Below, in pieces: positions 1 through 61,014 of a stretch of DNA of 61,014 nucleotides. Source of the DNA: Candidatus Yanofskybacteria bacterium (GTDB lineage: Bacteria > Patescibacteriota > Minisyncoccia > 2-02-FULL-40-12 > IGHO2-01-FULL-4-A); the NCBI GenBank assembly GCA_016185545.1, contig JACPNJ010000006.1:1-61014 (forward strand). Reading direction: 5' to 3'. The notes under the pieces are model-generated. The model worked only from the letters and a program-made list of their open reading frames with translations, was not told the origin of the DNA and searched no databases. The position numbers and the translations under genes were made by a program. How positions within the stretch are numbered: the first letter of the stretch is position 1; the number at the start of each line of letters is the position of its first letter.

Positions 1-286
1 TAGATACCCTTGTATTCCACGCCCTAAACGATGCAGATTAGCTATCGGGAGCATCGACCCTCCCGGTGGCGCAGCTAACGCGTTAAATCTGCCGCCTGGG
101 AAGTACGAGCGCAAGCTTAAAACTCAAAGGAATAGGCGGGGACTCGCACAAGCGGTGGATCATGTGGTTCAATTCGACACAGAGCGAAAAACCTCACCAG
201 GGCTTGAAATGCTAGTGAAAATCCCGGGAAACCGGGACTCCCGCAAGGCACTAGCACAGGTGCTGCACGGCTGTCGTCAGCTCGTC

Positions 287-1115
287 AGGTGATATGTAAA
301 ATCGCCTAGTTGTATGCTAATGTTAAGATACAGCTAAAATCAGCTCATATCGGGGAAAGTTTAAAAAACCAATCCCGAGGGAAGTTGGAATTATGTGCCA
401 CATATTAGATGTATTTTAGGAGACGGATATATTTATCCAAAAGGCGCCATACAAATCGAGCAGGGAATCAGACAAAAAGATTATCTGCTTTGGAAGTTTA
501 GACAATTGAAAAACCTCGTATCTGTAAAACCGAGATTAATTACTAGAAAACGACGAGATGGAAGCGTCGGTCAATCATGTAGATTTGTGTTAAAACAATA
601 TTTCAGACCGTGGCGTAAGATATTTTACCCAAATGGCAAGAAAGTAATAAATGATAGGGTGTTGGACCTTATCACGCCTCTTTCTTTGGCCGTTTGGTAC
701 ATGGATGATGGTTGCAAGAAAAATAACTACACATTGATTATCTCTACTGATTCTTTCAGTAAAAATAGCATCGGCAAAATTAGAAAATTGCTAAAAAATA
801 AATGGAATATTAAAACAAGAATAAAAATTAAAAAATATGGAAAGAAAAAGTACGAGAGATTAACAATCGGCAGTTATGATTTAGTAACATTTATGGATTT
901 AATCCGTCCGTATATTATACCTAGTATGTTGTACAAAATTTCTGACCCCTTAACGACTTACTCGATTAAACGCCAACACAGGCTTTAATCGGGAGATAGT
1001 AAGTGATGAAGCTTCGGCTGATGGCTTACTATAAAACGCTGGTCCAGTTTCTTTATATAAAAGAACTGGAAAGGTATAGTCTAACTTTTCTTTTAATAAA
1101 AAGAGAGAGGACTGG
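287..1115 (+). mobile_element. Insertion 1 in 16S rRNA (intron-like intervening sequence) carrying a homing-endonuclease ORF
   Basis: 16S colinearity breaks after GTCGTCAGCTCGT (about 286) and resumes at ..TTAAGTGGGGAAACGAGCGCAACCC (about 1116). The intervening sequence is AT-rich and encodes ORF 395-988. Boundaries are accurate to about 10 nt. Confidence 0.7.
395..988 (+). CDS. LAGLIDADG-family homing endonuclease (two-motif type)
   Basis: Motifs ILGDGYIY near the N-terminus and LAVWYMDDGC in the middle. The ORF lies inside the rRNA insertion. Confidence 0.8.
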   Translation: MPHIRCILGDGYIYPKGAIQIEQGIRQKDYLLWKFRQLKNLVSVKPRLITRKRRDGSVGQSCRFVLKQYFRPWRKIFYPNGKKVINDRVLDLITPLSLAVWYMDDGCKKNNYTLIISTDSFSKNSIGKIRKLLKNKWNIKTRIKIKKYGKKKYERLTIGSYDLVTFMDLIRPYIIPSMLYKISDPLTTYSIKRQHRL

Positions 1116-1392
1116 TTCCCTTAAGTGGGGAAACGAGCGCAACCCCTATTGCCTGTTATACGTGTCAGGCGAGACTGCTAGGGTTGACCTAGAGGAAGGC
1201 GGGGACGACGTCAAGTCAGCGTGGCCCTTTGATGCCCTGGGCTACACACATGATACAATGGGGAGTAACAATGGGTTGCCAAGCCGCGAGGCGGAGCTAA
1301 TCCCATCAAACCTCCCCCCAGTTCGGATTGGAGGCTGCAACTTGCCTGCAGATCAGCACGCTGCGGTGAATACGTTCTCGATCTTTGCACTC

Positions 1393-2354
1393 AGAATTAA
1401 TTGCGCATGGCAGTTTGTAAAACTAAATAGTTAAAATCTATTCCTCCGGGACCCGCCCGGAAGCGTAGTTGAAAGGTAGTCCCGAATTCGCGAGAATCGG
1501 GGCGAAGGACCTGGAAACAAACCGCAGCCAAATCTATCCGCCGTTGGCGGAGACTTGCATTGACCTCTATACAGGCGGTGAGGTAGAGGGAAAATGTCGC
1601 AAAAAGGTCGTTTGGATGTGAGGAATAGTTTTGCAAATAACCCATGGAGATCTCGTGTGGTTACGGAACTTTGACACCACACGAGAAGTCAGCTCTGTCA
1701 TAGTATTGTTGATAACTAAAAAACATGAAAATGTTATACTTGGTGTATGTATACACCGAAACAACAAGAAGGACAGAACCTATTGGACCCAAATTATATT
1801 GTTGGATTTGTCGATGGAGAAGGATGTTTTTCTGTGGGGTGCAGTCGAAGACCCGATATAAAGTCGGGATATGATATTCGGGCTGCATTCGAAATAGAAA
1901 TGGTAATAGATGACAAGTCAATCCTAGAAAAAATTCATGAAACTCTGGAAAAGCCTGGTCATATTTACACTTATGAATTTAAACGTTACCCTCGCTGGAA
2001 ACCACACTGTAAATTAAAGGTCTCTAGCATGAAGGGGCTAACAGAAATAATCATCCCTTTCTTCAAAAAATACCGATTGCAATCAAAAAAGAGAAAAAGT
2101 TTTGAAATTTTCTGCAAAATTGTCAAAATGATTTCTGAAAAGAAACATCTTAAAATATCCTATGCAAAAAAGATTGTTGCAATGAGGAATAAAATGAATC
2201 CAACAGGAAAAGGAAATAGAAAATATCATCTTGTCCAATGGGGCTCGCGTAGTGCGGGAAATCCGCTCGCTACGCCCAATCGTAAAAAGATTGGCCCCGA
2301 TCGCTATGTTTAGTGGTCGCGGATGGGGAATCTAAAGTATGTTCCTACTGAAGA
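1393..2354 (+). mobile_element. Insertion 2 in 16S rRNA (intron-like intervening sequence) carrying a homing-endonuclease ORF
   Basis: 16S colinearity breaks after GCGGTGAATACGTTCTCGATCTTTGCACTC (about 1392) and resumes at AATTCCGCCCGTCATTGC (about 2355). This splits the universal GTACACACCGCCCGT region. Boundaries are accurate to about 10 nt. Confidence 0.7.
1747..2313 (+). CDS. LAGLIDADG-family homing endonuclease
   Basis: Classic N-terminal motif YIVGFVDGEGCF. The ORF lies inside the second rRNA insertion. Confidence 0.8.
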   Translation: MYTPKQQEGQNLLDPNYIVGFVDGEGCFSVGCSRRPDIKSGYDIRAAFEIEMVIDDKSILEKIHETLEKPGHIYTYEFKRYPRWKPHCKLKVSSMKGLTEIIIPFFKKYRLQSKKRKSFEIFCKIVKMISEKKHLKISYAKKIVAMRNKMNPTGKGNRKYHLVQWGSRSAGNPLATPNRKKIGPDRYV

Positions 2355-2822
2355 ATTCCGCCCGTCATTGCAGGGGAGCCGGGAATACCCGAAGACCCGT
2401 ATTATTATATGGGGCCACGGTAGGCTCGGTGACAAAGCAAAAGTCGTAACAAGGCACGGGTAGGAGAACCTGCTCGTGGATCACCTCCTTTCTAAATCTT
2501 CTAAAAGGGATTTAGAGCAATGAAGTCGATGTAAGTTATAAATGTTCGCTCGCTTGCCCTTACGAAGCCCACAAGGGCGAAGGAGGGTCGATGGGGTGAA
2601 TGCGCGGTATTAGGGGCCGGTTAATGCGCCCTTGATACTGCGTAAAATTTACAACTTATGGTCATCCGCTTTGACCTATTCAAGCGGCGTTTGAAGCTAA
2701 GCGTATCGATAAACGCTTGCCTGGTTGACGATAAGAAATCATGCAACTCAAATCTGGCCTGCCCAGCCCTTTTGAGTAAAGCGAAAAAGAGCTGGGTTAA
2801 CGATAAGAACTCGTGTAAAATC

Positions 2823-2860
2823 AAAAACCGCCCTAAGTTTATCTAATGGACGGTTTTTGA
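2823..2860. terminator. Hairpin AAAAACCG..CGGTTTTT downstream of convergent features
   Basis: The inverted repeat aaaaaccgcc / gacggttttt has A/T runs on both sides. It lies just 3' of the minus-strand ORF 2864-3112. Confidence 0.5.
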
Positions 2861-2863
2861 TTT

Positions 2864-3112
2864 CTATATTTTAGCCATAATTTTACTCTCTTCTTTTTCT
2901 CTTTCAGTTTCTGCCTCTTTTATTAATTTTTCCATTCCAGCAACTCCTTCTTTGTTGCCTGCTACTTTGTGTTCCTCTAGTTTTGTCTGGTGTTCAGCAA
3001 TTATACCATTCCAATATTCAATTTGTTTTCTAGCTTCCGCCACAAATTTTTCCTGGGCTTGTTCAGCTTCTTCGTGTGAAATTTTACCAGTTGGCATTGA
3101 TTCAAATCCCAT
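2864..3112 (-). CDS. Hypothetical small charged (E/K-rich) helical protein
   Basis: Open frame of 82 aa with GGAGG-like AAGGAGG upstream on the minus strand (plus-strand cctcctt at 3119-3125). No recognisable family. Confidence 0.5.
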   Translation of the reverse strand: MGFESMPTGKISHEEAEQAQEKFVAEARKQIEYWNGIIAEHQTKLEEHKVAGNKEGVAGMEKLIKEAETEREKEESKIMAKI

Positions 3113-3219
3113 AAAAACCTCCTTTCGCGAAATTTGTCTGCAAGCAAAGCGAGCAGTAACAAATTTCAGCGTCCGCCAAAGCTTTATGCGTAGGCGGACA
3201 AACCATTTAATTAATTAGC

Positions 3220-3705
3220 TTACGCCCTTGATTCAAGAACAGTAACGCGATGTTCAAGCTTGTTAATTTTTCTTGTAGCCCCGGGCAAAAGTTCTTCCTT
3301 TACTTCTTTCATATCTGTCTTTAGCACGGTCATATCCTCTTTCATTACAGTCATATCCTCTTTCATTACAGTCATATCCTCTTTCATTACGGTCATATCT
3401 TCTTTCATCACAGTCATATCCTCTTTCAACTCCGCAACCGTTTCCATAAGCACTTCTGTTTTAATTTCTAGTTTGTCTAGGCGTTGATCTACATGCCCCA
3501 GATGTTTATTTATGTTTACGAGATTGCGGTTTGTATCAATATACTGCTCGGCCACCACCTTAACTTCGTTATCAAATTTCTCATATAAAACTCCCATGAA
3601 AGTTTTCATCTCATCCTTAAAACCTCGGATATTTTTACCGATTTTGGTTTCTAATTTATTTAAATCACCCTTGGTTGCAAACTGGTTTTCTGATTTATTG
3701 GTCAT
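3220..3705 (-). CDS. Hypothetical coiled-coil protein with 5-6 tandem MKEDMTV heptads
   Basis: 161-aa ORF with heptad-rich sequence. It contains the 21-bp tandem DNA repeat. Confidence 0.65.
   Translation of the reverse strand: MTNKSENQFATKGDLNKLETKIGKNIRGFKDEMKTFMGVLYEKFDNEVKVVAEQYIDTNRNLVNINKHLGHVDQRLDKLEIKTEVLMETVAELKEDMTVMKEDMTVMKEDMTVMKEDMTVMKEDMTVLKTDMKEVKEELLPGATRKINKLEHRVTVLESRA
3310..3435. repeat. 21-bp tandem repeat (about 6 copies, unit catatcctctttcattacagt)
   Basis: Near-identical 21-nt units are read directly at 3331, 3352, 3373, 3394 and 3415, with a degenerate unit at 3310. They are in frame in ORF 3220-3705. Confidence 0.9.
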
Positions 3706-3761
3706 GATGTTGTCAGTCTATCATTAGCATGTTTGGTGTCAATTATTGACAAAACCGGAAG

Positions 3762-4544
3762 CTATTTTATTTGATACGTTAATGTAACATTCACCGTAAT
3801 CTCATCTTCTCCGGGCGGCAGTGATGGGCCGGATACGTCTCCGCCGCCCATATCCTCGGCTTTTGCATAATAAATTCCCGGATAACCGCCAAAACCTTCT
3901 GAAAAATTAACTATCTTACCCAGACGAATTCCGATTTGGCTTTTCAACTCATCGGCCTTTTTCTTGGCATCGGCAATTGCTTTAGCACGAGCTTCGGATT
4001 TTAATTTTTCCAGATCCTCCACTGAAAATCCGAGATTATTGACATTATTCACGCCCACCGAAACCAAACCGTCTACAATTCCGCTTAGTTTATCAAAATT
4101 CCTGACCTTAACTTGGAAACTCTGCGTTACTTGATAACCGACTATCTTGGGCTGGCCGTCTCTTTCAGGCGGAAGAATAGACGGTTCTGATTGGTTATAG
4201 ATAACCGGACGGGGATAAGAATACTTTGGATAAATACTGTAAGAGGTTGTTTTGATGTCTTTGTCTTCAATGCCCTGCTTTTTTAGAAAGTCAGTAACTT
4301 TTTGTGATTTTTTAGAATTATCATCCTGCGCCGCCTTGGAAGTTGTCGCCTCGGTAATTATACTGAACTCAACCATGGCAATATCCGGCTTTGCCATTAC
4401 TTTTCCCTCGCCGCTAAATGACACTGTATTTGTGGTAGCGGCAGTATTCAGCTTCTGATTTATACTAACCAATAAAAAGACCGCAAAGATAATGACTAGC
4501 GCCGCAGACGACCAATATACTATTGTTTTTTGAAATTTAGTCAT
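3762..4544 (-). CDS. SIMPL / DUF541-family secreted protein (BP26/OMP28-like) with N-terminal membrane anchor
   Basis: N-terminal transmembrane segment. The family-typical layout is present: ..VSGEGKV..KPDIA.v.fsv..., GYQVTQSFQVKVRNFDKLSGIVD, and a C-terminal A/K-rich helix ARAKAIADAKKKADEL. Confidence 0.75.
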   Translation of the reverse strand: MTKFQKTIVYWSSAALVIIFAVFLLVSINQKLNTAATTNTVSFSGEGKVMAKPDIAMVEFSIITEATTSKAAQDDNSKKSQKVTDFLKKQGIEDKDIKTTSYSIYPKYSYPRPVIYNQSEPSILPPERDGQPKIVGYQVTQSFQVKVRNFDKLSGIVDGLVSVGVNNVNNLGFSVEDLEKLKSEARAKAIADAKKKADELKSQIGIRLGKIVNFSEGFGGYPGIYYAKAEDMGGGDVSGPSLPPGEDEITVNVTLTYQIK

Positions 4545-5098
4545 CTTAAAAATTCCTTCCCTTTTTGAAAATTAAACGGATAAAATTTTTCAAACAATAA
4601 AGCCATTTTTTTATTTTTAGATTTTAGGGTCAATAATAACAGGTTACGGCTTTTTGTAATGTCACTGAATACAATTTCATTTAAATTCTTCAACGCGTTT
4701 TTTAACTTTTCCAAAATTTCACTGTCGGCCTCCTCAAGAGCTTTTGACACTAAATAATCAGGGAATTTCAACGGAATTTCAAATTTATTTTGATTCTCAA
4801 ATTTCACATCCGGGTCAATATGCAAAGGCTGATCACCAATAATACCCATAGTGCCCATTGAATAATATTTTTCCCATTTCCAGAATTCTTTTAAAAATGC
4901 CTGCCATTTTTCGACTTCTGTGTCTAATTCTTTTTTATCTGCTTCACCTTGAATTTTTATACCTTCTAAACCCTCCGGGGATTTCATTTGATCTTCTAGC
5001 CGCTGGAAAAAGGGGTCATCGACCTTTCCTAATTTTTCTAATTCTTCTAAATCTTCTCTGGTGGGTTCTTTGGGTTCTGGTATTGTTTTTTGTTCCAT
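4541..5098 (-). CDS. Hypothetical acidic protein
   Basis: 185-aa ORF with a 4-nt ATGA overlap to the downstream gene, suggesting an operon. No recognisable family. Confidence 0.55.
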   Translation of the reverse strand: MEQKTIPEPKEPTREDLEELEKLGKVDDPFFQRLEDQMKSPEGLEGIKIQGEADKKELDTEVEKWQAFLKEFWKWEKYYSMGTMGIIGDQPLHIDPDVKFENQNKFEIPLKFPDYLVSKALEEADSEILEKLKNALKNLNEIVFSDITKSRNLLLLTLKSKNKKMALLFEKFYPFNFQKGKEFLR

Positions 5099-5124
5099 CG
5101 TTTCATGATACTATATTCCCCATA

Positions 5125-5598
5125 ATGTTAACAGGACGAATTTTTCTTATACTACACAACATCCGCAGTGCCTACAACGTCGGCTCTATTTTTCGTACGG
5201 CTGACGGGGTGGGGGTGGCTAAAATTTATATCTGCGGAATTTCGCCGACACCGGATGATGCTAAGGTAGCAAAAACTTCGCTGGGAGCAGAAAAGATGGT
5301 GCCGTGGGAATACCGTAAGCAAACATGGAGATGTTTGCTTGAAATCAAAAACCAAAACTCAAATCTCAAAATTATTGCATTAGAGCAAATGAAAAAAAGC
5401 GTAAATATTTTCAAATTCAAGCCGAAATTTCCATTGGCTCTTATTGTCGGCAATGAGGTGCGAGGCCTGAATAAAAAAATCCTGTCTTATGCTGACAAGA
5501 TTATTGAGATACCGATGTATGGCAAAAAAGAATCGCTTAATGTTGCAGTAGCAACTGGGGTGGCATTGTATACAATTTTAAATCCAAAATCTAAATGA
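5125..5598 (+). CDS. SpoU/TrmH-family RNA 2'-O-methyltransferase
   Basis: Motifs NVGSIFRTA, LIVGNEVRGL and IPMYGKKESLNVAVATGVALY. The start is set at the ATG at 5125, because the upstream part of the track ORF is antisense overlap with gene 4541-5098. Confidence 0.8.
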   Translation: MLTGRIFLILHNIRSAYNVGSIFRTADGVGVAKIYICGISPTPDDAKVAKTSLGAEKMVPWEYRKQTWRCLLEIKNQNSNLKIIALEQMKKSVNIFKFKPKFPLALIVGNEVRGLNKKILSYADKIIEIPMYGKKESLNVAVATGVALYTILNPKSK

Positions 5599-5670
5599 CA
5601 AATGCCAAATGGTTTTGGGTTTTAGATTTTGAGTTTGATTTGTAATTTGGATTTTGACATTTGGATTTTT
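5581..5670. repeat. AT-rich heptamer-periodic inverted array (CAAATGN-type units, then the inverse)
   Basis: Left arm: aatccaaaatctaaatgacaaatgccaaatgg. Right arm: ttttgggttttagattttgagtttgatttgtaatttggattttgacatttggattttt. It spans the SpoU stop (5596) to 2 nt before the rnhB ATG (5673). Confidence 0.8.
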
Positions 5671-5672
5671 AA

Positions 5673-6377
5673 ATGAGGCTTCCACACAAAACTCTTGAAA
5701 AAAAATTATTTGCGGACGGTTATCGCCATGTTATTGGCATAGATGAAGTTGGAATGGCTTGTCTGGCCGGACCTGTTTATGTTTGCGCGGTTTTGTTTAC
5801 TAAAGAATTTTTCGAAAAACCACATAAAAACCTGATCGGCTTGCGCGACTCCAAACAACTCTTACCGCATCAACGCGAAAAATTTTATGCCGAACTTATA
5901 AAAGAAGAGGGGATTAAGTACCAATTGGCTTCCTGCAATCCGAAAACAATAGACAAAATTAATATATATCAGGCGGCAAGGTTGACAATGAGAAGAGCCG
6001 TGAACAAACTAGGCGTCAGGTGCCAGGTGTCAGGTGTCAGAAAATCAAAACAAAAAAATTTTTACCTGAAACCTGTAACCTGCAACCTGAAACCTGCCGT
6101 TGTATTGGTTGATGGCAAGACTCCCATTAACGGTCTAAATCTGCCTCAAATGGCAATCGTGAAAGGCGACCGCAAGATTTTTGCTATTGCCTGCGCCTCT
6201 ATTATAGCCAAGGTTACCAGAGACCGCGTTATGTCACACCTTGCCAAGCGCTACCCCCAATACGGTCTTGAAAAACATAAGGGCTACCCAACCAAACTGC
6301 ACAAAGCCATGCTCATCCAACACGGTATTTGCGAAATACACAGAAAGTCTTTTGCACCAATAACTAAACTGCTATAA
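5673..6377 (+). CDS. rnhB: Ribonuclease HII, with a 29-codon in-frame heptamer-array insertion
   Basis: GIDEVGMACLAGPV (catalytic DE), VLVDGK, and IACASIIAKVTRD..YGLEKHKGYPT..H. Confidence 0.9.
   Translation: MRLPHKTLEKKLFADGYRHVIGIDEVGMACLAGPVYVCAVLFTKEFFEKPHKNLIGLRDSKQLLPHQREKFYAELIKEEGIKYQLASCNPKTIDKINIYQAARLTMRRAVNKLGVRCQVSGVRKSKQKNFYLKPVTCNLKPAVVLVDGKTPINGLNLPQMAIVKGDRKIFAIACASIIAKVTRDRVMSHLAKRYPQYGLEKHKGYPTKLHKAMLIQHGICEIHRKSFAPITKLL
6011..6097. repeat. Heptamer-periodic inverted array inside rnhB
   Basis: Sequence is aggcgtc aggtgcc aggtgtc aggtgtc ag, then an A-rich loop, then acctgaa acctgta acctgca acctgaa acctg. It is 87 nt (29 codons) with no stop. Confidence 0.9.
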
Positions 6378-6384
6378 TTCAGAG

Positions 6385-6747
6385 GTGCGGAAGCGAAATA
6401 TTATTTTGATTGTGTTGCTAATACTGGTGGCTCTATTTTTATTTGCACCTTCCTTGATTAAGCTAATATTTGCACCCAACGCTAATTTACCAATTTTTAA
6501 TCTAATAGATGCAGCGGCATGCGAAAGAAAGGGTGGAGTATACGAAAGGGCTGGATTGGCTGGTTACTATAGATGTATTGCAGCTTTCCCTGACGCTGGT
6601 AAAGAATGTACTAGTTCAAAAGAGTGCTCTTCGGGACGGTGCCAGATTACGGAGAGTGGTCAAAAAATAGGCAGGTGTAAAAAAGATGATAATCCATTCG
6701 GATGTTTCGGTAAAATTGAGGACGGGTATATACTTTGTGTAGATTAA
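6385..6747 (+). CDS. Hypothetical small secreted cysteine-rich protein (GTG start)
   Basis: N-terminal hydrophobic signal or anchor, then 8 Cys in about 80 aa. Confidence 0.5.
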   Translation: MRKRNIILIVLLILVALFLFAPSLIKLIFAPNANLPIFNLIDAAACERKGGVYERAGLAGYYRCIAAFPDAGKECTSSKECSSGRCQITESGQKIGRCKKDDNPFGCFGKIEDGYILCVD

Positions 6748-6760
6748 AACTTACAAAAAC

Positions 6761-7765
6761 ATGAATAAAATCGCAATCAATGGCTTTGGTCGTATAGGAC
6801 GGATATTTTTCAGGCAGGCATTCGGCCGTGCCGATTTGGATGTTGTCGCGATTAATGATTTGGGTACACCGGAAAATTTGGCTTACCTTTTGAAATACGA
6901 CACTGTGTACGGCCGATACGAAAAAGAGGTCGGCTATAAGGACTCCACGCTGGTAATTGAAGGCAAAGAGATTAGAGTGCTCAATGAAAAAGAGCCGGCT
7001 AAACTGCCATGGAAAGAACTTGGTGTAGATATTGTCATTGAATCAACCGGGGTTTTTGATTCGCGGGAACTTGCCGCGGCCCATCTTGACGCCGGCGCTA
7101 AGCGGGTAATAATTACCGCTCCCGCTAAAGACGAAATTACTCCTACGGCTACTCCGGGCCTTCTTGAAAACACCAAGCTGGATAAAATCACCTCCAATGC
7201 TTCCTGCACCACCAATGCCGTTAATCCTGTCATGGCGATAATGATGGCAAATCCCGGGGTACAAAAGGCGATACTTACAACTGTGCATGGTTACACGGCT
7301 ACGCAAGGTCTCGTAGATGGACCGGACAAAAAAGGCGATTTCCGCCGCGCCCGCGCGGCGGCGCAAAACATTGTGCCCTCCACAACCGGCGCGGCGGCGG
7401 CTACAGCCAGGGTTCTGCCGGGCCTCGCCGGTAAATTTGATGGCTTGGCAATCCGCGTACCGGTTCTATCCGGCTCGCTTATTGATATTACATTCCTGTC
7501 CGCCCGCCCGACTACAGCAGAAGAAATAAACGGCATATTTAAAGAAGCGGCCGTCCGACCGGAATGGCAGGGGATTTTGACTGTTACCGAAGACCCACTT
7601 GTATCATCTGATATTTTGCGTAATCACCACGGTTCAATCGTTGATTTGGCTTTAACACGCGTAGTTGATGGAGATTTGGTAAAAATTTTTTCCTGGTATG
7701 ATAACGAGTGGGGTTACGGAGCGATGCTTTTAAAGCATGTGCTCACGGTAGCTAGCATAATTTAA
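6761..7765 (+). CDS. gap: Glyceraldehyde-3-phosphate dehydrogenase, type I
   Basis: NGFGRIGR Rossmann start, active-site SNASCTTN, and WYDNEWGY near the C-terminus. Confidence 0.95.
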   Translation: MNKIAINGFGRIGRIFFRQAFGRADLDVVAINDLGTPENLAYLLKYDTVYGRYEKEVGYKDSTLVIEGKEIRVLNEKEPAKLPWKELGVDIVIESTGVFDSRELAAAHLDAGAKRVIITAPAKDEITPTATPGLLENTKLDKITSNASCTTNAVNPVMAIMMANPGVQKAILTTVHGYTATQGLVDGPDKKGDFRRARAAAQNIVPSTTGAAAATARVLPGLAGKFDGLAIRVPVLSGSLIDITFLSARPTTAEEINGIFKEAAVRPEWQGILTVTEDPLVSSDILRNHHGSIVDLALTRVVDGDLVKIFSWYDNEWGYGAMLLKHVLTVASII

Positions 7766-7862
7766 AATGCAAAATGCAAAAGTCAAAATTACAGTGCAAA
7801 ATTCAAAATTTTAAATTTTAAATTGTCATTTTTTATTTTGAGATTTACATTTTAAACTTTTG
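7764..7862. repeat. AT-rich heptamer-periodic inverted array
   Basis: Units aaaatgc aaaatgc aaaagtc aaaatta .. aaaattc aaaattt are followed by taaattt taaattg tcatttt ttatttt gagattt acatttt. It begins at the gap stop codon. Confidence 0.8.
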
Positions 7863-7940
7863 TGGCTCACATCCATGACGAAAAAATTAAAGAACTTGAA
7901 GACCCTCCTTCGCTAAAGCTTCGGATGGGCAAGAAAAGCT

Positions 7941-8804
7941 ATGTCTAACCACTTGCACGAAGAAAAATTAAAAAAACTTGAGGAACTTGCAAACAAAGCT
8001 CGCCAGCTTTTGATTGAAGAACTGGTTGAAGCCGGTTCGGGCCATACTGCCGGGCCGCTGGGAATGGCTGATGTCTTTACGGCTTTTTATTTTCATATAC
8101 TCAACCACGACCCTAAAGATCCCGAATGGGAAGAACGCGATCGTCTCATATTATCCAATGGCCACATATGTCCGATTAGATATGTTCTTATGGCTATGTC
8201 AGGATATTTTCCGGTTGAAGAATTAAAAACATTGCGCAAATTTGGTTCGCGTTTGCAAGGCCATCCTGAGCGAGAAAAACTCCCTGGCGTGGAAACAACT
8301 TCCGGACCGCTTGGCTCCGGTTTAGGACAAGCCTGCGGCGTCGCCTACGGCGCGCGCATGGATGGCAAAAAGTTCAGAACATATTGCTTCATGTCGGACG
8401 GCGAACATAACGCCGGTAATACTTGGGAATCAGCGCTTTTTGCCGGTAAAAATAAACTTTCTAATCTCACCGGCCTGATTGACCGCAACAATATACAGAT
8501 AGACGGCATGACGGAAAATATTATGCCGCTTGAACCGCTCAAAGAAAAATATGAAGCATTCGGCTGGCACGTGCTTGAAATCAATGGCCACAATTTTGAA
8601 GAGATCGTGGATGCGGCCGAACAAGCTAAATCCATATACGAAAAACCGACAGTTATAATTTCGCACAATATACCCGGCAAGGGCATATCCGAGATTGAGT
8701 TTGATTATCTCTGGCACGGCAAACCGCCCAAACCGGAAGAAGGCAAGAAATTTTTGGAAGAATTAAGAACGCTGGGTGGGAAAATACAGAGTGAACATCA
8801 ATAG
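7941..8804 (+). CDS. Transketolase, N-terminal (TPP-binding) subunit
   Basis: GSGHTAGPLGMADV, LSNGH, GPLGSGL, and SDGEHNAGNTWE..IDRNN. Confidence 0.9.
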   Translation: MSNHLHEEKLKKLEELANKARQLLIEELVEAGSGHTAGPLGMADVFTAFYFHILNHDPKDPEWEERDRLILSNGHICPIRYVLMAMSGYFPVEELKTLRKFGSRLQGHPEREKLPGVETTSGPLGSGLGQACGVAYGARMDGKKFRTYCFMSDGEHNAGNTWESALFAGKNKLSNLTGLIDRNNIQIDGMTENIMPLEPLKEKYEAFGWHVLEINGHNFEEIVDAAEQAKSIYEKPTVIISHNIPGKGISEIEFDYLWHGKPPKPEEGKKFLEELRTLGGKIQSEHQ

Positions 8805-8837
8805 GGCTAGACCAAATTTTTAAAACGTTTTGAACAA

Positions 8838-9869
8838 ATGATAAATCCCGAAGCTAAGCTAGTAGACAATTTATTTGATAAGAGCAAGCTCGCATTTATA
8901 CCCACCAGAGACGGTTACGGTCTGGGTTTGATTGAAGCCGGGGAAAAGGATGAGCGGGTGGTGGTTTTGTGCGCTGATTTGACCGAATCAACTCGCTCGC
9001 TTGGTTTTGCCGAAAAGTTTCCGGAAAGATTTATTGAACTGGGCGTGGCCGAACAAAATATGGCAACCGTCGCGGCCGGTTTGGCAAATTACGGCAAAAT
9101 TCCTTTTATTTCCTCCTATGCTGTTTTTTCACCGGGCCGCAATAACGAGCAAATCCGAACCACTATCTCGCTTAATAACTTGCCCGTTAAAATCGGCGGT
9201 ATGCACGCCGGTATTTCAGTCGGTCCCGATGGAGCCACGCATCAGGCGCTTGAAGATATAGCTTTGATGCGTGTTCAACCTAATATGGTAGTACTTGTAC
9301 CTTGCGACGCAATAGAGGCCCAAAAAGTAACTCTTGCCGCAGCATTCAATAACAAACCGACTTACATAAGATTTGGCAGAGAAAAATCAGCGGTTTTCAC
9401 CACCAAAGATACACCGTTTGAAATAGGCAAAGCAATAATTTTACGAGATATAAAAGATGCTCGCCCTTCCAAAGCTCCGGAGGAGCGAAGGAGGGTTGCG
9501 ATTATCGGCTGCGGAATGCTGCTCTACAATGCCCTTGTCGCCGCAGAAGAACTATCCAAAGAAGGAATAGAGTGCACGGTTATCAACTCACACACGGTCA
9601 AACCGCTTGATGAGCCGGCTATAATTGAAGCCGCCAAAAAATGCGGCGCGGTGGTTAGCGTGGAAGAACACCAAATTGCCGGTGGTCTCGGCTCGGCGAT
9701 TGCCGAATGTCTGGTCCGCAATTATCCCGTACCGCAAGAATTTATCGGCGTTCACGACCATTTCGGCGAATCCGGGAACCCGGACGAACTGATTGAAGCA
9801 TTCGGGATGGGAATCAGCTCAATTAAAGAAGCGGTTAAAAAAGCTATATCTAGAAAAACATCCGGCTAA
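8838..9869 (+). CDS. Transketolase, C-terminal (pyrimidine-binding) subunit
   Basis: FIELGVAEQNM, GPDGATHQALEDIALMR, and EEHQIAGGLGSAI. Confidence 0.9.
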   Translation: MINPEAKLVDNLFDKSKLAFIPTRDGYGLGLIEAGEKDERVVVLCADLTESTRSLGFAEKFPERFIELGVAEQNMATVAAGLANYGKIPFISSYAVFSPGRNNEQIRTTISLNNLPVKIGGMHAGISVGPDGATHQALEDIALMRVQPNMVVLVPCDAIEAQKVTLAAAFNNKPTYIRFGREKSAVFTTKDTPFEIGKAIILRDIKDARPSKAPEERRRVAIIGCGMLLYNALVAAEELSKEGIECTVINSHTVKPLDEPAIIEAAKKCGAVVSVEEHQIAGGLGSAIAECLVRNYPVPQEFIGVHDHFGESGNPDELIEAFGMGISSIKEAVKKAISRKTSG

Positions 9870-9885
9870 CCGGATGTTTTTCTAG
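9850..9885. terminator. Perfect 16-bp hairpin between convergent genes (bidirectional terminator candidate)
   Basis: Sequence is ctagaaaaacatccgg ctaa ccggatgtttttctag. The stop codon of the transketolase C-terminal-subunit gene sits in the loop, and the stop of the uracil-DNA glycosylase gene lies in the 3' arm. Confidence 0.7.
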
Positions 9886-10424
9886 ATAAGTTCTTTAATT
9901 TTAGCAAGATCCTCGCAGAATTGAGGTTCCCAGTTGGGATTGCGGAGTATCGCAGCTGGATGGTAAGTGACTATAATTTTTCTCCCGTTTCTTTCTATGA
10001 CCTGACCTCGGTTAGCGCCCATACTTCCTTCAATGCCAAGACCAGACATGGCAACTTTTCCCAAAATAACAATAAGTTTAGGATTGATAGCTTCTATCTC
10101 TTTTTCAAGCGCAAGCCGGAATTTTTCTATTTCTTCCGGCGTGGGCGTGCGGTTGCCACCAAATTCATCGGAAGGCCGGTATTTAACTACATTCGTCACA
10201 TAAAAATCGGAGCGCTTCCAACCGAGAGTTTCAAGAGTTGAGTTGAGTAATTTGCCGCCGCGCCCCACAAACGGCTTACCTTGTATCTCTTCATCCTTGC
10301 CCGGCGCTTCGCCTATTATCATTACCGGCATATCCGGTGACCCATCGTTAAAAACAAGCTTTCGATTAGGATAAGCCTTTTTTATCGCGCCGAAAATATA
10401 TTGTAGTTTTTGCTCTTTGGTCAT
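9882..10424 (-). CDS. Uracil-DNA glycosylase, family 4
   Basis: GEAPGKDE..GKPFVGRGG and the C-terminal YHPAAILRNP motif. Confidence 0.85.
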   Translation of the reverse strand: MTKEQKLQYIFGAIKKAYPNRKLVFNDGSPDMPVMIIGEAPGKDEEIQGKPFVGRGGKLLNSTLETLGWKRSDFYVTNVVKYRPSDEFGGNRTPTPEEIEKFRLALEKEIEAINPKLIVILGKVAMSGLGIEGSMGANRGQVIERNGRKIIVTYHPAAILRNPNWEPQFCEDLAKIKELI

Positions 10425-10822
10425 ATTAAGTTACTAACTTTTTTCGCCAAGGGGATATCGGCTTCAGCCAAATCAAATTTAACTAGTTCATCTGCGACAA
10501 CCCATTTAATCTCATCGTGGTCATTCAAGTTAAACTCACCGGAAATATATTTTGCTTTATACCCAAGCAATCTGATTTTTACATTACCATAATCAAAAAT
10601 ACTTTCGGCAACAAAATTTCTGGCTTTAACTAAAATTCCGAATTCTTCTTTCAGTTCACGCTCAAGACATTTTTCGGGTGTTTCATGCACCTCTATTTTA
10701 CCTCCCGGAAATTCCCATTTTTCTTCCAAATGTTTTCCTTTTTTTCTTTTAGCAATAAGAAACTCCCCATCTTTTTCAATGATTGCCGCCACAACATCAA
10801 CTATTTTTTGATTTTTTGCCAC
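10421..10822 (-). CDS. NUDIX hydrolase (MutT-like)
   Basis: Nudix box GGKIEVHETPEKCLERELKEEFGI. The start is set at the in-frame GTG at 10822, because the upstream track ORF (..EVVGSNPIRST) is a translation of the tRNA. Confidence 0.8.
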   Translation of the reverse strand: MAKNQKIVDVVAAIIEKDGEFLIAKRKKGKHLEEKWEFPGGKIEVHETPEKCLERELKEEFGILVKARNFVAESIFDYGNVKIRLLGYKAKYISGEFNLNDHDEIKWVVADELVKFDLAEADIPLAKKVSNLI

Positions 10823-10824
10823 GG

Positions 10825-10896
10825 TGGACCGGATGGGATTTGAACCCACAACCTCTCGGATGCAAACCGAGTGCTCTGCCATTGAGCTACCGGCCC
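10825..10896 (-). tRNA. tRNA-Ala (anticodon UGC)
   Basis: Minus strand reads gggccggtagctcaatggcagagcactcggtttgcatccgagaggttgtgggttcaaatcccatccggtcca. Features include the G3:U70 pair, anticodon loop ttTGCat and T-arm GGTTCAAATCC. No CCA is encoded. Confidence 0.9.
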
Positions 10897-10906
10897 ATAA
10901 AAGTTG

Positions 10907-10979
10907 TGGGTGCGGGAAGAATCGAACTTCCGACCTCTGTCTTATCAGGACAGCGTTCTAACCACTGAACTACGCACCC
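10907..10979 (-). tRNA. tRNA-Ile (anticodon GAU)
   Basis: Minus strand reads gggtgcgtagttcagtggttagaacgctgtcctgataagacagaggtcggaagttcgattcttcccgcaccca, with anticodon loop ctGATaa. Confidence 0.9.
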
Positions 10980-11035
10980 TTTATTTAACTAAATTCTATG
11001 ATAGAATAACAGAAAACTGAATAAAAATCAAAAAA

Positions 11036-14000
11036 ATGAATTTTATGGAAAATATTGAAAATAGCAAAATTTTTGCCGATTTAAACGATAAACAAATTGA
11101 AGCGGTGCGGGCCATAGAAGGCCCTGTTTTAATATTGGCCGGCGCCGGAAGCGGGAAATGTGTTTCTGGAGATACTTTGATATTTACAGGGGCGGGCATA
11201 ATACCTATTGAAGAAATCCCTCTTCACTTTGGTGTTAGTTCACAAAATGATTGCTCCGCGCCAATACTTTCGCATCACTTAAACGGAAGTTTCTCTATCA
11301 AGAATACCTCCCATTGGTTCAGGTTCCCAAAAACTAAAGTCATAAAAATTAGCACCAAAAGCGGTTATCAAATTACGGGCACATACGAGCATCCCTTACT
11401 TGTGTTAAATAGAGAAGGCGAATTGGAGTTTAAAAAGCTACGGGACTTAAAGAACGGCGAAGTGGTTGCTATTTCCAAAAATAATAATATCTGGGGAAAT
11501 TACAATCTCCATCCTGAAATTGCTTATCTGATGGGATTACTGGTGGGCGATGGTTACCTGGGTTTCAAAAGCGGTATTGGTTTTGCCCAGGTCAGTGAAA
11601 ATTTGATCAAGGCATTTAAAAATATTTTAAAAAAATTCTTCCAAATCCAAGTGGCTAAAATTAAATCGCGAGAGAGATACCCGGCTGGCAATAAAAGGCG
11701 CTCCACAACTCATTACGTATATAATATGGCCCTAAAAAGAGAGTTGGAAGGTCTTGGTCTAAAAATGGTAGGTTCGCATCATAAATCAATCCCACAAAGC
11801 GTTCTTACAGCCCCCAAGGATTCGGCCAAAGCATTCCTGCAAGGACTTTTTGACACCGATGGAAGCGTAAGCGGAGCTACCGTAGAATTGACTACCGCCT
11901 CCGAAACTCTGGCCAAACAAGTGCATGTCTGCCTACTAAACTTTGGTATTCGCGCTTCGTTAAGGCCGAAATTTGTAAAAAGTTATCGTAACAATACCTA
12001 CTGGCGCATAGCAATAATGGGAACTTCACTAAGGACTTTTGCCGCTGAAGTTGGATTTAGGTACCAGGATCACAAAATAGAAAAACTCCAAGCCATAGCA
12101 AACAAGGTTAGCAATAGCAATGTTGAGGTAATTCCATTCCAAAACCTAAACATAAAACACTTTAAAGATAGATACCTGCTTGGCACTGAAATTTATGATG
12201 GCAAGTATTATTACATATTTCCAGAAACACATAATAAAATCTACATAAGGGATTACCTGCGCCGGAGAAGAAATCCCTCCCCTTGGCAATTAGAAAGAAT
12301 ACTAAAAACAGCGGGTAACGGAGCAAGAGATCCGCGAGTAGAGTATATGTTTAACCTCACTCGAAATTTCTTTTTCGACCCCGTTGTTGAGGTGGCGAGA
12401 GAAAAAGAGAAAATAATTGTTTATGATTTTACCGTACCTAAAAATCATACTTTTGTCGGCAATGGTTTTATAAATCACAATACCCGCGCGCTGACACACC
12501 GCATCGCTTATATGATTGCCAATAACATTCCGCCACAAAATATTTTGGCTGTTACCTTCACGAACAAGGCTGCCGGCGAGATTAAAGAAAGAGTTGTAAA
12601 ATTACTGTCCGAAACTCAACCTAAAACCTATGACCTGAAACCTATAACCTCCCCCTCGCCGTGGCTGGGTACCTTCCACTCAATTTGCCTGCGAATTTTG
12701 CGCCATGATATTAAAACCCTCCCGCCTTATACCGAGAACTTTGTTGTCTACGATGAGGACGACCAGCTGGGTCTGATTAAAAACGTAATGCGTGAACTGG
12801 AGCTTGATATTAAGAAATTCAATCCCAAGAATGTGCTCGGCCGAATCTCCGCCCTCAAAAGCGAGCTTATTGGCTACGAAGAGTTTACAGAAAAAGCCCG
12901 AGAATACTTTGAAAAAATAGTCGCTCCTGTTTATACCGGCTATCAGATTACACTCCAACAAAATAATGCTCTGGATTTTGATGATTTAATTATGCTTTGT
13001 GTCCGGCTTTTTCAGAAGCATCCCGAAATACTGGAAAAATATCAAAATCTCTTCCGCTATATACTAATAGACGAATATCAAGACACGAATCATAGCCAGT
13101 ACGTCTGGGTTAATTTGCTGGCGCAAAAACATAGAAATCTTTTCGTAATAGGAGACGACTATCAAAGCATCTATTCATTCCGCCTAGCAAATATCCGCAA
13201 CATCTTGGACTTTGAGAAAGATTATCCCGAAGCAAAAATTATACTGCTTGAACAAAATTACCGTTCCACGGGCAACATCCTTGCCGCCGCCAACAATATA
13301 ATCATTAAAAACAAGAACCAAAAACATAAAAAGTTATGGACGGAGAACTCGGCAGGCGACGAAATAATATTAAAAGAAGCCGCCAATGAGCGGCGAGAGG
13401 GGGATTACGTGATTGAAACGGTACGAAACAACCTTAAACAAGGCCGCGGCCTGCAAGATTTCACAATTCTTTATCGCACCCACGCCCAATCAAGAGCTAT
13501 TGAGGAAGCAATGATTAAGCATGGCCTGCCGTACCGTATACTTGGCGGAGTTAAGTTTTACCAACGGCGAGAAATTAAAGACATTCTGGCCTACCTGCGA
13601 CTGGCCGTAAATCCTAACGATCTTATTAGCTGGAGCAGGATTTACAACGTACCCGGCCGCGGTATAGGTCAAACAACCTGGCAAAAAATAAAAGAAGCGA
13701 GAAAATTAAACATCGCTGAAACAATAAAAAACATCACCCTGGAATCAAGCATCGGCCAAAAACAAACCATCGCCCTTAAGTTGCTGGCTAAGTTTATCGA
13801 GGAATTATCACAAAAATCAGCAGAACTCTCGCCATCTCAACTAATTAAATATATTCTGCAAAAAACTAACTACGAGTTATACATCAATGACAAAACCACG
13901 GATGGCGAAGAACGCTGGGAAAATGTCAAAGAAATTTTGACCGCCACCCGCAAGTATGACAGCGAAACAGCACCGAATGGCCTGCAAAAATTCCTTGAAG

Positions 14001-14380
14001 AGGTCGCCTTAATTCAAGAAACGGATAAGATTGACAAAAGCGGCGGCGCAATCAATCTTATGACAATACATTCGGCCAAGGGCTTAGAGTTTCCGATTGT
14101 ATTTATCATTGGTATGGAAGATGGCATCTTCCCGCACTCGCGCGCCTTATTTGAGCCTGCGGAACTTGAGGAGGAAAGGAGACTTTGTTATGTCGGTATC
14201 ACTCGCGCCAAAGAACAGCTTCATCTGACCTATTGCCGAGAACGTATGTTTTATGGTTCTACTCAACTCAACCCGCCATCCAGATTTTTATTTGAAATCC
14301 CGGAACATTTGTTAAATTACTCGCCGCTTAGCCAAAATAAATATACGGAGGATTGGGACGATAAAATTGAGTACTATTAA
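11036..14380 (+). CDS. pcrA: ATP-dependent DNA helicase PcrA/UvrD, interrupted by an intein in the Walker A motif
   Basis: The exteins read AGAGSGK|T RALTHRIAYM, TFTNKAA, IDEYQDTN, DDYQSIYSFR, NYRS, IHSAKGLEF and YVGITRA. Confidence 0.9.
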   Translation: MNFMENIENSKIFADLNDKQIEAVRAIEGPVLILAGAGSGKCVSGDTLIFTGAGIIPIEEIPLHFGVSSQNDCSAPILSHHLNGSFSIKNTSHWFRFPKTKVIKISTKSGYQITGTYEHPLLVLNREGELEFKKLRDLKNGEVVAISKNNNIWGNYNLHPEIAYLMGLLVGDGYLGFKSGIGFAQVSENLIKAFKNILKKFFQIQVAKIKSRERYPAGNKRRSTTHYVYNMALKRELEGLGLKMVGSHHKSIPQSVLTAPKDSAKAFLQGLFDTDGSVSGATVELTTASETLAKQVHVCLLNFGIRASLRPKFVKSYRNNTYWRIAIMGTSLRTFAAEVGFRYQDHKIEKLQAIANKVSNSNVEVIPFQNLNIKHFKDRYLLGTEIYDGKYYYIFPETHNKIYIRDYLRRRRNPSPWQLERILKTAGNGARDPRVEYMFNLTRNFFFDPVVEVAREKEKIIVYDFTVPKNHTFVGNGFINHNTRALTHRIAYMIANNIPPQNILAVTFTNKAAGEIKERVVKLLSETQPKTYDLKPITSPSPWLGTFHSICLRILRHDIKTLPPYTENFVVYDEDDQLGLIKNVMRELELDIKKFNPKNVLGRISALKSELIGYEEFTEKAREYFEKIVAPVYTGYQITLQQNNALDFDDLIMLCVRLFQKHPEILEKYQNLFRYILIDEYQDTNHSQYVWVNLLAQKHRNLFVIGDDYQSIYSFRLANIRNILDFEKDYPEAKIILLEQNYRSTGNILAAANNIIIKNKNQKHKKLWTENSAGDEIILKEAANERREGDYVIETVRNNLKQGRGLQDFTILYRTHAQSRAIEEAMIKHGLPYRILGGVKFYQRREIKDILAYLRLAVNPNDLISWSRIYNVPGRGIGQTTWQKIKEARKLNIAETIKNITLESSIGQKQTIALKLLAKFIEELSQKSAELSPSQLIKYILQKTNYELYINDKTTDGEERWENVKEILTATRKYDSETAPNGLQKFLEEVALIQETDKIDKSGGAINLMTIHSAKGLEFPIVFIIGMEDGIFPHSRALFEPAELEEERRLCYVGITRAKEQLHLTYCRERMFYGSTQLNPPSRFLFEIPEHLLNYSPLSQNKYTEDWDDKIEYY
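11159..12481 (+). mobile_element. Intein (441 aa) with LAGLIDADG homing-endonuclease domain, inserted between K and T of GSGKT
   Basis: It starts CVSGDTLIF, has block B TGTYEHPLL, endonuclease motifs LMGLLVGDGYL and FLQGLFDTDGSV, and ends VGNGFINHN followed by +1 Thr. Confidence 0.85.
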
Positions 14381-15211
14381 ATGAGCTTAGCCACTCAAAT
14401 AAAAAATGAGTTAAATCAGCTTGGTATCAAACCCAAAAAATCGCTTGGGCAGAATTTTCTTATAAATGAGGGGATCTACAAAAAAATATTGGATATTGCG
14501 CAGATTAGACCGAGCGAAACAATTTTGGAAATAGGGGCTGGCCTGGGCACACTCACTGAATATTTAGCTCGCGCCGGAGGGAAAATTTTAGCCGTTGAAA
14601 AAGATAGGAATCTTGTGGCTTATCTTAAAGATCGTTTTCGGGATTATAATAATATTAGCACTGTAGAAGCTGATATTCTTAAAATCAAGCCTTCGGAATT
14701 AGGGCTGGAAGAAAAAAATTACAAGCTAGTCGGAAATATACCGTATTATCTGACATCGCATTTGATAAGAACGGTTTTTGAAAATTGGCCGTGGCCAAAA
14801 GATATTATCTTGATGGTACAAAAAGAGGTCGCGCAACGGATTGTTACTGAACCGCCGAATATGAATTTACTCGCGGTATCGATTCAATATTATGCCCGAA
14901 CGGAGATTGCTGGCATGGTTTCAAAGGGAAATTTTTGGCCTCAACCTAAAGTTGATTCTGCTATAATAAAGATAACTCCAAAAACCGAAATACCAGAGGC
15001 CGTAGAAACAGAAAGGTTTTTTAGAGTATTGAAGGCAGGATTTTCCGGCACAAGAAAACAACTTATAAATACTTTGTCGGGCGGATTAAAATTATCTAGG
15101 AAAACAGTAAGCTCAAAGCTCCTTTCGCTAGGTATCGCCACACAAAGACGCGCTGGAACATTGACTTTAGACGAATGGCAAAATATCGCTACTACGCTCT
15201 TGCCGCGTTAA
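14381..15211 (+). CDS. rsmA: 16S rRNA (adenine1518/1519-N6)-dimethyltransferase
   Basis: LGQNFL, EIGAGLGTLT, and GNIPYY. Confidence 0.9.
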   Translation: MSLATQIKNELNQLGIKPKKSLGQNFLINEGIYKKILDIAQIRPSETILEIGAGLGTLTEYLARAGGKILAVEKDRNLVAYLKDRFRDYNNISTVEADILKIKPSELGLEEKNYKLVGNIPYYLTSHLIRTVFENWPWPKDIILMVQKEVAQRIVTEPPNMNLLAVSIQYYARTEIAGMVSKGNFWPQPKVDSAIIKITPKTEIPEAVETERFFRVLKAGFSGTRKQLINTLSGGLKLSRKTVSSKLLSLGIATQRRAGTLTLDEWQNIATTLLPR

Positions 15212-16899
15212 GCGGCTTGCTCTTGTCCCTTGCCTATTCGGGTTGGAGTTTTGATTTGGGCTGGCTGGTCTGGATTGGATTTGTTCCACTTTTTTGGTCG
15301 TTGGCCCAAATCGTTTCCGAATACGAACATACTCGGAAACGATTTGGATTTTTGATAGGGTTCATCGCAGGACTTGTTTATTTTTTGATAATTTTCCGCT
15401 GGTTTTGGTCTATCTATCCGCTGGATACACTTGGCATTGAAAACCGTTCTATCTCCTTCGTCGCTGTTCTGCTTGTTTATCTGATTAGCTCTGCCGGAAT
15501 GGCAGTGTTTTGGGGACTTTTTGGAGCAGGTTTCAGGTTTCAGGTTTCAGGTTTCAGGTTTCAAAATGGATCAAGCACCTGGCACCTGGCACCTGGCACC
15601 TGGCACCCTTTGTTAATACTTTCCGCCCTATTCGTCCTGTTTGAATATCTCCGCTCCTGGGGTTTCGGGTTTTTGTGGGCCGGTTCCAATTCGCTTTTTG
15701 GCCCGCATTGGACATTGGGCAATCTGGCTTATGCTTTGGCCGATAATCCATTGGCGCTCAAACTCGCTTCGTTTGTTGGCGTCTATGGGGTTACTTTTGC
15801 GATTATTTTTATAAATTGCCTAATTTTTATAATTTTAAAAAAAAGGACTTATCTTGTAACCACAAGAATAGTCCTTGTGGTTTTGATACTTTTATTGGCT
15901 ACCTTTGGAACCAGGTTAATTAAATTTACGGCCACGCAGCAAGAAAAAAGTAAACAAGTTAACTTCGCCATTATACAAACCGCCCGGCCAACCAAAGTTT
16001 TGCCAAGTCCTCAAGAAACCTTGGCCGATCTCAAAGAACAGCTTGAATTACTTGACCGTGTCGCCAAAGAACATCCCGAAAGCCAGCTTATCGTTTTCCC
16101 CGAAACAAGCGACCTATTTAAAAATATCGCCCTGTTTTTAACCCCAGTGCAAGCCCAGGAATATTTTAGCAATCTTTTTGAAGATCCGAAATTAATAATT
16201 GCCGGCGGTAGAGTTATTGATTCCAATAGCAGTGCCTACTCACGTGTTTTCGATCTTAATACACAAAACGGCATTATCAACTATTATGATAAGCGTCTTC
16301 TAACTCCAGGCGGTGAATTTTTGCCTTACCCGGTAAAATTAATCGCTTGGATATTTTCAAAAACCACGGCCAATCAATTTGACAGCTTGCGCGAATTAAA
16401 TGTTGGCGTTAAAGATGTCTCAACTGTAAACTTCCGCGACCAATTTAAGGTAGCACCGATGATTTGTTCTGAATTGCTATCACCGAGTTTAGTCAAACAA
16501 ACTTCCCAAAGTTCAGATGTAATCGTCAGTATGGCAAGTTATGGAATTTTTCACGGAAATCCTGTTATAGCAAAGCAGATGCTTGCCACTACACGCTTCA
16601 GAGCAATAGAGAACACCAAACCAGCCGTTACCGCCGCTAATTTGGGACGCTCTTATGCAATAGACAGTCGAGGAAAAGTTGCTTATTTAGCCGCAAACTC
16701 CGATCCGCAGATATTAACAGGTTCTATTGTGCTAGGTTCCGGTAAATCGTGGTATAATAGAGTAGGCGATTTGCCAATAATTTTGGTATCTTTGCTATTG
16801 ATGGTCCTAGGGTTCAGGTTACAGGTGTCAGGTTACAGGGGAAGAATAAAATCTTGGTTATGGAGGAACCAAGAAATTAAAAATGGTAAATTCCTATAA
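15175..16899 (+). CDS. lnt: Apolipoprotein N-acyltransferase with heptamer-array segments
   Basis: Polytopic N-terminal half, then a CN-hydrolase domain (AIIQT.., VFPETS, APMICSEL). Confidence 0.8.
   Translation: MAKYRYYALAALSGLLLSLAYSGWSFDLGWLVWIGFVPLFWSLAQIVSEYEHTRKRFGFLIGFIAGLVYFLIIFRWFWSIYPLDTLGIENRSISFVAVLLVYLISSAGMAVFWGLFGAGFRFQVSGFRFQNGSSTWHLAPGTWHPLLILSALFVLFEYLRSWGFGFLWAGSNSLFGPHWTLGNLAYALADNPLALKLASFVGVYGVTFAIIFINCLIFIILKKRTYLVTTRIVLVVLILLLATFGTRLIKFTATQQEKSKQVNFAIIQTARPTKVLPSPQETLADLKEQLELLDRVAKEHPESQLIVFPETSDLFKNIALFLTPVQAQEYFSNLFEDPKLIIAGGRVIDSNSSAYSRVFDLNTQNGIINYYDKRLLTPGGEFLPYPVKLIAWIFSKTTANQFDSLRELNVGVKDVSTVNFRDQFKVAPMICSELLSPSLVKQTSQSSDVIVSMASYGIFHGNPVIAKQMLATTRFRAIENTKPAVTAANLGRSYAIDSRGKVAYLAANSDPQILTGSIVLGSGKSWYNRVGDLPIILVSLLLMVLGFRLQVSGYRGRIKSWLWRNQEIKNGKFL
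15528..15607. repeat. Heptamer-periodic inverted array inside lnt
   Basis: (aggtttc)x4-5, loop aaaatggatcaag, then (cacctgg)x3-4. It is translated as FRFQVSGFRFQ..STWHLAPGTWHP. Confidence 0.9.
16809..16840. repeat. Heptamer array, left arm of the cassette enclosing four-helix-bundle gene 1
   Basis: Sequence agggttc aggttac aggtgtc aggttac aggg, located in the last codons of lnt. Confidence 0.85.
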
Positions 16900-17239
16900 G
16901 GATTTGACTGTTTGGCAAAGGTCTCTCGAGTTAGTCAAAGAAATTTATAAAACAACTAGATTTCTACCAAAAGATGAAATTTATGGTTTAACGAATCAGA
17001 TGAGAAGGGCAGCAATATCGATACCTTCTAACATAGCCGAGGGACATCAAAGAAAAAATCTAAAAGAATATCTGCAATTCTTGAGAATATCTTATGGCTC
17101 GGCTGCAGAGCTAGAAACACAGCTTATTATTTCCAAAGAAATATATCCACGCATAGATTTTTTGACAGCGGAGTCGCTTCTTAAGGAAGTTCATAAAATG
17201 TTAAATACTCTGATCCAGAAACTTGAATTAAAATTTTAA
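16883..17239 (+). CDS. Four-helix-bundle protein (23S rRNA intervening-sequence protein family)
   Basis: Family signature Y.DL.VWQ....L...IY......P..E.YGL..Q.RRAA.SI..NIAEG.....K.....F..I..GS..E..T. Confidence 0.85.
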   Translation: MVNSYKDLTVWQRSLELVKEIYKTTRFLPKDEIYGLTNQMRRAAISIPSNIAEGHQRKNLKEYLQFLRISYGSAAELETQLIISKEIYPRIDFLTAESLLKEVHKMLNTLIQKLELKF

Positions 17240-17270
17240 CCTGAAACCTGATCCCTGAAACCTGTAACCT
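17239..17270. repeat. Heptamer array, right arm (inverse units) of cassette 1
   Basis: Sequence acctgaa acctgat ccctgaa acctgta acct, starting in the stop codon of the four-helix-bundle gene. Confidence 0.85.
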
Positions 17271-17302
17271 TCTGCTAGCGGGAGGCTAGCGGCATACAAA
17301 AC

Positions 17303-18289
17303 ATGAACATGAAATTAAAAATAATCCTGGGAGCATTGCTACTTATCGCCGGCTTTCTTGTTGTCCGGCTGGGTTTGTTTTTTAAACATAGCGTCCAAAC
17401 GGCGACAACGGCAAACATTGGGAATCAAATCGCCGGGGTGAATGAAACAAACTGGTCTGCCGTGGATACCGACAGTGACGGCATCCCGGATGCAAACGAA
17501 GCCTACTACCGGACCGACCCCTTTAATTCCGATACGGACAGCGACGGCTATCTGGATGGCGAAGAAATAATTTCCGGTTTTAATCCCACAAGAAAAGAAA
17601 ACCCAACCGAACGCAATAAACAAACCGGAAATTTAACCAATTCCTTGGTCCAACACATAGCAACTGGCATTTATACCGGTGATTTAAGCCCAAAAATTGG
17701 TGAAAGCCAATACGAAAAAAACCTAAATCTTCTGACGCTGGGCACAATTAATGAAGCGATAGATTTGTTAAACCCACCGCTTATTTCTGATGCCAGTTTG
17801 GTTATAGTTGGCAAATCAAAACAATCACAAGAAGAATATCTGACCAATACCGCCTCATTACTGGAAGGCCCGTTTTTGAATTCGTTCATGCAGCAGGGGC
17901 AAGTTTTAAGCCAAGCGGCTAATTTTATGGTCGGATTTAAATACACCGAGGCCACTGAAATTTTCAAAAACTATTATTTAACCTTCACGAATGCCCACAA
18001 CCAGCTACTGACCGTTTCGGTGCCGGAAAATTGGGTTAATTTTCATAGACACCTGCTAGCGATTTTCCAAAAAATGGCTCTGAATTACCGTTCACTCACC
18101 CAGATAGCCAATGACCCGCTTTTGGCTATAACGGCCTTGCAAAATATCCCAAACAATCTGCTAGAAATTGATTCATCTTTAATTCAAGAACTCAGAATTT
18201 TAATCCAAAAAGAAAATTTAGAAATACCCAATTCATCTCTTTTTGATGTTTTGGATCTGTTAAATACCAATAAAACCCGTGATAACTAA
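17303..18289 (+). CDS. Membrane-anchored secreted protein with thrombospondin-type-3-like Ca-binding repeats
   Basis: N-terminal transmembrane segment, plus DTDSDGIPDANE and DSDTDSDGYLDGEE motifs. Confidence 0.6.
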   Translation: MNMKLKIILGALLLIAGFLVVRLGLFFKHSVQTATTANIGNQIAGVNETNWSAVDTDSDGIPDANEAYYRTDPFNSDTDSDGYLDGEEIISGFNPTRKENPTERNKQTGNLTNSLVQHIATGIYTGDLSPKIGESQYEKNLNLLTLGTINEAIDLLNPPLISDASLVIVGKSKQSQEEYLTNTASLLEGPFLNSFMQQGQVLSQAANFMVGFKYTEATEIFKNYYLTFTNAHNQLLTVSVPENWVNFHRHLLAIFQKMALNYRSLTQIANDPLLAITALQNIPNNLLEIDSSLIQELRILIQKENLEIPNSSLFDVLDLLNTNKTRDN

Positions 18290-19388
18290 TAACTGGACAA
18301 AAGCAATCTTAAGTCTCGTCGTTATTGGCTTTTTGGTCTTGTATCCCGTTCATTCCGCCCGTTCGGTCGGGGCTATTATGTATGTCCTCAAAGAATTCGG
18401 CCTGGACCTCATAGCCAGAGTAATTGGCAGAACTTTTTTGACTAAGATGATCAATAGCACTACGGATTTTTTAAGCAAGAACGGCAGAGACGGCCTACCC
18501 AATTTCGTGCAGGATTGGCGGAGTTTTCTTCAGGAAGCACAATACAGAGGCGAAGACATAACAAGAGCGACAATCGGTGAGGCTATAAACAATAATGCGA
18601 TATGCGATTACCTTAAAAGCCCGCTTGCCAATGCTTTCGGCGCTTTCGCACAATCAGGTTTCAGCGCCACCAAACATAGGGTTGACTCACTTCAGTATTA
18701 CGCACTTCGTAACAGATGTACTCTGCCTGTAGGTTTCAATGTAAATACATTTAGAAACGACTTTTCCGTAGGCGGTGGTTGGGCAGCTTGGGATAAACTA
18801 ATCCAGCCACAGAATAATTTTTTCGGAGTTTACGCCGACTCCCTGGACGAACTGGAAAAACAAAGAAGTTTTGAAGAGAGAAGGGACCGCAGTGAAGCTG
18901 AAGCTGGTAGCGGTTTTACTTCAAAGACGGGCGGGAAAGAGGGCGGCTGTGAGATTAGATCGCCGGGAAATGTAGCCTGTTTGGTTCTCGGTCAAATACA
19001 AACACCATCCAAGATACTAGGAGAGATCGGGAGCGATTTAAACACTGGTGAATTTGACTGGCTGACTAGTTGCGATGAATTAAGCGAATGTTTGATCTCT
19101 GCCACCACTTTCGTACTTAACAGGTTGGGTAACTTTACGGGCGCAGGTTCACGTGTTAGCGAACCTCCGCCAGCGGATACATCTTTTGGTGATGCGGCAA
19201 AAGATGAAGTGTTTAATGATTGCGTCAAATCCAAAGAGGCGGGGTGCGTAGAGAAAGCCAAGAGGTTAGAGTGTACTACCTTCACCTCTCCGGATGGTAC
19301 GACAACAGAAGATTGTGTAGAGATAATAGATCAGGGAATTTTTAACGTTTGCATGGATGAAGCAAGAAGAATTTGCACGGTTCAATGA
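18279..19388 (+). CDS. Hypothetical secreted cysteine-rich protein
   Basis: N-terminal transmembrane segment or signal and many Cys in the C-terminal half. It overlaps both neighbours, suggesting an operon. Confidence 0.55.
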   Translation: MITNNWTKAILSLVVIGFLVLYPVHSARSVGAIMYVLKEFGLDLIARVIGRTFLTKMINSTTDFLSKNGRDGLPNFVQDWRSFLQEAQYRGEDITRATIGEAINNNAICDYLKSPLANAFGAFAQSGFSATKHRVDSLQYYALRNRCTLPVGFNVNTFRNDFSVGGGWAAWDKLIQPQNNFFGVYADSLDELEKQRSFEERRDRSEAEAGSGFTSKTGGKEGGCEIRSPGNVACLVLGQIQTPSKILGEIGSDLNTGEFDWLTSCDELSECLISATTFVLNRLGNFTGAGSRVSEPPPADTSFGDAAKDEVFNDCVKSKEAGCVEKAKRLECTTFTSPDGTTTEDCVEIIDQGIFNVCMDEARRICTVQ

Positions 19389-21661
19389 GCAAAAAAGGTA
19401 ATAAATTTGGTGTGCTATTAGCCGTAATTATTTTACTGGCCGTTTTTGTTCCGCAATATCAGGCAAGAGCTGATTTGTTTGATATAGGTAGTATTGCCAG
19501 TGGGGCAGTGGCGAAAGTGGTGGGTTATATAAATACCCTTTTACTTGGCTTTCTAGGAGAAGTTATATCATATTTTGCACAGCTTATTGAAGAGTTTATC
19601 ACGCTTCAAACCAACGGCGGCATTTATAATGTTGCCATAGTCGATGGGAGTTGGACCATTATTAGGAACTTCGTAAACTTATTTTTTATTTTAGCTCTAA
19701 TAGTAATGGCATTCGGCACAATATTTAATATTCAAAGATATACTTGGAAAAATATGCTGGCCCCTTTTTTAATAGCCGCTCTTCTCATAAATTTCAGTCT
19801 GACCATAGGGCAATACATCATTACGGTCGCCAACGGTTTGGCTACTGTTTTTTTAAGAGAAATGCAAGACCCGCAGGTGGGAGGTATAGCAGCAAATTTT
19901 CAGAATGGATTTAGTAGCGCAAAAATAATAACAAGCGGTACAACAAGTATTAGCGCTTTACAAGCAATGGGCGATGCCGCCGCGGGTATCGGCAGTGTTG
20001 TTCTTACCCTGATTTTTTCTGTTATATTTTTAGCGGCTATAGCATTGGCATTTATCGCAACGGCTATTTTTTCAATCGTGAGATTATTTATGCTTTGGTT
20101 TCTTTTAATCATTTCCCCGATTGCCTGGTTTGGTTATACGATGCCTAATTTGAGAAGTGGGACATGGAGCGCCTGGTGGAAGCAATTCTTATGCTGGTGT
20201 TTTTTCTTGCCATATTTTCTATTTTTTATGATGTTCGCGGTTAGTTTCATTAAAAACAAAGGTTTAATATCCCTACCCTCGACTCTCGGACGCATATCGG
20301 TGGCTGGTATGACTGGAAATGATTTTGTATTTTATTTATTGAGTTTAATATTCCTCTTCGGCGGAATGGCGATTGCACATAAACTTGCTTGCGCGAGCGG
20401 CACGGGGGTAAAAGCGGTATTCGGCAAGATTGAAACCGGGGTGCGCAAATACGCCCCCGGAGCGGCTTATGTCAGGGCCACATATACTGGCGCGAAAGAA
20501 GGATTGGCGGCTAAAGGCGCGGAAATAAAGGAAAGGGGGATGCCAATCGGTTTTGGCCGCCGGGTTGGCGGAGAACAGGCTGAACGTTTACGAACCGCCC
20601 GGGTAGCTGAAGCATTCGGTATGGGCGCGAAAGTCGGAGAAGCCGGGAGAGTGCAGATGGCCGAAATTGAAAAAGAGGCCAAGAGAGTTCGTGAACAGTT
20701 ACTAAGAACGCCAGCTGATCAGCAAAAATCCTTTTTGGAATCATCGCGTTCCCAAAAAGGAGTAATCGGTCAAGCAGCAGCCCTTGAGTACGTTAAGCAA
20801 GGATATTCAACACTAGCTGATTATCAGGAAGCTGTTAAAAAATTTGGCGACGAAAACAGCGCCTTCATGCGCCAATACTTGGAAAACCTCAAACAAGCCA
20901 AGCTTAGTGATCTGTTTAAGAGTCCGGACGCGGAATTGCGTATCGCCAGAGGCGAGGCAGAAGAAACTGTGGGTTTGGTCAATCTTCGCCGCGAACTTTA
21001 TAAAGACCTCGCTAAGAGAAATCGAATTAATAATACGGCCGATTATAATCAAGCAAAGGAGATTTTGTCGCCAATCCCAGCCGAGTTAAGGTCTTTCTTG
21101 GATTCAGTCAAAGCAGAAGCGATATTTACTACAAGAGAACAAAGACAGGATGCGCTTTTGGATTCCACTAATAAGATCGGGGATGCCGATTTGGAAAAGA
21201 AATTGGTTGAATTTATGAAAGAAAAGAAGGAAATAACCGACTTCAGGAAAAAGGACACCAAAGAGCTCGTAGCGGCTGGCTGGCAATTACGCGAAAAGGC
21301 GTTGGAAATTTTGGGCGGCAAGGAAACATTTGACGGCAAAGGCTTAATTAAAGAAATAAATAATTATAATCCGATTATTAACATTGAGGCCGAGATGAGA
21401 ACGGCGCCAGGAGCTAAGCCATTCCTGGACAATGAAGAACTAATAAGCAAGCTACAGGAAGAACTCAAGGGCAAGTCTTACGCCGACATAAGAAAGATGT
21501 CCGGTAAATTCTTTGAGGACCCGGCGGCCCAAGAGGCAATAAAGAGAATGTACGACCCGAAAGAAATAGCGGACTTAATTAAGAATTCATCGCAAGAAAT
21601 GAGAAGAGCGCTAAAAGATTTTGCCATATCGGAAGAAAAAACTAAAAGAAGTCGCACGTAA
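19373..21661 (+). CDS. Polytopic membrane protein, VirB6/TrbL-like, with long charged C-terminal domain
   Basis: Signal-like N-terminus and about 7-8 hydrophobic segments over the first 350 aa or so. It sits upstream of the PrgI-like and VirB4-like genes. The family call is inferred from topology and context, not motifs. Confidence 0.5.
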   Translation: MHGSMSKKGNKFGVLLAVIILLAVFVPQYQARADLFDIGSIASGAVAKVVGYINTLLLGFLGEVISYFAQLIEEFITLQTNGGIYNVAIVDGSWTIIRNFVNLFFILALIVMAFGTIFNIQRYTWKNMLAPFLIAALLINFSLTIGQYIITVANGLATVFLREMQDPQVGGIAANFQNGFSSAKIITSGTTSISALQAMGDAAAGIGSVVLTLIFSVIFLAAIALAFIATAIFSIVRLFMLWFLLIISPIAWFGYTMPNLRSGTWSAWWKQFLCWCFFLPYFLFFMMFAVSFIKNKGLISLPSTLGRISVAGMTGNDFVFYLLSLIFLFGGMAIAHKLACASGTGVKAVFGKIETGVRKYAPGAAYVRATYTGAKEGLAAKGAEIKERGMPIGFGRRVGGEQAERLRTARVAEAFGMGAKVGEAGRVQMAEIEKEAKRVREQLLRTPADQQKSFLESSRSQKGVIGQAAALEYVKQGYSTLADYQEAVKKFGDENSAFMRQYLENLKQAKLSDLFKSPDAELRIARGEAEETVGLVNLRRELYKDLAKRNRINNTADYNQAKEILSPIPAELRSFLDSVKAEAIFTTREQRQDALLDSTNKIGDADLEKKLVEFMKEKKEITDFRKKDTKELVAAGWQLREKALEILGGKETFDGKGLIKEINNYNPIINIEAEMRTAPGAKPFLDNEELISKLQEELKGKSYADIRKMSGKFFEDPAAQEAIKRMYDPKEIADLIKNSSQEMRRALKDFAISEEKTKRSRT

Positions 21662-21677
21662 TTAGCATAACTACCAC

Positions 21678-22256
21678 ATGCCGCTAACTCATCAAAAATA
21701 TCTTCAATATAGCCCATTTTTTGTAGACGCTACGGAGATGTCTGATTTGGATTGGGAAAGATTAAATACGAAAATAGACAAAATACCACAAACTTTAGCT
21801 GACTTTTTGGTTGATATTAAGGTTTCCGAGTTCATAGACGCCTTAGCCCAAAAATATATCCAACTCTCGGTGCAGGGACCGGATATGGCTAGGTTGATTA
21901 GGGATGTGGTGATCAGGGATATTTTTATCGGCGACATACCAAAGGAAATTTCAGATCGGCTGGGAGTTGACCAAACCCTCGCCCGCGAGATTGCAAATTT
22001 AATCATCTCCCAGCTTTTTACGCCGATTATTGAAGATATAAAGAAAGTACAGAACGAAAGGTATCCGGGTAGATTGCCCGCCCAATCACAGGTTTCAGGT
22101 GTCAGGGTTCAGGGTTCGGGGCAAAGCGGGCAAGATCCCAAACCAGTAGCGCCACCCTCCTACGCCAAGGCTTCGGAGGGCACAGCAAAGCATTATCAGG
22201 GCGAAGAGTTACCAGAATCAGGCGGTAATATTATTGACTTGCGAAGCAAGTCATAG
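21678..22256 (+). CDS. Hypothetical protein with heptamer-array and GC-hairpin segments near its C-terminus
   Basis: 192-aa ORF. Its C-terminal third is low complexity (QVSGVRVQGSG.., PPSYAKASEG) and is encoded by repeats. Confidence 0.5.
   Translation: MPLTHQKYLQYSPFFVDATEMSDLDWERLNTKIDKIPQTLADFLVDIKVSEFIDALAQKYIQLSVQGPDMARLIRDVVIRDIFIGDIPKEISDRLGVDQTLAREIANLIISQLFTPIIEDIKKVQNERYPGRLPAQSQVSGVRVQGSGQSGQDPKPVAPPSYAKASEGTAKHYQGEELPESGGNIIDLRSKS
22090..22121. repeat. Heptamer array (single arm) inside ORF 21678-22256
   Basis: Sequence aggtttc aggtgtc agggttc agggttc gggg. Confidence 0.8.
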
Positions 22257-22292
22257 GTTATAGGTTATAGCTGATAGCTGATAGGTGATAGC
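22255..22292. repeat. Heptamer array, left arm of the cassette enclosing four-helix-bundle gene 2 (AGGTTAT/AGCTGAT flavour)
   Basis: Sequence aggttat aggttat agctgat agctgat aggtgat agc. It begins within the TAG stop of the upstream ORF. Confidence 0.85.
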
Positions 22293-22339
22293 TTTAAAAA
22301 TGAGTTCTAGAAATAAGGAGGCTAGGACGCAAATAAAAA

Positions 22340-22705
22340 GTGGATAAAATTCATTCGTACAGAGATTTAGTGGTATGGCAAAGGTCCATTGAGCTAGTTA
22401 TAGAAATATACACGCTAACTGATAGGTTTCCGAAAGAAGAAATTTACGGACTAATTTCGCAATTAAGGAGAGCTGCCGTTTCAATCCCTTCTAATATCGC
22501 CGAAGGCAGGTATCGTGGGACAAGAAAAGATTTTAGGCAATTTCTTCTTAATGCTTACGGCTCTGGCGCTGAAGTTGAAACACAATTGGTTATTGCAAAT
22601 AAATTGCCGAAAACAAAAAATTTAAATTATGTCAGAGCAAATAAAATTCTAGATGAAGTAATGCTAATGTTAAATTCACTAATCAAAAAATTGGAAACTT
22701 CTTAA
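22340..22705 (+). CDS. Four-helix-bundle protein (23S rRNA intervening-sequence protein family), second copy (GTG start)
   Basis: YRDLVVWQRSIEL..IY..FPKEEIYGLISQLRRAAVSIPSNIAEG..FL..AYGSGAEVETQL. By eye it is roughly half identical to copy 1. Confidence 0.85.
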   Translation: MDKIHSYRDLVVWQRSIELVIEIYTLTDRFPKEEIYGLISQLRRAAVSIPSNIAEGRYRGTRKDFRQFLLNAYGSGAEVETQLVIANKLPKTKNLNYVRANKILDEVMLMLNSLIKKLETS

Positions 22706-22736
22706 CTATAACCTATGACCTATAAGCTATCACCTG
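22706..22736. repeat. Heptamer array, right arm of cassette 2
   Basis: Sequence ctataac ctatgac ctataag ctatcac ctg. It starts 1 nt after the stop and ends 4 nt before the next ATG. Confidence 0.85.
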
Positions 22737-22740
22737 CACC

Positions 22741-23046
22741 ATGAGATTCCAAGTCCCCCAATTCATAGAAACGGAAACCAAAATCGTCGGGCCATTCACG
22801 TTCAAGCAATTTTTGTTTCTGGCCGTTGGGGCGGTAATAATTTTTATCCTGCAATATGTAATCACCAGTTTTACTTTTTTAATAATTGTGGCTCTGCCGA
22901 TTGCTGCCTTATCCATTGCGCTTGCGTTTTACCGGATAGATGGCATACCCTTGCCGCAATACTTATTGATGGCATTATCATATGCGACGGGGGCGAAAAG
23001 ATACCAATTCACTAAAGAAAATAAGCAAAATTATTTGCAAAAATAG
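22741..23046 (+). CDS. PrgI-family (VirB3-like) small membrane protein
   Basis: N-terminus MRFQVPQFIETETKIVGPFTFKQFLFL followed by two transmembrane segments. It lies just upstream of VirB4-like genes. Confidence 0.7.
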   Translation: MRFQVPQFIETETKIVGPFTFKQFLFLAVGAVIIFILQYVITSFTFLIIVALPIAALSIALAFYRIDGIPLPQYLLMALSYATGAKRYQFTKENKQNYLQK

Positions 23047-23114
23047 GTTTCAGGTTACAGGTTTCAGGTTACAGAAAATTAAACCTGACACCTGACACCT
23101 GACACCTGACACCT
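23045..23114. repeat. Heptamer-periodic inverted array (stop-to-start)
   Basis: Sequence aggtttc aggttac aggtttc aggttac ag, loop aaaattaa, then (acctgac)x4 acct. It overlaps the TAG stop at 23044-23046 and ends at the TTG start at 23114. Confidence 0.9.
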
Positions 23115-23755
23115 TGCCCACACCGCCCAAAAACCAGTCCACCAAAGATTTCGTAGAAATCGCGGACATCCGCGAGAGTGTTGCGGTCTTAAAAGATGGG
23201 TCTTTGCGTTCTGTTATTGAAGTTGGTTCAATGAATTTTGAGCTTAAGTCAGCCGATGAACAAATGGCAATAATAAGCGCTTTCCAGAATTTCCTGAATT
23301 CCATTGATTTTCCGCTTCAAATCGCCGTTAATTCGCGTAAATTAGAAATCGGACCATATATGAAGTCGCTTAATGAACTGACCCAGAGCATTTCCAATGA
23401 ACTTATGAAAATCCAGGCCATTGAATACACGCGTTTCATCAAAGGACTAACGGAACTTGCCAATATAATGTCAAAAAAGTTTTATATTGTCGTTCCGCTG
23501 TATATTGTGGAAACGATCGGCAAGGGAGAACAGGGAACTGGAATTTTAGGCGCTTTCAGAAGCGTGGTTAGCCCTTCCAAATTCACTAAAACCCTCACTG
23601 ATCAAGAATTTGAAAATTATAAAACACAACTTAGTCAAAAAAACCAGTTTGTCATGGACAGCATCAGCGGATTAGGCATTGAAACGCGGATATTGGGAAA
23701 AGAGGAGCTAATGAATCTTTATTATTCTTATTACAATCCGGGACATCAATTATAA
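23114..23755 (+). CDS. VirB4/TraE-like protein, N-terminal domain fragment (TTG start)
   Basis: DFVEIADIRESVAVLKDGSLRSVIEVGSMNFELKSADEQMAIISAFQNFLNS resembles the N-terminal region of Gram-positive VirB4-type ATPases. It is in the same reading frame as 23894-25618. Confidence 0.6.
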   Translation: MPTPPKNQSTKDFVEIADIRESVAVLKDGSLRSVIEVGSMNFELKSADEQMAIISAFQNFLNSIDFPLQIAVNSRKLEIGPYMKSLNELTQSISNELMKIQAIEYTRFIKGLTELANIMSKKFYIVVPLYIVETIGKGEQGTGILGAFRSVVSPSKFTKTLTDQEFENYKTQLSQKNQFVMDSISGLGIETRILGKEELMNLYYSYYNPGHQL

Positions 23756-23760
23756 AAAGA

Positions 23761-23830
23761 AGGTGTCAGGTGCCAGGTTTCAGGTTACAGAAAATCACAC
23801 CTGACACCTGACACCTGACACCTGACACCT
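23761..23830. repeat. Heptamer-periodic inverted array between the two VirB4 parts
   Basis: Sequence aggtgtc aggtgcc aggtttc aggttac ag, loop aaaatcac, then (acctgac)x4 acct. Confidence 0.9.
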
Positions 23831-23893
23831 AAAATTTCATTATTCGCTAAAAAACCACAACCAATCGCTTCGCCCACAGAACCGCCTGTAAAA

Positions 23894-25618
23894 ATGTTGG
23901 ACGATATCTTGGCTCCTTCGGCGATTGATATTTCTTCCAACTATCTGCAAATAGGCGATACTTACGCCCGCACTTTTTTCTTAGCAACTTATCCGAGATA
24001 TCTAAATACCAACTGGTTTTCTCCGATTGTTAATATGGATCGGCCTTTTGACGTGTCTATTTTTGCGCATCCGGAAAATACTGCCCAAATGCTCAAGCAG
24101 CTACGCGATCGGCTTGGCCGGCTTCAGGCTCAGGAAATGGAGGAACAAGCGGCCGGTAAAGTAAGAGATCCGGTGTTGGAAACGGCTATCGGCGACATTG
24201 AGGCGCTTAGGGATAAACTACAGCAAGGAACAGAAAGATTTTTTAGATTGGGAGTTTATATAACGATATACGGCGGTTCGCTAAAAGAACTTGATGATAC
24301 GGAAAATAAAATCAAGTCAATTCTTGACGGTCAGCTGGTTTATTCAAAACTAGCAACTTTCAGAATGAAAGAAGGATTTTTCTCAACCCTGCCGCTTGCC
24401 GACGACCAGCTTCAGGTCCATAATTCATTGAATACCGAACCGATTTCCTCGCTTTTTCCTTTCGTGTCTTATGACCTGACCACAGAGAAGGGAATACTTT
24501 ACGGAATAAATACTCACAATAATTCTCTGGTTTTATTTGACAGGTTTAGTATGGAAAATGCGAATATGGTGATTTTCGGAAAGAGCGGCGGCGGTAAATC
24601 ATATGCCGTTAAATTGGAAATTCTCAGAAGTTTGATGTTTGGCACGCAGGTTTTTGTGATTGACCCTGAAAACGAATATAAATTCCTATCTGACACTGTA
24701 GGCGGCACTTCCATTAAAATATCCATCACCTCACCGCACCATATCAATCCGTTTGATCTGCCCAAGCCGTTACCCGATGAAAGTCCGGCTGACGTTTTAC
24801 GTTCTCATATTATTAATCTAATGGGTCTTTTTAAGCTCATGCTGGGAACGCTTACGGCGGAAGAAGAGGCGATTTTGGACGAAACCATAAATCAAACCTA
24901 TGCCATTAAGGACATAACGCCCCAAACGGCCGATTTGAAAAACGCCGTGCCACCGTTGATGTCGGATTTTCAAAATGTTTTAGAGGGCATGGCCGGCACG
25001 GAATCTTTGGTCATCAGGATTAAAAAGTATACTGAAGGTACATTTGCCGGTTTTTTGAATAATCCGACCAACGTTGAGTTAAATAATCAGCTGATAGTTT
25101 TCGGCATTCGCGACATGGAAGAAGAACTGCGCCCGATTGCCATGTATTTGGTGCTCAATTTTATTTGGACGCAAGTCAGAACAGAGTTGAAAAAACGTAT
25201 TTTAGCCGTGGATGAGGCGTGGGTATTGATGAAATACGAATCCGGAGCGGCATTTTTGTTCAATATAGCCAAGCGTGCACGCAAATACTATTTGGGTTTA
25301 ACAACAATTTCCCAAGATATTCCGGATTTCATGGCTTCGCCGTACGGCAAACCGATTGTTACCAATTCATCCCTGCAGTTGCTATTAAAACAATCGCCGG
25401 CATCAATCGACTTGGTTAAACAAACATTCAACCTGACAGATGCGGAAAAATTTTATCTTCTGGAATCGCGTGTGGGTCACGGTTTGTTTTTCGCCGGCAT
25501 CAATCATGTGGCCTTGCGGGTGATAGCATCATACGCTGAAGATCAGATTATTACCTCTGACCCAAGACAGATATTGGAAATAGAGGAAGCTAAAAAAGAA
25601 CTAGCAAAGCAAAGTTAG
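23894..25618 (+). CDS. VirB4-like type IV secretion ATPase, C-terminal (NTPase) part
   Basis: Walker A FGKSGGGKSY and Walker B ILAVDEAW, followed by TTISQD. The upstream region (NTNWFSPI.., FDVSIF) is typical of VirB4 middle domains. Confidence 0.8.
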   Translation: MLDDILAPSAIDISSNYLQIGDTYARTFFLATYPRYLNTNWFSPIVNMDRPFDVSIFAHPENTAQMLKQLRDRLGRLQAQEMEEQAAGKVRDPVLETAIGDIEALRDKLQQGTERFFRLGVYITIYGGSLKELDDTENKIKSILDGQLVYSKLATFRMKEGFFSTLPLADDQLQVHNSLNTEPISSLFPFVSYDLTTEKGILYGINTHNNSLVLFDRFSMENANMVIFGKSGGGKSYAVKLEILRSLMFGTQVFVIDPENEYKFLSDTVGGTSIKISITSPHHINPFDLPKPLPDESPADVLRSHIINLMGLFKLMLGTLTAEEEAILDETINQTYAIKDITPQTADLKNAVPPLMSDFQNVLEGMAGTESLVIRIKKYTEGTFAGFLNNPTNVELNNQLIVFGIRDMEEELRPIAMYLVLNFIWTQVRTELKKRILAVDEAWVLMKYESGAAFLFNIAKRARKYYLGLTTISQDIPDFMASPYGKPIVTNSSLQLLLKQSPASIDLVKQTFNLTDAEKFYLLESRVGHGLFFAGINHVALRVIASYAEDQIITSDPRQILEIEEAKKELAKQS

Positions 25619-25695
25619 GTTTCGGGTGTCAGGTTTCAGGGACCAGGTTAAAGAAAAATTTTCCCTGTAACCTGTAACCTGTAACCTGTAACCTG
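25617..25695. repeat. Heptamer-periodic inverted array (stop-to-start)
   Basis: Sequence aggtttc gggtgtc aggtttc agggacc aggttaa, loop agaaaaattttc, then (cctgtaa)x4 cctg. It overlaps the TAG at 25616-25618 and abuts the ATG at 25696. Confidence 0.9.
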
Positions 25696-26361
25696 ATGCC
25701 GGATGATCAATACTACTACGACCTTGCTTATGCCCGAGGACAGCAACAAGAACAGAGAGAAATCCAAGATACTGCCAATCGTGTTATAAAACCGCCATCG
25801 GGTACGTTATATTTTTTTCTTTACTGTCTTGCTGGAATTGGCGATATATTGGATTGGCTCACTCTCACCGGAATTGGAGCTATTGTTTCCTTTATAGTTG
25901 ACCTTTTTATCGGCATAATACTATTTTTCGCCGGACGCGCGGCAAGAGACAGGATAAAAACCATGAATGAATTCCAGGATGGCCTTCATGGACATATACA
26001 AAATATCGAAAGGAAAATTGTTGCTTACAGAAATGCTTATGCTAAAATTTTAAGAGTGTCCCGAAAAGTTAAGATCCTAAGAAAACCAGTCAGGAAACTT
26101 GCATTAAGATTCGCAAGATTGCGAAAAAGTGTTGCCAGAAGTCCCTTGGGAAGAACGATTGCCGCAATTATCGCTGATTTAATCCCTTTTTTAGATCTTA
26201 TGCCTTGGCGAACTATTAATATCTATATGATGAAAAAACAAGAAATGCAGGCTTTCCAAGACGCTCAAAATATGTTACCTGAATATATGGAGGCCAAAGC
26301 AGATGAAATAGAAGCGGCAAACGATTTGCAAGAAGCAGAGATGACAGAACAAGCCGCATAA
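25696..26361 (+). CDS. Hypothetical membrane protein (two transmembrane segments, basic or amphipathic tail)
   Basis: 221-aa ORF in the cluster. No recognisable family. Confidence 0.55.
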   Translation: MPDDQYYYDLAYARGQQQEQREIQDTANRVIKPPSGTLYFFLYCLAGIGDILDWLTLTGIGAIVSFIVDLFIGIILFFAGRAARDRIKTMNEFQDGLHGHIQNIERKIVAYRNAYAKILRVSRKVKILRKPVRKLALRFARLRKSVARSPLGRTIAAIIADLIPFLDLMPWRTINIYMMKKQEMQAFQDAQNMLPEYMEAKADEIEAANDLQEAEMTEQAA

Positions 26362-26370
26362 CTATAAACT

Positions 26371-27444
26371 ATGCCACATAAATTTCTAAAATTCTTCGTA
26401 TTTACTCTGGTTTGTTCAGCTGTTTTTTTGGCCGGGTATTTATTTACCCAAAATCGCAATCCTTTGGACCAGCAAGCCCTTATTAATAATTCGCTGGTTT
26501 CGCGTTTTAATGAACCGGAAGAAAAATACACGGAACCAACCGGATTATTCGAGCTTACATCCGGCGAGGCAAATTTTCCGATTCTTTCCGGCAATGGCAC
26601 GGAGGTCTGGTATTATGTTCCCCGAAGCGGCGAAATACGTTCGGCCACAGTTAAGAACCCTCTGGCTGGGTCCACTCTCGTAGCCAAAATACAACCAAAT
26701 GCTTCTAATATCAGCTGGGGAGCAAATAAGATGTTACTAGCTAATTATTCAACGGGCGCGGTTTATTATGACCTCGGCTCAAACTTTTCAAAAAAATATG
26801 AGACTAAAATAAAAAATCCCGTTCTAGACAAAACGGGTGTAAAAATTGCTTATACTCATTTTAACGAAATGACAGGAAGTGGCAATGTAAGCATTGCCGA
26901 TTCTAAATTTGAGGTATCTAAAAATATAATTCCGACCCGTTTTGCCGGTTGGCAGATTAGTTGGTTAAATGAAAAAATGCTCGCGCTTATCAAACCGCCG
27001 ACTTTGGAAAATACGCATATTTCTCTTTTTATTCTGGATACCGAGAAAAAGGAATTGCAGAATATTCTTGATTTTAAAAATAATCTTAAGGTCGTTTGGT
27101 CACCGGATGGACAAAAAATAGTTTACTCGTACATTGACCCCTACTCTGGACAAAACGGGCTTTACTTTATGGACTTGGTCGTCAAAAAAGAAACCTCTTT
27201 AAATTTATTGCATAACGCTTCCGGATGTACATGGAGTATTGATAATAAAACAGTTTACTGCGCCGGCAAAGATTCTTTTGTCTCTTTTGACGCAACGGCC
27301 ACGACTATTGAAACTCAAGTAGTCGCTAATTCCCAAAATGCCGATGCCGCTTATGCCGCCAATATGTTTCTCACCGGTACCGAAGATTACCTAATCTTCA
27401 AAAACACCAAAAATGGCAAATTATACGGGTTACGTCTCAATTAG
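26371..27444 (+). CDS. Secreted beta-propeller-like protein (TolB/PD40-like repeats)
   Basis: Signal or anchor, then repeats such as WSPDGQKIVYSY and VKIAYTHF. Confidence 0.55.
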   Translation: MPHKFLKFFVFTLVCSAVFLAGYLFTQNRNPLDQQALINNSLVSRFNEPEEKYTEPTGLFELTSGEANFPILSGNGTEVWYYVPRSGEIRSATVKNPLAGSTLVAKIQPNASNISWGANKMLLANYSTGAVYYDLGSNFSKKYETKIKNPVLDKTGVKIAYTHFNEMTGSGNVSIADSKFEVSKNIIPTRFAGWQISWLNEKMLALIKPPTLENTHISLFILDTEKKELQNILDFKNNLKVVWSPDGQKIVYSYIDPYSGQNGLYFMDLVVKKETSLNLLHNASGCTWSIDNKTVYCAGKDSFVSFDATATTIETQVVANSQNADAAYAANMFLTGTEDYLIFKNTKNGKLYGLRLN

Positions 27445-27510
27445 CATTAAGAGGAATTTTTACTTATCCATAAATAGTATCTTGCTTTTGTCATACAGTT
27501 GTAATTCACT

Positions 27511-27744
27511 ATGGCTGTGAGAACAATTGTCAATTTATCAATGCCGCCCAAAATGGCCCAAATATTAAAAAGACGCGCTCTGCGCCGGGGTTTTGCCACG
27601 ACCAGTGAATACGTTAGATTCCTAATCAACTTGGATACTGAATTAATAACTGCCAAGGAACTACTGGAATTATCGGCCAGAGCAGACAAAGAGTATGCCA
27701 CCGGCAAACTTAAGACTGGCCCATTGTCACGATTTGTTAGTTGA
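27511..27744 (+). CDS. Ribbon-helix-helix (CopG-like) putative antitoxin
   Basis: N-terminal VNLSMPPKMAQILKRRALRRGFATTSEYVRFLI fits an RHH strand-helix-helix pattern. Confidence 0.5.
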   Translation: MAVRTIVNLSMPPKMAQILKRRALRRGFATTSEYVRFLINLDTELITAKELLELSARADKEYATGKLKTGPLSRFVS

Positions 27745-27768
27745 AATGGTTGATAGCATTTCCAAAGC

Positions 27769-27930
27769 ATGATTATAAAAGAAATTCTTTACAGTTCTGA
27801 TTTTATTAATCGATTTTGTAAATTACCCGGATTTGTTCAGAAATTAGCCTTGCTTCAACCACAGCGATGGATACCAACTATTGCCCCCCTCAAGTGCTAT
27901 AGTTTAGGCATGGGCATAAACCATGATTAA
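27769..27930 (+). pseudogene. Possible truncated toxin remnant (53 codons) downstream of the RHH gene
   Basis: Hand translation gives MIIKEILYSSDFINRFCKLPGFVQKLALLQ... The N-terminus resembles RelE/ParE-type toxins, but the ORF is too short and runs into the next gene. Confidence 0.25.
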
Positions 27931-29935
27931 CCAACAACTGCTTGATTATATCAAGCAACAACTCGCGGCCGGATATGATAAACAAGGTGTTAAACAGGCC
28001 CTGCTTGATGCCGGCTGGGCCGAGCAGGACATAAACGAGGTTTTTGATTTCTTTTCCACGTCCGGCCATTCGGCTCAACAACCCATAGCGCCAAATCAAA
28101 TTCCCACAGCAGAACAGAACATTGATTCTGTATTTTTGGGTCCCACTAAATTACTAAGCAATGCCTGGGCTTTATATAAACAAAGGTTTTGGACGCTAAT
28201 TGCGATTGCGCTGATACCAACACTGGCTATTATTCCGGCAGTCATTGGGAGTACTTTGATTTACGCTTTTATTTTTTCAAAAATCATCGCCGGCGGCTCT
28301 TTGTTATTGATACTAATAATGTTCGCATTGGCAGCACTGGTTATGTTTCTAGTTCAATTTTGGGGACAAGCCGCTCTTATGTTCGCGATTGTTAACAACA
28401 AAGAAGAAATCGGTTTCATAGAATCTTATAGAAAGGGCTGGCACAAAATACTTTCTTTGTGGTGGGTTACCATATTAATGGCTTTCGTAACTTTAGGCGG
28501 TTACTTACTGGCAATTATTCCAGGTATTATTTTCACGGTTTGGTTTAGCTTGTCCGCTTTGGTCTTGATCGCTGAAAACTCCAGAGGAATGGATGCTCTT
28601 TTGAAAAGCCGCGAATATGTTAGGGGCAGGTGGTGGACCGTATTGGGACGCAATATTTTTATTGGCCTATTTTACTTTGTTGTTTTCCTAATCTCAACAC
28701 TGCTTTTCTTGTTCGTATTTAAAGTTCCTCTGGTTTCTCAAGTTGTAAATTTTATCATTATAATAACTTTGGCTCCCTTGGCTTTGATTTATATGTTTCT
28801 GATGTATCAAAACCTAAGGAGCTTAAGAGGAGAGGTTGATCTTGCGCCTACCAAAAAATCCAGGACCACCTTTATTATTATTGCCGTCTTGGGAATCGTT
28901 GCTATATTCGCCCTGCTATTCTGGGTGGTGTTTCCCACGTTTTCTACATTGCGCCAGCTCAGCAAAACACTTACTAATGTCGGCGATTATAACCCGACTG
29001 TCTCGCCAGGCACTACCGAAATGGCCGATTGGCAAACCTACCGCAATGAGGAATACGGATTTAAGGTAAAGTATCCATCTGGCTGGATAACTGATGATTT
29101 AACTCCCGGTAAATACTATACTTTACTGCTTTTGGACAATAAAAATGAGGTCGGTTTAATTATTAACCCTGATTTTAAAGCTGTAAAAGTTGTAGACCTA
29201 ATTGCGCTTAAGAATGGTTTTGAGGAGGCTAAATCTACTATAGATAAAGGTTTTAGAGATTCTGAGGGTAAAATATTATTCGAGGTAGGTGAAATTAAAC
29301 AAATAGTATTTGCGGGGGAAAGTGCGTTAGAAGTTATGGAGATTAACCCTAGTGGTTTTGGTGAAAGTAAGGGGATTTACTTTATTAGCAAAGACAGACT
29401 TTTTCGCATTTCTCGAGTTCTCAATCCGACAAAAAATCAAGAGTTAAACCAAATCCTCTCCACGTTTAAATTTATTTCACCAGAAGACGAAACAGTAACC
29501 TGGGCGGTGTATAGTAATACAAAATACAATTACTCTTTCCGTTACCCGAAAAATTTTACGATTTATACTGCAACTGACCAAACAAAGGAAGAGGTTATTC
29601 TTCCGACCGCCACAAGTGATAAAGTTAAACTCACCGACAGGAAAGAGTTTCTGTTTTGTTGCGAATCACTTGTTACATCCGTTTCTGTAATTAATGGTTC
29701 AATTGATACCCAAAATTGGCGTCAGTATGCTGAAATTCCTGATTATCGCATCAAGTCCCAGGGTGAAATTGTTTTTGCGAGTCATAAAGCGTTTGAAGTG
29801 CGGGGTTCAACTGGCATAGATTCCGCTGGTGCTCGTCTGATTTTAATTCCCGGAAGCCAATTCTCGTTTGTACTTATTCAAGGTGATGAGGGCGAACCGT
29901 GGGAATCCATAACGAACTCCTTCAGTTTTAAGTAA
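27923..29935 (+). CDS. Hypothetical polytopic membrane protein with C-terminal extracellular domains
   Basis: 670-aa ORF. It has a soluble N-terminal motif (LLDYIKQQLAAGYDKQGVKQALLDAGW), about 7 transmembrane segments, and a soluble C-terminal half. Confidence 0.6.
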   Translation: MINQQLLDYIKQQLAAGYDKQGVKQALLDAGWAEQDINEVFDFFSTSGHSAQQPIAPNQIPTAEQNIDSVFLGPTKLLSNAWALYKQRFWTLIAIALIPTLAIIPAVIGSTLIYAFIFSKIIAGGSLLLILIMFALAALVMFLVQFWGQAALMFAIVNNKEEIGFIESYRKGWHKILSLWWVTILMAFVTLGGYLLAIIPGIIFTVWFSLSALVLIAENSRGMDALLKSREYVRGRWWTVLGRNIFIGLFYFVVFLISTLLFLFVFKVPLVSQVVNFIIIITLAPLALIYMFLMYQNLRSLRGEVDLAPTKKSRTTFIIIAVLGIVAIFALLFWVVFPTFSTLRQLSKTLTNVGDYNPTVSPGTTEMADWQTYRNEEYGFKVKYPSGWITDDLTPGKYYTLLLLDNKNEVGLIINPDFKAVKVVDLIALKNGFEEAKSTIDKGFRDSEGKILFEVGEIKQIVFAGESALEVMEINPSGFGESKGIYFISKDRLFRISRVLNPTKNQELNQILSTFKFISPEDETVTWAVYSNTKYNYSFRYPKNFTIYTATDQTKEEVILPTATSDKVKLTDRKEFLFCCESLVTSVSVINGSIDTQNWRQYAEIPDYRIKSQGEIVFASHKAFEVRGSTGIDSAGARLILIPGSQFSFVLIQGDEGEPWESITNSFSFK

Positions 29936-29984
29936 TTATTATCTTGGATTTAACGCCGCCAAAGAAAAACTTGAAAAAATAATA

Positions 29985-31481
29985 TTAACTCTCAATCTCC
30001 TCGGACAAGCCCGGGGATTTTTTGAGGGAGAGGATTTCGCGAAGGTCAGCTCTTGTGAAAACCCCCAGGGCTAACAAAAGGGGGAAATATAAAAACGAAA
30101 CCATGGATGCCTTAACAAAATTATTCGTGAGCGGATACATTAGTGCAACAATAATGGCCCCGACCAAAATAGTTTTGGCAAATAAGGTTTTGCTGACCGC
30201 AATTTTAATACTTCGTCGGATTAGCCAAAACATGGTAATGGTTATAAAAATCTCGGTTATTACCGTCGTTGAAGCGGCGGCAAAGTAGGTGTACTTGGGA
30301 ATCAGCAAAAAGTTCAGTCCCACATTAATTACCGCTCCGGTAAGGTAAATCCACATGGCTTTTTTCTGCAGGTTTAAGGCGATAATCGCGTTGCCGCCGA
30401 GGTTGCCAAAAAATATCAAGAATATGGCAAAACTCAAAATTTTCAGCACCGGGCTGGCTTCAAGAAAGGCACCACCGCCAATGGCTTTAACAATCCAATC
30501 GGACATCAGAAAAATATAGACGGAAAAATAAAGCGCGAAAATTGTGATTACATTGAAGGCGCGTCTGAAGGTTTTAGCAAATTCCACCCTGCTTTTAACC
30601 GCGAAGCGGGAAAGAAAAGGCATAACCAAACCGATATAAATCGCCGGCAGAAATATCACTGCTTCCAAAACTTTATAGGCCGCTGAATAAATACCGACAT
30701 CTCGGGCGGGTTTCATCACTGAAAGCATTACCGTGTCCAGTTTAAAATAGATAAGAACCAACACCAAGGAAACCGCGATTGGTAAAGCGGCCTTGAGAGC
30801 GTGGTGGAAATAAGCAAAGTCAATCATCGGCTTTACTTTAACCATACGCCTGGAGAATCCATAAATAAGGCCAAAATGAACCGCCTCCGAAAAAACCACG
30901 ACAGCCACAAACCACAAAAGACCTGTTTCAAATTTAATTAGTATCACCAACGAACCTAACTGAACCAGCCGAGCCAAAATATCGGAGAATGAAACAAGAT
31001 AAATACGCAGATACTTTTGAAATATCCCTGTCAGAACTTGAACTAAAGACGCGCCGATGGAAAAAAGGGAAGCAATCAAAACACCAAGTTTAACTTTGAG
31101 CGGGTAGGGAAATGCGAAAATTAGCAGGTCGGCCAGAATGATTATTGAAACCACCGCCAGAAGGCGCAGGGTGAAGATTTTGCTTGCAATTTTTCTTTCT
31201 TCGGTGGGTTCACTGGTACGCGAGATTTCACGCACCATAAAAGTATAAAGCCCTAAATCGGCAGTAGCCGTAAAAATAAAAAGATAGGCAAAAATCGCGC
31301 TGTACTGGCCGAATCCCTCCGGCCCCAAAAAGCGCGTCAAAATCCCAACGACAACCAAACTCAACCCGCCTATTATTCCGCGCGATAGCGTCGCTATCCC
31401 CAAATTGTATGAAATTTTTTGCAGCATGCCTTGTTTAAAATACTCCCATTTCATCTCATCTTTTAACTCTATCACAATCAC
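29985..31481 (-). CDS. Polysaccharide/oligosaccharide flippase (Wzx / MOP superfamily-like)
   Basis: 498 aa with about 12-14 transmembrane segments in the layout typical of the family. Assigned from topology and composition only. Confidence 0.6.
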   Translation of the reverse strand: MIVIELKDEMKWEYFKQGMLQKISYNLGIATLSRGIIGGLSLVVVGILTRFLGPEGFGQYSAIFAYLFIFTATADLGLYTFMVREISRTSEPTEERKIASKIFTLRLLAVVSIIILADLLIFAFPYPLKVKLGVLIASLFSIGASLVQVLTGIFQKYLRIYLVSFSDILARLVQLGSLVILIKFETGLLWFVAVVVFSEAVHFGLIYGFSRRMVKVKPMIDFAYFHHALKAALPIAVSLVLVLIYFKLDTVMLSVMKPARDVGIYSAAYKVLEAVIFLPAIYIGLVMPFLSRFAVKSRVEFAKTFRRAFNVITIFALYFSVYIFLMSDWIVKAIGGGAFLEASPVLKILSFAIFLIFFGNLGGNAIIALNLQKKAMWIYLTGAVINVGLNFLLIPKYTYFAAASTTVITEIFITITMFWLIRRSIKIAVSKTLFAKTILVGAIIVALMYPLTNNFVKASMVSFLYFPLLLALGVFTRADLREILSLKKSPGLSEEIES

Positions 31482-31610
31482 ACTTCCACAACTAACACTC
31501 TCACATTCTCAAGAATATGAGAGTATTGTGATTCAGCAGGGTTTAAACCCAATAAAAATAGGGTTGATAACTTAATTTGTTTTTAGTGAGGTTGGGGGTA
31601 TGATGAAATT

Positions 31611-34439
31611 ATGAAAAAAAATAAATTTTTGTTTATGTGTCTGGTCGTTTTGGGTTCGTTTTTGTATTTCGCTGATACAAGTAACGCCGCCACTTGTTCG
31701 CTAAGTTTTTCCAGTCCGCATGGAAGCTATATCGCGGTGGGTGACAGAGTAACCTGGACGCTTACCAGCAGTTTCTCCAACGGCAAATCTTACTGGTTTG
31801 GAACTAAAAATGGGGTAACAGATGTCAGCACAATGGATACCACTTTTGGCAACCCCTTTAGCTGGACCACCGATCCTTACCCTTCAGATACAATCGGCAA
31901 TTACACTCGCTGGGTGCAAGTAAAAGATATCAACGGCAATTTCCTTTGTCAGACCGCTACGGTTTTTGTTTCAGTAACTGCCGCTCCTACACCAATCCCA
32001 ACCCCCACTCCAACTCCCACACCCGCCATGCTTCCCACCGCCTCTCTTTCGGTCACGCCTTCAACTGTTACTGCCGGTCAGAATCTCACATACAGTTGGT
32101 CTTCAACAAATGCTACCGCTTGGTCTTGGGGATTGGCTATTTATAAAAACGGAGTTTGGCAAACTTCTGACGCTTGCGTTAATCAATCTTCAAGTAATTG
32201 GTCTGGACCACAAGGCGGAAATTCTGCACAAGGTTTCTGGACCGGAGTAACTGTTTCCTGCCAAGCCGGATATACTTACCATATTACTTACAAAGCCACA
32301 AATAGCAGTGGGGCCGCGATATCACAACCCGTAATTGTAACTGTAACGGCGGCAACGCCTATGCCGACTCCAGTTCCGACACCAACTCCTTCATCAACAT
32401 CGACGCCGACCAGTACTACCACTGCTTCTCTTAACTTCACGGCAACCGAAAGTACCAACCCTGTTTTTCGCGTCGGCAACAGTTTTATTCTCAATTTAAC
32501 CTCTAACCAATACTCACAGCCCTTTTATCTTTGCTCCACATTGACCGGCAATCCGAGCGGCTACAACCACACAAACCGGTGCACATCGACCACTCTGACA
32601 ACAAATTCCAGCGGAAGATATGCATGGAATGGAACATGGGACAGCACTAATATCGGTACCTGGACGGAATGGGTAAGATTTCCCAATACGCCCGGAGGTT
32701 ATAACTCACCGACAATAACATTTACAATTGCCCAATCTACGATTGTCCAAGAGGAACTACGTCTTGTTGCTCCCGGAGTTTTTTCCTTAACAGTCGACTA
32801 CAATAATGATGTTATAAGAAGCGGCTATTTTTACATCGAGGCCGCATTTGAAAGCCTTTTTAGCAAGTATAAAGACGATATGGATGCTATTGTTCTTGTC
32901 CCTACAGCGTCGTTGATTAATTCAGTTGAAGGAAGGGGAATTTGTACTTGTGCTTGGGGTGTTAGAAAGCTAGTGGAAGGCATTGGTTATCCCTATGGGG
33001 GCATAACGGGCGACTCTAGATTTTTCAGCTTAAGTTTAATTCCAATATATGCAGGAGCACAGGATAGCGATCAAGCAATAAAAGCAGCGTTTATGCCAAA
33101 TTTGCTTCATGAAATAGGTCATGGCTGGTCAACTTTTATTGCAAGAGGTAGAGATTACAAAAACCCCCTAAAAATATTAGAGGAACAGCAATTTTCTCAT
33201 TGGGGATATATTTCAGATAATTTTGATTCTGTTATGGCCTATGGCCCGGCAAGAATGATTGATAATAAAGACGGCACTTTCACTCCCGTCTGGAAATTTA
33301 GAGAAGAATTGGATTTCAACGATTTTGACTTATATACGATGGGTTTATTGCCGCCAGAAAAAGTAAAACCTACTTTCTCTATTTTTAACGCAGCAAGTGT
33401 AAAAAATATCAATGATATCAGGGGCAACAGAAGGGACGTTACCATCAACGATATTATAAATTTGGAAGGAACAAGAAACCCTACTTTCGGATTAACCCGA
33501 AATAATCAATCAAACAACATAAGAGTCACCTTTTTAATTGCCCACAATTTAGATGGTTCTGCCAGTGATCTGGAAAAAGCCATGACCATTACCAAGCAAA
33601 TGGCAGATTTACTGCCTAGCCATTGGAACAAAGCCGCTAAAGGCACGTCAACTGCGTCTGTTTTTACTCCACCTTTAAAAGTAGCTTCAAATAAAAAAAC
33701 GTTGGCCGTACTCCAATCAAAAACAAACGAAGAATTGCGAAAAGAGGTAATAGATATATTAAATCAAACCCATGACGATGGGCCTGCCTCAAGAAGATCT
33801 ATTCAGGAACAGCAACAAGATTTTCAGAAGGCATTAGAAAAAAAATCTATATCTAAACAGAGTTTACCTTCATCTCCAACAATTGACGACACTCTGCTAC
33901 CGACTCCATCTCTTACACCCCTGCCTACCCCTACTCCGCCAATAAACCAAGCAAGGTTATATTCCCTATCAGAGATTTATGACGGCGACTTAATTCGGGG
34001 TCAGGGCGACATAGCGGTTTGGATAATAAAAATTGTCGGAGAAAAAAGATATAAGCGCTGGCTGTTTGGCCCTCAGATATTTAACGCATATGGACATCTC
34101 AGTTTTGATAAAGTTAAAAATGTCAGCAAGGTAACTTTGAACAATTTTGATACTTCTAATCTGATTAGAAAATTTGACGATGAGAAAGTTTATGAGCTAA
34201 CTGATTTTGTGCCCGGCAAAAGCGCCACGAGGCGCTGGATACAAACTCTGGAAATATTTCTCCAAAGAGGATTTGATTTTGACGCGGTATATATCGTCAA
34301 TCAAAGAGAGTTTGATTTGTACACCGAAGGTTCACCTCTGCCGGTAACTATGCGGGAAAAAGAGGCCAAAAATAATCTTCCACTGACTGCCAATATTTCC
34401 GATGCTATGCTAAGATTTTTGGGATTAACGGCAAGATAG
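31611..34439 (+). CDS. Large secreted protein with Pro/Thr linkers and a zincin-like HExxH motif
   Basis: Signal peptide, TPIPTPTPTPTP and PMPTPVPTPTPSSTSTPTS linkers, and LLHEIGHGW. Confidence 0.6.
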   Translation: MKKNKFLFMCLVVLGSFLYFADTSNAATCSLSFSSPHGSYIAVGDRVTWTLTSSFSNGKSYWFGTKNGVTDVSTMDTTFGNPFSWTTDPYPSDTIGNYTRWVQVKDINGNFLCQTATVFVSVTAAPTPIPTPTPTPTPAMLPTASLSVTPSTVTAGQNLTYSWSSTNATAWSWGLAIYKNGVWQTSDACVNQSSSNWSGPQGGNSAQGFWTGVTVSCQAGYTYHITYKATNSSGAAISQPVIVTVTAATPMPTPVPTPTPSSTSTPTSTTTASLNFTATESTNPVFRVGNSFILNLTSNQYSQPFYLCSTLTGNPSGYNHTNRCTSTTLTTNSSGRYAWNGTWDSTNIGTWTEWVRFPNTPGGYNSPTITFTIAQSTIVQEELRLVAPGVFSLTVDYNNDVIRSGYFYIEAAFESLFSKYKDDMDAIVLVPTASLINSVEGRGICTCAWGVRKLVEGIGYPYGGITGDSRFFSLSLIPIYAGAQDSDQAIKAAFMPNLLHEIGHGWSTFIARGRDYKNPLKILEEQQFSHWGYISDNFDSVMAYGPARMIDNKDGTFTPVWKFREELDFNDFDLYTMGLLPPEKVKPTFSIFNAASVKNINDIRGNRRDVTINDIINLEGTRNPTFGLTRNNQSNNIRVTFLIAHNLDGSASDLEKAMTITKQMADLLPSHWNKAAKGTSTASVFTPPLKVASNKKTLAVLQSKTNEELRKEVIDILNQTHDDGPASRRSIQEQQQDFQKALEKKSISKQSLPSSPTIDDTLLPTPSLTPLPTPTPPINQARLYSLSEIYDGDLIRGQGDIAVWIIKIVGEKRYKRWLFGPQIFNAYGHLSFDKVKNVSKVTLNNFDTSNLIRKFDDEKVYELTDFVPGKSATRRWIQTLEIFLQRGFDFDAVYIVNQREFDLYTEGSPLPVTMREKEAKNNLPLTANISDAMLRFLGLTAR

Positions 34440-34523
34440 CGTGCACGTGACAATTGCAATAAAACCAAAACCTGCAGAAATGCAGATTTTGATTTTTGAA
34501 GTCAAAAAAAGCCCGGATGGGCT

Positions 34524-35165
34524 TCATAAAAAATATGGTCTGAGGCGGGCGACTGTTTCCGCGCATAGCCGTTTGTCTAACTCGGGATCCATGTTGCGCC
34601 AATTGCCGCGTTCAGGACGGCCGAGAAGTTCGGCGGCAACGGTGCGCAAATATTGCGGCGGCGCCGACGGATTCCAGCAAACCATGAATTTTCCCTTTGG
34701 GGTTGTCCAAAGAAGATATGGTTCCCGACGCATTTGGTAAAGTTCATGAAGATGCGCGGCGTATTGATGAAGCTCCTCAAATTCAGCTATCGGGAAGTCA
34801 GTACGAATTCTGGGTGTAAAATCAACCGCCACCGACATAAAAGGCATAAAATGAGTGTGAGCATGTTGGATGGTCTGCCCCACGATGCCGTGTTCAAAAA
34901 TAATTACAGGATAAGACACCGACTGAACATTTTGACAATATTCTAATGAAAGTGCCCGATAAATTTTTCTTCGTAAATCAAACGTAGTAATTGTGCACAC
35001 AGGAGAAAGCGCACCCATGCACGACACATGTTCTTTAGGAATCAACAGCACATAGCCGCCGTCTGTTATCTGGCCAAGGGTAGCAACAACATAAAAATCT
35101 TCGTTCTCATGAATAAGCCGTTCTTCCAATTTGCTTCGGTCACAAAAAACACAATCTTTTTGCAT
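34524..35165 (-). CDS. HIT-superfamily nucleotide hydrolase/transferase-like protein
   Basis: Histidine-triad motif HAHTHFMP and an N-terminal CVFCD. Confidence 0.65.
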   Translation of the reverse strand: MQKDCVFCDRSKLEERLIHENEDFYVVATLGQITDGGYVLLIPKEHVSCMGALSPVCTITTFDLRRKIYRALSLEYCQNVQSVSYPVIIFEHGIVGQTIQHAHTHFMPFMSVAVDFTPRIRTDFPIAEFEELHQYAAHLHELYQMRREPYLLWTTPKGKFMVCWNPSAPPQYLRTVAAELLGRPERGNWRNMDPELDKRLCAETVARLRPYFL

Positions 35166-35261
35166 CGCTCTTCCTAATTTTCAAAGACCATCTATCTTCT
35201 AAAACTACTTTATTAATAACTCGGCGTCAATTAAACCCTAGAAACATCTGGAGTAAATTCC

Positions 35262-35463
35262 CTGATTTTCCTTGCATCAGGCGGAGGCCATAGAGGTTTG
35301 CGGGGATTCTGAAATTGTGTGATTGCATGGCCGGCGAGCAGTATAATGTCTTGTGCGGTAGCACACTGCGAGCCGAATCCACAATTTCAAAATAGTGGAG
35401 CGAGTCGCTGGACGAGCGGAACGTCCCCGCAGACCTCTATGGCGGAGCCGCAAGGAAAATCAG
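35262..35463. repeat. 202-bp palindromic element (MITE-like, or a structured RNA) downstream of jag
   Basis: The outer arms ctgattttccttgc / gcaaggaaaatcag pair, then ccatagaggtttgcgggga / tccccgcagacctctatgg, then gaaattgtgtgatt / gaatccacaatttc. The right end is repeated at 48042-48086. Confidence 0.6.
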
Positions 35464-35981
35464 AGAGGAAGTGATGGTTTAATGACAACCCGGCGCCTTG
35501 GTTCCTGGCCAATGCTTTCAGTTTGAAGTTCCTTAAATGACGCCAACTCGGTATGCACCAATCGCCGCTCATAAGAACTCATGGGCAATAGCGCCTCCGC
35601 TTTTTGAGTCTGGATTACCCGCTTGGCGGTATTGCGAGCTACATCAACCAAATAATTAGTTTTTGATTTGCGATAATCATTAATATCAACCATAAAATTA
35701 ATTGGAAATTCAACATTATAATTGTTAAGCTTCTTATTAACAAGTAAATGAGCAATATGATCAAAAGCACTAAGATTTTGCCCATTTTTACCAATTAGTA
35801 TACTTAAATCATCATCAGAATCAATGGAAACGATAAAGAAACTTCTTTTTTCTTCACGGGTTAGATCATTATTCGCCGGCACTGGCGTATTATCACTTAA
35901 TTTAACTACACCACCAAAACCAACTTTGTTTAAAAGGTCTAGAACTGTTTCCTCAATTTTATTTTTTATATCATCGGGCAT
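35460..35981 (-). CDS. jag: Jag/KhpB-like RNA-binding protein (KH + R3H)
   Basis: C-terminal R3H region LPMSSYERRLVHTEL. It holds the conserved position after yidC. Confidence 0.8.
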   Translation of the reverse strand: MPDDIKNKIEETVLDLLNKVGFGGVVKLSDNTPVPANNDLTREEKRSFFIVSIDSDDDLSILIGKNGQNLSAFDHIAHLLVNKKLNNYNVEFPINFMVDINDYRKSKTNYLVDVARNTAKRVIQTQKAEALLPMSSYERRLVHTELASFKELQTESIGQEPRRRVVIKPSLPL

Positions 35982-35986
35982 AATTT

Positions 35987-36691
35987 TTACCGGTATTTCC
36001 GGTTTATATAAAGCTGTTCAAATATGGAAAAAGCCGTAGCGGTTACCCAATAAATGGTCAACCCGGCAGGTAAATTCCAAGCGATAATTATAACCATAAT
36101 CGGGAAAAAATACAACATCTGCTTACTCATTTGGAAAGTGGGAGAAGGAATCTCGTTTTTGGAAGCCGGGGCTTGAAAAGAAGCTGCTTTTTTTGATTGA
36201 AACCATTGTAAAATTCCGGCTAAAACGGCTAAAATGGCATTCTTTTGGGTAAGGTTAATGAACCCAAATGCAATTTGTTTTATAGCCACTGGATGACTTA
36301 CAAACGAATATAAAGCCGTAAGACTTTCGGGTTTTAATCCAGAATTTAATGCGCTATAAAGCGCAATTAGAACCGGAAGTTGTATAAGGAGCGGCAAACA
36401 GCCGCCAAACGGATTTACATTATGCTCCTTATAAAGGGCCATGGTTGCCTGACCCAGTGCTTGCTTGTCGTTTTTGTGTTTTTCCTGAAGCTCTTTGATT
36501 TTTGGCTGAAGCTTGCTTAATTCTTTTTGCGATACCAGCGCTTTAATTGATAAGGGTGTAAATACTAATCTAACTACGATTGTCAGTAAAATAATCGCTA
36601 CGCCAAAATCATTTCCAGGAACAATGTTGTAAATAAAAACCAAGAGGTTGAATAGGGGACGGAAGAGAAGTTCGTTGTATAAAAAACCCAA
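35987..36691 (-). CDS. yidC: YidC/Oxa1-family membrane insertase (TTG start)
   Basis: PL..KA..SQ.E...LQPKIKELQEK.K.D, NPFGGCLP.LIQ.P, and the conserved operon position. Confidence 0.85.
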   Translation of the reverse strand: MGFLYNELLFRPLFNLLVFIYNIVPGNDFGVAIILLTIVVRLVFTPLSIKALVSQKELSKLQPKIKELQEKHKNDKQALGQATMALYKEHNVNPFGGCLPLLIQLPVLIALYSALNSGLKPESLTALYSFVSHPVAIKQIAFGFINLTQKNAILAVLAGILQWFQSKKAASFQAPASKNEIPSPTFQMSKQMLYFFPIMVIIIAWNLPAGLTIYWVTATAFSIFEQLYINRKYR

Positions 36692-36693
36692 AC

Positions 36694-36766
36694 TAGGTTA
36701 TAGGTTATAGGTTATAGGTTATAGGTTTAAAATTTCTAACACCTATAACCTATCAGCTATCACCTG
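36694..36766. repeat. Heptamer-periodic inverted array (yidD stop to yidC start)
   Basis: (taggtta)x4-5, loop taaaatttctaa, then cacctat aacctat cagctat cacctg. The plus-strand right arm contains the yidD TGA, and the other end lies 2 nt from the yidC start. Confidence 0.9.
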
Positions 36767-36990
36767 ATTTCATATATTCCGCCTCTAGACAGCGGATTAC
36801 ATCTTAAAATCCTTGCCAGTCCTTTTAACACGCCCTTTACTACTCCCCATCTCTCAATCGCTTCATATGTATATTGCGAACAACTTGGATAAAAACGACA
36901 GCGCATACTGCCTCCGGCAAAAATGAACCCGTGGTCAGGCGAAATTGTTGCTTGATAAAATCTAATTATTTTTAAAAATATTTTTGTCAT
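36760..36990 (-). CDS. yidD: Membrane protein insertion efficiency factor YidD
   Basis: [13 protein letters not shown]...G..KG..L...RI.RCNP. Confidence 0.9.
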
Positions 36991-37322
36991 TGACTGATAA
37001 TTTTATTTAATGTTTGCTGAATTTCTCTATTGATTTCTTTTGACTGCTTCCCTACGATATCCACAGTAGCAATAATTGCGATATCGTACGATTTTTCCAA
37101 AAAATGTCCAGAGCGAATCGCTTCCGTAAAAATTCTTTTGATGCGATTTCTTGCGGTTGCCTTTTTTGCGACCTTAACGGGAATAATTATTGCTATCCGC
37201 AAAAAATCAATATTATTTTTTAAAAACTTAATAAAGAAAAAACTGTTTCGGACAGTTTTTCCATGTTTGAATAGGCGGTTAATATCTTTCCTGGGTAAAC
37301 GGTATTTTTTGGCTAAAGCCAA
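36987..37322 (-). CDS. rnpA: Ribonuclease P protein component (TTG start)
   Basis: Basic protein with ..ATARNRIKR.. (RNR motif), positioned directly after rpmH. Confidence 0.85.
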
Positions 37323-37328
37323 GCATTC

Positions 37329-37388
37329 AGGTTATAGGTTACAGGTTATAGGTTACAGGTTTTTTCTGACACCTGACGCCTGACACCT
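37329..37388. repeat. Heptamer-periodic inverted array (rpmH stop to rnpA start)
   Basis: Sequence aggttat aggttac aggttat aggttac aggt, loop tttttct, then gacacct gacgcct gacacct. Confidence 0.9.
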
Positions 37389-37524
37389 AAACAGTAAGCT
37401 GTTGTCTTCCTTTCCGGCGACGGCGAGCTAAAACTTTTCTGCCATTTTTGGACCTAGCCCGTTTTAAAAATCCATGAGTCTTGGCTCTTTTCTTCTTTTT
37501 TGGACGATATAATGTAATTTTCAT
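37387..37524 (-). CDS. rpmH: 50S ribosomal protein L34 (45 aa; below the ORF-track length cut-off)
   Basis: Hand translation gives [45 protein letters not shown]. Confidence 0.9.
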
Positions 37525-37579
37525 CCTGTACGAGGTAGCAACAGCAACCACATAAGTTAAGTTACGTACCCGCGATTAT
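37522..37579. repeat. 58-bp inverted repeat, left copy (forms the rpmH leader and start codon)
   Basis: Its reverse complement, ataatcgcgggtaCgtaacttaacttatgtggttGctgttGctacctcGtacAggATG, matches 39500-39557 with 5 mismatches. Confidence 0.9.
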
Positions 37580-37795
37580 TCATATTAGCTTATCGTAGCA
37601 AAAAACGATTTATTTTGCAATTACAAGAAGATGGTTTCAAAACCATCTTCAAAGTTGTTAACTTCTAATCAACACATTGTCAACGAAGTTCATGTTTTAT
37701 AATATTTTCTCTCAATTATAATTAAGTTATGCTTCGCAGTAAAAATTCGAGATACTGCGAAACGGTTATTATTAATACTCGAACTACTATATGAT

Positions 37796-39163
37796 ATGAC
37801 CAACGAAGAACTCTGGAAAGCAGTGCTAACAGAAATGGAATTATCCCTTTCAAGGGCTAATTTTACCACCTGGTTCAAGGGTACTTCATTACTGGCAAAT
37901 AATAGCAACTCGGTTTTAGTCAGCGTGCCTAATGGTTTTGTTAAAGAGTGGCTGGAAAACAAATTCGGCAGACAAATTCTTCAAACCATAAGAAGTCTCC
38001 GGCCGGAAATACGGGAGGTTAAGTATACAATTGGCGGCATCCGTGTTGGTTTGGCAATGCAAAAGAAAGATTTTGCTCAGTTTGTGCCGGAAAAAACCAA
38101 TGAAGACAAGTCTGATGCCGACATTGATAAACTGACTAATCTCAATAAACGCTACACTTTTGGTTCTTTTGTTGTGGGAAGCAATAATGAATTGGCTTAT
38201 GCCGCTAGTTTGGCGATTACTAAAAATTTAGGTAAGGTTTATAATCCGCTTTTTATTTATGGCGGGGTCGGTTTAGGTAAAACCCACCTGCTTCAGGCTG
38301 TTGGTAACCAAGCGATTTCAACTGATCAAAATAAAAAAGTTTGCTATATTTCTTCTGAAAGATTAACTGCCGATATAGTAGAGTCGTTAAAAAATAAAAC
38401 CATAGAAGAGATGAAGCAACGTTACGCTAAGCTTGATCTTTTAATTATTGACGATATTCAATTTATTGCCGGAAAAGAAAGAACACAAGATATATTTTTT
38501 GCGACTTTTAACGAGCTTTACGGCAAAAACCGGCAGATAGTTCTATCATCTGATCGTCCGCCAAGCGCCATACCGGCGCTGGAAGAGCGGCTCCGCTCTA
38601 GATTCGAAGGAGGAATGATCGCCGACATAGGAATACCTGATTATGAGACTCGACTAGCGATACTAAATATGAAATGTAAGGAGAAAAATTTTGAAGTTGA
38701 TCAAAATTCCCTTGCTTATATCGCCTCAAATATTCAGAAAAATATTCGCGAACTTGAGGGCGCTCTAAATCGTATAATAGCTTTTAGCCAAATATATACT
38801 AAGACCCCTGATTTTAAAGAAGTTAAAAAGCTTTTAGCAGCTTATCTTAATACTCCATACCGCAAAACTACTCATCAATCTATTATGAGATCTGTGGCTG
38901 ATTTTTATGGCGTTCCTCCCAACGATTTAATCAAAAGAAGTCGTAAAAAAGAAATAGTCAGACCTAGGCAAATCGCAATGTTTCTATTAAGGGAGGAAAC
39001 TAAGTCTTCTTTTCCAGAAATTGGCTCTAAATTAGGCGGCAGAGACCACTCGACGGTTATACACGCTTATGAGAAAATAAAAAAAGAAGAAGAAAACGAC
39101 GAAACAACAAAACAAGAATTAACTTTAATTAAAGAAAGGATATATCAGACATTTGAAAATTAA
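37796..39163 (+). CDS. dnaA: Chromosomal replication initiator protein DnaA
   Basis: Walker A GGVGLGKTHLL, box VII/sensor region LIIDDIQF, and C-terminal DNA-binding RPRQIAMFLLRE..GGRDHSTVIHA. Confidence 0.95.
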   Translation: MTNEELWKAVLTEMELSLSRANFTTWFKGTSLLANNSNSVLVSVPNGFVKEWLENKFGRQILQTIRSLRPEIREVKYTIGGIRVGLAMQKKDFAQFVPEKTNEDKSDADIDKLTNLNKRYTFGSFVVGSNNELAYAASLAITKNLGKVYNPLFIYGGVGLGKTHLLQAVGNQAISTDQNKKVCYISSERLTADIVESLKNKTIEEMKQRYAKLDLLIIDDIQFIAGKERTQDIFFATFNELYGKNRQIVLSSDRPPSAIPALEERLRSRFEGGMIADIGIPDYETRLAILNMKCKEKNFEVDQNSLAYIASNIQKNIRELEGALNRIIAFSQIYTKTPDFKEVKKLLAAYLNTPYRKTTHQSIMRSVADFYGVPPNDLIKRSRKKEIVRPRQIAMFLLREETKSSFPEIGSKLGGRDHSTVIHAYEKIKKEEENDETTKQELTLIKERIYQTFEN

Positions 39164-39440
39164 ACATACTTAGCATGTTGAAAATATGATGATAAATTTA
39201 TTGATATCTTTGTTTATTATTTATGGTTAATTACTTGATAAAATAAAAATTTAATAAAAATATTTTTTATTTAACAATTTATACATAAATTTTAAGACTA
39301 GTTATCATTAAATTATTAACAGAAAATTATTTAAAATTATACTTATATATCTTACTAAATTTAAAATAATCATAACTTATACACAACTCTTATAATTAGT
39401 AATTAATTTAATAAACTAATAATAAGAACAATAATGGGAT
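39164..39440. other. Probable oriC / DNA-unwinding region (very AT-rich dnaA-dnaN spacer)
   Basis: About 280 nt that is almost entirely A/T. It holds DnaA-box-like 9-mers TTATACACA (39377-39385) and TTATACATA (39279-39287), and sits in the conserved rpmH/dnaA/dnaN context. Confidence 0.6.
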
Positions 39441-39499
39441 GGATCCCGAACGAGGTAGCCCTCACGGGTTCATGGTCCAAGACTATCCAAAGTTTAAAC

Positions 39500-39557
39500 A
39501 TAATCGCGGGTATGTAACTTAACTTATGTGGTTACTGTTACTACCTCTTACGGGATG
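39500..39557. repeat. 58-bp inverted repeat, right copy (forms the dnaN leader and start codon)
   Basis: Sequence ataatcgcgggtaTgtaacttaacttatgtggttActgttActacctcTtacGggATG. See 37522-37579. Confidence 0.9.
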
Positions 39558-40643
39558 GATATTATAGTAAATCAAAAAAAACTTATATCAGCAGTCAGAA
39601 TCGTCGAGAAAGCAGTTTCTAAAAATGTTTCACTGCCGATATTAAATACAATTCTTCTTAAAACTGATAATAATCGTTTAAAACTATCGGCGACTAATCT
39701 TGAAATTGGTATAAATTATTGGCTTGGCGTTAAAATTAATGAAAATGGAGAAATTGCGGTACCAGCTAGGATTTTTTCTGATTTTATTAGTAACATAACC
39801 GATGAGAAATTATCATTAGCTGTTAAAAAAAATGTCATAGCTATCAACTCAGAGCACTATAAAACACAGATTCTGGGTATGGATACTAAAGATTTTCCTA
39901 TAATTCCGCAAATTAAAAAAGAAATTTCGTTTAAAATAAATAGTCAAACACTGAAAACGGCTTTAATAAGTGTATTAGATTCTGTTTCATTGTCTGAAAC
40001 CAGGCCGGAGCTTAGCGGGGTGTATGTTAATATTTCAACCAATCGAGTTGAATTAGCGGCAACTGATAGTTTTCGCCTTTCTGAAAAAATAATAGGTTTA
40101 AGCGACGGTAAAAATAAAACATGTATATTACCACGTAATACAGTTATTGAAATAATAAGAATATCTGAAAATATTGAAGGAGATTTATCGCTTGCTATTT
40201 CAGATAACCAAGTTATTGTTTTTGGAGAAGATTTTGAAATAATCTCGCGCCTTATTGACGGTCATTATCCGGAATATAAGCGGGTAATTCCGGAAAAATT
40301 TATAGCGCTTGCTAAGGTTAATAAAACCGAATTTGAAAAATCAATCCGTATGGCAAGTATTTTTTCATCTTCAATTTCGGATATTAAACTTAAAGCCAGT
40401 AAAGAGTTAATGGAAATATCAGCCAAAAACAGCGACCGTGGTGAAATAACCGCCGACCTTGCCTGTGAAATTAAAAATAGACCGTTTGAGATTTCGGTCA
40501 ATTACCATTATTTATTGGACGGCTTAAAAGTTCTACCAACAGAGCACGTTATCCTAGAATTTACCGGCGACGGCAGTCCGCTGGTTATAAAAGGTGATGG
40601 GCAGAAAGACCAAACTTACGTGATTATGCCATTGAGGAGTTAA
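39555..40643 (+). CDS. dnaN: DNA polymerase III beta sliding clamp
   Basis: Three-domain length, LPIL..IL.., ATD..RL, and the position after dnaA. The start is set at ATG 39555 (MDIIVNQKKL); the upstream 9 codons belong to the repeat. Confidence 0.9.
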   Translation: MDIIVNQKKLISAVRIVEKAVSKNVSLPILNTILLKTDNNRLKLSATNLEIGINYWLGVKINENGEIAVPARIFSDFISNITDEKLSLAVKKNVIAINSEHYKTQILGMDTKDFPIIPQIKKEISFKINSQTLKTALISVLDSVSLSETRPELSGVYVNISTNRVELAATDSFRLSEKIIGLSDGKNKTCILPRNTVIEIIRISENIEGDLSLAISDNQVIVFGEDFEIISRLIDGHYPEYKRVIPEKFIALAKVNKTEFEKSIRMASIFSSSISDIKLKASKELMEISAKNSDRGEITADLACEIKNRPFEISVNYHYLLDGLKVLPTEHVILEFTGDGSPLVIKGDGQKDQTYVIMPLRS

Positions 40644-40663
40644 TGGCTTAATGTTGGTGTTGG

Positions 40664-42865
40664 TTATGGTAATGGAGATGGAGATGGAGAAGATGCAGGC
40701 GCAGACGACACTAGCCAGCGCTGGACGGAAGCTTCCCAGTTGGAGAATTGGGAATCGTCGGAGGGATTGGAAGGGTATGATCCGGCGGGATCATTTTTGT
40801 TTACGTAAAAAAGAATCGTGTGAATACCGCTGGGACCGTTATAATCACCGTTGAGCATAATTTTATCCGTGATAATGGGATCGGGTTTAATAAATTGTTC
40901 TACCGGCGTATCAGCCAGCGCACGAGCCATAAATTCGTGCCACATCGGGGCGGCGGCGGAGAGACCGGCGCCTTCTTTAGTCATGGAGTCATTATTGTTA
41001 TTTCCGGTCCAAATGCCGGTTACTAGTGATGGAGTGTAACCAATCAGCCAACCGTCTCGATTCTCCTGCGTTGTGCCAGTTTTAGCGGCAACAGGACGTT
41101 CCGGGAAGTAAAGAGGGCTATTGTACCCAAATACAGGTCCGCGGGCGTTATTGTCAGATAAAACATCAGTGATAAGCCGCGCAATCTGCGGATCAAGCAC
41201 GCGCTCCTCTTCTTTTTTATACTCCTCAAGAATTGTACCGTCAGCGGCGATGACTTTGAGCAGAAAAGCCGGTAATACCCTGACACCATCATTGGCAAAA
41301 ACACTGTAGGCATTCACCATATCAACTAATTTTACCTCGCCTCCGCCCAGCACAAGTGAAAGGCCAAATCGGGAACGGTCATTCAAAGTAGTAATGCCCA
41401 TCTGATGGGCCAGATCAATTGTGTCGTCAATACCGGCGAGGTAAAGCGTTTTAACCGAGGGAAGGTTAAGAGATTGACCTAGGGCCTGACGCATTGTTGT
41501 TGGGCCGCGAAAGCGGCCGTTGTAATTTTGGGGATGATAACAATCCTGTCCATTTTCATCTTTTTCCTGTAAAGCGAATGATTCGCAGTCGGGATTAAAT
41601 TCTGTTGGTAGGTCAAAAAGTATAGTTGAATCGGTAAAGCCTTTATTGAAAGCCACAGAATAAGCAAATGGTTTGAACGAAGAACCCGGCTGCCTGAAAG
41701 CTAAAGCCGTATTGAAATTGCCTTCAAACTTGCAATCTTTGCCGGGCGTGCAACCTTCCGGTTCCGGTTTGCCGAAATAATCTTTAGAGCCGACCATAGC
41801 AAGAATTTGTCCGGTTTTGGGGTCGGCGCTAACAAGAGCGGCGTTGTTTGCTTTATATTTTTCGGTATTTATTTTTGCGTATTTTTCCACAACTCCCTCC
41901 GTTTCCACCCCTCCTTCCGCTATTTTTTGTAATTTGGCGTCTAAAGTGGTTGTCACATGTAAGCCGCCATTTTGCACCATATCCTCGCCGTATTTTTTAA
42001 TAAGATAGTCACGAACCATAATTACAAAATGCGGTGCGGTGATACTTTCCTGAGAAGGCTTAATGTCAGGAGTCTCCTGGATGGCCGTTTCATATTCTGT
42101 TTGCGTCATTATGCCGGCATTTTTCATCCGTTCTAAAAGATTGTCTCTCTTGGCAATAAGTTCGGGAAAATGATTACCATACGGAGAATAATAACTGGGC
42201 GCTTTGGGTAGAGATGCAAGTAGTGCCGCTTCCGACCAATTAAGATCTTTTGCCGGTTTATCAAAGAATGTTTGGCTGGCCGCTTCAATACCGTAGGCAT
42301 TAGAGCCGTAAGGGATTTGGTTCAGATACATCCAAAATATTTTATCTTTGCTGTAGTTGCGTTCAATTTGGATTGATAGGACTGCTTCTTTGATTTTGCG
42401 CGGCATTGTCTTTTCTTTGCCAAGCAGGGAGTTTTTTATTAGCTGTTGGGTAATAGTGGAGCCACCTTGTGAAGCGCTAAGATTGGTTACGTCCTTATAA
42501 AATGCGCGTAAAATACCGCGGAAATCTATACCTTTATGAGAATAGAAATCAGCGTCCTCGGAGATAAGTGTCGCTTTTTTAACGGTCTCGGGTATTTGGT
42601 CCCAGGGAATAATGGTGCGTTTTTCTTCGCCGTGGATGTCGTAAAGGAGAGTTTCACCGGTTCGATCATAAATCTTGGTGGATTCGCTGATGCGGCGGGC
42701 GGAGATGGCGGAAGGATCAGGTGTCTGGCCGGCGTAATATAGAAATATGACCACAGAAAAAACCAAGCCGAGCATGGCCAGGGTCAGTAAAGTCAAAAAA
42801 AAGCTTTTTAGCGCGCTTGATTTACGTTTGCGATGAATTGGGGTCATTAAGCCACATTTTGCCAT
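40664..42865 (-). CDS. Penicillin-binding protein 1A-type bifunctional transglycosylase/transpeptidase
   Basis: Glycosyltransferase motifs EDADFYSHKGID, GGSTITQQL and RKIKE. Transpeptidase motifs SSFKP, SLN and KTGT. N-terminal transmembrane anchor. Confidence 0.9.
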   Translation of the reverse strand: MAKCGLMTPIHRKRKSSALKSFFLTLLTLAMLGLVFSVVIFLYYAGQTPDPSAISARRISESTKIYDRTGETLLYDIHGEEKRTIIPWDQIPETVKKATLISEDADFYSHKGIDFRGILRAFYKDVTNLSASQGGSTITQQLIKNSLLGKEKTMPRKIKEAVLSIQIERNYSKDKIFWMYLNQIPYGSNAYGIEAASQTFFDKPAKDLNWSEAALLASLPKAPSYYSPYGNHFPELIAKRDNLLERMKNAGIMTQTEYETAIQETPDIKPSQESITAPHFVIMVRDYLIKKYGEDMVQNGGLHVTTTLDAKLQKIAEGGVETEGVVEKYAKINTEKYKANNAALVSADPKTGQILAMVGSKDYFGKPEPEGCTPGKDCKFEGNFNTALAFRQPGSSFKPFAYSVAFNKGFTDSTILFDLPTEFNPDCESFALQEKDENGQDCYHPQNYNGRFRGPTTMRQALGQSLNLPSVKTLYLAGIDDTIDLAHQMGITTLNDRSRFGLSLVLGGGEVKLVDMVNAYSVFANDGVRVLPAFLLKVIAADGTILEEYKKEEERVLDPQIARLITDVLSDNNARGPVFGYNSPLYFPERPVAAKTGTTQENRDGWLIGYTPSLVTGIWTGNNNNDSMTKEGAGLSAAAPMWHEFMARALADTPVEQFIKPDPIITDKIMLNGDYNGPSGIHTILFYVNKNDPAGSYPSNPSDDSQFSNWEASVQRWLVSSAPASSPSPSPLP

Positions 42866-42915
42866 AATTTGGCTTAATTTACAAGATTCAAACGGGGGTA
42901 TATAATTTTATTATT

Positions 42916-44097
42916 GTGACTGATATGAATAAAATAAAAGAGTTTTTAAGTTCAAGATATATTGAAGCGGTTTTTCCGTCGAAGGAGAGGGTGGCAGAAA
43001 TGATGATAGCAGGAAAGCGATTGGTTTTTTATTGGGGGATAGACCCGACCGGGCCGAATGTGCATTTAGGACATACAACCAATGTTTTCGTGATGAAAAA
43101 ATTGGCCGAGTTGGGGCACAAAATAATTTTACTTATAGGAGATTTTACGGCTACCATCGGTGATCCCACCGATAAGGAGGCAGTGCGCAAACCGTTGACT
43201 GAAAAAGAGGTCAAAGAAAATATGAAAACCTATTTAGAACAGATACATAAAATTTTATCCAAAGGATCATTTGAAGTCAGATATAACTCGAAATGGTATA
43301 GTAAAATGTTTTATAAAGATTGGTTGAAAGTGGCAATGAAGTTTACTCAACAACAAATGATTGCAAGAGACATGTTTCAAGAACGGCTTAAAAAAGACAA
43401 GCCAATCGGGATGCACGAGTTTGATTATCCAATGATGCAGGGCTATGACTCGGTAGTGATGAACGTGGATGGTGAGGTAGGTGGGAATGACCAGACATTT
43501 AATATGTTAGTAGGACGAGATTTGGTAAAAGATTTTTTGGGCAAAGAAAAGATTGTAATAGCGACGCGGTTATTGGAGGATCCCGTAACAAGAAAGAAAA
43601 TTATGAATAAAAGCGAGGGGCAGTATGTTTCTTTGAATGATTCGGCGGAAGAAATGTTTGGTAGGGTTATGGCAATGCCTGATTCAGCAATATTGCCCTT
43701 ATTCAGTTATGCTACCGAAGTCTCTGACAGCAAAATCAGCGAAATAAAAAAGCGTCTTGAAGGAGGAGAAAACCCCATGACTGTTAAAAAAGAACTAGCT
43801 TTCGAATTGGTAAAAATGTATCATGACGGAAAAACTGCGGAAAAGACTAAAGAAAATTTTGAAAAAGTTTTTTCGGAAGGGCGGCTACCGGAGAAGATGG
43901 AAGAATTTAAATTTTCCGGTAAAATTGTTGAATTGCTGTACGCATCAGGATTAGCCGGTTCAATGAGTGAGGCTAAACGGCTGATTGACCAAAAGGCGGT
44001 ATATATAAATGGTCATATTGTGACTGACTGGGAACATGATGTAAAATCTGGCGATATAGTAAAAGTTGGTCCGAGAAGGTTTCTTAGAATAAAATAA
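42916..44097 (+). CDS. tyrS: Tyrosine--tRNA ligase
   Basis: HLGH (HIGH motif), GDFTATIGDPTDK, a KMSKS-like KIMNKSEG, and a C-terminal S4-like domain (AKRLIDQKAVYING). Confidence 0.8.
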   Translation: MTDMNKIKEFLSSRYIEAVFPSKERVAEMMIAGKRLVFYWGIDPTGPNVHLGHTTNVFVMKKLAELGHKIILLIGDFTATIGDPTDKEAVRKPLTEKEVKENMKTYLEQIHKILSKGSFEVRYNSKWYSKMFYKDWLKVAMKFTQQQMIARDMFQERLKKDKPIGMHEFDYPMMQGYDSVVMNVDGEVGGNDQTFNMLVGRDLVKDFLGKEKIVIATRLLEDPVTRKKIMNKSEGQYVSLNDSAEEMFGRVMAMPDSAILPLFSYATEVSDSKISEIKKRLEGGENPMTVKKELAFELVKMYHDGKTAEKTKENFEKVFSEGRLPEKMEEFKFSGKIVELLYASGLAGSMSEAKRLIDQKAVYINGHIVTDWEHDVKSGDIVKVGPRRFLRIK

Positions 44098-44130
44098 AAC
44101 CACCCCGTCTAGACGGGGTGGTTTTATTTT
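44096..44130. terminator. Rho-independent terminator (palindrome plus T-run)
   Basis: Sequence aaaaccaccccgtctagacggggtggttttatttt, immediately after the tyrS stop. Confidence 0.85.
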
Positions 44131-44402
44131 TACAACGTTACCTCTTCTTCTTTTTCCTCTTCTTCTGTTTCACTCTCGGCGGTTACGCCGGTAGTCTCAT
44201 CTTTCTCTTCGCCTAATTCATCGGCGTCGATAAGGCGGTATCCATAGTCATTTGTCGACATAATGACCTTATTCAGTCTTGCTTACATTTTCCGGTTTAC
44301 CCATTGGGTTACCCGCAAGATACAAGCAAAACGAAGTTAATCTAGACAATATACATGTATCTATAAATAATTCAAGCGAAACACCTTCATGTTATTTGTA
44401 AA

Positions 44403-44876
44403 TTAATACCTTACCGTATTAGCGCAACAAATTGCAATAGCTAGAGCGTCAGCAACATCATCTGGCCTGGGAATGGTCTCTAGATCCAGAATCAGTTTTA
44501 CCATATTTTGCACCTGTGTTTTTTCTGCTCGTCCATAGCTGGTAACCGCTTGTTTAACTTGGAGTGGGGTGAATTCGGATATCTCTATGCCATTTTTTGC
44601 TGCCGTGTACATTAGTATACCCCTAATTTCACTGACCTTGATTACTGTTTTGGCGTTTTTGAAGAAAAACAGAGTCTCAAGAGCAAGTTTATCCGGTCTA
44701 TATTTTTTTATTAGTTTATCAAAAAAATTATAGACAGTCGCAACGCGGTCGGCGTTTTTAATATTTACGCCGGTTTTCAAATCGCCAAAATTAACGGCCT
44801 TGTAATTTTTGCCGTCAACATCAATTATACCGTAGCCGATTAACGAAGTGCCGGGGTCGATACCTAAAATTCGCAT
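44403..44876 (-). CDS. ruvC: Crossover junction endodeoxyribonuclease RuvC
   Basis: MRILGIDPG.., E in ..LALETLFF.., and C-terminal DDVADALAIA. Confidence 0.9.
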   Translation of the reverse strand: MRILGIDPGTSLIGYGIIDVDGKNYKAVNFGDLKTGVNIKNADRVATVYNFFDKLIKKYRPDKLALETLFFFKNAKTVIKVSEIRGILMYTAAKNGIEISEFTPLQVKQAVTSYGRAEKTQVQNMVKLILDLETIPRPDDVADALAIAICCANTVRY

Positions 44877-44887
44877 AGCGAATTTTA

Positions 44888-44962
44888 AGGTTTCAGTTTT
44901 CAGGGATCAGGTTTCAGGTACTAGAGAAGAACCTGTAACCTGTAACCTGTAACCTGTAACCT
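44888..44962. repeat. Heptamer-periodic inverted array (yebC stop to ruvC start)
   Basis: Sequence aggtttc agttttc agggatc aggtttc aggtac, loop tagagaaga, then (acctgta)x4 acct. Confidence 0.9.
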
Positions 44963-45482
44963 ACTTCAAATTGGTGTACACATTCTCCACATCCTCATTA
45001 TTATCCAATTCTTCAAGAAGTTTATCTAATTTTTGTTGGATTTCCGGAGTAACTTCAATGGGCGTGTTTGGTTCCCAGTTTTTATTAAACATCCAGTTAA
45101 GAGAATTCTCTGGAACCATTTTTGCTTCATGTTCGGCAAGGATATGTTTAATTTCATTGACGATACGATTTTTGTTGTCAGTAATTCCCTCTATTATGAC
45201 GGCGACACTGCCTGGTCCTATAGCTTGAATAATTACTTCGTCTAACGAAGTAGTATCTTTTTCCGATGCTCTTTTGATTGCTCTCTCAATGTTTTCTTTG
45301 GGCATGTTAAAAGTTCTGGCCTCTTCAATGATTGATTGCAATTTATAGTTAGCCGAAGGATCAGTGCCCTCGCGTGCCGCAATTGATATTTTCTTTGCCA
45401 GCTTGCTAAAAAGCTGACCCTTTTTCTGGTCACTGATACCCTTTTTATGTTTTATTTGAGACCACTTCGAATGCCCGCTCAT
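44961..45482 (-). CDS. yebC: YebC/PmpR-family DNA-binding regulator (short form)
   Basis: MSGHSKWSQIKHKKG..D.KKG..FSKL.K.I..AAREG..DP..N..L...IE.A...NMPK..IERAI. Confidence 0.85.
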   Translation of the reverse strand: MSGHSKWSQIKHKKGISDQKKGQLFSKLAKKISIAAREGTDPSANYKLQSIIEEARTFNMPKENIERAIKRASEKDTTSLDEVIIQAIGPGSVAVIIEGITDNKNRIVNEIKHILAEHEAKMVPENSLNWMFNKNWEPNTPIEVTPEIQQKLDKLLEELDNNEDVENVYTNLK

Positions 45483-45491
45483 AGTACCAAG

Positions 45492-46211
45492 TTACCGCTC
45501 TATAATAACCATTTGTAGTGATTTTGAGAAGCTTTGTTCGTTTTTGGAACAATTTATATCTATATTTGCCGTTCCCGGTGTTGTGTTCCAGTTTATTTTC
45601 CATGACCAAGATATAACCCCGGAATTATCAGCTGTTTTATCCTCAAGCCCCTTGGCGGTGGACTGACTGCCGCTTGGCAGTGTAACTTTTAGGGCGCACT
45701 GGGTTTCTTGCGCAGTTTTTATATCAAGTTTGACAGTGTCATTTTGCTTAACAGGAGAAGGAATTAGAGAAACTACGATTATTTCGTCGTTTTGTTGTGT
45801 GGGTTGAGGTGTTGGTGTTGCCTGCCCGCCTGAATTTTCTTCAGAAAAATTTGGCGTGAGGGTGATCGTTGGCGTGGGGGATGATGTTTGCCCCGTTAGA
45901 GGCGGGCTACTGTTAGTAGCCGTTGGCTCTAATGGGGTGGGCGTTGGCAGAGGAGTTGATAAAACCGGCAACAGAGTGGCAACAGGTATCGTTGTAAAAG
46001 ATGGAGCCGGTGACGGAGTAAGCGTTTTGTTCGGAGGCTTATTAGATTTATTTGCGGGTTTCAGAGCCGGGGTTTTAGTCGAGCCTTGGTTTTGTAAATT
46101 TTGAACAATTTGAGCATAATTTTCTTCCTTCGGCGGAGTTTTATAATTTTCAAACAAAAAAAGTCCGCCAATCGTTATCCCAAAAGTTATAGCTGCAACC
46201 AATAATCGCAT
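45492..46211 (-). CDS. Hypothetical membrane-anchored Pro/Thr-rich protein
   Basis: N-terminal transmembrane segment, a long P/T/S linker, and a roughly 100-aa C-terminal domain. Confidence 0.55.
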   Translation of the reverse strand: MRLLVAAITFGITIGGLFLFENYKTPPKEENYAQIVQNLQNQGSTKTPALKPANKSNKPPNKTLTPSPAPSFTTIPVATLLPVLSTPLPTPTPLEPTATNSSPPLTGQTSSPTPTITLTPNFSEENSGGQATPTPQPTQQNDEIIVVSLIPSPVKQNDTVKLDIKTAQETQCALKVTLPSGSQSTAKGLEDKTADNSGVISWSWKINWNTTPGTANIDINCSKNEQSFSKSLQMVIIER

Positions 46212-46253
46212 AGTTGCTAATATAGCAACTATTCAAAACAGCGCAAGTTCCCT

Positions 46254-46292
46254 ACTTAGAGGCTCAACCTCCACGAGGTTGAGCCTCTAAGT
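46254..46292. repeat. REP-like perfect hairpin (17-bp stem), 3' flank of the HUH transposase gene
   Basis: Sequence acttagaggctcaacct CCACG aggttgagcctctaagt. It contains the gene's stop codon. Confidence 0.9.
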
Positions 46293-46952
46293 AAGAAGTA
46301 AAAGCTCTAGAGATTTTACCATTTCTTTTCGTTCTTTTGAGATGGCCAATGCTTTTTTGGCAAAATCTTTATATTCCGTAATGTTGGAAAACTGTGAAAG
46401 TATTATTTTTTTGTTGCAGAAACTGTTACCTGGCAACTCTTTTCCTAAATATTCTTCCCAGCTTGTTTTAGATAACAACTTAGAGGATGAGCCTCTAATT
46501 TGATGGGCTTCCGGATTTAGATTTATGTAGGCGTTTAAGTGTAGTAAGTATTCGTTAGAATCAACATGGATAGCTTTATATCTGCCTTGAAAAAGCGCTC
46601 CGCTAAAGTTATGTTTGTCATTTAGATATCGCGTGTAGCCAGTGCCTAAACGATGAATAAATTTTTGTACACCATCTTGTTCAAGTTGTTGCACTAAAAA
46701 GTGGTAATGATTGGGATTTAAGCAGTAGCACACAAAGTCAACCAATCTCTTTGATTTTGGTGTTGGATTTTCCGCCAATCCTTTTTCTAAAGATAGTGAG
46801 TAAAGACTGCCAATGGGCTCTTTTGTATTAAACTCTCGCATGCTTAGCAAAAAACGATTCAAATCAAAGCGGTCAATGAAAATTGGCCTTTTGTTGTTAC
46901 CCCTATTAAAGACATGATAAAACTCACCATTTTCAAATCGAATTTTTCTCAT
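46287..46952 (-). CDS. IS200-like / REP-associated tyrosine transposase (RAYT-type, HUH Y1 family)
   Basis: YHVFNRGN, the HUH motif NPNHYHFLV, and LFQGRYKAIHVDSNEYLLHLNAYINLNP. Confidence 0.75.
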   Translation of the reverse strand: MRKIRFENGEFYHVFNRGNNKRPIFIDRFDLNRFLLSMREFNTKEPIGSLYSLSLEKGLAENPTPKSKRLVDFVCYCLNPNHYHFLVQQLEQDGVQKFIHRLGTGYTRYLNDKHNFSGALFQGRYKAIHVDSNEYLLHLNAYINLNPEAHQIRGSSSKLLSKTSWEEYLGKELPGNSFCNKKIILSQFSNITEYKDFAKKALAISKERKEMVKSLELLLLT

Positions 46953-46973
46953 TCTATTCTTATACCATATCCA

Positions 46974-47012
46974 ACTTAGAGGCTCAACCTCGTGGAGGTT
47001 GAGCCTCTAAGT
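46974..47012. repeat. REP-like perfect hairpin, 5' flank of the HUH transposase gene (loop inverted relative to 46254)
   Basis: Sequence acttagaggctcaacct CGTGG aggttgagcctctaagt. Confidence 0.9.
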
Positions 47013-47046
47013 GAGAGGATGGGTGAAAAAAATCCCGTTAGTGGGA

Positions 47047-47940
47047 TTAATGAACTAGAGTTTTCGGGTCAATGCCGATTTCTTTAAGGGCTTTGTCGTG
47101 TAACGCGGCCAAGCCGGCTAAAAGCGTCAGTTGTTGCATGGGAGAATCGGTGTTGTGGCAAGAGAATTCATAGCCCCGGCCATCTCTCATGGTTGAGTTA
47201 GAAGAAGGGTTCAGTCCGCAAGCATTGCCCGGGCAAGTTACATTTAGCCAACCGTTATCATAATCAACCGAGGCCCTAAAGTCATATCCACCAAGAGAGT
47301 CAAGTCCAAACATATAGTCGTATGCTTCCGTCATGGCTGTAACCATTTCGGCAACATTTCCCCTTATAGCGCTTAACCATTTGACCAGAGGGACGCTGTA
47401 TATTCCGTGAAGCGACCCTCCGTGCATACCCCTTTCAGTTATGGTTTCAACCGTCAACAATTGCGGTGTTTTTGCTGAAGTTTCAATTTCGATATAATAA
47501 CTTATTTGAAAAAACACGGTTAAACTGACTGAAACCGCAAAGGCATCATGCCAATCAATTACGTTTTCTTTTCCGCTCCCGCCGCATGAAAAACAATTAT
47601 CACCAGTAAAATCTTTACCGCTTCCGCTACAAAGAGAACAAATTTTTGTTTCCTGTTTTTTAACTAACGGAAGTTCAATACAAAAAACGGAAAAGTTATT
47701 ACAATCATCTTGTTTTTTAAAGGCGCTCTCAAACCCGAAGTTGCCCTTAAAATCTCCGCAAAAAGTTTTTAACTCAAATTCTTTTTTGAAATATTCAATA
47801 ATAGGCGCTGTTTCCGGTATTATTTCTTGTTTGGCAATGAAATCTTTATGAACCCTAAGAATAATGGCCGACGGTTTTGCTTTGCCTTGCCAAGATAACT
47901 CATACCAGCATGGCATATAATCTCTTGTAAGTATTTTCAT
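47047..47940 (-). CDS. Hypothetical protein with DnaJ-type CxxCxGxG zinc-finger pair
   Basis: CSLCSGSGKDFTGDNCFSCGGSGKE. No other recognisable domain. Confidence 0.5.
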   Translation of the reverse strand: MKILTRDYMPCWYELSWQGKAKPSAIILRVHKDFIAKQEIIPETAPIIEYFKKEFELKTFCGDFKGNFGFESAFKKQDDCNNFSVFCIELPLVKKQETKICSLCSGSGKDFTGDNCFSCGGSGKENVIDWHDAFAVSVSLTVFFQISYYIEIETSAKTPQLLTVETITERGMHGGSLHGIYSVPLVKWLSAIRGNVAEMVTAMTEAYDYMFGLDSLGGYDFRASVDYDNGWLNVTCPGNACGLNPSSNSTMRDGRGYEFSCHNTDSPMQQLTLLAGLAALHDKALKEIGIDPKTLVH

Positions 47941-48041
47941 AATCTCTCCGAAACTAAGTTGTTAAGAATCTTCTATCCCGAGCTAATCATATTTGTGAGT
48001 AAAAGGCAATAAAATAGATAGAAAAGCCGAACCGATCCTAC

Positions 48042-48086
48042 AGGCCTCTATGGCGGAGCCCAAGGGAAATCAGAGGGCAAGTGTGG
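48042..48086. repeat. Solo copy of the right end of the 35262-35463 element, overlapping the ruvB stop
   Basis: The sequence aggcctctatggcggagcccaagggaaatcagagggcaagtgtgg corresponds to agacctctatggcggagccgcaaggaaaatcagagaggaagtgatgg at 35431-35477. Confidence 0.8.
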
Positions 48087-49092
48087 CTTTCTGTTTTCCC
48101 AACCCCAAGTGTTTAGTGGCGAGGTCGGTAAGTATGCGGCCGCGGGAAGTACGGGCAAGGAAGCCAATTTGCATGAGGTAGGGCTCATAGACGTCCTCAA
48201 TTGTATCTTCTTCTTCGGCAATGGCCGCGGCGACAGATTTAAGCCCGACTGGGCCTCCGTTGAAGTTTTTAGATATGAGCGTGAGTATCTTGCGGTCGGT
48301 GGCATCAAGGCCGATATCATCAATACCGAGCAGGTCAAGCGCCTTAGTTGCAAACACGCCGGTAAGAACAGCGGAATTTTGGACTTGGGTATAATCGCGG
48401 ACGCGTTTGAGCAGGCGATTGGCAATACGCGGAGTAAATCGCGATGCGGCGGCAATCTTGCCTATCGCATCTTTGTCAGCCTCAATTTTGAGCAATTTTG
48501 CCGAACGCCGGAGTATCTTTTCTATTTCTTCTTTATTATAAAAATCCAGCTTGTAATGTGCTCCGAAACGCGAACGAAACGGATTAGAAAGCAAAGATAT
48601 GCGCGTAGTGGCGGCAATCAGCGTGAAGCGGGGAAGTTTGACTTGTAAAGTTTTAGCCGATGTTCCTTTGCCGATTATTATGTCCAGACAGTAATTTTCC
48701 ATTGCCGGATAAAGTGTTTCCTCTACGGTTTTATTTAACCGATGGACTTCGTCGATAAATAAAAAATCGCCATCAGACAAGCCGGTCAGGATTGAGCCGA
48801 TATCGCCAGCTTTCTCCAGCGCCGCTCCGGAAGTGATCCGTATGCCGGCGCCGAATTCTTTGGCGATTAAATAGGCAAGCGTGGTTTTACCCAATCCAGA
48901 TGGGCCATGTATTAATATATGTTCTAATGATTCTTTGCGTTTTTTAGCCGCGCCTATCAATATAGCCAGATTTTCTTTGACATTTTCCTGCCCGACATAT
49001 TCGTCAAATCGCGACGGCCTTAAAGCCAGATCTAAAACCTGGTCATCTTGTTCCAGCGGGGCGGTTAGTTTGGATTTTTGGCCGCTTGACAT
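48070..49092 (-). CDS. ruvB: Holliday junction branch-migration helicase RuvB
   Basis: LRP..F.EY.GQ, Walker A GPSGLGKTTLA, FIDEVHRL, and the C-terminal winged-helix region. Confidence 0.95.
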   Translation of the reverse strand: MSSGQKSKLTAPLEQDDQVLDLALRPSRFDEYVGQENVKENLAILIGAAKKRKESLEHILIHGPSGLGKTTLAYLIAKEFGAGIRITSGAALEKAGDIGSILTGLSDGDFLFIDEVHRLNKTVEETLYPAMENYCLDIIIGKGTSAKTLQVKLPRFTLIAATTRISLLSNPFRSRFGAHYKLDFYNKEEIEKILRRSAKLLKIEADKDAIGKIAAASRFTPRIANRLLKRVRDYTQVQNSAVLTGVFATKALDLLGIDDIGLDATDRKILTLISKNFNGGPVGLKSVAAAIAEEEDTIEDVYEPYLMQIGFLARTSRGRILTDLATKHLGLGKQKATLAL

Positions 49093-49357
49093 TATATGAT
49101 TTAATGTATAAAATACCTATAGGATCCCATTAGGGGATATTTTCATAGTAGCCTTCTTTTCCTAACTTCTAACTCATTCCATGTTTCCATGGTTTAAATT
49201 ACTGTAACCTGTAGGCAATTGAGCTGTTTGGGTAACCTTCTGGCTCAATCGGAGCATTTTCGCAGATGGTTAATTTGGTTCCGACTGGGTTATACCTCGG
49301 TATTGCTCTACCCCGGGTTTCCTTAAGTCTGGGTTATTGCCTACAGATTATAGAAAT

Positions 49358-51025
49358 TTACTCGCCTACGATTCTCATCACTTCTTCAATTGAAGTCGTT
49401 CCGTCTAAAACTTTGAGCAACCCATCTTGTAAAAGCGTAACCATGCCCTTTTTCACGGTCAGTTCTTGCACATCGGAGATTGCCGGCGATTTTAGTATTA
49501 ATTTTTCCATTTCCGAATCTATCCCAAATAGCTCGTAAATGCCTATCCGTCCCTTATAGCCGGTATTATTGCACTCACGGCATTGCTGGGGGTAATAAAT
49601 CTCAAACGATTCGTTCAGTTTCGGCATTTCAATACTCTTAGATAAGGTGGCAAGATACTTTTTAAGTAATTCCAAATCCTTGCTATTAATTTTTTGCTTT
49701 TTCCGGCATTTTGGACACAGCCGCCGGACTAATCTTTGAGCCATTGCCGCATTCAGTGCCGGGGCGATAGTTACCGGTCTTACGCCCAGGTCTATAAGGC
49801 GTGGGATGGTGCCGGCGGCGTTGTTGGTGTGCAGTGTTGAAAAAACCAAATGTCCCGTAAGCGCTGCCTGCATGGCGATTTCGGCCGTCTCTACATCTCT
49901 AATCTCACCTACCAGGATTACATCCGGATCTTGCCTGACGATTGACCTTAACCCACCGGCAAAAGTATAGCCGGCTTTCGGTTCTACCTGTGTTTGCGAG
50001 ATGTCCTCTATATGATATTCAATCGGGTCTTCGATGGTGATTATTTTTACATTTGGATTGTTAACATGTTTTATGAAAGCGTAAAGAGTGGTTGTTTTGC
50101 CGGAACCGGTCGGACCGGTTGTCAGTATTGCTCCAGTGGTTTTATCCAAAAGTTTTTTAATTTGTTCCAGCAAGTCCTCTCTCATACCTAGGTCTTCAAG
50201 TTTTTGCTTAATAGTTGAGGGATCCAGTATGCGCATGACGATATTTTCGCCATAATTGCCCGGTAAAATTGAAACCCTAATCTCTATATCCTGTTCTCCT
50301 CTCCTTATGGTGAAACGTCCGTCTTGCGGTGAATCGTGGATATTTATTTTCAAACCCGAAAGCAATTTAATGCGCGAAAGTATGTTGGAATAGCCGATTG
50401 GGGAGAAATTGACTACGTCATTTAACACGCCATCCAGCCGGTAACGCAAGCGGATCACTTTTTCTTCCGGTTCAAAATGTATATCCGAAGCCCCGATTTT
50501 GAGGGCGCCGGCTACTAATATATCTAGGACCTTAGTTATCGGTAGCGACGTAAGCCGTTCTTTTAAATCGGCTATGTCTTTGATTTGTTTTTCTATGTCT
50601 GATAACTCTCCTTCTTTAAGGGTAACCACTCCGCGTATTTCTTCCGTGCGCGTTTTTTTCTCGCGATATCTTTGCCAGGCGGTTTCAAGACTCAATGACG
50701 AAGTTACAACTAGGCCAAATGTGTAGCCCTGCTTTTTAAAGTTGTTTAAGACCAATTGTGTTTGTGAATTCTGGGGATCAACAACGGCGATTTTTAAGTT
50801 TTGACCGGTTTTTGATATAACCGCAAGCTGGCCGTCTCGAGCGCTTTTTTCATCCACGATTAAAACCGCGTTGGTATCAACAGGAAATGTTTTGAGATTA
50901 ACATATGGTAGACCTGCTTTTTGAGCCGCGGCTTTAGTCTCTTCCTCTGTTTTTTGAACTTTAATTCCGGAAAGTTTCTCTTCCAGTTCTTTTTCCAGAT
51001 CTTGTTTTGGCGATACTTGTGCCAT
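49358..51025 (-). CDS. pilB: Type IV pilus / type II secretion assembly ATPase (PilB/GspE family)
   Basis: Walker A GPTGSGKTTT, Asp box, Walker B ILVGEIRD, His box, and a tetracysteine CPKC..CREC. Confidence 0.9.
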   Translation of the reverse strand: MAQVSPKQDLEKELEEKLSGIKVQKTEEETKAAAQKAGLPYVNLKTFPVDTNAVLIVDEKSARDGQLAVISKTGQNLKIAVVDPQNSQTQLVLNNFKKQGYTFGLVVTSSLSLETAWQRYREKKTRTEEIRGVVTLKEGELSDIEKQIKDIADLKERLTSLPITKVLDILVAGALKIGASDIHFEPEEKVIRLRYRLDGVLNDVVNFSPIGYSNILSRIKLLSGLKINIHDSPQDGRFTIRRGEQDIEIRVSILPGNYGENIVMRILDPSTIKQKLEDLGMREDLLEQIKKLLDKTTGAILTTGPTGSGKTTTLYAFIKHVNNPNVKIITIEDPIEYHIEDISQTQVEPKAGYTFAGGLRSIVRQDPDVILVGEIRDVETAEIAMQAALTGHLVFSTLHTNNAAGTIPRLIDLGVRPVTIAPALNAAMAQRLVRRLCPKCRKKQKINSKDLELLKKYLATLSKSIEMPKLNESFEIYYPQQCRECNNTGYKGRIGIYELFGIDSEMEKLILKSPAISDVQELTVKKGMVTLLQDGLLKVLDGTTSIEEVMRIVGE

Positions 51026-51222
51026 GAAATAATTTTAACATCTTTGGGATTTTTTGTTTTCAACATGCCCAACTCTTTGATTTAGCAACATAAATTAATG
51101 CACGCAATAGATAAAAATGGGGATAACATGTTGATAGTAGGGGGACGCTAAATTTGCGATTCTATTTGCTTTTGTCAGTTTAAAAACATAGAATGAGCAG
51201 AAGAGTTTTTTAAAAAACAGAA

Positions 51223-52407
51223 ATGGCTATTTTTATGGAACTTTTTAATAAAAACGAGCCGGAAGCCGGAGTAAAAAAAATAAAGCTTGAAATAAATCCT
51301 CCTGTTGCCGTAGAAAAAAATATTCACGAAAACATTATTGGTCAAGAGCAAGCCATTAAAGAGCTCGCGAAACTTTACGTAAAGATACGTTCTGGCATAA
51401 GAACGGTGAGGCTTGGTGTTATTGATAGCGTATTTTTGGCCGGACCTTCCGGAGTTGGTAAAACCGAATCAGTCCTAACTCTAGCTAAGATGCTAATGAA
51501 TACTATGCCATTGGAGAACGTTTCTAATAGCGCTGAAGAAGAAAGCGGGAAAGAAACGAAAAAGCAGCCCATAAAACAGCCCATTTTTACTGAGGAAGAT
51601 GCGCTAAAAAAAGTTATAAAAATAGATGGCGGTAATTTTCAACATGGACATGAAGTGGCTAAAGTCTTGGGCTCACCCCCGGGTTATTTAGGCCATGGAG
51701 AAACTTTAGGTCTGCTTCATCCGATGGTTTTGTCGAAACATCAAATAAACTTCAAAGATTTAAGGGGAAATGCCAGAAAGGTAATATTTATTTTATTAGA
51801 CGAAGCCGAGAAAGCACACGAATTTTTACACCATGCCTTTTTGACTATTCTAGATAAGGGAATATTAACTTTAGGCGATAACTCGGTGGCAGACCTTAGA
51901 GACGCGGTAATATTTCTTACTTCTAACATCGGAAACGCAAAAGCTGAACTTTTACGCGAAAAAGATTTAGGGTTCAAACCAATAAAATCAACTGAAAAAA
52001 CATTGGAGGCATCTTTTAATAAAGAATATAAAAAATTATTTAGACCGGAATATAGGGGTAGAATAAACAAGACGATTGTGTTCGAGCACTTAAGGACAGA
52101 ACATCTCAACAAGATTATTGATTTACAATTAGAAAGAATAGAAGAACAATTCAGAGTTTCTGGTATAAATCTTGATTTACAAATTTCCAAAGAAGCCAAG
52201 GATATTTTTATTAAAAGGGGGTATGATTTATCAGAAGGGGCAAGGAGACTCAAGAAAGTATTGGAAAGATATGTTTTGGACCAGCTTATTTTAGTGAATC
52301 AGAATGACCTTAATGGGAAAACTGTAGTTGTTGATATTGATGAAGAAAAACAGGATGGCGACATCGTATTTTATTTGATTGACAGGCAGAATCGTCAGAA
52401 AAAATAG
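51223..52407 (+). CDS. Stand-alone AAA+ ATPase resembling the D2 module of ClpA/B/C chaperones
   Basis: GQEQAIKEL...R.G, Walker A GPSGVGKTE, GSPPGYLGHGE, LLDEAEKAH, LTSNIG, and a sensor-2 region RPEYRGRIN. Confidence 0.75.
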   Translation: MAIFMELFNKNEPEAGVKKIKLEINPPVAVEKNIHENIIGQEQAIKELAKLYVKIRSGIRTVRLGVIDSVFLAGPSGVGKTESVLTLAKMLMNTMPLENVSNSAEEESGKETKKQPIKQPIFTEEDALKKVIKIDGGNFQHGHEVAKVLGSPPGYLGHGETLGLLHPMVLSKHQINFKDLRGNARKVIFILLDEAEKAHEFLHHAFLTILDKGILTLGDNSVADLRDAVIFLTSNIGNAKAELLREKDLGFKPIKSTEKTLEASFNKEYKKLFRPEYRGRINKTIVFEHLRTEHLNKIIDLQLERIEEQFRVSGINLDLQISKEAKDIFIKRGYDLSEGARRLKKVLERYVLDQLILVNQNDLNGKTVVVDIDEEKQDGDIVFYLIDRQNRQKK

Positions 52408-52423
52408 ACGTGGTATTAGACAC

Positions 52424-52452
52424 TTGACCTGACGATTCTTTATTGCTATACT
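52424..52452 (+). promoter_or_regulatory. Sigma70-type promoter candidate upstream of nusA
   Basis: TTGACC (52424-52429), a 17-nt spacer, then TATACT (52447-52452). Confidence 0.55.
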
Positions 52453-52528
52453 TTAATTTAAGGTTGATTTTGACTATTGATGTCCGCAAGAAAGGCGGGC
52501 ATTTTCATTAGTCATTACCATTTTTCAG

Positions 52529-53962
52529 ATGCTGGACACCAAACAATTCATCTCGGCAATCAAACAGATTGCCGAGGAAAAGGGGATACCCGAAGATAAA
52601 GTTGTAGAGACCATTGAAGCGGCAATTGCCGCGGCTTATAAAAGGGACTATGGCGAGAAGGGTCAGATCATCAAAGCCAAATTAAACCAGGAAACTGGTG
52701 ATGTTAAGATTACACAGACAAAGTATGTGGTTGAAGGAGTGGATGAAGAGGGGAACGTAATTGGTGATGTCCCGGACCGACCGCTGGAGGGGATTGTGGG
52801 GTTGCAAAAACCAGTGGAAATTAGAGAAGTCGGAGAAGAAAAAAAGACAGCTAAATTTAAAAAAGAAGAAGGTGAAGCCGTTGAGACTGGGAACGAAGAA
52901 GACGGCAAGGTTAAATTTAATTCCGAAAAATACCTGACACTTGAAGAAGCAAAAAAAATCAATAAAAAAATCAAAGTTGGCGAAGAGGTAGTTATTGAAC
53001 GTGAATCCAAGACTGAATTTGGAAGAATCGCGGCACAAACTGCCAAACAAGTCATAATCCAGCGTTTGCGCGAAGTTGAACGGGAAGCGATTTTTGCTGA
53101 ATTCAAGAAGAAAGAAAACGAGGTAATTTCCGGTGTTGTCCAGCGGGTGGAGGGTAATATGATTTACATTGATTTGGGGCGGACCACTGGCTTGCTCATT
53201 CCCGCCGAGCAACTTTATCAGGAACATTATCGCATAGGCCAGCGTTTGAGATTTTTAATATTAAGAGTAGAGGAAACACACCGGGGACCGGTAATATTGC
53301 TTTCACGTTCCCATCCTAAATTGGTGTTGAAACTGTTTGAATTTGAAGTTCCTGAAATTGACGCCGGCAGTGTTGAAATTAAGGCAATTGCCCGCGAAGC
53401 CGGTTCACGTTCCAAAATTGCCGTGATATCAACTGAAGAGGGTGTGGATCCTATCGGTTCACTAGTGGGCCAAAAGGGAGTGCGCGTCCAAACGGTAATC
53501 AACGAACTTGGCGGAGAGAAAATTGACATAATAGAGTGGAATGAAAACCCAACTAAATTTATTTCAAATGCCTTATCGCCGGCTAAAATTATTGACGTAA
53601 AAATATTGGATGAAGCAAGGCATCACGCTCTGGCGGAGGTAGCAGATGACCAATTTTCTTTGGCTATAGGCAAAAAGGGGCAAAATGTCCGTCTGGCAGC
53701 CAAGCTTACCGGCTGGAAAATAGATGTTCGCGCGCCGCAAGCTAAAATGACAGCCGAAGAGATATTTACCGAGGAAACGCAAAGCGGAAAAGAGGCACAA
53801 AAAGTTGAAGTTTTAAATCTTGAAGAAAAAGGGACAACCGAAGAAGGTAAAGAAGCAAAGACAGCAGAGAACAAGGAAGAGCCCGGAAAAGAAGAAAAAC
53901 CTAAAAAGAAAACAAAAAATAAAAAAGCTGAAGCAATTAAAGAGGTTGAACCTCTTACTTAG
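52529..53962 (+). CDS. nusA: Transcription termination/antitermination factor NusA (with an acidic insertion and K/E-rich tail)
   Basis: N-terminal I..IAEEKGI....V...IE.A...AY, an S1 domain (G.V.R.E....YIDLG), and KH domains (GSRSKIAV.., GQKG.RVQ.., IGKKGQNVRLAAKLTGWKIDV). Confidence 0.9.
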   Translation: MLDTKQFISAIKQIAEEKGIPEDKVVETIEAAIAAAYKRDYGEKGQIIKAKLNQETGDVKITQTKYVVEGVDEEGNVIGDVPDRPLEGIVGLQKPVEIREVGEEKKTAKFKKEEGEAVETGNEEDGKVKFNSEKYLTLEEAKKINKKIKVGEEVVIERESKTEFGRIAAQTAKQVIIQRLREVEREAIFAEFKKKENEVISGVVQRVEGNMIYIDLGRTTGLLIPAEQLYQEHYRIGQRLRFLILRVEETHRGPVILLSRSHPKLVLKLFEFEVPEIDAGSVEIKAIAREAGSRSKIAVISTEEGVDPIGSLVGQKGVRVQTVINELGGEKIDIIEWNENPTKFISNALSPAKIIDVKILDEARHHALAEVADDQFSLAIGKKGQNVRLAAKLTGWKIDVRAPQAKMTAEEIFTEETQSGKEAQKVEVLNLEEKGTTEEGKEAKTAENKEEPGKEEKPKKKTKNKKAEAIKEVEPLT

Positions 53963-53975
53963 AGGTTCAACCTCT
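53941..53975. repeat. REP-like hairpin (variant), contains the nusA stop codon
   Basis: Sequence agaggttgaacctct tactt agaggttcaacctct. It differs by one position from the REP stem at 46254 and 46974. Confidence 0.85.
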
Positions 53976-54016
53976 AAGTAACTTATTCGCGTGCGCTATT
54001 TGTAAGCGTATCTAAC

Positions 54017-55324
54017 GTGACTTTTTCTACTAAAAATCTCAAGAATTCTCAAGTTGAATTAATCATAGATCTTAATAAAGATGATCTGCTTTTGTACGCA
54101 GTGGAAACAGAGAAAAGATTAGCCAGAGAGATAAAAGTTGAAGGATTCCGGCCGGGTAAAGCGCCTAAGGAGATGGTGCGTAAAAAGATTGGGGAGCAGG
54201 CGATACGCGAAGAAGCATTGAATCTGGCGGTTAAGTCAAGTTTGGCTAAGATATTATCAGAAGAAAAACTGGACGTAATGGAGCAATCGGATTTTAAGAT
54301 AAAAGAAAATTCAGCCGACAAATTAATATACCAGATAATATTAACTGTTTTTCCGGAAATTAAGCTGGGCGGATATAAGGATTTAGCCGTGAAAAGAAAT
54401 CCGGTTTCGGTAAATGAAGCTGAGGTCAAAAATGTGTTACAGGAAATCGTTGTTTCACGGACAATCCTAAAAGAAGTAAAGCGCCCGGCCCAATTGGGTG
54501 ATCGGGTTGTGGTTGATTTTACCGTCAAAGACCAGGGCGTACTGATTGAGGGCGGGAAAAGCGAAAACCATCCCGTTACACTCGGTGAAAATAATTTTAT
54601 TCCTGGTTTTGAATCGCAAATTATCGGCTTAGAGGCGGGAGAGAAAAAGAATTTTTCGCTTAGAGTTCCAATGGATTATTACCAAAAATCAATTGTCGGC
54701 AAGGAATTGGATTTTGAAGTAGCGCTCAAACGGGTAGAGGAAAAAACGGTGCCTAAATTAGACGATGACTTTGTTAAAAGTTTAGGACATTTCGGGTCGC
54801 TTAAAGAACTTGAAGTAAATGTAAAACAGGGGTTGACACTGGAAAAGGAAACAAAAGAGAAAGACCGCGTCCGTTTGGCAATTTTGAAACAAATTGTCGA
54901 CAAAACCAGAGTTGAAATGCCGATGTCACTGATTGAAAAACGCCTTGATTCCATGATACAGGGACTTGATAATGAACTACATGAAAAAGGCATGGAACTC
55001 GGGTTGTATTTAGCGCATATTAAAAAAACACAGGATGATCTGCGTTATGAATGGCGCGGCAAGGCGGAGGAACAAGCAAAGATGAGCTTGGTAGCCAGAG
55101 CTATTGCTAAGGAAGAAAAAATCAAAGTAAGCGAAGAGGAAATTAACGGGGAGTTAGAACTCGTATTGCAGCAATATGTGACAAGGGGGAGACCAGACGG
55201 TGGACCAAGCGGGCCGGAGATTATGCAAAATCTTGACCCGGAGCAAACCAAAAACAAAATCCGCGACGTCCTGCTCAACGAGAAGGTATTTGAGTTTTTG
55301 GAGAAGCAAACTAAATTTGTATAA
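54017..55324 (+). CDS. tig: Trigger factor (GTG start)
   Basis: GFRPGKAPK..V, an FKBP-type middle domain (GDRVVVDF....G, FIPGFE..IIG), and C-terminal helical arms. Confidence 0.9.
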   Translation: MTFSTKNLKNSQVELIIDLNKDDLLLYAVETEKRLAREIKVEGFRPGKAPKEMVRKKIGEQAIREEALNLAVKSSLAKILSEEKLDVMEQSDFKIKENSADKLIYQIILTVFPEIKLGGYKDLAVKRNPVSVNEAEVKNVLQEIVVSRTILKEVKRPAQLGDRVVVDFTVKDQGVLIEGGKSENHPVTLGENNFIPGFESQIIGLEAGEKKNFSLRVPMDYYQKSIVGKELDFEVALKRVEEKTVPKLDDDFVKSLGHFGSLKELEVNVKQGLTLEKETKEKDRVRLAILKQIVDKTRVEMPMSLIEKRLDSMIQGLDNELHEKGMELGLYLAHIKKTQDDLRYEWRGKAEEQAKMSLVARAIAKEEKIKVSEEEINGELELVLQQYVTRGRPDGGPSGPEIMQNLDPEQTKNKIRDVLLNEKVFEFLEKQTKFV

Positions 55325-55361
55325 AACTAAAACCCCGTCATTAAGCGGGGTTTTAGTTTTT
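55323..55361 (+). terminator. Rho-independent terminator after tig
   Basis: Sequence aaaactaaaaccccg tcattaag cggggttttagttttt. Confidence 0.85.
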
Positions 55362-55799
55362 ACTTTACCCAACTCTTTCATAGAAAGGGCCGGGTAGCTT
55401 CATGATTACCAGAAAAACGGTTAGCCCCGCCCTTCAAAAGCACTACTATCTTTAAGTTCAACTTGTTCACCTTGAGTATGTACGTTAAGGGGATTACAAT
55501 TAACTTTTCGGCTATGCCTTAGATAATTTGTGCTTTTGAAGGGCGGGGTTTTCCCTTGCAGTAGAGATAAGACCGCATTATTATAATAAATAAGTCTTAT
55601 GAGCCCGCCTAGGTTTTTGCACAAGCATTTTCAGCGCAATTGCGAAGCCAGTGCAAAAATCTAGGCGAGTATTGGTTACCGCAAGGTCACGTTTTCCCAG
55701 TAGCCATTATTATCATTATACACTTATTTTAATATTTTGTCAATCCCGTCAAATCCCGTTAGACGGGAGCTAATGTGTAGCTATTTGACAGGATCAAGT

Positions 55800-56177
55800 A
55801 TGTTCACTTCTTCCCGCTATTCTTATTTAGCTCTTCGCCTTGGTCTTGCCACCGTTTTTTTGTGGTTCGGGATAGACAAAATGTTTCACCCAGCCTATTG
55901 GTTGAATGCTTGGATACCGAAACAGATTATTGAAATTTTATCGAGTTTGAATATATCTGGTATCCAGTTTATTTATCTAAACGGTATTTTTGAAATTCTG
56001 ATTGGTTTAAGTTTAGTAACTGGTGTTTTCATGAAATTTTTCTCGGTGCTGGCTATACTTTTTCTCATGGGAGTTTTGGTTTTTGTCGGTATAAACGAAG
56101 TTACCGTCCGTGATTTCGGGTTAATCGGAGGATTTATGGCGGTGCTTTTGTGGCCAAATGGGAACCGCAGATTTTAA
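55800..56177 (+). CDS. DoxX-family membrane protein
   Basis: Four transmembrane segments and LRLGLATVFLWFGIDK. The ATG at 55800 is preferred; the track start at 55737 is a possible alternative. Confidence 0.65.
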   Translation: MFTSSRYSYLALRLGLATVFLWFGIDKMFHPAYWLNAWIPKQIIEILSSLNISGIQFIYLNGIFEILIGLSLVTGVFMKFFSVLAILFLMGVLVFVGINEVTVRDFGLIGGFMAVLLWPNGNRRF

Positions 56178-56264
56178 CTTTGGGACATCAATGTCCATTA
56201 GACATTCGATGTCAGTAATTAAGATTTGACCCCCGTTTCAGTTTATTGTTAGTATTAACTCAAT

Positions 56265-57035
56265 ATGGATTCAGAAATAAAACCAGAGATTACAGATGAT
56301 TCTCGCGAGGCGGTTGCCGAGATTACAGCCGCGGATGTGCCAAAGCTAAACGAAACCAAACCAGTCTATGCCCAATTTATTTTACCCGGGGCGATTTTGC
56401 TCGCGGCGCTGATTGTTTCCGGCACACTGCTTTATACTCGCGGCGGCGATGTAACGGCGCAAATAAGCGGCTCGGTCGTGAAGTCGGAAAAAACGGAAAT
56501 AAAAATTAGCTCTAGTGACCATATACTGGGCAATCAAAAGGCCAAGATAACCATTGTAGAGTTTAGCGATTTTCAGTGTCCGTTTTGCAGAAGTTTTTGG
56601 AATGGCGCATTTCAGGAAATAAAAACGAATTACATTGATACCGGCAAGGCCAAATTTGTTTATAAGCATTTTCCGTTGAGTTTCCACTCTGCTGCACAGC
56701 CAGCAGCCGAAGCGTCCGAATGCGCTAACGATCAGAGTAAATTCTGGGAATTTCACGACAAAATTTTTGAAGAGCAAGCCAAGCTTGGGCAAGGAACAAT
56801 ACAATTCGGCAAACCGGAAATTATTAAATGGGCGGCGGCAATCAAGCTTAATATGCCCCAGTTCAATGAATGTTTTAATTCTGGCAAATACGCCCAGCGC
56901 GTGAGCGACGACATGGCCCAGGGTAGCAAGGCAGGCGTTGGCGGTACGCCGACCACATTTATCAACGGCCAAAAGATCGTCGGTGCTTTATCCTTTGCCA
57001 GTTTTAAAGCGGTTATTGATGGCTTATTGAAATAG
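56265..57035 (+). CDS. DsbA-family thiol:disulfide oxidoreductase with N-terminal anchor
   Basis: Thioredoxin-fold active site FSDFQCPFC and GTPTFFING-like GGTPTTFINGQ. Confidence 0.85.
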   Translation: MDSEIKPEITDDSREAVAEITAADVPKLNETKPVYAQFILPGAILLAALIVSGTLLYTRGGDVTAQISGSVVKSEKTEIKISSSDHILGNQKAKITIVEFSDFQCPFCRSFWNGAFQEIKTNYIDTGKAKFVYKHFPLSFHSAAQPAAEASECANDQSKFWEFHDKIFEEQAKLGQGTIQFGKPEIIKWAAAIKLNMPQFNECFNSGKYAQRVSDDMAQGSKAGVGGTPTTFINGQKIVGALSFASFKAVIDGLLK

Positions 57036-57086
57036 TGTTTCTTGATCGAAGATCTTGATTTCAGGTATAATTTGGAGTTAAATTTT

Positions 57087-57110
57087 AAAATCAGCGAACT
57101 GCTGATTTTT
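57087..57110 (+). terminator. Hairpin plus T-run after the DsbA-family oxidoreductase gene (56265-57035)
   Basis: Sequence aaaatcagc gaact gctgattttt. Confidence 0.6.
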
Positions 57111-57113
57111 ATT

Positions 57114-58316
57114 ATGTCTAAGAAACAAATTTATCTGGATTATGCCGGGACGACACCAATGGATCCGCGGGTAGAACGGGTGGTTTTGAAGCACCTGCGG
57201 GAGAGCTGGGGCAATGCGTCGTCAGTGCATGAAATTGGAAGGCAGGCAAGAAAAGTAATTGAGGATTCTCGCAAAACCGTAGCAAAAGTTTTGGGAGTAA
57301 AATCGGAGGAGATAATTTTTACCGGCTCTGGCACCGAATCGGCAAATCTGGCGATATTTGGAGTGGCGAGGGCATATAAAAAATACGGCAAACATATTAT
57401 AACTTCAAAATTTGAGCATCCTGCCGTTTTGCGCGCTTGCCAGTATCTGGAGCAAAATGAGGGGTTTAAAGTTAGCCATTTGGATGTCAGTAAAAACGGA
57501 ATTATTAATCCAGAATCCGTACGCAGAGCATTGAGACCGGACACAATTTTAGTTTCAATTATGTATGCCAATAACGAGATTGGCACGATACAGCCAATTG
57601 CGGCTATCTCTAAAATCTTAAAAGATTTTAGAGATAGCCGCAGGTTACAGGTTACAGGTTACAGGTTACAGATGTATGAAAAAGCTCTGCTTTTTCATAC
57701 TGACGCTTGCCAAGCGGCAGGAGCTTTGAATTTAAATATTAATCAACTTGGCGTTGATTTAATGACGCTTAACGGCTCCAAAATTTACGGTCCTAAGGGA
57801 ACTGGCTGCCTTTATGTCAGACGAAATATTGAGCTTGCGCCTCAAATAGTTGGCGGGTCTCAAGAAAGGGGATTACGCGCCGGCACGGAAAACCCCGCTT
57901 TAATTGCCGGATTTACTGAGGCGCTAAAAATCGTCGATAAAAACCGTGCCAAAGAAAACGCGCGATTAACTGAACTGCGCGATTATATGATTGGGCAAAT
58001 TTTAAAAACAATTCCCGGCGGTTGTCTTAATGGTGACGCAATTAAACGTTTGCCTAACAATATCAATATCTCCTTCAAAGATACAGACGGCGAAATGCTG
58101 ATGTTGGCATTTGATCAAAAAGGTATTCAAGTTTCAACCGGTTCCGCTTGCACCTCCACTTCAACTGAACCATCGCATGTGCTCAAAGCCATTGGTTTAT
58201 CCGATGAACTTGCAAAAGGAAATATCCGTATAACTCTTGGCCGGCAGACAAAGAAAAAAGACATAGACTATGTCCTAAAGACGCTCGTATCTCTTGTGAA
58301 AAAATTACGCAAATAG
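57114..58316 (+). CDS. Cysteine desulfurase (NifS/IscS class), with an in-frame heptamer-array insertion
   Basis: YLDYAGTTP, HTDACQA, the PLP lysine in LNGSKIYGPKG, and the catalytic Cys in STGSACTS. The start is set at ATG 57114, downstream of the terminator hairpin. Confidence 0.9.
   Translation: MSKKQIYLDYAGTTPMDPRVERVVLKHLRESWGNASSVHEIGRQARKVIEDSRKTVAKVLGVKSEEIIFTGSGTESANLAIFGVARAYKKYGKHIITSKFEHPAVLRACQYLEQNEGFKVSHLDVSKNGIINPESVRRALRPDTILVSIMYANNEIGTIQPIAAISKILKDFRDSRRLQVTGYRLQMYEKALLFHTDACQAAGALNLNINQLGVDLMTLNGSKIYGPKGTGCLYVRRNIELAPQIVGGSQERGLRAGTENPALIAGFTEALKIVDKNRAKENARLTELRDYMIGQILKTIPGGCLNGDAIKRLPNNINISFKDTDGEMLMLAFDQKGIQVSTGSACTSTSTEPSHVLKAIGLSDELAKGNIRITLGRQTKKKDIDYVLKTLVSLVKKLRK
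57642..57671. repeat. Heptamer array (single arm, AGGTTAC x4) inside the cysteine desulfurase gene
   Basis: Sequence aggttac aggttac aggttac aggttac ag, translated as RLQVTGYRLQ. A perfect 11-bp hairpin follows at 57674-57700. Confidence 0.9.
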
Positions 58317-58493
58317 ATCTGCCCATTTGTAATCACAAGTTCGGCAATGAAGTTTTGGCAAATTGTCATTGCCGATATTCCAAGCGGAATATTTTTCAAC
58401 TGCCAGCGACGGATAATTTCTAATCTCAAAAATATCTCCTGATCTGCATCTCGGACACCTTTGCCGCTTCGGATATTGTATTCCTGGTTTCAC
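58305..58493 (-). CDS. Hypothetical small zinc-ribbon protein
   Basis: CPRC...17 aa...and CRTC pairs in 62 aa. The evidence is weak. Confidence 0.35.
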   Translation of the reverse strand: MKPGIQYPKRQRCPRCRSGDIFEIRNYPSLAVEKYSAWNIGNDNLPKLHCRTCDYKWADLFA

Positions 58494-58531
58494 TCTTCAT
58501 TTTAACAAGGTTCGATTAGAAAGCTCTGTGG

Positions 58532-58566
58532 AAAACTAAAACAAGCCATTGGCTTGTTTTAGTTTT
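58532..58566. terminator. Hairpin plus T-run
   Basis: Sequence aaaactaaaacaagcc attg gcttgttttagtttt. Confidence 0.6.
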
Positions 58567-58855
58567 TGTCCGGTATTCTTGAAATAGTCCGAACCGTTTT
58601 CGCCGCCTGCGGCGGCGAGGAAAGCCCCCCGCGAAAAATCCGAAAGGCGGCGCTTGCCCGCCAAAGCCTCGGCGCAGGCGGGGAGCCGCACCGATGACAA
58701 TTTCAAGTTTTTGAATGATTTAAGAATAAATCATTTCAGTAAATTTTTCAAGGAAAATGGATTGAAAAATTTACTGCTTTGGCGGCAATCTAATTATGAA
58801 TTTTAATATAAAAATTGAGGAAAATCAAAAAGAAAAAACTCCAGCAGCGATCAGG

Positions 58856-59491
58856 CTACTGGAGTGGGTGTCGGCGAATTTTTTCCGCCGCGGAAAGAAC
58901 TTCGTTGGGAATTTCTACTTTTACGATATCGCCTTTCTTGGCGTATTCATCGAGTCTTTCAAGTTCACCGAGAAGTCGACTGATTCGATGGGAAGTGAAC
59001 CACTCTTGGGGCATTGGAAACGCACTACCATAGACAGTAATTTCAGGAAACTGCTTCCGGAAAGTGGCACACGACCTTCTCAACAGAGGGGGCATGGCAC
59101 ACAAGATTACCGACTTTGGATTTACTCCGGCATTGCGACACGCAGACATCCCCAAAAGAACATTTTCGAGAGAGTTTGTGGATTCTTTCTCAAGTATCAT
59201 GGCTTTTTTAGGAACGCCATCGGATTCAATCAACGAAGCGTAGAAGTCTGCTTCCGTTGCAAATCCATCGGGAATGGTATCTCTACCCCTACCGGAGATG
59301 ATAATTCGCGGCGCTTTACCTTTTTCCCAAAGCTCTGCGGTATGGTGCGCTACTCGTGGTTCGTAATGACCAAAAACAAAAATAGCGTCAACTTGCGGCA
59401 AATCTTCAGTTGGGACGCTTTCCGTCAGAAACTTGGTTACTGTGTCAATGAACGGTTGGATAATTTTCAAGTCAGCCTCCTTCGTTTCCAT
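58856..59491 (-). CDS. DUF218 (YdcF/SanA/ElyC-like) domain protein
   Basis: DAIFVFGH....A..A..L...G.AP.II.SG and TNSLENV, which are typical of the family. Confidence 0.65.
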   Translation of the reverse strand: METKEADLKIIQPFIDTVTKFLTESVPTEDLPQVDAIFVFGHYEPRVAHHTAELWEKGKAPRIIISGRGRDTIPDGFATEADFYASLIESDGVPKKAMILEKESTNSLENVLLGMSACRNAGVNPKSVILCAMPPLLRRSCATFRKQFPEITVYGSAFPMPQEWFTSHRISRLLGELERLDEYAKKGDIVKVEIPNEVLSAAEKIRRHPLQ

Positions 59492-59597
59492 AGGATTAAA
59501 AATTTTGGGATGAATGACTAAATTTGGTTGATACCAAGCAAGGGAAAGCGGCTCTTTTCCAAGCTAATTTGGTCGTTTTCTGCGATGATTCGCGTGT

Positions 59598-60637
59598 ATG
59601 AAAACACAACACGCGAAATCTCCCTGTTGCCGAGGGAGCATAAATCGTTTCGGCAAGCGTCGCAGGCAATGTTCGATATGCAAACACACATGGCGCATTC
59701 GGCAAAAAAGCCGCGGTAGGAAACGGAAACGCGTTGATCGCCGGCTGGTTCATCGGATACTTGTCGAGCGCCGGACTTTTCAGCATCATTGCCGCAAAGG
59801 AGCGATCTCGCAAAGCGGTTTCAGCAAACGATTTTCAAAAGCCATTCGTTCCGATCCCAAACTCAAAACGCGCTTGCAGTTTCCGTCTGGCCCCTACGCG
59901 CTTCTTGGCGACGGTCTGTACTTCAAGTTCCAACGAATGGACTGGGTTATGTATATCATGGCGGTGAAGCCGGTTAAATCTCATCGAGCCTTCTTTCTTA
60001 ATCCCGTCTTGCTTCAAGGGAAAGAATGCTATGAGCGTTGGCGCGTGGCTTTGGGCACAATACCGCCAGAGAGACCAGGAAACACGTTAAAGCATTTGTT
60101 TCCGACGGTTTTCGAGGATCCAAGCTCATTGCCAGGGAACAGGGCTGGATTCACCAACGTTGTCATTTCCATCTCTTAATGGCGCTGATCAGGAGACACG
60201 GCAGGCGATCGTATCGCACCAAGGGCGCGGGTATTCGCGAAAGATTGTTGGGGGTTGTTCGGATATTACTTATCACCCCGGACAGTACCACTTTGAAAAG
60301 GCAGACGATTAAAGCCCGGCGATTAATCTCACATCCGCTCTGTCCACCCTGGATTCGCATCCAGACCGTTGAGTTTCTTCGCACCCTCAATGACTTCCGC
60401 GCCTATCTCATACATCCCGAGTTGAATCTGCCGACAACCAACAACTCAATTCCAGCGGAAAGATTATCAGGAAAGCAACAAGCATGGCGCGGACATCACA
60501 ATCGGTTTTACTTCGCGCGACGGCGTTTCTGCGACTCAAGAAATCTGTTGCCTGCAACGGCAAATTTTCAACCAAATTATGTCAATGAACCCAAAAGTTT
60601 CTTTGCCCAAAATACAGAATCGCCAACTGATTTTTAA
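59598..60637 (+). pseudogene. DDE-type transposase with N-terminal zinc ribbon, split by a frameshift
   Basis: Two overlapping ORFs in different frames (59598-60179 and 60038-60637). Motifs are CC..x..C..C, LLGDGLY, FVSDGFRG and HQRCHFH. The IS family was not determined. Confidence 0.5.
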
Positions 60638-60932
60638 GCCCAAAATTCAATACAAACTGGCCGCCGAGCGAAGCGAGGCGGCCTCCTCTGGCTTGCGCTT
60701 TTCTAAAGTGTCCCCCGTGTCGGGACATACCTCGAACTTGGGCCAGATTGATCCAGAAATTGCTGGATTGGCTGAAAAGAGATCTGGTGGGACCTGAAAA
60801 GCCTTTCCTCGATTCTCCCACTCATTATAGCCGACCGGAGGCTAGAAACAAGAGAGGGAAGCTTGCCGCGTAAGGCAAGGATTTGCTTGGCATCCACCAC
60901 TTATTGCCCCCCCAAAAAAACCCAAAACAGTT

Positions 60933-60962
60933 TTGACAACGGATGTGATTCTCGCTGATAAT
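60933..60962 (+). promoter_or_regulatory. Sigma70-type promoter candidate, followed by an RBS and ATG at the window edge
   Basis: TTGACA (60933-60938), an 18-nt spacer, then GATAAT (60957-60962). AAGGAG lies at 60992-60997 and ATG at 61005. Confidence 0.45.
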
Positions 60963-61014
60963 ATTCGTGAAACAATGGTGGCAAATTAACCAAGGAGAAA
61001 AGACATGGGATGGG

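Follow-up and report, generated by a model that had tools for sequence, protein, structure and literature searches.

The heptamer-periodic inverted arrays in the analysed window, a 61,014-nt stretch of DNA from Candidatus Yanofskybacteria bacterium, are probably, if only by a modest lean, an intervening-sequence-like, selfish family of palindromic repeat elements with tandem 7-nt arms, occurring in a short form and in a form that carries an intervening-sequence protein (IVP) gene. The elements would share a layout in which the purine-rich arm comes first, 5'-(YAGGTNN)n, loop, (NNACCTR)n-3'. In the long form, the loop would hold a four-helix-bundle gene of the PF05635/TIGR02436 family with its own Shine-Dalgarno (SD) motif, while the short form would have the same stem around a gene-less loop of 10-25 nt. 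[quoted passage not shown] Comparative analyses show that the elements have been added to a genome that is compact elsewhere, that their presence varies among close relatives, that their arms gain and lose whole units, and that they survive at two kinds of place: at exact stop/start junctions, and in frame, stop-free and translated within variable protein stretches.

The pattern AGGTNNYx3 with up to two mismatches matched the window 72 times, against 0.32 +/- 0.58 matches expected from shuffles. TRF detected 7-nt periodicity at every site, also at the AT-rich sites 5593-5669 and 7759-7861. The initial annotation had proposed one design at 14 or more loci; every locus it listed does have 7-nt units in tandem with the AGGT/ACCT core, and eight are true short-loop inverted arrays (6011, 15528, 23045, 23761, 25617, 36694, 37329 and 44888). 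These eight fold with dG of -21 to -43 kcal/mol (z -3.9 to -8.6) into stems whose 5-6 bp helices are interrupted every 7 nt by an internal loop of 1x1 or 2x2, which bears out, for the CAGGT-type arrays, the periodically interrupted stem described earlier. The IVP2 arms and the 36694 array consist of TAGGTTA/TAGCTGA units, and the IVP1 arms and the other arrays of CAGGTNN units. Sites 22090 and 57642 lack an inverse arm. Two AT-rich period-7 inverted arrays, detected by TRF and unstranded, fold weakly: 5578..5672 (dG -21.1, z -2.5), between rnhB, which starts at 5673, and a SpoU-type methylase gene whose stop TGA (5596-5598) falls within the 5' arm; and 7759..7861 (z -0.56), which begins at the stop TAA (7763-7765) of gap (GAPDH).

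Two further loci, previously read as short hairpins, are the long form: the arm pairs 16809/17239 and 22255/22706 lie 395 and 414 nt apart, each around one PF05635 gene, so that both IVP genes of the window (2/2) are flanked by inverted heptamer arms. All their features are on the forward strand. The 5' arm of the IVP1 element (16809..16843) doubles as coding sequence of the Lnt C-terminal tail, the IVP1 gene (16883..17239; PF05635/TIGR02436 four-helix bundle, Pfam E 6e-35, NCBIfam, PDB 2GSC E 5e-21) has a GGAGG SD motif within the element loop, and its stop TAA overlaps the first unit of the 3' arm (17239..17270). The IVP2 element comprises a 5' arm of TAGGTTA/TAGCTGA units (22255..22291), with the stop TAG of the upstream ORF (22254-22256) within its first unit, the IVP2 gene (22340..22705; PF05635/TIGR02436, Pfam E 1e-34, NCBIfam) and a 3' arm (22706..22735), followed by the prgI start at 22741. 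The IVP1 arms are identical to those of the related locus L121 at 37/37 nt (5') and 47/48 nt (3'), conserved mismatches included, against ~73-76% in the surrounding DNA. This strong conservation, seen at the level of the DNA, argues for function over pure selfishness, and the nucleotide-level conservation of IVP arms suggests that the arm sequence itself may be read by something, possibly an IVP pentamer.

Short arrays favour gene junctions. Eight of the ten lie between genes, with 89% of the window being coding sequence (two or fewer intragenic of ten, binomial P ~8e-7 by hand computation), and the claim of non-random placement therefore stands. On the forward strand, 23045..23114 (dG -32.7, z -6.8) separates prgI (stop TAG 23044-23046) from the VirB4 N-domain gene (start TTG 23114), 23761..23830 (dG -43.1, z -8.6) separates the latter (stop TAA 23753-23755) from the VirB4 ATPase gene, where the counterpart of the L135 start codon ATG is an ATT at about 23835-23837, and 25617..25695 (dG -40.1, z -6.8) runs from the ATPase gene (stop TAG 25616-25618) to the gene that follows it (ATG 25696). 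On the reverse strand, an array of the TAGGTTA/TAGCTGA flavour at 36694..36765 (dG -28.5, z -5.5) lies between yidD (stop TGA 36762-36760) and yidC (TTG 36691), 37329..37388 (dG -20.8, z -3.9) between rpmH (stop TAG 37387-37385) and rnpA (TTG 37322), and 44888..44962 (dG -31, z -4.5) between yebC (stop TAG 44963-44961), whose protein has its native, untruncated C-terminus, and ruvC (ATG 44876). A stop within the first unit was confirmed at the TAGs at 22254, 23044 and 25616 and of rpmH and yebC, the yidD TGA and the TAA at 7763. The accompanying claim of a start 0-11 nt past the last unit holds, by homology, for prgI, the VirB4 N-domain gene, 25696, yidC, rnpA and ruvC, but not for rnhB (5673-6377), within which the 6011 array sits, with RNase HII aligning on both sides.

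This geometry might reflect a selected translational-coupling device, in which the stem joins the upstream stop to the downstream start for SD-free reinitiation and three-frame stops in the arms fix frame errors. We regard this as unlikely, even though at 23045/23114 and 25616/25696 the stop lies opposite the start at the base of the stem, and cyanobacterial STRR hairpins drew the same proposal (PMC2670836). After an array, TTG or ATT can stand in place of the ATG of array-free orthologues, as it does for prgI in L135, for the VirB4 N-domain gene in both L135 and the window, and, within the window, for the VirB4 ATPase gene. Arrays of unrelated units in L143, L135 and L217 likewise have a stop in the first unit and a start after the last; however, selfish insertion into 0-2 nt spacers, followed by selection, would leave equal geometry. 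The ancestral junctions (TAAATG, TAATG, ATGA) were already optimally coupled, so that an array adds nothing obvious, and intragenic and solo-arm copies can have no coupling role. The lack of room for an SD motif, remarked on earlier, needs no special explanation, since SD-like motifs accompany just 7 of 52 window genes; array-free junctions also lack them.

Five conserved genes contain in-frame, stop-free arrays or arms, which are therefore translated: rnhB, lnt, iscS, uvrD and ORF 21678-22256, all on the forward strand. The reading frame is kept without stops in 5/5 intragenic arrays or arms of the window and at 3/3 intragenic sites of L121, and the host-protein alignment resumes on either side. 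The CAGGT-type array 6011..6096 (dG -34, z -5.7; no in-frame stop) is an in-frame insertion of roughly 22-26 aa in RnhB, between residues 96 and 97 of Thermotoga maritima RNase HII (RnhB 13-115 and 138-234 align to residues 6-98 and 97-191). The 81-nt CAGGT-type array within lnt (15528..15608; dG -37.3) is spanned by the Pfam LNT_N domain and built of units that contain no stop (5' arm AGGTTTC, 3' arm GGCACCT); this site is occupied by different units in L121 and empty in L130. A solo ACCT-type arm of five units in uvrD (12619..12650), absent from the initial annotation, had no detectable inverse partner when one was searched for, and a solo AGGT-type arm in ORF 21678-22256 (22090..22120) is flanked by an 8-nt inverted pair (22074-22081/22126-22133). 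In iscS, a 69-nt in-frame insertion (57620..57688; 18-aa gap against Escherichia coli IscS) includes the 57642 array and consists, in order, of the reverse complement of the 20 left host bases, (CAGGTTA)4 and the reverse complement of the 12 right host bases, giving perfect inverted pairs at 57600-57619/57622-57641 and 57674-57685/57689-57700.

These copies bear on whether the inserts might be spliced out or hopped by the ribosome, in the manner of introns or 'byp' elements, leaving host genes unaffected. The VirB4 N-domain and ATPase ORFs do share a frame across the 23761-23830 array, with a TTA codon before the stop and a second TTA in frame past the array. However, ~75 of 76 related loci keep the two ORFs as distinct genes, the sole fusion being in L209, and all eight intragenic copies are in frame and stop-free, which would be needless if they were removed or bypassed; this reading is already disfavoured and, in our estimate, highly improbable.

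The idea that the arrays serve as dedicated host RNase III (dsRNase) sites, cutting polycistronic mRNAs to free leaderless downstream cistrons, draws on the long stems running exactly from stop to start, on the junction enrichment (8/10 short arrays) and on the finding that IVP-bearing intervening sequences are excised by RNase III at stems of a comparable kind (PMC4990558). Efficient cleavage would, however, destroy the mRNAs of the intact conserved genes with five in-frame copies, a cut within the stem would give a structured leader of 10-30 nt rather than a leaderless mRNA, SD motifs are rare anyway, and the corresponding junctions function array-free in relatives with 83-86% protein identity. 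We consider such a role quite unlikely; nothing was found in support of leaderless release, and dedicated stop-to-start punctuation is contradicted by the five translated arrays or arms, the two that enclose a gene and the relatives' array-free junctions.

In L135-L140, the orthologues of junctions that hold an array in the window are overlaps or spacers of 0-2 nt, for example TAAATG in L136 and TAA-CT-ATG in L135, and the arrays are therefore dispensable additions. The prgI/VirB4 N-domain junction lacks an array in both L136 and L137, and L135 has one there made of CAGTTTA units; the VirB4 N-domain/ATPase junction, occupied in the window, is the TAA-CT-ATG of L135; and the junction at 25617 corresponds to a 17-nt array-free spacer in L136 (stop-to-start interval read from the sequence). 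Conversely, L121 carries two arrays within rsmA that are missing from the window. Neither a transposase nor a target-site duplication nor defined element ends turned up for the arrays, so that only their comparative presence and absence speaks for calling them 'mobile'.

An IVP gene between purine-first, 7-nt-periodic inverted arms was found in 17 independent contexts, 12 in Patescibacteria and five outside the candidate phyla radiation (CPR). Among the 12, lag 7 was the best autocorrelation lag in 10 upstream and 11 downstream flanks, with means of 0.66 and 0.67, respectively, against a control of 0.41 (95th percentile 0.57). Non-CPR contexts in Pseudoalteromonas denitrificans, a planctomycete, a marine cysH-cysN locus and a BREX brxB-brxC locus are alike, and a fifth, in the Chromatiales locus L051, is weaker. 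Depending on the genome, IVP sits at any of four junctions within one type IV secretion (T4SS)-like operon. Arm units vary by genome (CAGGTNN, TAGGGTN, TAGTTTC, TAGCTTN, CACGTAA, AAAAATC, GAAAGTA, CAGGGNN) and equal the short-array unit of the same genome in the window, L125 and L215. L221, however, has TAGCTTN IVP arms yet an AT-rich array at its VirB4 N-domain/ATPase gene junction; some genomes thus have several unit types, and the match is not strict. An exact scan for AGGTNNCx3, a gap and GNNACCTx3 returned at least 120 loci, and the matches listed show the same CAGGT/ACCTG core and the same purine-first order across more than 10 phyla; an IVP gene lies within 8 kb of just 1 of 120 non-CPR short arrays, so short arrays may spread or arise independently of IVP.

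Pure simple-sequence repeats, grown by slippage with occasional template switching producing the inverse arm and having no element identity, mobility or function, would account for whole-unit copy-number change (identical IVP proteins in L218 and L220 with arms differing by one heptamer unit; arms of 1-2 and 11 units in L217), for arms that are homogeneous internally and often unlike their partner at NN positions, for the solo direct arrays at L141 junctions and for the inverted host duplications in iscS, typical of fold-back or template switching; heptanucleotides are, moreover, the commonest long simple-sequence-repeat class in most bacterial genomes (literature summarised in PMC4679880). 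We nevertheless find this explanation improbable, given the one core and polarity across those phyla, the single protein family tied to arms in 17 contexts, the conserved IVP1 arms, mismatches included, and the array loops and outer flanks that copies within lineages have in common, as in Desulfobacteraceae and Acidobacteriota loci, a sharing that points to copied elements.

As a palindromic element family, the arrays would be largely selfish or near-neutral, and may spread not by cut-and-paste transposition but through break repair or template switching. Junction copies would be tolerated because the first unit brings a TAG, a stop-containing unit repeated three times would shut all three frames, and the stem base would set the upstream stop beside the downstream start; the termination-reinitiation coupling already used by SD-poor overlapping operons would then still work across the stem. 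In the transcript, RNase III would probably act on the stem, as it does in rRNA intervening sequences, and cleavage would also free the IVP cistron. Such processing is plausible by analogy; were it efficient, the in-frame lnt, rnhB and iscS copies would suffer, which counts against the element reading.

The long form has the architecture of the classical 23S rRNA intervening sequence with PF05635, whose terminal-inverted-repeat stem of 28 bp is where RNase III excises it (PMC4990558), but here it resides in mRNA operons, not rRNA. IVP genes have been seen earlier as insertions between cas genes (PMC3936711). Heptamer hairpins between cistrons are likewise already known in cyanobacteria, where STRR hairpins between hupS and hupL were proposed to stabilise the transcript or couple translation (PMC2670836), and TAACTGA heptamer repeats end 1 nt upstream of start codons (PMC4679880). 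These precedents weaken the novelty initially claimed. For the link to IVP, the phylum-wide CAGGT core and the in-frame copies, no earlier description is apparent.

Tandem 7-nt arrays with an AGGT or ACCT core are present at the loci reported in the initial annotation. Matches to AGGTNNY x3 with at most two mismatches occur 72 times on the two strands, against 0.32 ± 0.58 in dinucleotide shuffles, and Tandem Repeats Finder returned a period of 7 at every one of those loci, including the AT-rich ones. Linking AGGT and ACCT cores that lie 7 nt apart recovered paired arms at 6018/6064, 15528/15577, 16816/17239, 22255/22711, 23045/23083, 23761/23799, 25617/25670, 36695/36741, 37329/37371 and 44909/44931, together with solo arms at 12619 (a site absent from the initial annotation), 22090 and 57642. 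With about 15 copies in 61 kb, the array is a dispersed multi-copy element, and CAGAAAAT is common to array loops in the window. The AGGT arm comes first in every pair, whichever strand it lies on; under the strict pattern the window holds four purine-first and no ACCT-first arrangements, and polarity in loci taken from the pattern scan of other genomes is biased by their selection. The eight CAGGT-type short arrays have predicted folding energies of -21 to -43 kcal/mol (z -3.9 to -8.6), with helices of 5-6 bp interrupted by a 1x1 or 2x2 internal loop every 7 nt, and the two AT-rich arrays fold weakly (z -2.5 and -0.56). A known RNA family was rejected as their identity, as Rfam gathering-score matches in the window comprised only the 16S rRNA and two tRNAs, and the arrays appeared as sub-threshold miRNA-hairpin noise. 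Intrinsic termination was likewise rejected: no junction array was called a terminator and start codons follow directly after the arrays, while terminator-like sites (G+C-rich hairpin plus T run) number 14 in the window against 13.5 expected. At 23808-23835 and 16825-16852, sigma-70-like promoters are predicted from the 3'-arm units CTGACA and GTGTCA and a TAAAAT lying downstream of them; promoter-like sites total 32 in the window versus 25 ± 4.5 in shuffles, which is no excess. A 21/42-nt tandem repeat at 3309-3428 (4.8 copies, 93% identity), located in the minus-strand ORF 3220-3705, is unrelated to the heptamer arrays.

Short arrays are concentrated at gene junctions, with 8 of 10 being intergenic in a window that is 89% coding (binomial P ~8e-7, hand calculation). 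As initially described, the upstream stop codon lies within the first unit, namely TAG for ORF 21678-22256, prgI, the VirB4 ATPase gene, rpmH and yebC, TGA for yidD and a SpoU-type gene, and TAA for gap; TAG is over-represented, ending five of the eight genes that stop in an array versus 14 of 52 overall. The accompanying claim that the next start codon falls 0-11 nt past the last unit is supported by homology for RuvC and RnpA, whose domains start at residue 3-4 in Pfam scans, and for prgI and gene 25696, whose starts agree codon for codon with those of orthologues. It does not hold for rnhB: the start proposed 2 nt past array 6011 is wrong because RNase HII aligns on both sides of the array (6011-6096), with T. 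maritima residues 6-98 matched upstream and 97-191 downstream, and the array sits within rnhB (5673-6377). [quoted passage not shown] Disruption of genes by arrays was considered in two cases and rejected in both. Of 80 related loci, almost all have the N-domain and ATPase parts of VirB4, between which array 23761 lies, as separate ORFs, L209 being the one fusion (L-numbers denote comparison loci from other genomes), and YebC, next to array 44888, has a C-terminus that aligns to the native end of Aquifex YebC, its shortness being due to an internal deletion in that alignment. A comparison of empty and occupied sites revealed no consistent direct repeat at array borders that would represent a target-site duplication. 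Exact removal of array 25617 would restore a TGATG overlap; no other array behaves in this way, and the overlap is treated as chance.

Copies inside genes were placed by Pfam scans and alignments to solved structures. Besides the rnhB copy, an 81-nt array (15528-15608) lies within lnt, where the units AGGTTTC and GGCACCT are open in every frame and RFQVSGFRFQNGSSTWHLAPGTWH is an example of the predicted array-encoded peptide; arm 57642 lies within iscS, in an insertion of 18 aa that E. coli IscS lacks, arm 12619 within uvrD, and arm 22090 within ORF 21678-22256. All five of these intragenic arrays or arms are in frame and free of stops, and they are translated with their hosts. In rnhB, iscS, lnt and the rsmA gene of L121, a palindrome interrupts a conserved ORF with the frame kept and the host alignment resuming on both sides. 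Splicing or ribosomal bypass of the arrays was rejected, because every intragenic copy keeps the frame and avoids stops. A protein search with an array-encoded peptide, aimed at hosts of further in-frame copies, returned only spurious ORFs of 24-72 aa. The uvrD gene (11036-14380) also carries an intein with a LAGLIDADG_3 domain at residues ~89-482; the L130 orthologue has one, and the L121 orthologue (659 aa) is without it.

Loci L121 and L122 from Hainich groundwater and L130 from a Ca. Yanofskybacteria genome are syntenic with the part of the window at 11-18 kb and provide both occupied and empty sites. The rsmA gene of L121 contains two arrays that window rsmA lacks, the first being an extra LQVTGYRLRGEGGNKKPETWTLKP segment and the second replacing host sequence at unchanged length. 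L121 shares the lnt array with the window, in a version with different NN units, and L130 lacks it. In the T4SS-like operons of L135-L144, genes meet in overlaps or spacers of 0-17 nt (TAAATG, TAATG, ATGA, TAA-CT-ATG, TAG-CC-ATG), the 17-nt spacer from the ATPase gene to the next gene being read from the L136 sequence, and arrays occur at such junctions in the window and in L135, where the unit is CAGTTTA. Judged from relatives without them, the arrays are additions. After arrays, ATG is replaced by TTG or ATT in prgI of L135, in the VirB4 N-domain gene of both the window and L135, and in the window's VirB4 ATPase gene. For the last of these, ATT lies at ~23835-23837 or 23838-23840 where L135-L137 start at ATG, and the next ATG is 23894, ~19 codons downstream; the true start is uncertain. 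The junction between the VirB4 N-domain and ATPase genes attracts unrelated palindromes: in addition to the window array, L140 has a ~199-nt spacer (~5800-6000) in whose predicted fold (dG -84 kcal/mol) a long non-heptamer hairpin predominates, and L124/L125 have an AT-rich long hairpin. Loci L131-L134 were discarded as a source of polymorphism, being 100% identical to the window over 15534-22277; they are independent short-read assemblies of the same population whose starts or ends fall inside arrays. Arrays fragment CPR assemblies.

The arm pairs 16809/17239 and 22255/22706, initially read as short hairpins, instead each enclose a gene for a 118-121 aa IVP (Pfam PF05635, E 6e-35 and 1e-34; TIGR02436, E 4e-35 and 2e-34), whose nearest structure is the X. 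campestris XCC0516 pentamer (PDB 2GSC, E 5e-21). The arms of IVP1 (gene 16883-17239; arms 16809-16843 and 17239-17270) and IVP2 (gene 22340-22705; arms 22255-22291 and 22706-22735) are inverted and could form a long predicted stem, an arrangement also found around IVP genes in 15 further contexts. IVP1 lies between lnt and the next ORF and IVP2 between ORF 21678-22256 and prgI, neither being at an rRNA helix tip. Inserted or interrupted rRNA genes are typical of CPR, and the window itself begins with a partial 16S rRNA gene (25-1391, Rfam model positions 803-1387) carrying an 820-nt insertion at ~292-1111 that holds an ORF (395-988, 197 aa); the match ends at model position 1387, with the 3' end missing or interrupted again. 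No heptamer arms were found in this insertion, which is not of the IVP intervening-sequence kind.

The junction of the T4SS-like operon at which an IVP gene sits differs across genomes: the gene precedes prgI in the window, L198, L215 and L221, lies between prgI and the VirB4 N-domain gene in L180, separates the VirB4 N-domain gene from the ATPase gene in L205, and comes after the ATPase gene in L124-129. In every case the IVP gene has the orientation of its neighbours. Across 12 independent Patescibacteria contexts, autocorrelation is highest at lag 7 in 10 upstream and 11 downstream IVP flanks, with means of 0.66 and 0.67, respectively, versus a control of 0.41 (95th percentile 0.57). The arm unit is genome-specific and is shared with the ORF-less arrays of the same genome in the window, L125 and L215 (where the IVP arms alternate two heptamers), L221 being an exception. 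In the Staskawiczbacteria lineage L124-L126, the unit TTAGGGT forms an inverted array between jag and yidC (L125 6069-6145) and also surrounds the IVP gene; in tandem this unit reads (TTTAGGG)n, the repeat of plant-type telomeres. In the downstream flank in L124, TTCCGCG repeats are spaced ~11-12 nt apart rather than 7. Outside CPR, heptamer arms flank IVP genes in Pseudoalteromonas denitrificans (GAAAGTA), a planctomycete (TAGAAGC), a marine cysH-cysN locus (CAGCTNT) and a BREX brxB-brxC locus (CAGGGNN), and more weakly in a Chromatiales Rnf locus. IVP genes wedged between cas genes have been noted earlier without the heptamer-arm explanation (PMC3936711). Many non-CPR IVP relatives have no more than 44-109 aa or run on into a different frame (protein records P0168-P0251; L051 6776-7054; L223 601-885), and these short and frameshifted forms suggest that the IVP gene frequently decays inside its arms. 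Small PDDEXK_3 (PF13366) genes adjoin IVP genes in two unrelated lineages (L124 16-414; L223 1-125) and may represent a further type of operon hitch-hiker.

The ORF-less form extends to other phyla. A scan of one genome per species for exact AGGTNNCx3, N4-30, GNNACCTx3 returned at least 120 loci, and the matches listed include Acidobacteriota, Gemmatimonadota, Desulfobacterota, Planctomycetota, Chloroflexota, Bacteroidota, Elusimicrobiota, Cloacimonadota, Gammaproteobacteria, Deinococcota and Actinomycetota, with GC contents of 36-70%. Among these matches, copies within a lineage share loops and outer flanks, as expected for copied elements, and those of the lower-GC subset are mainly intergenic, several starting 2 nt past a stop. 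An IVP gene does not accompany every short array in these phyla, since only 1 of the 120 listed loci has one within 8 kb.

Arms vary by whole units: L218 and L220 differ by one unit with an identical IVP protein, and in L217, between infC and rpmI, 1-2 units stand opposite 11. The IVP1 arms are nevertheless conserved between the window and L121, at 37/37 and 47/48 identical nt with arm mismatches kept, versus ~73-76% in the surrounding DNA; because arms and mismatches alike are conserved beyond their flanks, the arm sequence itself, and not only its pairing, may be read by something. The iscS insertion (within the region 57600-57700) consists of the reverse complement of 20 left host bases, (CAGGTTA)4 and the reverse complement of 12 right host bases, both duplications being perfect. 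Inverted host duplications are typical of fold-back or template-switch repair rather than of cut-and-paste, and suggest that origin for this copy. At 57700-57720 comes a hairpin of 10 nt with 90% complementarity. No transposase domain was detected among the 30 ORFs scanned in this 61 kb of genome.

On balance, we lean towards regarding the arrays as a family of intervening-sequence-like palindromic elements with ORF-bearing and ORF-less forms, largely selfish and kept where they are harmless. Such places would be exact stop/start junctions and, in frame, variable stretches of proteins. RNase III may cleave the array stems, by analogy with rRNA intervening sequences (PMC4990558), and the hairpin may bridge termination and reinitiation at junctions; IVP could bind the arms and fold-back or template switching could be the mode of spread. 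The initial proposal of dedicated RNase III sites that release leaderless cistrons loses ground in view of the intragenic copies, the orthologous junctions that lack arrays and the scarcity of SD motifs. A bolder and rather unlikely extension is that the IVP pentamer recognises the arms as its cognate ligand, each subunit taking one 7-nt unit (4-5 units being typical of an arm), in a RAYT-REP-like partnership of protein and repeat reaching from rRNA to operon junctions in many phyla. Such reading would resemble that of ring proteins on spaced triplets, e.g. TRAP, and the partnership would drive repeat spread or control the processing and coupling of host transcripts. If true, a first function would be assigned to PF05635, a very large family (7,986 of 8,000 scored candidates at E <= 1e-5), and would extend to Avd-like proteins, and the period of 7 would be explained. 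Should IVP always lie between heptamer arms and ORF-less hairpins be widespread, the rRNA intervening sequence would become a special case of a general element class and IVP would gain a concrete candidate ligand. Several annotation artefacts would then also be explained, including tiny spurious ORFs, odd TTG/ATT starts, CPR contig breaks and peptides inserted into conserved enzymes, of which 'RFQVSGF' is an example. The junction arrays offer a natural setting in which to ask if termination and reinitiation can be bridged by a stem.

The view that no such system had been described was partly too strong: heptamer hairpins between cistrons (STRR, PMC2670836) and heptamer repeats at start codons (TAACTGA, PMC4679880) are known, as are IVP genes between inverted repeats in rRNA intervening sequences. 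Full-text searches of the literature outside subscription journals yielded no description of three features: a rule placing IVP genes between inverted, purine-first heptamer arms, an ORF-less CAGGT hairpin common to many phyla, and in-frame copies in CPR housekeeping genes. Cyanobacterial STRR share with the window arrays 7-bp tandem units and a possible hairpin between two co-transcribed genes, but phyla and unit sequences differ; the STRR1-3 units are distinct from the CAGGTNN, TAGGTTA and AT-rich units of this Patescibacteria-like host. For the STRR hairpin between hupS and hupL, transcript stabilisation or translational coupling has been proposed, with no reported IVP link, in-frame intragenic copies or stop-in-first-unit/start-after-last-unit geometry (PMC2670836). 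TAACTGA repeats of Beggiatoaceae, cyanobacteria and Bacteroidetes are scattered over phyla and mostly intergenic, most often ending 1 nt before a start codon, usually without SD; they provide stops in three frames, and some overlap the end of the upstream ORF (PMC4679880). In contrast to the window arrays they form direct repeats, with an inverted arrangement in one of 170 sets, and they have another unit and no known associated gene (PMC4679880). The window arrays resemble them as heptamers between genes that abut starts and overlap stops.

Rickettsia palindromic elements (Ogata et al. 2000) are reportedly in-frame palindromes in conserved genes, translated as extra peptide segments, and are said to be 100-150 bp long, non-periodic, confined to Rickettsia and without an associated gene. 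They resemble the intragenic copies in lying in frame within conserved coding genes, but have no sequence relation to them. Correia (NEMIS) hairpins are RNase III substrates. REP/REPIN-RAYT and Correia elements are reported to be short multi-copy palindromes located right after genes and co-transcribed with them, and REPs have a cognate single-copy protein gene bordered by the same repeat (PMC3116915, PMC3333891). The window elements differ in having periodic heptamer arms, no HUH or IS transposase found here, no TA duplication, and as candidate partner a protein that forms a four-helix bundle and is not known to be catalytic, and are similar in being short multi-copy palindromes after genes.

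Since the early 1990s it has been known that rRNA can contain intervening sequences with an S23p/IVP gene, and to our knowledge neither an origin nor a function has been established for them. In Leptospira, Coxiella, Xanthomonas, Brucella and CPR rRNA insertions, they encode the same PF05635/TIGR02436 protein as the window elements. Those in 23S rRNA genes have inverted-repeat borders forming a stem of ~28-35 bp, and short ORF-less versions exist (PMC4990558, PMC11270868). In Coxiella the stem measures 28 bp, four times 7. The window elements differ in that the host is an mRNA operon or coding sequence rather than an rRNA helix tip, in their many copies per genome, and in arms built of tandem heptamers, a periodicity established for these arms only; excision by RNase III with no religation afterwards is a property of the rRNA sequences and would apply to the window elements by analogy. 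The two share stem-forming inverted-repeat borders, ORF-less versions, a position embedded in and co-oriented with the host transcript, and a sporadic distribution suggesting horizontal spread.

Follow-up and report, generated by a model that had tools for sequence, protein, structure and literature searches.

The window, by which we mean the whole stretch of 61,014 nucleotides analysed here, harbours on its forward strand an ORF (5673..6377) for a 234-residue protein identified as ribonuclease HII (RnhB) from the ORF list, Pfam, NCBIfam, AlphaFold and Foldseek. The Pfam RNase_HII signature (PF01351) matches it at 1.4e-36 in two stretches, between which HMMER left residues 116-137 of the query unaligned, and its score of 205.5 bits against the NCBIfam equivalog NF000595 passes the cut-off of 167. 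The AlphaFold model (mean pLDDT of 82.1) keeps the RNase HII fold, and its best Foldseek match is the RNase H2 of T. maritima (3o3f_A, E = 7e-18, TM 0.71/0.74). The pLDDT falls below 50 only at residues 117-133, which are flanked by helix 98-113 and strand 142-147. In the model, the insert described below is the sole low-confidence excursion on this fold. The earlier note had asked whether the insert is a surface loop; this excursion probably lies at the surface, away from the core of the fold.

The catalytic DEDD acids (D24, E25, D147 and D166) are present in this protein and in all of the 120 homologues that cover them. The GRG motif of RNase HII reads the 2'-OH at the RNA-DNA junction; after the DE residues, G-M-A is found here in place of this canonical form. 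GM(G/A) is the clade-wide state among the homologues, with M28 in 105 of 120. Judging from these alignments, GMA is a clade trait and not a mark of decay of this rnhB copy.

Bases 6011-6098 of the window, within rnhB and in frame with it, are composed of four AGGTGTC-type units, an A-rich loop of 23 nt and five inverse ACCTGnn units. The left arm (6011..6040) reads AGGCGTC, AGGTGCC and twice AGGTGTC, followed by AG, and encodes GVRCQVSGV; Tandem Repeats Finder (TRF) reports it with a period of 7, 4.3 copies and the consensus AGGTGTC. The loop AAAATCAAAACAAAAAAATTTTT (6041..6063) encodes the Lys/Arg-rich centre RKSKQKNF and is unpaired in the predicted fold. The right, inverse arm (6064..6098) consists of ACCTGAA, ACCTGTA, ACCTGCA, ACCTGAA and ACCTGCC and encodes LKPVTCNLKPA (TRF: period 7, 6064-6096, 4.7 copies, ACCTGAA). 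The arms are 77% complementary between 6011-6040 and 6066-6095, with a spacing of 25 nt, and the predicted RNA fold of the segment has an energy of -34.2 kcal/mol (z = -5.55), none of 200 shuffles being equally stable. The encoded peptide, GVRCQVSGVRKSKQKNFYLKPVTCNLKPA, is flanked by ..RRAVNKL and VVLVDGK and represents a net insertion of ~22-23 residues when compared with T. maritima RNase HII or with 'empty' orthologues. The earlier note had located a 29-codon array between ..RRAVNKL and VLVDGK; the position is right, but the codons span 6012-6098, not 6011-6097. When the window was searched in full against Rfam at the gathering thresholds, no family was detected on any array and no intron or ribozyme at the rnhB segment; the only matches were a 16S fragment and two tRNAs, with LSU rRNA absent. 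A terminator role of the rnhB array was also considered and rejected, as a consensus terminator scan gave no match there.

Similar arrays are found throughout the window. The pattern AGGTNNNAGGTNNNAGGT, with at most one mismatch, has 57 matches in the window for 0.11 expected, and at least 17 heptamer arrays are found in these 61 kb, with CAGGTnn, TAGGTTA and CAAAATn units. Besides rnhB, in-frame arrays occur in UvrD, Lnt (twice), a class-V aminotransferase and ORF 21678, and the genic arrays detailed here lie on the forward strand. The gene for Lnt harbours a second complete two-arm element (15527..15607, GFRFQVSGFRFQNGSSTWHLAPGTWH), which is in frame, has a right arm of uniform, stop-free GCACCTG units and is open in three of three sense frames; a perfect (CAGGTTT)x5 array occurs in Lnt coding sequence. 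The single-arm array of UvrD (12619..12653, QPKTYDLKPIT) is in frame; compared with the UvrD of the related locus L085, which is 80% identical, the protein has gained a net 7 aa (21 nt, 3 units). In the class-V aminotransferase, an in-frame, single-arm (CAGGTTA)x4 array (57642..57669, RRLQVTGYRLQ) coincides with a split of the Pfam match.

ORF-less two-arm copies lie between genes at 23045..23117, 23761..23833, 25617..25698, 36694..36765 (with TAGGTTA arms, between yidC and rnpA), 37328..37392 (upstream of rnpA) and 44884..44966 (between ruvC and yebC). The first of these consists of AGGTTTC AGGTTAC repeated twice, AGAAAATTAA and four ACCTGAC units, and has stops in all six frames. The rnhB loop begins with CAGAAAAT, a motif that recurs in the copies at 23045 and 23761. 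Reading these two copies as a reversed rnhB element with swapped arm flavours was tried and dropped; CAGAAAAT follows the left arm in all three, and therefore flavour does not define orientation.

Two longer members of the family on the forward strand contain a gene. The first (16809..17274) is composed of a left arm (16809-16843) that doubles as the C-terminus of Lnt, a PF05635/TIGR02436 gene (16883-17239) and an inverse right arm (17240-17274). The second (22253..22735), with TAGGTnn/TAGCTGA arms, has its left arm at 22253-22291, a PF05635 gene at 22340-22705 and its right arm at 22706-22735. The two PF05635 genes of the window are thus both located between a left arm and an inverse right arm, and PF05635 is the sole gene inside full-length copies. 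We take PF05635/TIGR02436 to be the four-helix-bundle, Avd-like '23S rRNA intervening-sequence protein' (IVP), and to our knowledge it is not a known transposase. The association extends beyond the window: among 64 non-redundant metagenomic IVP loci, an array was found upstream in 80%, downstream in 62% and on both sides in 61%, versus 7.8%, 3.6% and 0.65% of controls, respectively. This co-occurrence of arms and gene leads to the testable hypothesis that the IVP protein recognises or propagates the heptamers that flank it. The end of the rnhB loop, AAAATTTT, is also found at the 3' end of the IVP element carrying gene 16883-17239. This short A/T-rich match, together with the arm, is suggestive of a MITE-like derivation of the rnhB copy from an IVP element. 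The heptamer elements may be mobile; neither target-site duplications nor direct repeats were found in the flanks of the eight two-arm copies inspected, no shared insertion motif was found in the flanks of the window's arrays, and no transposase or excision footprint was found.

The rnhB insert is present in relatives. L081 and L083, whose RnhB proteins are 73-80% identical to that of the window, have this 87-nt insert too, with its frame unchanged. The unit order of the right arm, GAA-GTA-G(T/C)A-GAA-GCx, is alike in all three, and the left arm of L083 is a perfect (AGGTGTC)x4 at the corresponding place. These alignments clearly point to one insertion common by descent to the three lineages. 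Eight further orthologous loci have in-frame, stop-free arrays at this site, built from six other heptamer types; the heptamers found there include GTAGTAA, ATTACGn, AGTGGTC, AGGGTTC, AGTATTA and CGAAATC. The left junction AAACT|AG is identical to the nucleotide in all inserts read. In the homologue set (n=120, from protein databases biased toward intact ORFs), the linker at this site has at least 20 aa in 67 proteins and at most 12 aa in 36. In every homologue whose DNA was read, the extended linker is an in-frame insert. The alignment of orthologues proposed in the earlier note gave an in-frame and stop-free insert in all those read at the DNA level, and no frame-shifted variant of the array was found in the small sample of 26 DNA-level loci (19 genome loci and 7 looked-up contigs).

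The segment has no stop in the rnhB frame and three in one of the two other sense frames. Read in the frame of the host gene, neither the rnhB nor the Lnt copy has a stop; for the intergenic two-arm copies of the window (n=8), only 2 of 48 strand/frame readings are open. The earlier note had computed which inverse units create stops, and this arithmetic is correct: the rnhB frame bars GTA at units 1 and 4 (TAA) and GAA at unit 3 (TGA). Its description of the inverse arm as edited is nevertheless too strong, since the GCA unit is a synonymous TGT to TGC (Cys) change relative to both orthologues. Similarly, the mixing of GAA and GTA units is not peculiar to rnhB but a trait of the family, with examples between genes at 23045-23072 and 23761-23788.

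In the insert, synonymous divergence (pS) amounts to 0.18-0.30, versus 0.63-0.80 in the rest of rnhB, a comparison that rests on ~21 synonymous sites in three related sequences; nonsynonymous divergence (pN) is 0.02-0.10 in the arms versus 0.13-0.20 in the rest of the gene. On these values, the rnhB insert is constrained at the nucleotide level too. Nine of 10 orthologous inserts fold arm-on-arm, with z from -2.2 to -7.4; the insert of L005 has no significant fold (z = -0.33), and the other arrays of L005 do not obviously match its rnhB flavour, in related loci only ~6 kb long. Left and right arms have on average 5.1 inverse 5-mers in common when they belong to the same genome, versus 0.93 across genomes.

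Based on these analyses, we consider it probable that rnhB is a functional gene containing an in-frame, ORF-less hairpin element that is translated and subject to constraints on both its frame and its nucleotide sequence. The 87-nt segment belongs to a family of dispersed inverted repeats and is one of its ORF-less copies; each arm is a tandem array of four or five heptamers of the pattern YAG plus four variable bases, here CAGGTnn. Full-length copies of that family enclose a PF05635/TIGR02436 gene, an arrangement known from 23S rRNA intervening sequences (IVSs). The rnhB copy is located at the junction between the helix ending in ..RRAVNKL and the beta-strand VVLVDG that bears the catalytic Asp147. 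Most likely, the ribosome reads through the transcribed insert, which would form a harmless surface loop; the ~22 extra, mostly basic residues would make a flexible excursion, and the enzyme would retain its activity. A first constraint would keep the frame open, with insert lengths that are multiples of 3 despite a natural slippage unit of 7 nt, and with stop-creating units kept out of any position that would bring the stop into frame. A second would maintain the nucleotide sequence and the complementarity of the arms, through either a factor that recognises the hairpin or heptamers, or homogenisation against other genomic copies. The proposal of the earlier note that the segment is translated and tolerated under selection for an open frame is supported, indirectly, by the orthologues, the depletion of stops, the catalytic residues and the AlphaFold model; the part that does not hold is mere tolerance, given the nucleotide-level constraint.

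How the diversity of inserts at the rnhB site arose can be explained in two ways, i.e. by repeated, independent insertions of each lineage's heptamer at a hot spot, or by one old insertion with in-place turnover by conversion. The hot spot is a serious contender, although we lean away from it. It would account for the different heptamer, with matching arms, of each orthologue and for the L169 rnhB site being empty although CAGTGAT arrays are present elsewhere. Inserted and empty forms are also intermixed in the distance tree; this neighbour-joining tree of a 200-aa protein lacks the resolution needed to count gains and losses. The inserts have in common an AG start and a 'CAGAAAA' loop start, yet these are also family features of the intergenic copies. 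Conversely, the window, L081 and L083 share their insertion by descent, and the left junction is the same in all inserts read. Some 'empty' forms of 214 aa (KLQTTHYKLRT) resemble what might be left of a right arm (..ITNHYPLNT), suggestive of loss and not of original absence, and the flanks of the window's other arrays have no common target motif.

That the inserted peptide has been recruited for a function, for instance as a basic loop binding nucleic acids or a partner, and is kept for its amino acid sequence appears unlikely. A Lys/Arg-rich insert would suit an enzyme that binds nucleic acids, the extended linker is kept in 67 of 120 sampled relatives, and the pN of the arms is low. However, the peptides are unrelated between lineages, being mere translations of each genome's heptamer, and 36 of 120 homologues are devoid of the insert. 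Its synonymous sites are as conserved as its nonsynonymous ones, which argues for a nucleotide-level and not a protein-level constraint. In addition, the basic centre follows automatically from the AGA and AAA codons of the A-rich loop, and the pLDDT of the segment is low.

It is very unlikely that the hairpin is removed at the RNA level, by splicing or by RNase III cleavage as in 23S IVSs, or that the element destroys or regulates the rnhB mRNA. The architecture is that of IVS elements excised from 23S rRNA by RNase III (PMC4990558), the hairpin is stable, and the low synonymous divergence indicates that the nucleotide sequence or the RNA is constrained. Nevertheless, IVS excision leaves the rRNA pieces unligated, and an mRNA cut in this manner could not encode the conserved C-terminal half, which is under purifying selection (pN of 0.13-0.20 for pS of 0.63-0.80 in the rest of the gene). 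RNA removal would also leave unexplained why every orthologous insert is stop-free and a multiple of 3 in length, and why genic copies are purged of stops relative to intergenic ones; Rfam detected no intron or ribozyme here. Partial cleavage of the hairpin as a regulatory side effect is possible.

We find it harder still to see the in-frame arrays as contingency switches in which 7-nt slippage would reversibly knock out rnhB, uvrD and others. Perfect coding arrays do exist, such as (AGGTGTC)x4 in L083 rnhB and (CAGGTTT)x5 in Lnt, and two of the host genes belong to DNA repair, but none of the 26 DNA-level loci is frame-shifted, the arrays are limited to 4-5 units and frequently imperfect, and Lnt and the aminotransferase are not typical contingency loci. 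Lastly, a decaying rnhB pseudogene that is still open by chance, for which the earlier note had proposed loss of catalytic residues in relatives as a test and to which GMA instead of GRG might point, can practically be set aside, as GM(G/A) is clade-wide, the four acids are kept in all of the 120 homologues that cover them, the equivalog cut-off is passed and, outside the insert, pN is much lower than pS and the AlphaFold model confident.

More broadly, the heptamer hairpins might be the cis elements of an undescribed, widespread selfish or regulatory system, with TIGR02436/PF05635 as the trans factor. Such a system would include the classic 23S IVSs and perhaps the long-unexplained STRR-type repeats known from Xanthomonas and cyanobacteria. 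Copies without an ORF would have spread to spacers and, in frame, to housekeeping genes, and templating or conversion would keep them uniform in each genome, with the result that each lineage has its own co-varying heptamer at the one rnhB site. We put this forward tentatively, as an idea that may well prove wrong. The association of arms and IVP genes bears on two long-standing questions, namely what the '23S rRNA intervening-sequence protein' family does and where bacterial heptamer repeats come from. The rnhB case suggests that hairpin repeats within essential enzymes are tolerated, and even actively kept, in small Candidate Phyla Radiation genomes. Orthologues with different inserts at one structural site form a natural series that is useful for understanding how proteins absorb insertions. 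Length differences between Patescibacteria proteins can stem from repeats and not from function, a point of importance in annotation and phylogenetics. In the literature searched, we found neither heptamer hairpins of Patescibacteria nor heptamer-flanked PF05635 genes described; an earlier mention in Elhai et al. 2008 (Genome Research) is possible.

Several known systems resemble these elements in part. As with MITEs and REP-BIME elements, short ORF-less inverted repeats far outnumber the gene-carrying copies and fill short operon spacers. Unlike in those systems, transposase or RAYT genes and target-site duplications were not seen, and the arms are tandem arrays instead of unique terminal inverted repeats.

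Rickettsia palindromic elements (RPEs) are found in frame in housekeeping genes and have been read as peptide segments compatible with the host fold (PMC10969869). The elements described here are likewise dispersed hairpin repeats located in frame in unrelated genes (rnhB, uvrD, lnt and the aminotransferase), and the rnhB element probably works like an RPE. RPEs are about 100-150 bp long, have family-specific conserved sequences and a conserved peptide, and are restricted to Rickettsia. In contrast, the present elements are tandem heptamers of Patescibacteria whose unit varies between genomes, with no conserved peptide and with a link to PF05635. The encoded peptides are unrelated between lineages, and the elements are probably not homologous to an RPE family.

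Heptameric repeats have been described in Xanthomonas (GGGAATC, with 70-75 convergent inverted pairs), in cyanobacteria (STRR/GGGGAYT) and in Beggiatoaceae (TAACTGA) (PMC4692102, PMC4679880). Like ours, these are 7-nt units arranged head-to-tail, about four per array, at many loci per genome. They are mostly intergenic between co-directional genes, with convergent arrays paired as potential stem-loops and occasional copies in ORFs. They have been interpreted as sequences that form G-quadruplexes or that translational regulators use as sites, and were reported to be under-represented in coding regions and not associated with mobile elements or PF05635 genes (PMC4692102, PMC4679880). Here, the CAGGTnn unit is not G4-prone, several copies appear to be translated, and arms flank IVP genes. 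The units of the window (CAGGTnn, TAGGTTA and CAAAATn) are not those of the described families.

The last comparison is with 23S IVSs. These occupy helix 25 or 45 of 23S rRNA, from which RNase III removes them. The rnhB copy, in contrast, has a 23-nt loop without ORF, lies inside a protein gene and is apparently translated rather than excised. The Coxiella 23S IVS is composed of an S23p ORF and a 28-bp stem, with three tandem GACAGAT heptamers in the stem just upstream of the ORF (PMC4990558). The gene-carrying copies of the window, at 16809-17274 and 22253-22735, have the same type of organization as the IVSs of Coxiella and Leptospira, with a terminal inverted-repeat stem around a PF05635 ORF.

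The two-arm heptamer array within rnhB is, in our judgement, quite likely an ORF-less member of a repeat family that resides at a permissive junction on the RNase HII surface; it would be translated, with its reading frame held open by selection on rnhB, and a separate nucleotide-level process would keep its arrays uniform and complementary. The left arm (6011-6040) consists of the units AGGCGTC, AGGTGCC, AGGTGTC, AGGTGTC and AG, and an A-rich spacer (6041-6063) separates it from the right arm (6064-6098), with units ACCTGAA, ACCTGTA, ACCTGCA, ACCTGAA and ACCTGCC. Both arms have a period of 7 (4.3 and 4.7 copies by Tandem Repeats Finder) and are 77% complementary over 30 nt. The array, its peptide and the stop arithmetic agree with the earlier note, but the codon-aligned coordinates are 6012-6098 instead of 6011-6097. 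As RNA, the segment is predicted to form a hairpin of -34.2 kcal/mol (z = -5.55; 0/200 shuffles equally stable) made of 5-bp CAGGU/ACCUG helices with 2x2 internal loops between them. The two arms of one element (6011-6098, 23045-23117, 23761-23833, 25617-25698) usually differ in unit variant, e.g. GTC on the left and the complement of TTC/TAC on the right, which puts a mismatch in every heptamer pairing and produces such interrupted stems. Long perfect palindromes seem to be avoided.

Nei-Gojobori counts among the window and two relatives, L081 and L083, gave pS of 0.18-0.30 and pN of 0.09-0.21 for the whole insert, 0.11-0.23 and 0.02-0.10 for the arms only, and 0.63-0.80 and 0.13-0.20 for the rest of rnhB. 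As a neutral loop passenger should diverge at least as much as the silent sites of its host, some force acts on the nucleotides of the insert, which on these counts appears to be more than tolerated. Either the hairpin or the heptamers may be under selection, or the insert may be homogenised against other copies. In other lineages, different heptamers occupy the same nucleotide position (AAACT|AG...), with left and right units AGTGGTC and AACCACT (L168), AGTATTA and TAATACT (L085), AGGGTTC and GGACGCT (L167), GTAGTAA and TTACTAC (L001), ATTACGn and CGTAATn (L004), and CGAAATC and TTTCGnn (L015). Arm-on-arm folding is retained in nine of 10 orthologous inserts, and left and right arms share 5.1 inverse 5-mers within the same genome versus 0.93 between genomes. 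Different heptamers with matching arms at one site also point to a nucleotide-level constraint. A single old insertion whose units were turned over in place may explain this pattern, as may a hot spot struck repeatedly. Inserted and empty forms are patchily distributed in a distance tree, some 'empty' forms resemble right-arm remnants, and one relative (L169) has arrays elsewhere and an empty rnhB site. That the insert is kept as an adaptive peptide is unlikely, given that different lineages have unrelated peptides here and that its silent sites are conserved as much as its replacement sites.

Two orthologues, L081 and L083, with 80% and 73% protein identity, have an insert that matches the window's in length and frame. 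Their right arms follow the order GAA-GTA-GTA-GAA-GCx; the window's GCA is thus no special unit, differing only by a synonymous TGT→TGC substitution within a Cys codon. In the rnhB frame, stops bar GTA from units 1 and 4 and GAA from unit 3, a rule that all three orthologues obey. The mixing of GAA and GTA does provide a stop-free order here, but it is not coding-specific, since intergenic copies mix them too. Linker length at this site varies between 7 and 53 residues in 120 homologues (≤12 in 36, ≥20 in 67), and every orthologous insert whose DNA was read is a heptamer hairpin in frame. Slippage would naturally proceed in steps of 7 nt, so insert lengths that are consistently multiples of 3 speak for a constraint on the frame. 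Of the 48 strand/frame readings of eight intergenic two-arm copies in the window, just 2 are stop-free; the host frame of the rnhB copy has no stops, and neither does any of the three sense frames of a copy internal to Lnt, whose right arm is a uniform GCACCTG. From the orthologues' frame and unit order and the scarcity of stops, we infer, as earlier proposed, that the segment is translated, tolerated and kept open. Removal at the RNA level is unlikely, because excision of the type known from 23S rRNA intervening sequences (IVS) leaves the cut ends unjoined, and the frame and stop constraints would be pointless. A phase-variation role is not supported, with no frame-shifted variant among the loci read at the DNA level.

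The array-bearing ORF (5673..6377) codes for an RNase HII (Pfam, 1.4e-36; NCBIfam NF000595, above cut-off) whose named homologues belong to Candidatus Yanofskybacteria / Paceibacteria. Its alignment to Thermotoga maritima RNase HII is split (residues 13-115 on 6-98 and 138-234 on 97-191), indicating some 22 extra residues, which fall between the helix ending in ALENLSV and the strand with catalytic D107. A decaying pseudogene is excluded, as D24, E25, D147 and D166 are kept in every one of the 120 closest homologues covering them. The DE-x-GRG motif reads DEVGMA (5739-5762, residues 23-30); GM(G/A) replaces GRG clade-wide (M28 in 105/120), and the clade as a whole lacks the Arg with which characterized enzymes contact the junction ribose. 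An AlphaFold2 model built from 38 homologues (mean pLDDT 82.1) matches T. maritima RNase H2 (3o3f_A; E = 7e-18, TM 0.71/0.74), and its sole stretch below 50, residues 117-133, falls in the segment joining helix 98-113 to strand 142-147. The insert is thus most likely on the outside of the predicted fold, at a permissive surface junction.

The window has at least 17 arrays, with 57 occurrences of the three-unit AGGT pattern versus 0.11 expected. In-frame arrays are found in UvrD (12619-12653, a net gain of 7 residues or three units over an 80%-identical orthologue), Lnt (a full internal hairpin at 15527-15607, and a left arm forming the C-terminus at 16809-16899), ORF 21678..22256 (22090-22117) and a class-V aminotransferase (57642-57669); all encode QVSG/FRxQ-type peptides. 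Intergenic copies fill short operon spacers, such as yidC-rnpA, ruvC-yebC and each spacer of a type-IV-secretion-like cluster (22741-25698; PrgI, a 213-aa ORF and a TraG/VirB4-like ATPase). A second, AT-rich family (CAAAATn/nATTTTG) forms two-arm elements directly upstream of the rnhB start codon (5580-5670) and just past the GAPDH gene (7759-7862). ORF 3220..3705 (minus strand), which has no Pfam match, contains a 21-nt tandem repeat (3309-3428; 4.8 copies, 93% matches). UvrD (11036-14380) contains a LAGLIDADG intein (residues ~89-482; Intein_splicing and LAGLIDADG_3), absent from the syntenic 657-aa L085 protein. The partial 16S rRNA (98-1391) stretches Rfam positions 875-1387 over 1294 nt, implying that ~780 nt are inserted, among them a LAGLIDADG_2 ORF (395-988); a LAGLIDADG_1 ORF lies at 1747-2313. 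In L085 (374-kb contig JACOZV010000001.1), rnhB is directly followed by a diversity-generating retroelement (2928-4266) with an RVT_1 reverse transcriptase and bAvd.

The window's two PF05635/TIGR02436 genes (16883-17239 and 22340-22705), coding for Avd-like four-helix-bundle '23S rRNA intervening-sequence proteins' (IVPs), each occupy the 'loop' of a heptamer-array hairpin, bounded exactly by a left arm and an inverse right arm; in these full-length elements (16809-17274 and 22253-22735), the right arm begins at the IVP stop codon. Their arm flavours, CAGGTnn and TAGGTnn/TAGCTGA, correspond to the two G-containing flavours of the ORF-less copies. A metagenome scan with both proteins yielded 80 loci (L086-L165), and the 64 non-redundant ones with both flanks were compared with random pairs from the same loci. 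Arrays were found upstream in 80% (controls 7.8%), downstream in 62% (3.6%) and on both sides in 61% (0.65%); the units vary by locus, all with the YAG-NNNN pattern. Beside the right arm, 'AAAATTTT' is common to the rnhB loop and the 3' end of the 16809-17274 element, a short match that fits the rnhB copy being an internally deleted derivative of that type.

Our literature search, whose coverage lacked one possibly relevant paper, found no account of such elements in Patescibacteria and no link between PF05635 and heptamers. Unexpected and testable are the nucleotide-level conservation of the insert, the lineage-specific, co-varying heptamers at a single rnhB site, and the strong association of arrays with IVS-protein genes. 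In-frame insertion by itself has a precedent in the Rickettsia palindromic elements, in-frame palindromic repeats in housekeeping genes that the rnhB element resembles functionally (PMC10969869). Its form is similar to that of heptameric repeats in Xanthomonas (4-unit arrays, 70-75 convergent pairs), cyanobacteria and Beggiatoaceae (PMC4692102, PMC4679880). Its full-length relatives, an IVP gene with flanking arrays, share the architecture of the Coxiella 23S rRNA IVS, in which an S23p ORF is accompanied by a 28-bp stem and GACAGAT repeats (PMC4990558). By sequence or location, the rnhB element falls outside all of these classes.

Follow-up and report, generated by a model that had tools for sequence, protein, structure and literature searches.

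A PF05635 four-helix-bundle gene between inverted heptamer arrays in a Candidatus Yanofskybacteria operon, and its relation to genome-wide heptamer repeats

What is a small gene of the protein family named after 23S rRNA intervening sequences (IVS) doing between two protein-coding genes of a bacterial operon, held between two facing arrays of tandem heptamers? The gene lies in a 61,014-nt stretch of DNA from a Candidatus Yanofskybacteria bacterium (contig JACPNJ010000006.1; the whole stretch is called the window here), and a first-pass annotation of the window had proposed that the arrays and the protein family form one mobile or processing unit. Three puzzles are touched by this locus: the nature of ORF-bearing rRNA IVS, open since 1993, when Ralph and McClelland reportedly described those of Leptospira 23S rRNA; the role of the widespread 'S23p / four-helix-bundle' proteins, which have thousands of close homologues, two crystal structures and no function; and the reason why some bacterial genomes hold many tandem heptamers, often as convergent pairs. 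A link between heptad arrays and PF05635 genes puts all three in one testable frame.

Structure of cassette 1 and its protein

The element, termed cassette 1, spans 16808-17270 and consists of a forward arm, a leader with a Shine-Dalgarno sequence, a 118-aa PF05635/TIGR02436 gene and an inverse arm (Table 1), with lnt on one side and the gene of a TSP3-repeat protein on the other. The forward arm (TAGGGTT CAGGTTA CAGGTGT CAGGTTA CAGGG) had been assigned to the last codons of lnt, and the lnt ORF (15175-16899) does read through it, the arm being the translated last part of that gene; the lnt stop codon (16897-16899) falls within the beginning of the cassette gene. At the other end, the inverse arm (TAACCTG AAACCTG ATCCCTG AAACCTG TAACCT) begins in the cassette gene's own stop codon, as had been described, with the TAA at 17237-17239 opening the first inverse unit. 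Within the leader, a small hairpin (16847-16879) presents the Shine-Dalgarno sequence GGAGGAA (16862-16868) in its loop.

The arrangement of stem, ORF in the loop and stem, which the first-pass annotation had recognized in an mRNA context, is reflected in arms that are complementary and joined in the predicted fold. An inverted-repeat search gave 75-83% complementarity over 24-36 nt at a separation of 398-412 nt, and the RNA minimum-free-energy fold of 16800-17280 pairs 16803-16841 with 17238-17277 (z=-4.1). Cassette 1 thus has the complementary termini of an IVS, forming a stem with the ORF in its loop; it lies outside 23S rRNA genes, where IVS occupy helix 9, 25 or 45. The arms are not parts of two independent complete arrays, as no array occurs within 16841-17236 and the loops of the complete gene-less arrays in the window measure only 8-23 nt.

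At the gathering threshold, the sole Rfam matches in the window were a 16S fragment and two tRNAs, none of them at an array, and a PADLOC search for defence systems gave no match. A terminator role of the arrays was rejected, because the scan found 12 against 10.4 expected, without enrichment, and no T-run follows the arms. A promoter consensus scan showed no enrichment either; a weak -35/-10-like match at 16825-16852, across the forward arm and the inner border, was given no weight.

The four-helix-bundle gene proposed from the sequence was borne out by HMM search: its protein matches PF05635 with E=6e-35 and 120.1 bits (curated cut-off 33.8), TIGR02436 with 120.4 bits (cut-off 24) and NF008911 with 142.6 bits (cut-off 137), and the protein of a second cassette in the window, cassette 2, also lies above the PF05635/TIGR02436 cut-offs. 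The claimed kinship with the ORFs of 23S rRNA IVS is real at the family level. To our knowledge, neither a nucleic-acid specificity nor a catalytic motif is known for the PF05635 family, and the profile search found no recombinase, nuclease or HUH domain in the cassette 1 protein; Y1_Tnp (HUH, RAYT-like) gave no match, only PF05635 and a weak bAvd match being returned. The segment YGLTNQMRRAAISIPSNIAEG matches the family motif GxxRxxxSxxxNxxE (PMC3936711), and a 15-sequence alignment shows no variation at residues S46, N50, E53 and G54. The protein is homologous to the XCC0516 structure 2GSC (E=5e-21) and also to 2RLD, each with five chains, and XCC0516 is called a pentamer in the title of Lin et al.; by homology, the cassette 1 protein is probably a pentameric four-helix bundle. 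Avd of diversity-generating retroelements is likewise a pentameric four-helix bundle homologous to PF05635 (PMC10053308), and weak PF22296 and NF033474 (Avd) matches were seen. Membership in such a retroelement was rejected, since the NF033474 score of 21.8 bits is far below the equivalog cut-off of 80, the ten neighbouring proteins scanned contain no RVT (reverse transcriptase) domain, and no template/variable repeat is found nearby.

Table 1. Positions in the window of the two cassettes and the gene-less hairpin arrays
Feature	Position	Strand	Description
Cassette 1 forward arm	16808..16840	+	five phased units, NAGGN core (TAGGG, CAGGT, CAGGT, CAGGT, CAGGG)
Cassette 1 leader	16841..16882	+	inner border A-rich (GAAGAATAAAAT)
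Cassette 1 gene, 118-aa four-helix-bundle (PF05635 / TIGR02436)	16883..17239	+	motif YGLxxQMRRAAxSIPSNIAEG
Cassette 1 inverse arm	17237..17270	+	five phased units (ACCTG, ACCTG, CCCTG, ACCTG, ACCTT)
Cassette 2 forward arm	22247..22294	+	TAGGTTA / TAGCTGA units, six cores
Cassette 2 gene, 121-aa PF05635	22340..22705	+	56% identity to cassette 1 gene
Cassette 2 inverse arm	22702..22735	+	CTATAAC-type units; begins in the gene's TAA stop
Gene-less hairpin array	6011..6098		forward and inverse arm around a 23-nt A-rich loop; in frame within RNase HII gene
Gene-less hairpin array	15523..15610		(CAGGTTT)5, loop, (GCACCTG)4-5; in frame inside lnt
Gene-less hairpin array	23043..23119		fills spacer from PrgI-like gene to next ORF; provides TAG stop, overlaps TTG start
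Gene-less hairpin array	23761..23835		between two ORFs, type IV secretion cluster
Gene-less hairpin array	25618..25700		between VirB4-like gene and next ORF
Gene-less hairpin array	36691..36765		cassette-2 type (TAGGTTA / TAGCTGA units)
Gene-less hairpin array	37326..37390		mixed CAGGTTA and TAGGTTA units; adjoins RNase P protein gene
Gene-less hairpin array	44883..44965		between ruvC and yebC-like gene

Recurrence of the bracket and insertion as one block

The first-pass annotation had staked its proposed link on whether homologues elsewhere carry inverted arms, and a survey of 80 homologous PF05635 loci from many phyla (78 scorable), with 201 neighbouring genes as controls, went in its favour. 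With an inverted-repeat score of at least 24 counted as bracketed, inverted short-period tandem arrays enclose 77% of the 78 loci compared with 6% of the 201 controls (Mann-Whitney p=3e-27), and 4 of the 12 high-scoring control genes are themselves further PF05635 paralogues. The arm-gene-arm architecture recurs across phyla, and the bracket is a property of the PF05635 family, not of the window alone. At most surveyed loci, the arms surround the PF05635 gene with no further array nearby. The repeat unit varies by genome, and even paralogues within one genome (L014, L028, L061, L082) have differing arm units, while the arm-to-arm distance stays at ~350-470 nt. Arm length is ~31 nt. Arms hold most often 4-5 units; the range of 3-19 rules out exactly five units per arm as a rule and makes the match to a pentamer only suggestive. 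The G-rich arm always comes first and the C-rich arm second. Cassettes are co-oriented with the host operon, matching both neighbours in 54 cases and opposing both in 3, and are separated from the neighbouring genes by ~46 nt on each side.

Cassettes were also found on viral contigs, where 7 or 8 of 10 homologues have arms, and on plasmids. Approximately a quarter of the homologues have no detectable arm pair, some of them retaining a single arm. Of four cyanobacterial plasmid copies inspected, one has both arms and three the inverse arm alone, indicating that the bracket can be lost. One Nostoc punctiforme plasmid copy carries (CAGGAGT)5 arms, and two Nostoc 7120 copies adjoin IS elements.

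Comparison of orthologous lnt loci, recommended earlier for defining the insertion boundaries, placed the cassette at the same lnt site in three related species (L085, L088 and L104) and revealed an empty site in a similarly distant relative (L097), in which lnt is followed after 12 nt by the next gene, arm and gene are both absent, and no array occurs in 4.3 kb. Arms and gene arrived together as a single block at the junction of lnt with the gene that follows, and this block insertion, together with the survey, supports the view of arms and PF05635 gene as one unit. Alignment of the filled and empty sites shows no visible target-site duplication, with a divergence of the flanks (57% protein identity) that leaves room for doubt. 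Among orthologous cassettes, the arms differ at just 1-3 of 67 nt and synonymous sites are saturated, the gene showing dN/dS of 0.03-0.09 and pS of 0.60-0.74. The forward arm of cassette 1 is identical in the L085 ortholog and has one change in that of L088, and the inverse arm differs from the orthologs at no more than one position. Arms and gene have been inherited together under strong purifying selection, to which the arms are subject even more than the protein's synonymous sites.

Gene-less arrays and published heptamer repeats

Within 61 kb, one core is common to two cassettes and eight gene-less hairpin arrays. Arrays are dense in the window, at ~1 per 5 kb. The phased pattern CAGGTNNCAGGTNNCAGGT, with up to 2 mismatches, has 54 matches in the window compared with 0.04 expected from shuffles. 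Split arrays enclose both PF05635 genes and none of the other genes in the window; cassette 1 (CAGGT) and cassette 2 (TAGGT/TAGCT) are each accompanied by gene-less arrays of their own type. The AGAAAAT-type motif of the cassette 1 leader also stands 3' of the forward arm in gene-less arrays, whose predicted folds range from -21 to -43 kcal/mol. The window, L085 and L088 have CAGGT as their core; in L104, every array, in cassettes and elsewhere, has CAGT, a switch that includes the orthologous arrays inside rsmA and lnt. In the lnt-internal array, which is orthologous in L085 and L104, all units have been altered in concert. Because they have the genome-specific core and the loop-border motif in common with the cassettes and change core jointly with the arms, the gene-less arrays belong to the same system as the cassettes in this genome.

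Some gene-less arrays reside in coding sequence, with in-frame insertions in the genes of RNase HII, Lnt, a NifS-like enzyme and PcrA, and an array in rsmA that is present or absent between sister species. The array at 23761-23835 was considered as a splitter of a VirB4 gene and set aside as such, as the VirB4-type domains are all in the downstream ORF. Rickettsia palindromic elements, reportedly described by Ogata et al. in 2000, resemble the gene-less arrays (and these only) in being hairpin-forming repeats that are translated in frame in housekeeping genes; they differ in being unique 100-150-bp sequences instead of heptad arrays and in having no associated gene.

The STRR sequences of cyanobacteria are a heptamer repeat family. 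Like the GGGAATC and TAACTGA families, they consist of tandem heptamers in 2-6 or more copies, mostly intergenic, often in convergent pairs, genome-specific and without known function. Each Xanthomonas genome has ~186 arrays of the GGGAATC family, described in 2015, with 70 convergent pairs, and no function has been assigned to them (PMC4692102); TAACTGA repeats were described from Beggiatoaceae and cyanobacteria (PMC4679880). It was predicted beforehand, and then confirmed, that XCC0516, the Xanthomonas gene with the solved pentamer structure, is flanked by GGGAATC repeats, at its position between accB and accC. The published repeat and the arms of the resident PF05635 gene are one and the same sequence. 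A protein with a solved structure is therefore flanked by a repeat published as functionless in the same organism, which offers a tractable bacterium for testing the link. At the accB-accC site, the core is GGGAAT in Xanthomonas, Lysobacter and Stenotrophomonas, compared with GGGATT in both arms in Rhodanobacter, and cassettes have been kept at this one locus across whole orders, so that active mobility is at best rare. The terms 'four helix', 'S23' and 'intervening sequence' are absent from the full texts of both repeat papers (PMC4692102, PMC4679880), and a full-text literature search found no paper linking PF05635 genes generally to flanking inverted heptamer arrays.

A reader-and-array reading and its alternatives

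Cassette 1 is best read as a compact, promoterless element of the same kind as the ORF-bearing 23S rRNA IVS, lying between two protein-coding genes of an operon. We hold it to be likely on balance that arms and gene make up one IVS-type unit, with the gene-less arrays as its dependants and the protein as their reader. Each heptad would then combine a 5-nt core with a 2-nt free spacer and may serve as the recognition unit of an oligomeric (pentameric) four-helix-bundle protein, and the cassette would be the 'master' copy encoding the reader, on which gene-less arrays might depend as REPINs do on RAYT. In the operon transcript, the arms would pair into an imperfect duplex of ~30 bp that may loop out the gene, draw the flanking cistrons together and, by analogy with IVS, be cut by RNase III. 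Several observations count against this reading: the homologues without an arm pair, the spread of units per arm, the missing G:U excess over A:C in arm pairings, which lends no support to RNA-specific pairing, the in-frame arrays of housekeeping genes, the state of the Coxiella ORF (see below) and the long residence of cassettes at one locus. Precedents exist for reading short repeats in this manner. TRAP reads 11 (G/U)AG repeats. The omega repressor/ParB of pSM19035 uses contiguous heptads (PMC9499535). Both resemble the arrays in having a conserved short core, a free spacer and about as many repeats as subunits, an analogy of mechanism only.

A close relative is the IVS of Coxiella burnetii, in which 2-4 tandem heptamers (GACAGAT), varying in number among strains, stand just upstream of an ORF and RNase III cuts in vitro at the first heptamer; this ORF is seemingly unexpressed and has been reported as decaying (PMC4990558), in contrast to the strong purifying selection on the cassette 1 gene. 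The 23S rRNA IVS and the cassette have in common the protein family (PF05635, 'S23p') and an ORF in the loop of a stem with complementary termini. They differ in the host, helix 45 of 23S rRNA there and an mRNA operon (lnt and the next gene) here, and in that both arms here are tandem heptad arrays in a genome that also carries many gene-less arrays.

This kinship underlies a purely RNA-level alternative, which we regard as unlikely, in which the arms are nothing but an IVS-type stem for RNase III. Cutting would excise and/or stabilize the cassette mRNA and separate the flanking cistrons, the protein would have a role unrelated to the heptads, and the gene-less arrays would be processing or stability hairpins. 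The same gene family within a stem cut at the first heptamer in Coxiella/Leptospira IVS, the pairing of the arms and the folding energies of the gene-less arrays speak for it, as do ~31-nt arms that suit an RNase III substrate and cassettes that are co-oriented with operons and fill intergenic spacers. However, arm mismatches sit on the two spacer positions (68 of other kinds, 12 G:U and 5 A:C), the spacers being systematically non-complementary between arms although pairing would strengthen the stem, and across 70 loci G:U mismatches (67) do not exceed A:C (88) as they should under selection for a sense-strand RNA stem, a weaker point; together, these make pairing as a simple stem alone doubtful. 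The arms are moreover conserved base by base, unpaired positions included, and pairing alone leaves unexplained both the tandem heptads in every phylum and a common core switched jointly by all arrays of a genome. In addition, arrays are tolerated in frame inside essential and other housekeeping genes, which renders efficient mRNA cleavage of every array doubtful.

A second alternative, improbable to a similar degree, places the system at the DNA level. REPIN-RAYT systems (REPtrons), reportedly described by Nunvar (2010), Bertels and Rainey (2011) and Ton-Hoang (2012), combine a RAYT gene, present once and enclosed by inverted REP sequences, with many gene-less REP doublets. By analogy, the heptad arrays would form the termini of an element moved or copied as DNA, possibly as single-stranded hairpins, and serve as its binding sites, with the protein recruiting host enzymes and the gene-less arrays representing internally deleted, non-autonomous copies. 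As in REPtrons, a repeat dispersed through the genome encloses one gene with its inverted copies, inverted pairs without a gene greatly outnumber this arrangement, the gene is vertically inherited at a fixed locus, and the repeat is genome-specific and co-evolving. Gene-less loops look like the inner borders of cassette 1 joined together (AGAAAAT.. and ..AAATTTT), the rsmA arrays vary between sister species, arrays occur in frame in coding genes, an empty cassette site exists, and cassettes occur on viral contigs and plasmids. The constant order of G-rich and C-rich arm recalls oriented transposon ends, and the missing RNA-type wobble signal lends this alternative weak support. The flanked gene, however, encodes a 118-aa four-helix bundle instead of a Y1 (HUH) transposase-like RAYT, without recombinase, nuclease or HUH domain, and units of 7-9 nt in tandem take the place of a single 20-25-nt palindrome. 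Of the terminal inverted repeats and target-site duplication of a MITE or classical transposon, the inverted arms are present, and no duplication is visible between the filled and empty sites with their diverged flanks. Cassettes remain fixed at one locus over very long periods, and no near-identical copies point to recent movement, the two window cassettes being only 56% identical.

It is highly improbable that the heptamer arrays are a feature of the host genome whose loops are preferred by a separate small mobile four-helix-bundle gene, the arms not being its part. The genome does offer many complete short-loop arrays as possible targets, and the gene sits exactly where a loop would be; yet the empty-site relative has neither array nor gene at the junction and no array in 4.3 kb, most surveyed loci have no other array near the bracketed gene, paralogues of one genome carry differing units, and the arms are better conserved between species than the gene's silent sites. 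Mere coincidence, with small genes sometimes falling between two of the tandem repeats common in intergenic DNA, could appeal to the dense arrays of the window and has a negligible chance, being ruled out by the 54 phased matches against the shuffles, the bracketing survey with its controls, the split arrays around both window PF05635 genes and no others, and the XCC0516 prediction made beforehand.

The reading with arms and gene as one unit and the protein as reader can be carried further, to a claim that we advance tentatively, as possible and short of probable: PF05635 pentamers and genome-specific heptad arrays may form an unrecognized, nearly pan-bacterial two-component repeat system, in which the protein reads its own heptad arrays and helps maintain or spread them, with the cassette as master copy. 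If so, ORF-bearing rRNA IVS, the Xanthomonas GGGAATC repeats, similar heptamer excesses and the in-frame hairpin insertions in housekeeping genes would all be its manifestations. The architecture also bears on genome annotation, as cassettes lie inside operons (e.g., accB-accC, cas operons and the type IV secretion cluster) and either lengthen the genes beside them or replace their termini, and gene-less arrays add peptide segments to housekeeping enzymes.

Gene-bearing cassettes of the window

The window, 61 kb at 41% G+C, resembles a CPR/Patescibacteria genome and carries lnt, rsmA, an intein-bearing PcrA gene, a PrgI/VirB4 secretion cluster, and a 16S rRNA gene with a LAGLIDADG insertion. 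A phased heptad core pattern occurs 54 times in it, against 0.04 occurrences expected. At the end of lnt, the first-pass annotation had described a forward arm, a 118-aa ORF of a four-helix-bundle family, and an inverse arm (cassette 1); every detail of this geometry proved correct, and the family assignment was borne out by an HMM search (see table). Repeat search gave 75-83% complementarity between the arms across 24-36 nt, and since no array lies inside the segment, they are not parts of two independent complete arrays. The lnt ORF, which ends at 16899, reads across the forward arm, and the inverse arm opens with the TAA stop of the cassette gene. A tblastn search of the window with the cassette 1 protein returned exactly one paralogue (22340-22705, 56% identity), the gene of cassette 2. 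The remaining arrays are single arms or complete hairpins, the latter with 8-23 nt loops, and no split array was seen around any other window gene.

Cassette features and in-frame arrays in the window
Feature	Position or length	Strand	Remarks
Forward arm, cassette 1	16808-16840	+	five phased units TAGGGTT CAGGTTA CAGGTGT CAGGTTA CAGGG
Leader, cassette 1	42 nt	+	GGAGGAA ~8 bases 5' of ATG
ORF, cassette 1, 118 aa	16883-17239	+	PF05635 6e-35; TIGR02436 120 bits
Inverse arm, cassette 1	17237-17270	+	TAACCTG AAACCTG ATCCCTG AAACCTG TAACCT
Forward arm, cassette 2	22247-22294	+	lone arm, TAGGTTA/TAGCTGA units
Inverse arm, cassette 2	22702-22735	+	lone arm; starts inside the gene's stop codon
In-frame array	6011-6098		inside RNase HII; Pfam match split in two
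In-frame array	15523-15610		inside lnt
In-frame array/arm	12618-12651		PcrA/UvrD
In-frame array/arm	22086-22123		ORF 21678-22256
In-frame array/arm	57637-57675		class-V aminotransferase (NifS-like)

Three related genomes (L085, L088, and L104) hold the cassette at this lnt junction, with the gene order rsmA, lnt, cassette, TSP3-repeat gene. A fourth relative, L097, shares this synteny and has an lnt 57% identical to that of the window, a distance similar to that of L104 (58%); its lnt stop is followed after 12 nt by the next gene, and no arm, cassette gene, or heptad array was found in the 4.3 kb examined. This bare junction, an orthologous lnt locus of the kind proposed earlier for comparison, shows that the cassette arrived as one block of ~480 nt. 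On its arrival, the last ~14 codons of lnt gave way to a tail encoded by the arm. Among the window, L085, and L088, the cassette 1 protein is under strong constraint (dN/dS 0.03-0.09) and silent sites are saturated (pS 0.60-0.74), and only 1-3 of the 67 arm bases differ, unpaired positions included. The arms are thus functional sequence rather than a mere by-product of slippage, and arms and gene very probably constitute one functional and evolutionary unit.

In L104, a sister genome, both cassette positions are filled; the protein at the cassette-2 position is cassette-1-like (74% identical to protein 1, against only 56% for the cassette-2 protein of the window), which suggests cassette replacement or conversion. 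In addition, a local hairpin at 16847-16879 (TAAAATCTTGGTT / AACCAAGAAATTA) places the cassette 1 Shine-Dalgarno GGAGG in its loop, and similar sequence is conserved in L085, L088, and L104.

The inverted-array bracket across the protein family

The closest relatives of the cassette 1 protein were surveyed at the best 80 homologue loci, with one genome per GTDB species and DGR-type Avd proteins left out, spanning CPR lineages, Bacteroidota, Clostridia, several proteobacterial classes, Planctomycetota, Verrucomicrobiota, Acidobacteriota, and others. Each gene was scored by the best inverted repeat between the 150 nt on its 5' side and the 150 nt on its 3' side, and upstream and downstream flanks paired across different loci served as the null (mean 16, 95th percentile 23, 99th percentile 28). 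Scores of at least 24 were reached by 77% of the PF05635 homologues and scores of at least 28 by 54%, compared with 6% and 4% of 201 control genes from the same loci (p=3e-27); 4 of the 12 high-scoring control genes are themselves further, more distant members of the family. The inverted-array bracket is thus a property of the protein family far beyond the window, and the link proposed in the first-pass annotation withstood both checks set for it, one on bracketing in most homologues and one on two independent complete arrays.

The surveyed arms are tandem arrays with a period of 7 in 64%, 8 in 24%, and 9 in 7%, and with a median copy number of 4.35 and a median length of 31 nt. Between the forward arm and the start codon, the median gap is 15 nt, and in 36% the inverse arm begins at the stop codon or within it. 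The unit varies almost genome by genome (AGTGGTT, GGGAACA, TTAGTGG, AAGCCACG, AGTTGTTGA, TGAAGTT, etc.), but both arms of one gene always match, at an arm-to-arm distance of ~350-470 nt. Arms also flank 7 or 8 of 10 homologues on IMG/VR viral contigs. Plasmid PF05635 genes are overwhelmingly cyanobacterial: the N. punctiforme pNPUN02 copy has full (CAGGAGT)5 / (ACTCCTG) arms, two Nostoc PCC 7120 plasmid copies adjoin IS elements, and these two and a Calothrix copy have the inverse arm only.

Among solved structures, the closest is that of Xanthomonas campestris XCC0516 (2GSC, E=5e-21, five chains). Xanthomonas genomes were reported in 2015 to contain ~186 GGGAATC heptamer arrays each, of which 70 form convergent pairs; no function was known for them, and XCC0516 is nowhere mentioned in that paper (PMC4692102). 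Flanking of XCC0516 by this repeat was predicted beforehand and then found. The gene lies between accB and accC, preceded by GGGAATC GGGAGTG GAGAATC GGGAATC and followed by CCCATTC CCCATTC TCGACTC CCTATTC, which reaches the accC start. The same spacer holds a cassette in Stenotrophomonas, Lysobacter, and Rhodanobacter, so this cassette is old and vertically inherited.

Gene-less arrays and concerted core change

The CAGGT core of cassette 1 recurs in the eight gene-less hairpins of the window, except for the one at 36691-36765, which mixes TAGGT and TAGCT as cassette 2 does. Several loops of these hairpins (AGAAAATC..., ...AAATTTTT) look as if the inner borders of cassette 1 (GAAGAATAAAATC ... 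AAAATTTT) had been fused. In L104, the core is CAGT/ACTG instead of CAGGT/ACCTG in every array, including the arms of both cassettes and the in-frame rsmA and lnt arrays, which are orthologous to arrays of L085 and the window. Gene-less arrays are also gained and lost: the rsmA array occurs in L085 and L104, and the window lacks it or retains it only in decayed form. Between the window and L085, all units of the lnt-internal array have changed alike (CAGGTTT to CAGGTGT, GCACCTG to GAACCTG), and both accB-accC arms of Rhodanobacter read GGGATTC, against GGGAATN in the other three genera. Point mutations that arise independently and are constrained by pairing cannot account for such concerted change; it requires either that arrays be homogenised or rewritten, or that one shared reader drift in specificity while slippage spreads the favoured unit. 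The gene-less arrays belong to the same system as the cassettes and co-evolve with them.

As RNA, the arms of cassette 1 pair in the predicted minimum-free-energy fold (z=-4.1), and the gene-less arrays have predicted folds of -21 to -43 kcal/mol (z -3.4 to -7.7). Pairing is periodic, with the 5-nt core paired and the 2-nt spacers mostly unpaired, and orientation is constant, with the G-rich arm 5' and the C-rich arm 3' (548 G-C vs 148 C-G pairs). Mismatches in 16 arrays comprise 12 G:U, 5 A:C, and 68 others; across 70 surveyed loci, no excess of G:U over A:C was found (67 vs 88). A stop codon irrespective of frame, mostly TAG, occurs in 27 of 40 forward units, against 46% of shuffled units.

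The in-frame arrays are translated as peptide (e.g., FRFQVSGFRFQ...WHLAPGTWH), with spacer bases that avoid stop codons; their position inside conserved genes resembles that of Rickettsia palindromic elements. Two arrays (23043-23119 and 25618-25700) occupy the entire spacer between co-directional genes, their first unit providing the upstream stop (TAG/TAA) and the array overlapping the downstream start codon, so that both codons would lie at the base of one stem in folded RNA.

Known systems, possible mode of action, and other elements of the window

A REPtron is ruled out because the protein is not a Y1 transposase, a terminator because no T-run was found at the arrays, and a DGR because the score falls below the Avd cut-off and no reverse transcriptase lies nearby. 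The arrays gave no Rfam match. The cassette protein belongs to PF05635/TIGR02436. In geometry, the element is most like a 23S rRNA intervening sequence (IVS), but it lies outside rRNA, which excludes a strict rRNA IVS. The cassette is an IVS-type element in an operon context with a defined heptad-arm architecture. Its genomic logic, a putative reader gene with gene-less arrays that would depend on it, resembles the REPIN-RAYT pair, and there is a substantial, though less than even, chance that it reveals part of a so far unrecognised repeat system with two components. PF05635 genes have been reported inside cas operons (e.g., between cmr3 and cmr2) and CPR rRNA insertions, heptamers of the Coxiella IVS have been noted locally (PMC4990558), and papers on unexplained heptamer repeats do not mention a PF05635 protein. 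A general rule joining PF05635 genes to inverted heptad arms was not found by full-text literature search; it may be published beyond the literature searched.

The cassette layout is promoterless, with 54 of 76 cassettes co-oriented with both neighbours, only 3 opposed to both, and gaps of ~46 nt to each neighbour; the gene is therefore probably read from the host operon transcript, and its constraint among the window, L085, and L088 suggests that it is expressed and needed. The two solved PF05635 members are pentamers (five chains each in 2GSC and 2RLD; title of Lin et al.). The heptad, a core with a free spacer in 4-5 copies, could form a recognition array for an oligomeric protein, and each cassette would then comprise a reader and two cognate arrays, on which the gene-less arrays would depend. 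That the protein reads heptads is plausible, if slightly short of an even chance; mobility of the system at the DNA level, now or formerly, is evenly balanced. In single-stranded form, the arms would pair and loop out the gene, as in ORF-bearing 23S rRNA IVSs, whose stem is cut by RNase III; in Coxiella, the cut falls at the first of 2-4 tandem heptamers 5' of the ORF (PMC4990558). As a main function, processing of the paired arms in the manner of RNase III is possible but somewhat less likely than not, and the arrays kept in frame inside RNase HII, Lnt, the NifS-like enzyme, and PcrA speak against efficient cleavage.

Two overlapping arginine-rich ORFs (193 and 199 aa) at the window end (59598-60637) have no Pfam match, and a transposase reading of them found no support. 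The PcrA/UvrD gene (11036-14380, 1114 aa) is interrupted by an intein with LAGLIDADG_3, which the 659-aa L085 ortholog lacks. The 16S rRNA fragment at 98-1391 covers model positions 875-1387 over 1294 nt and hence contains an insertion of ~780 nt, which encodes a LAGLIDADG_2 endonuclease (ORF 395-988); insertions of this type are typical of CPR rRNA genes. A 21-nt tandem repeat at 3309-3428 (GTCATATCCTCTTTCATTACA, 4.8 copies, 93% matches) is unrelated to the heptad arrays.
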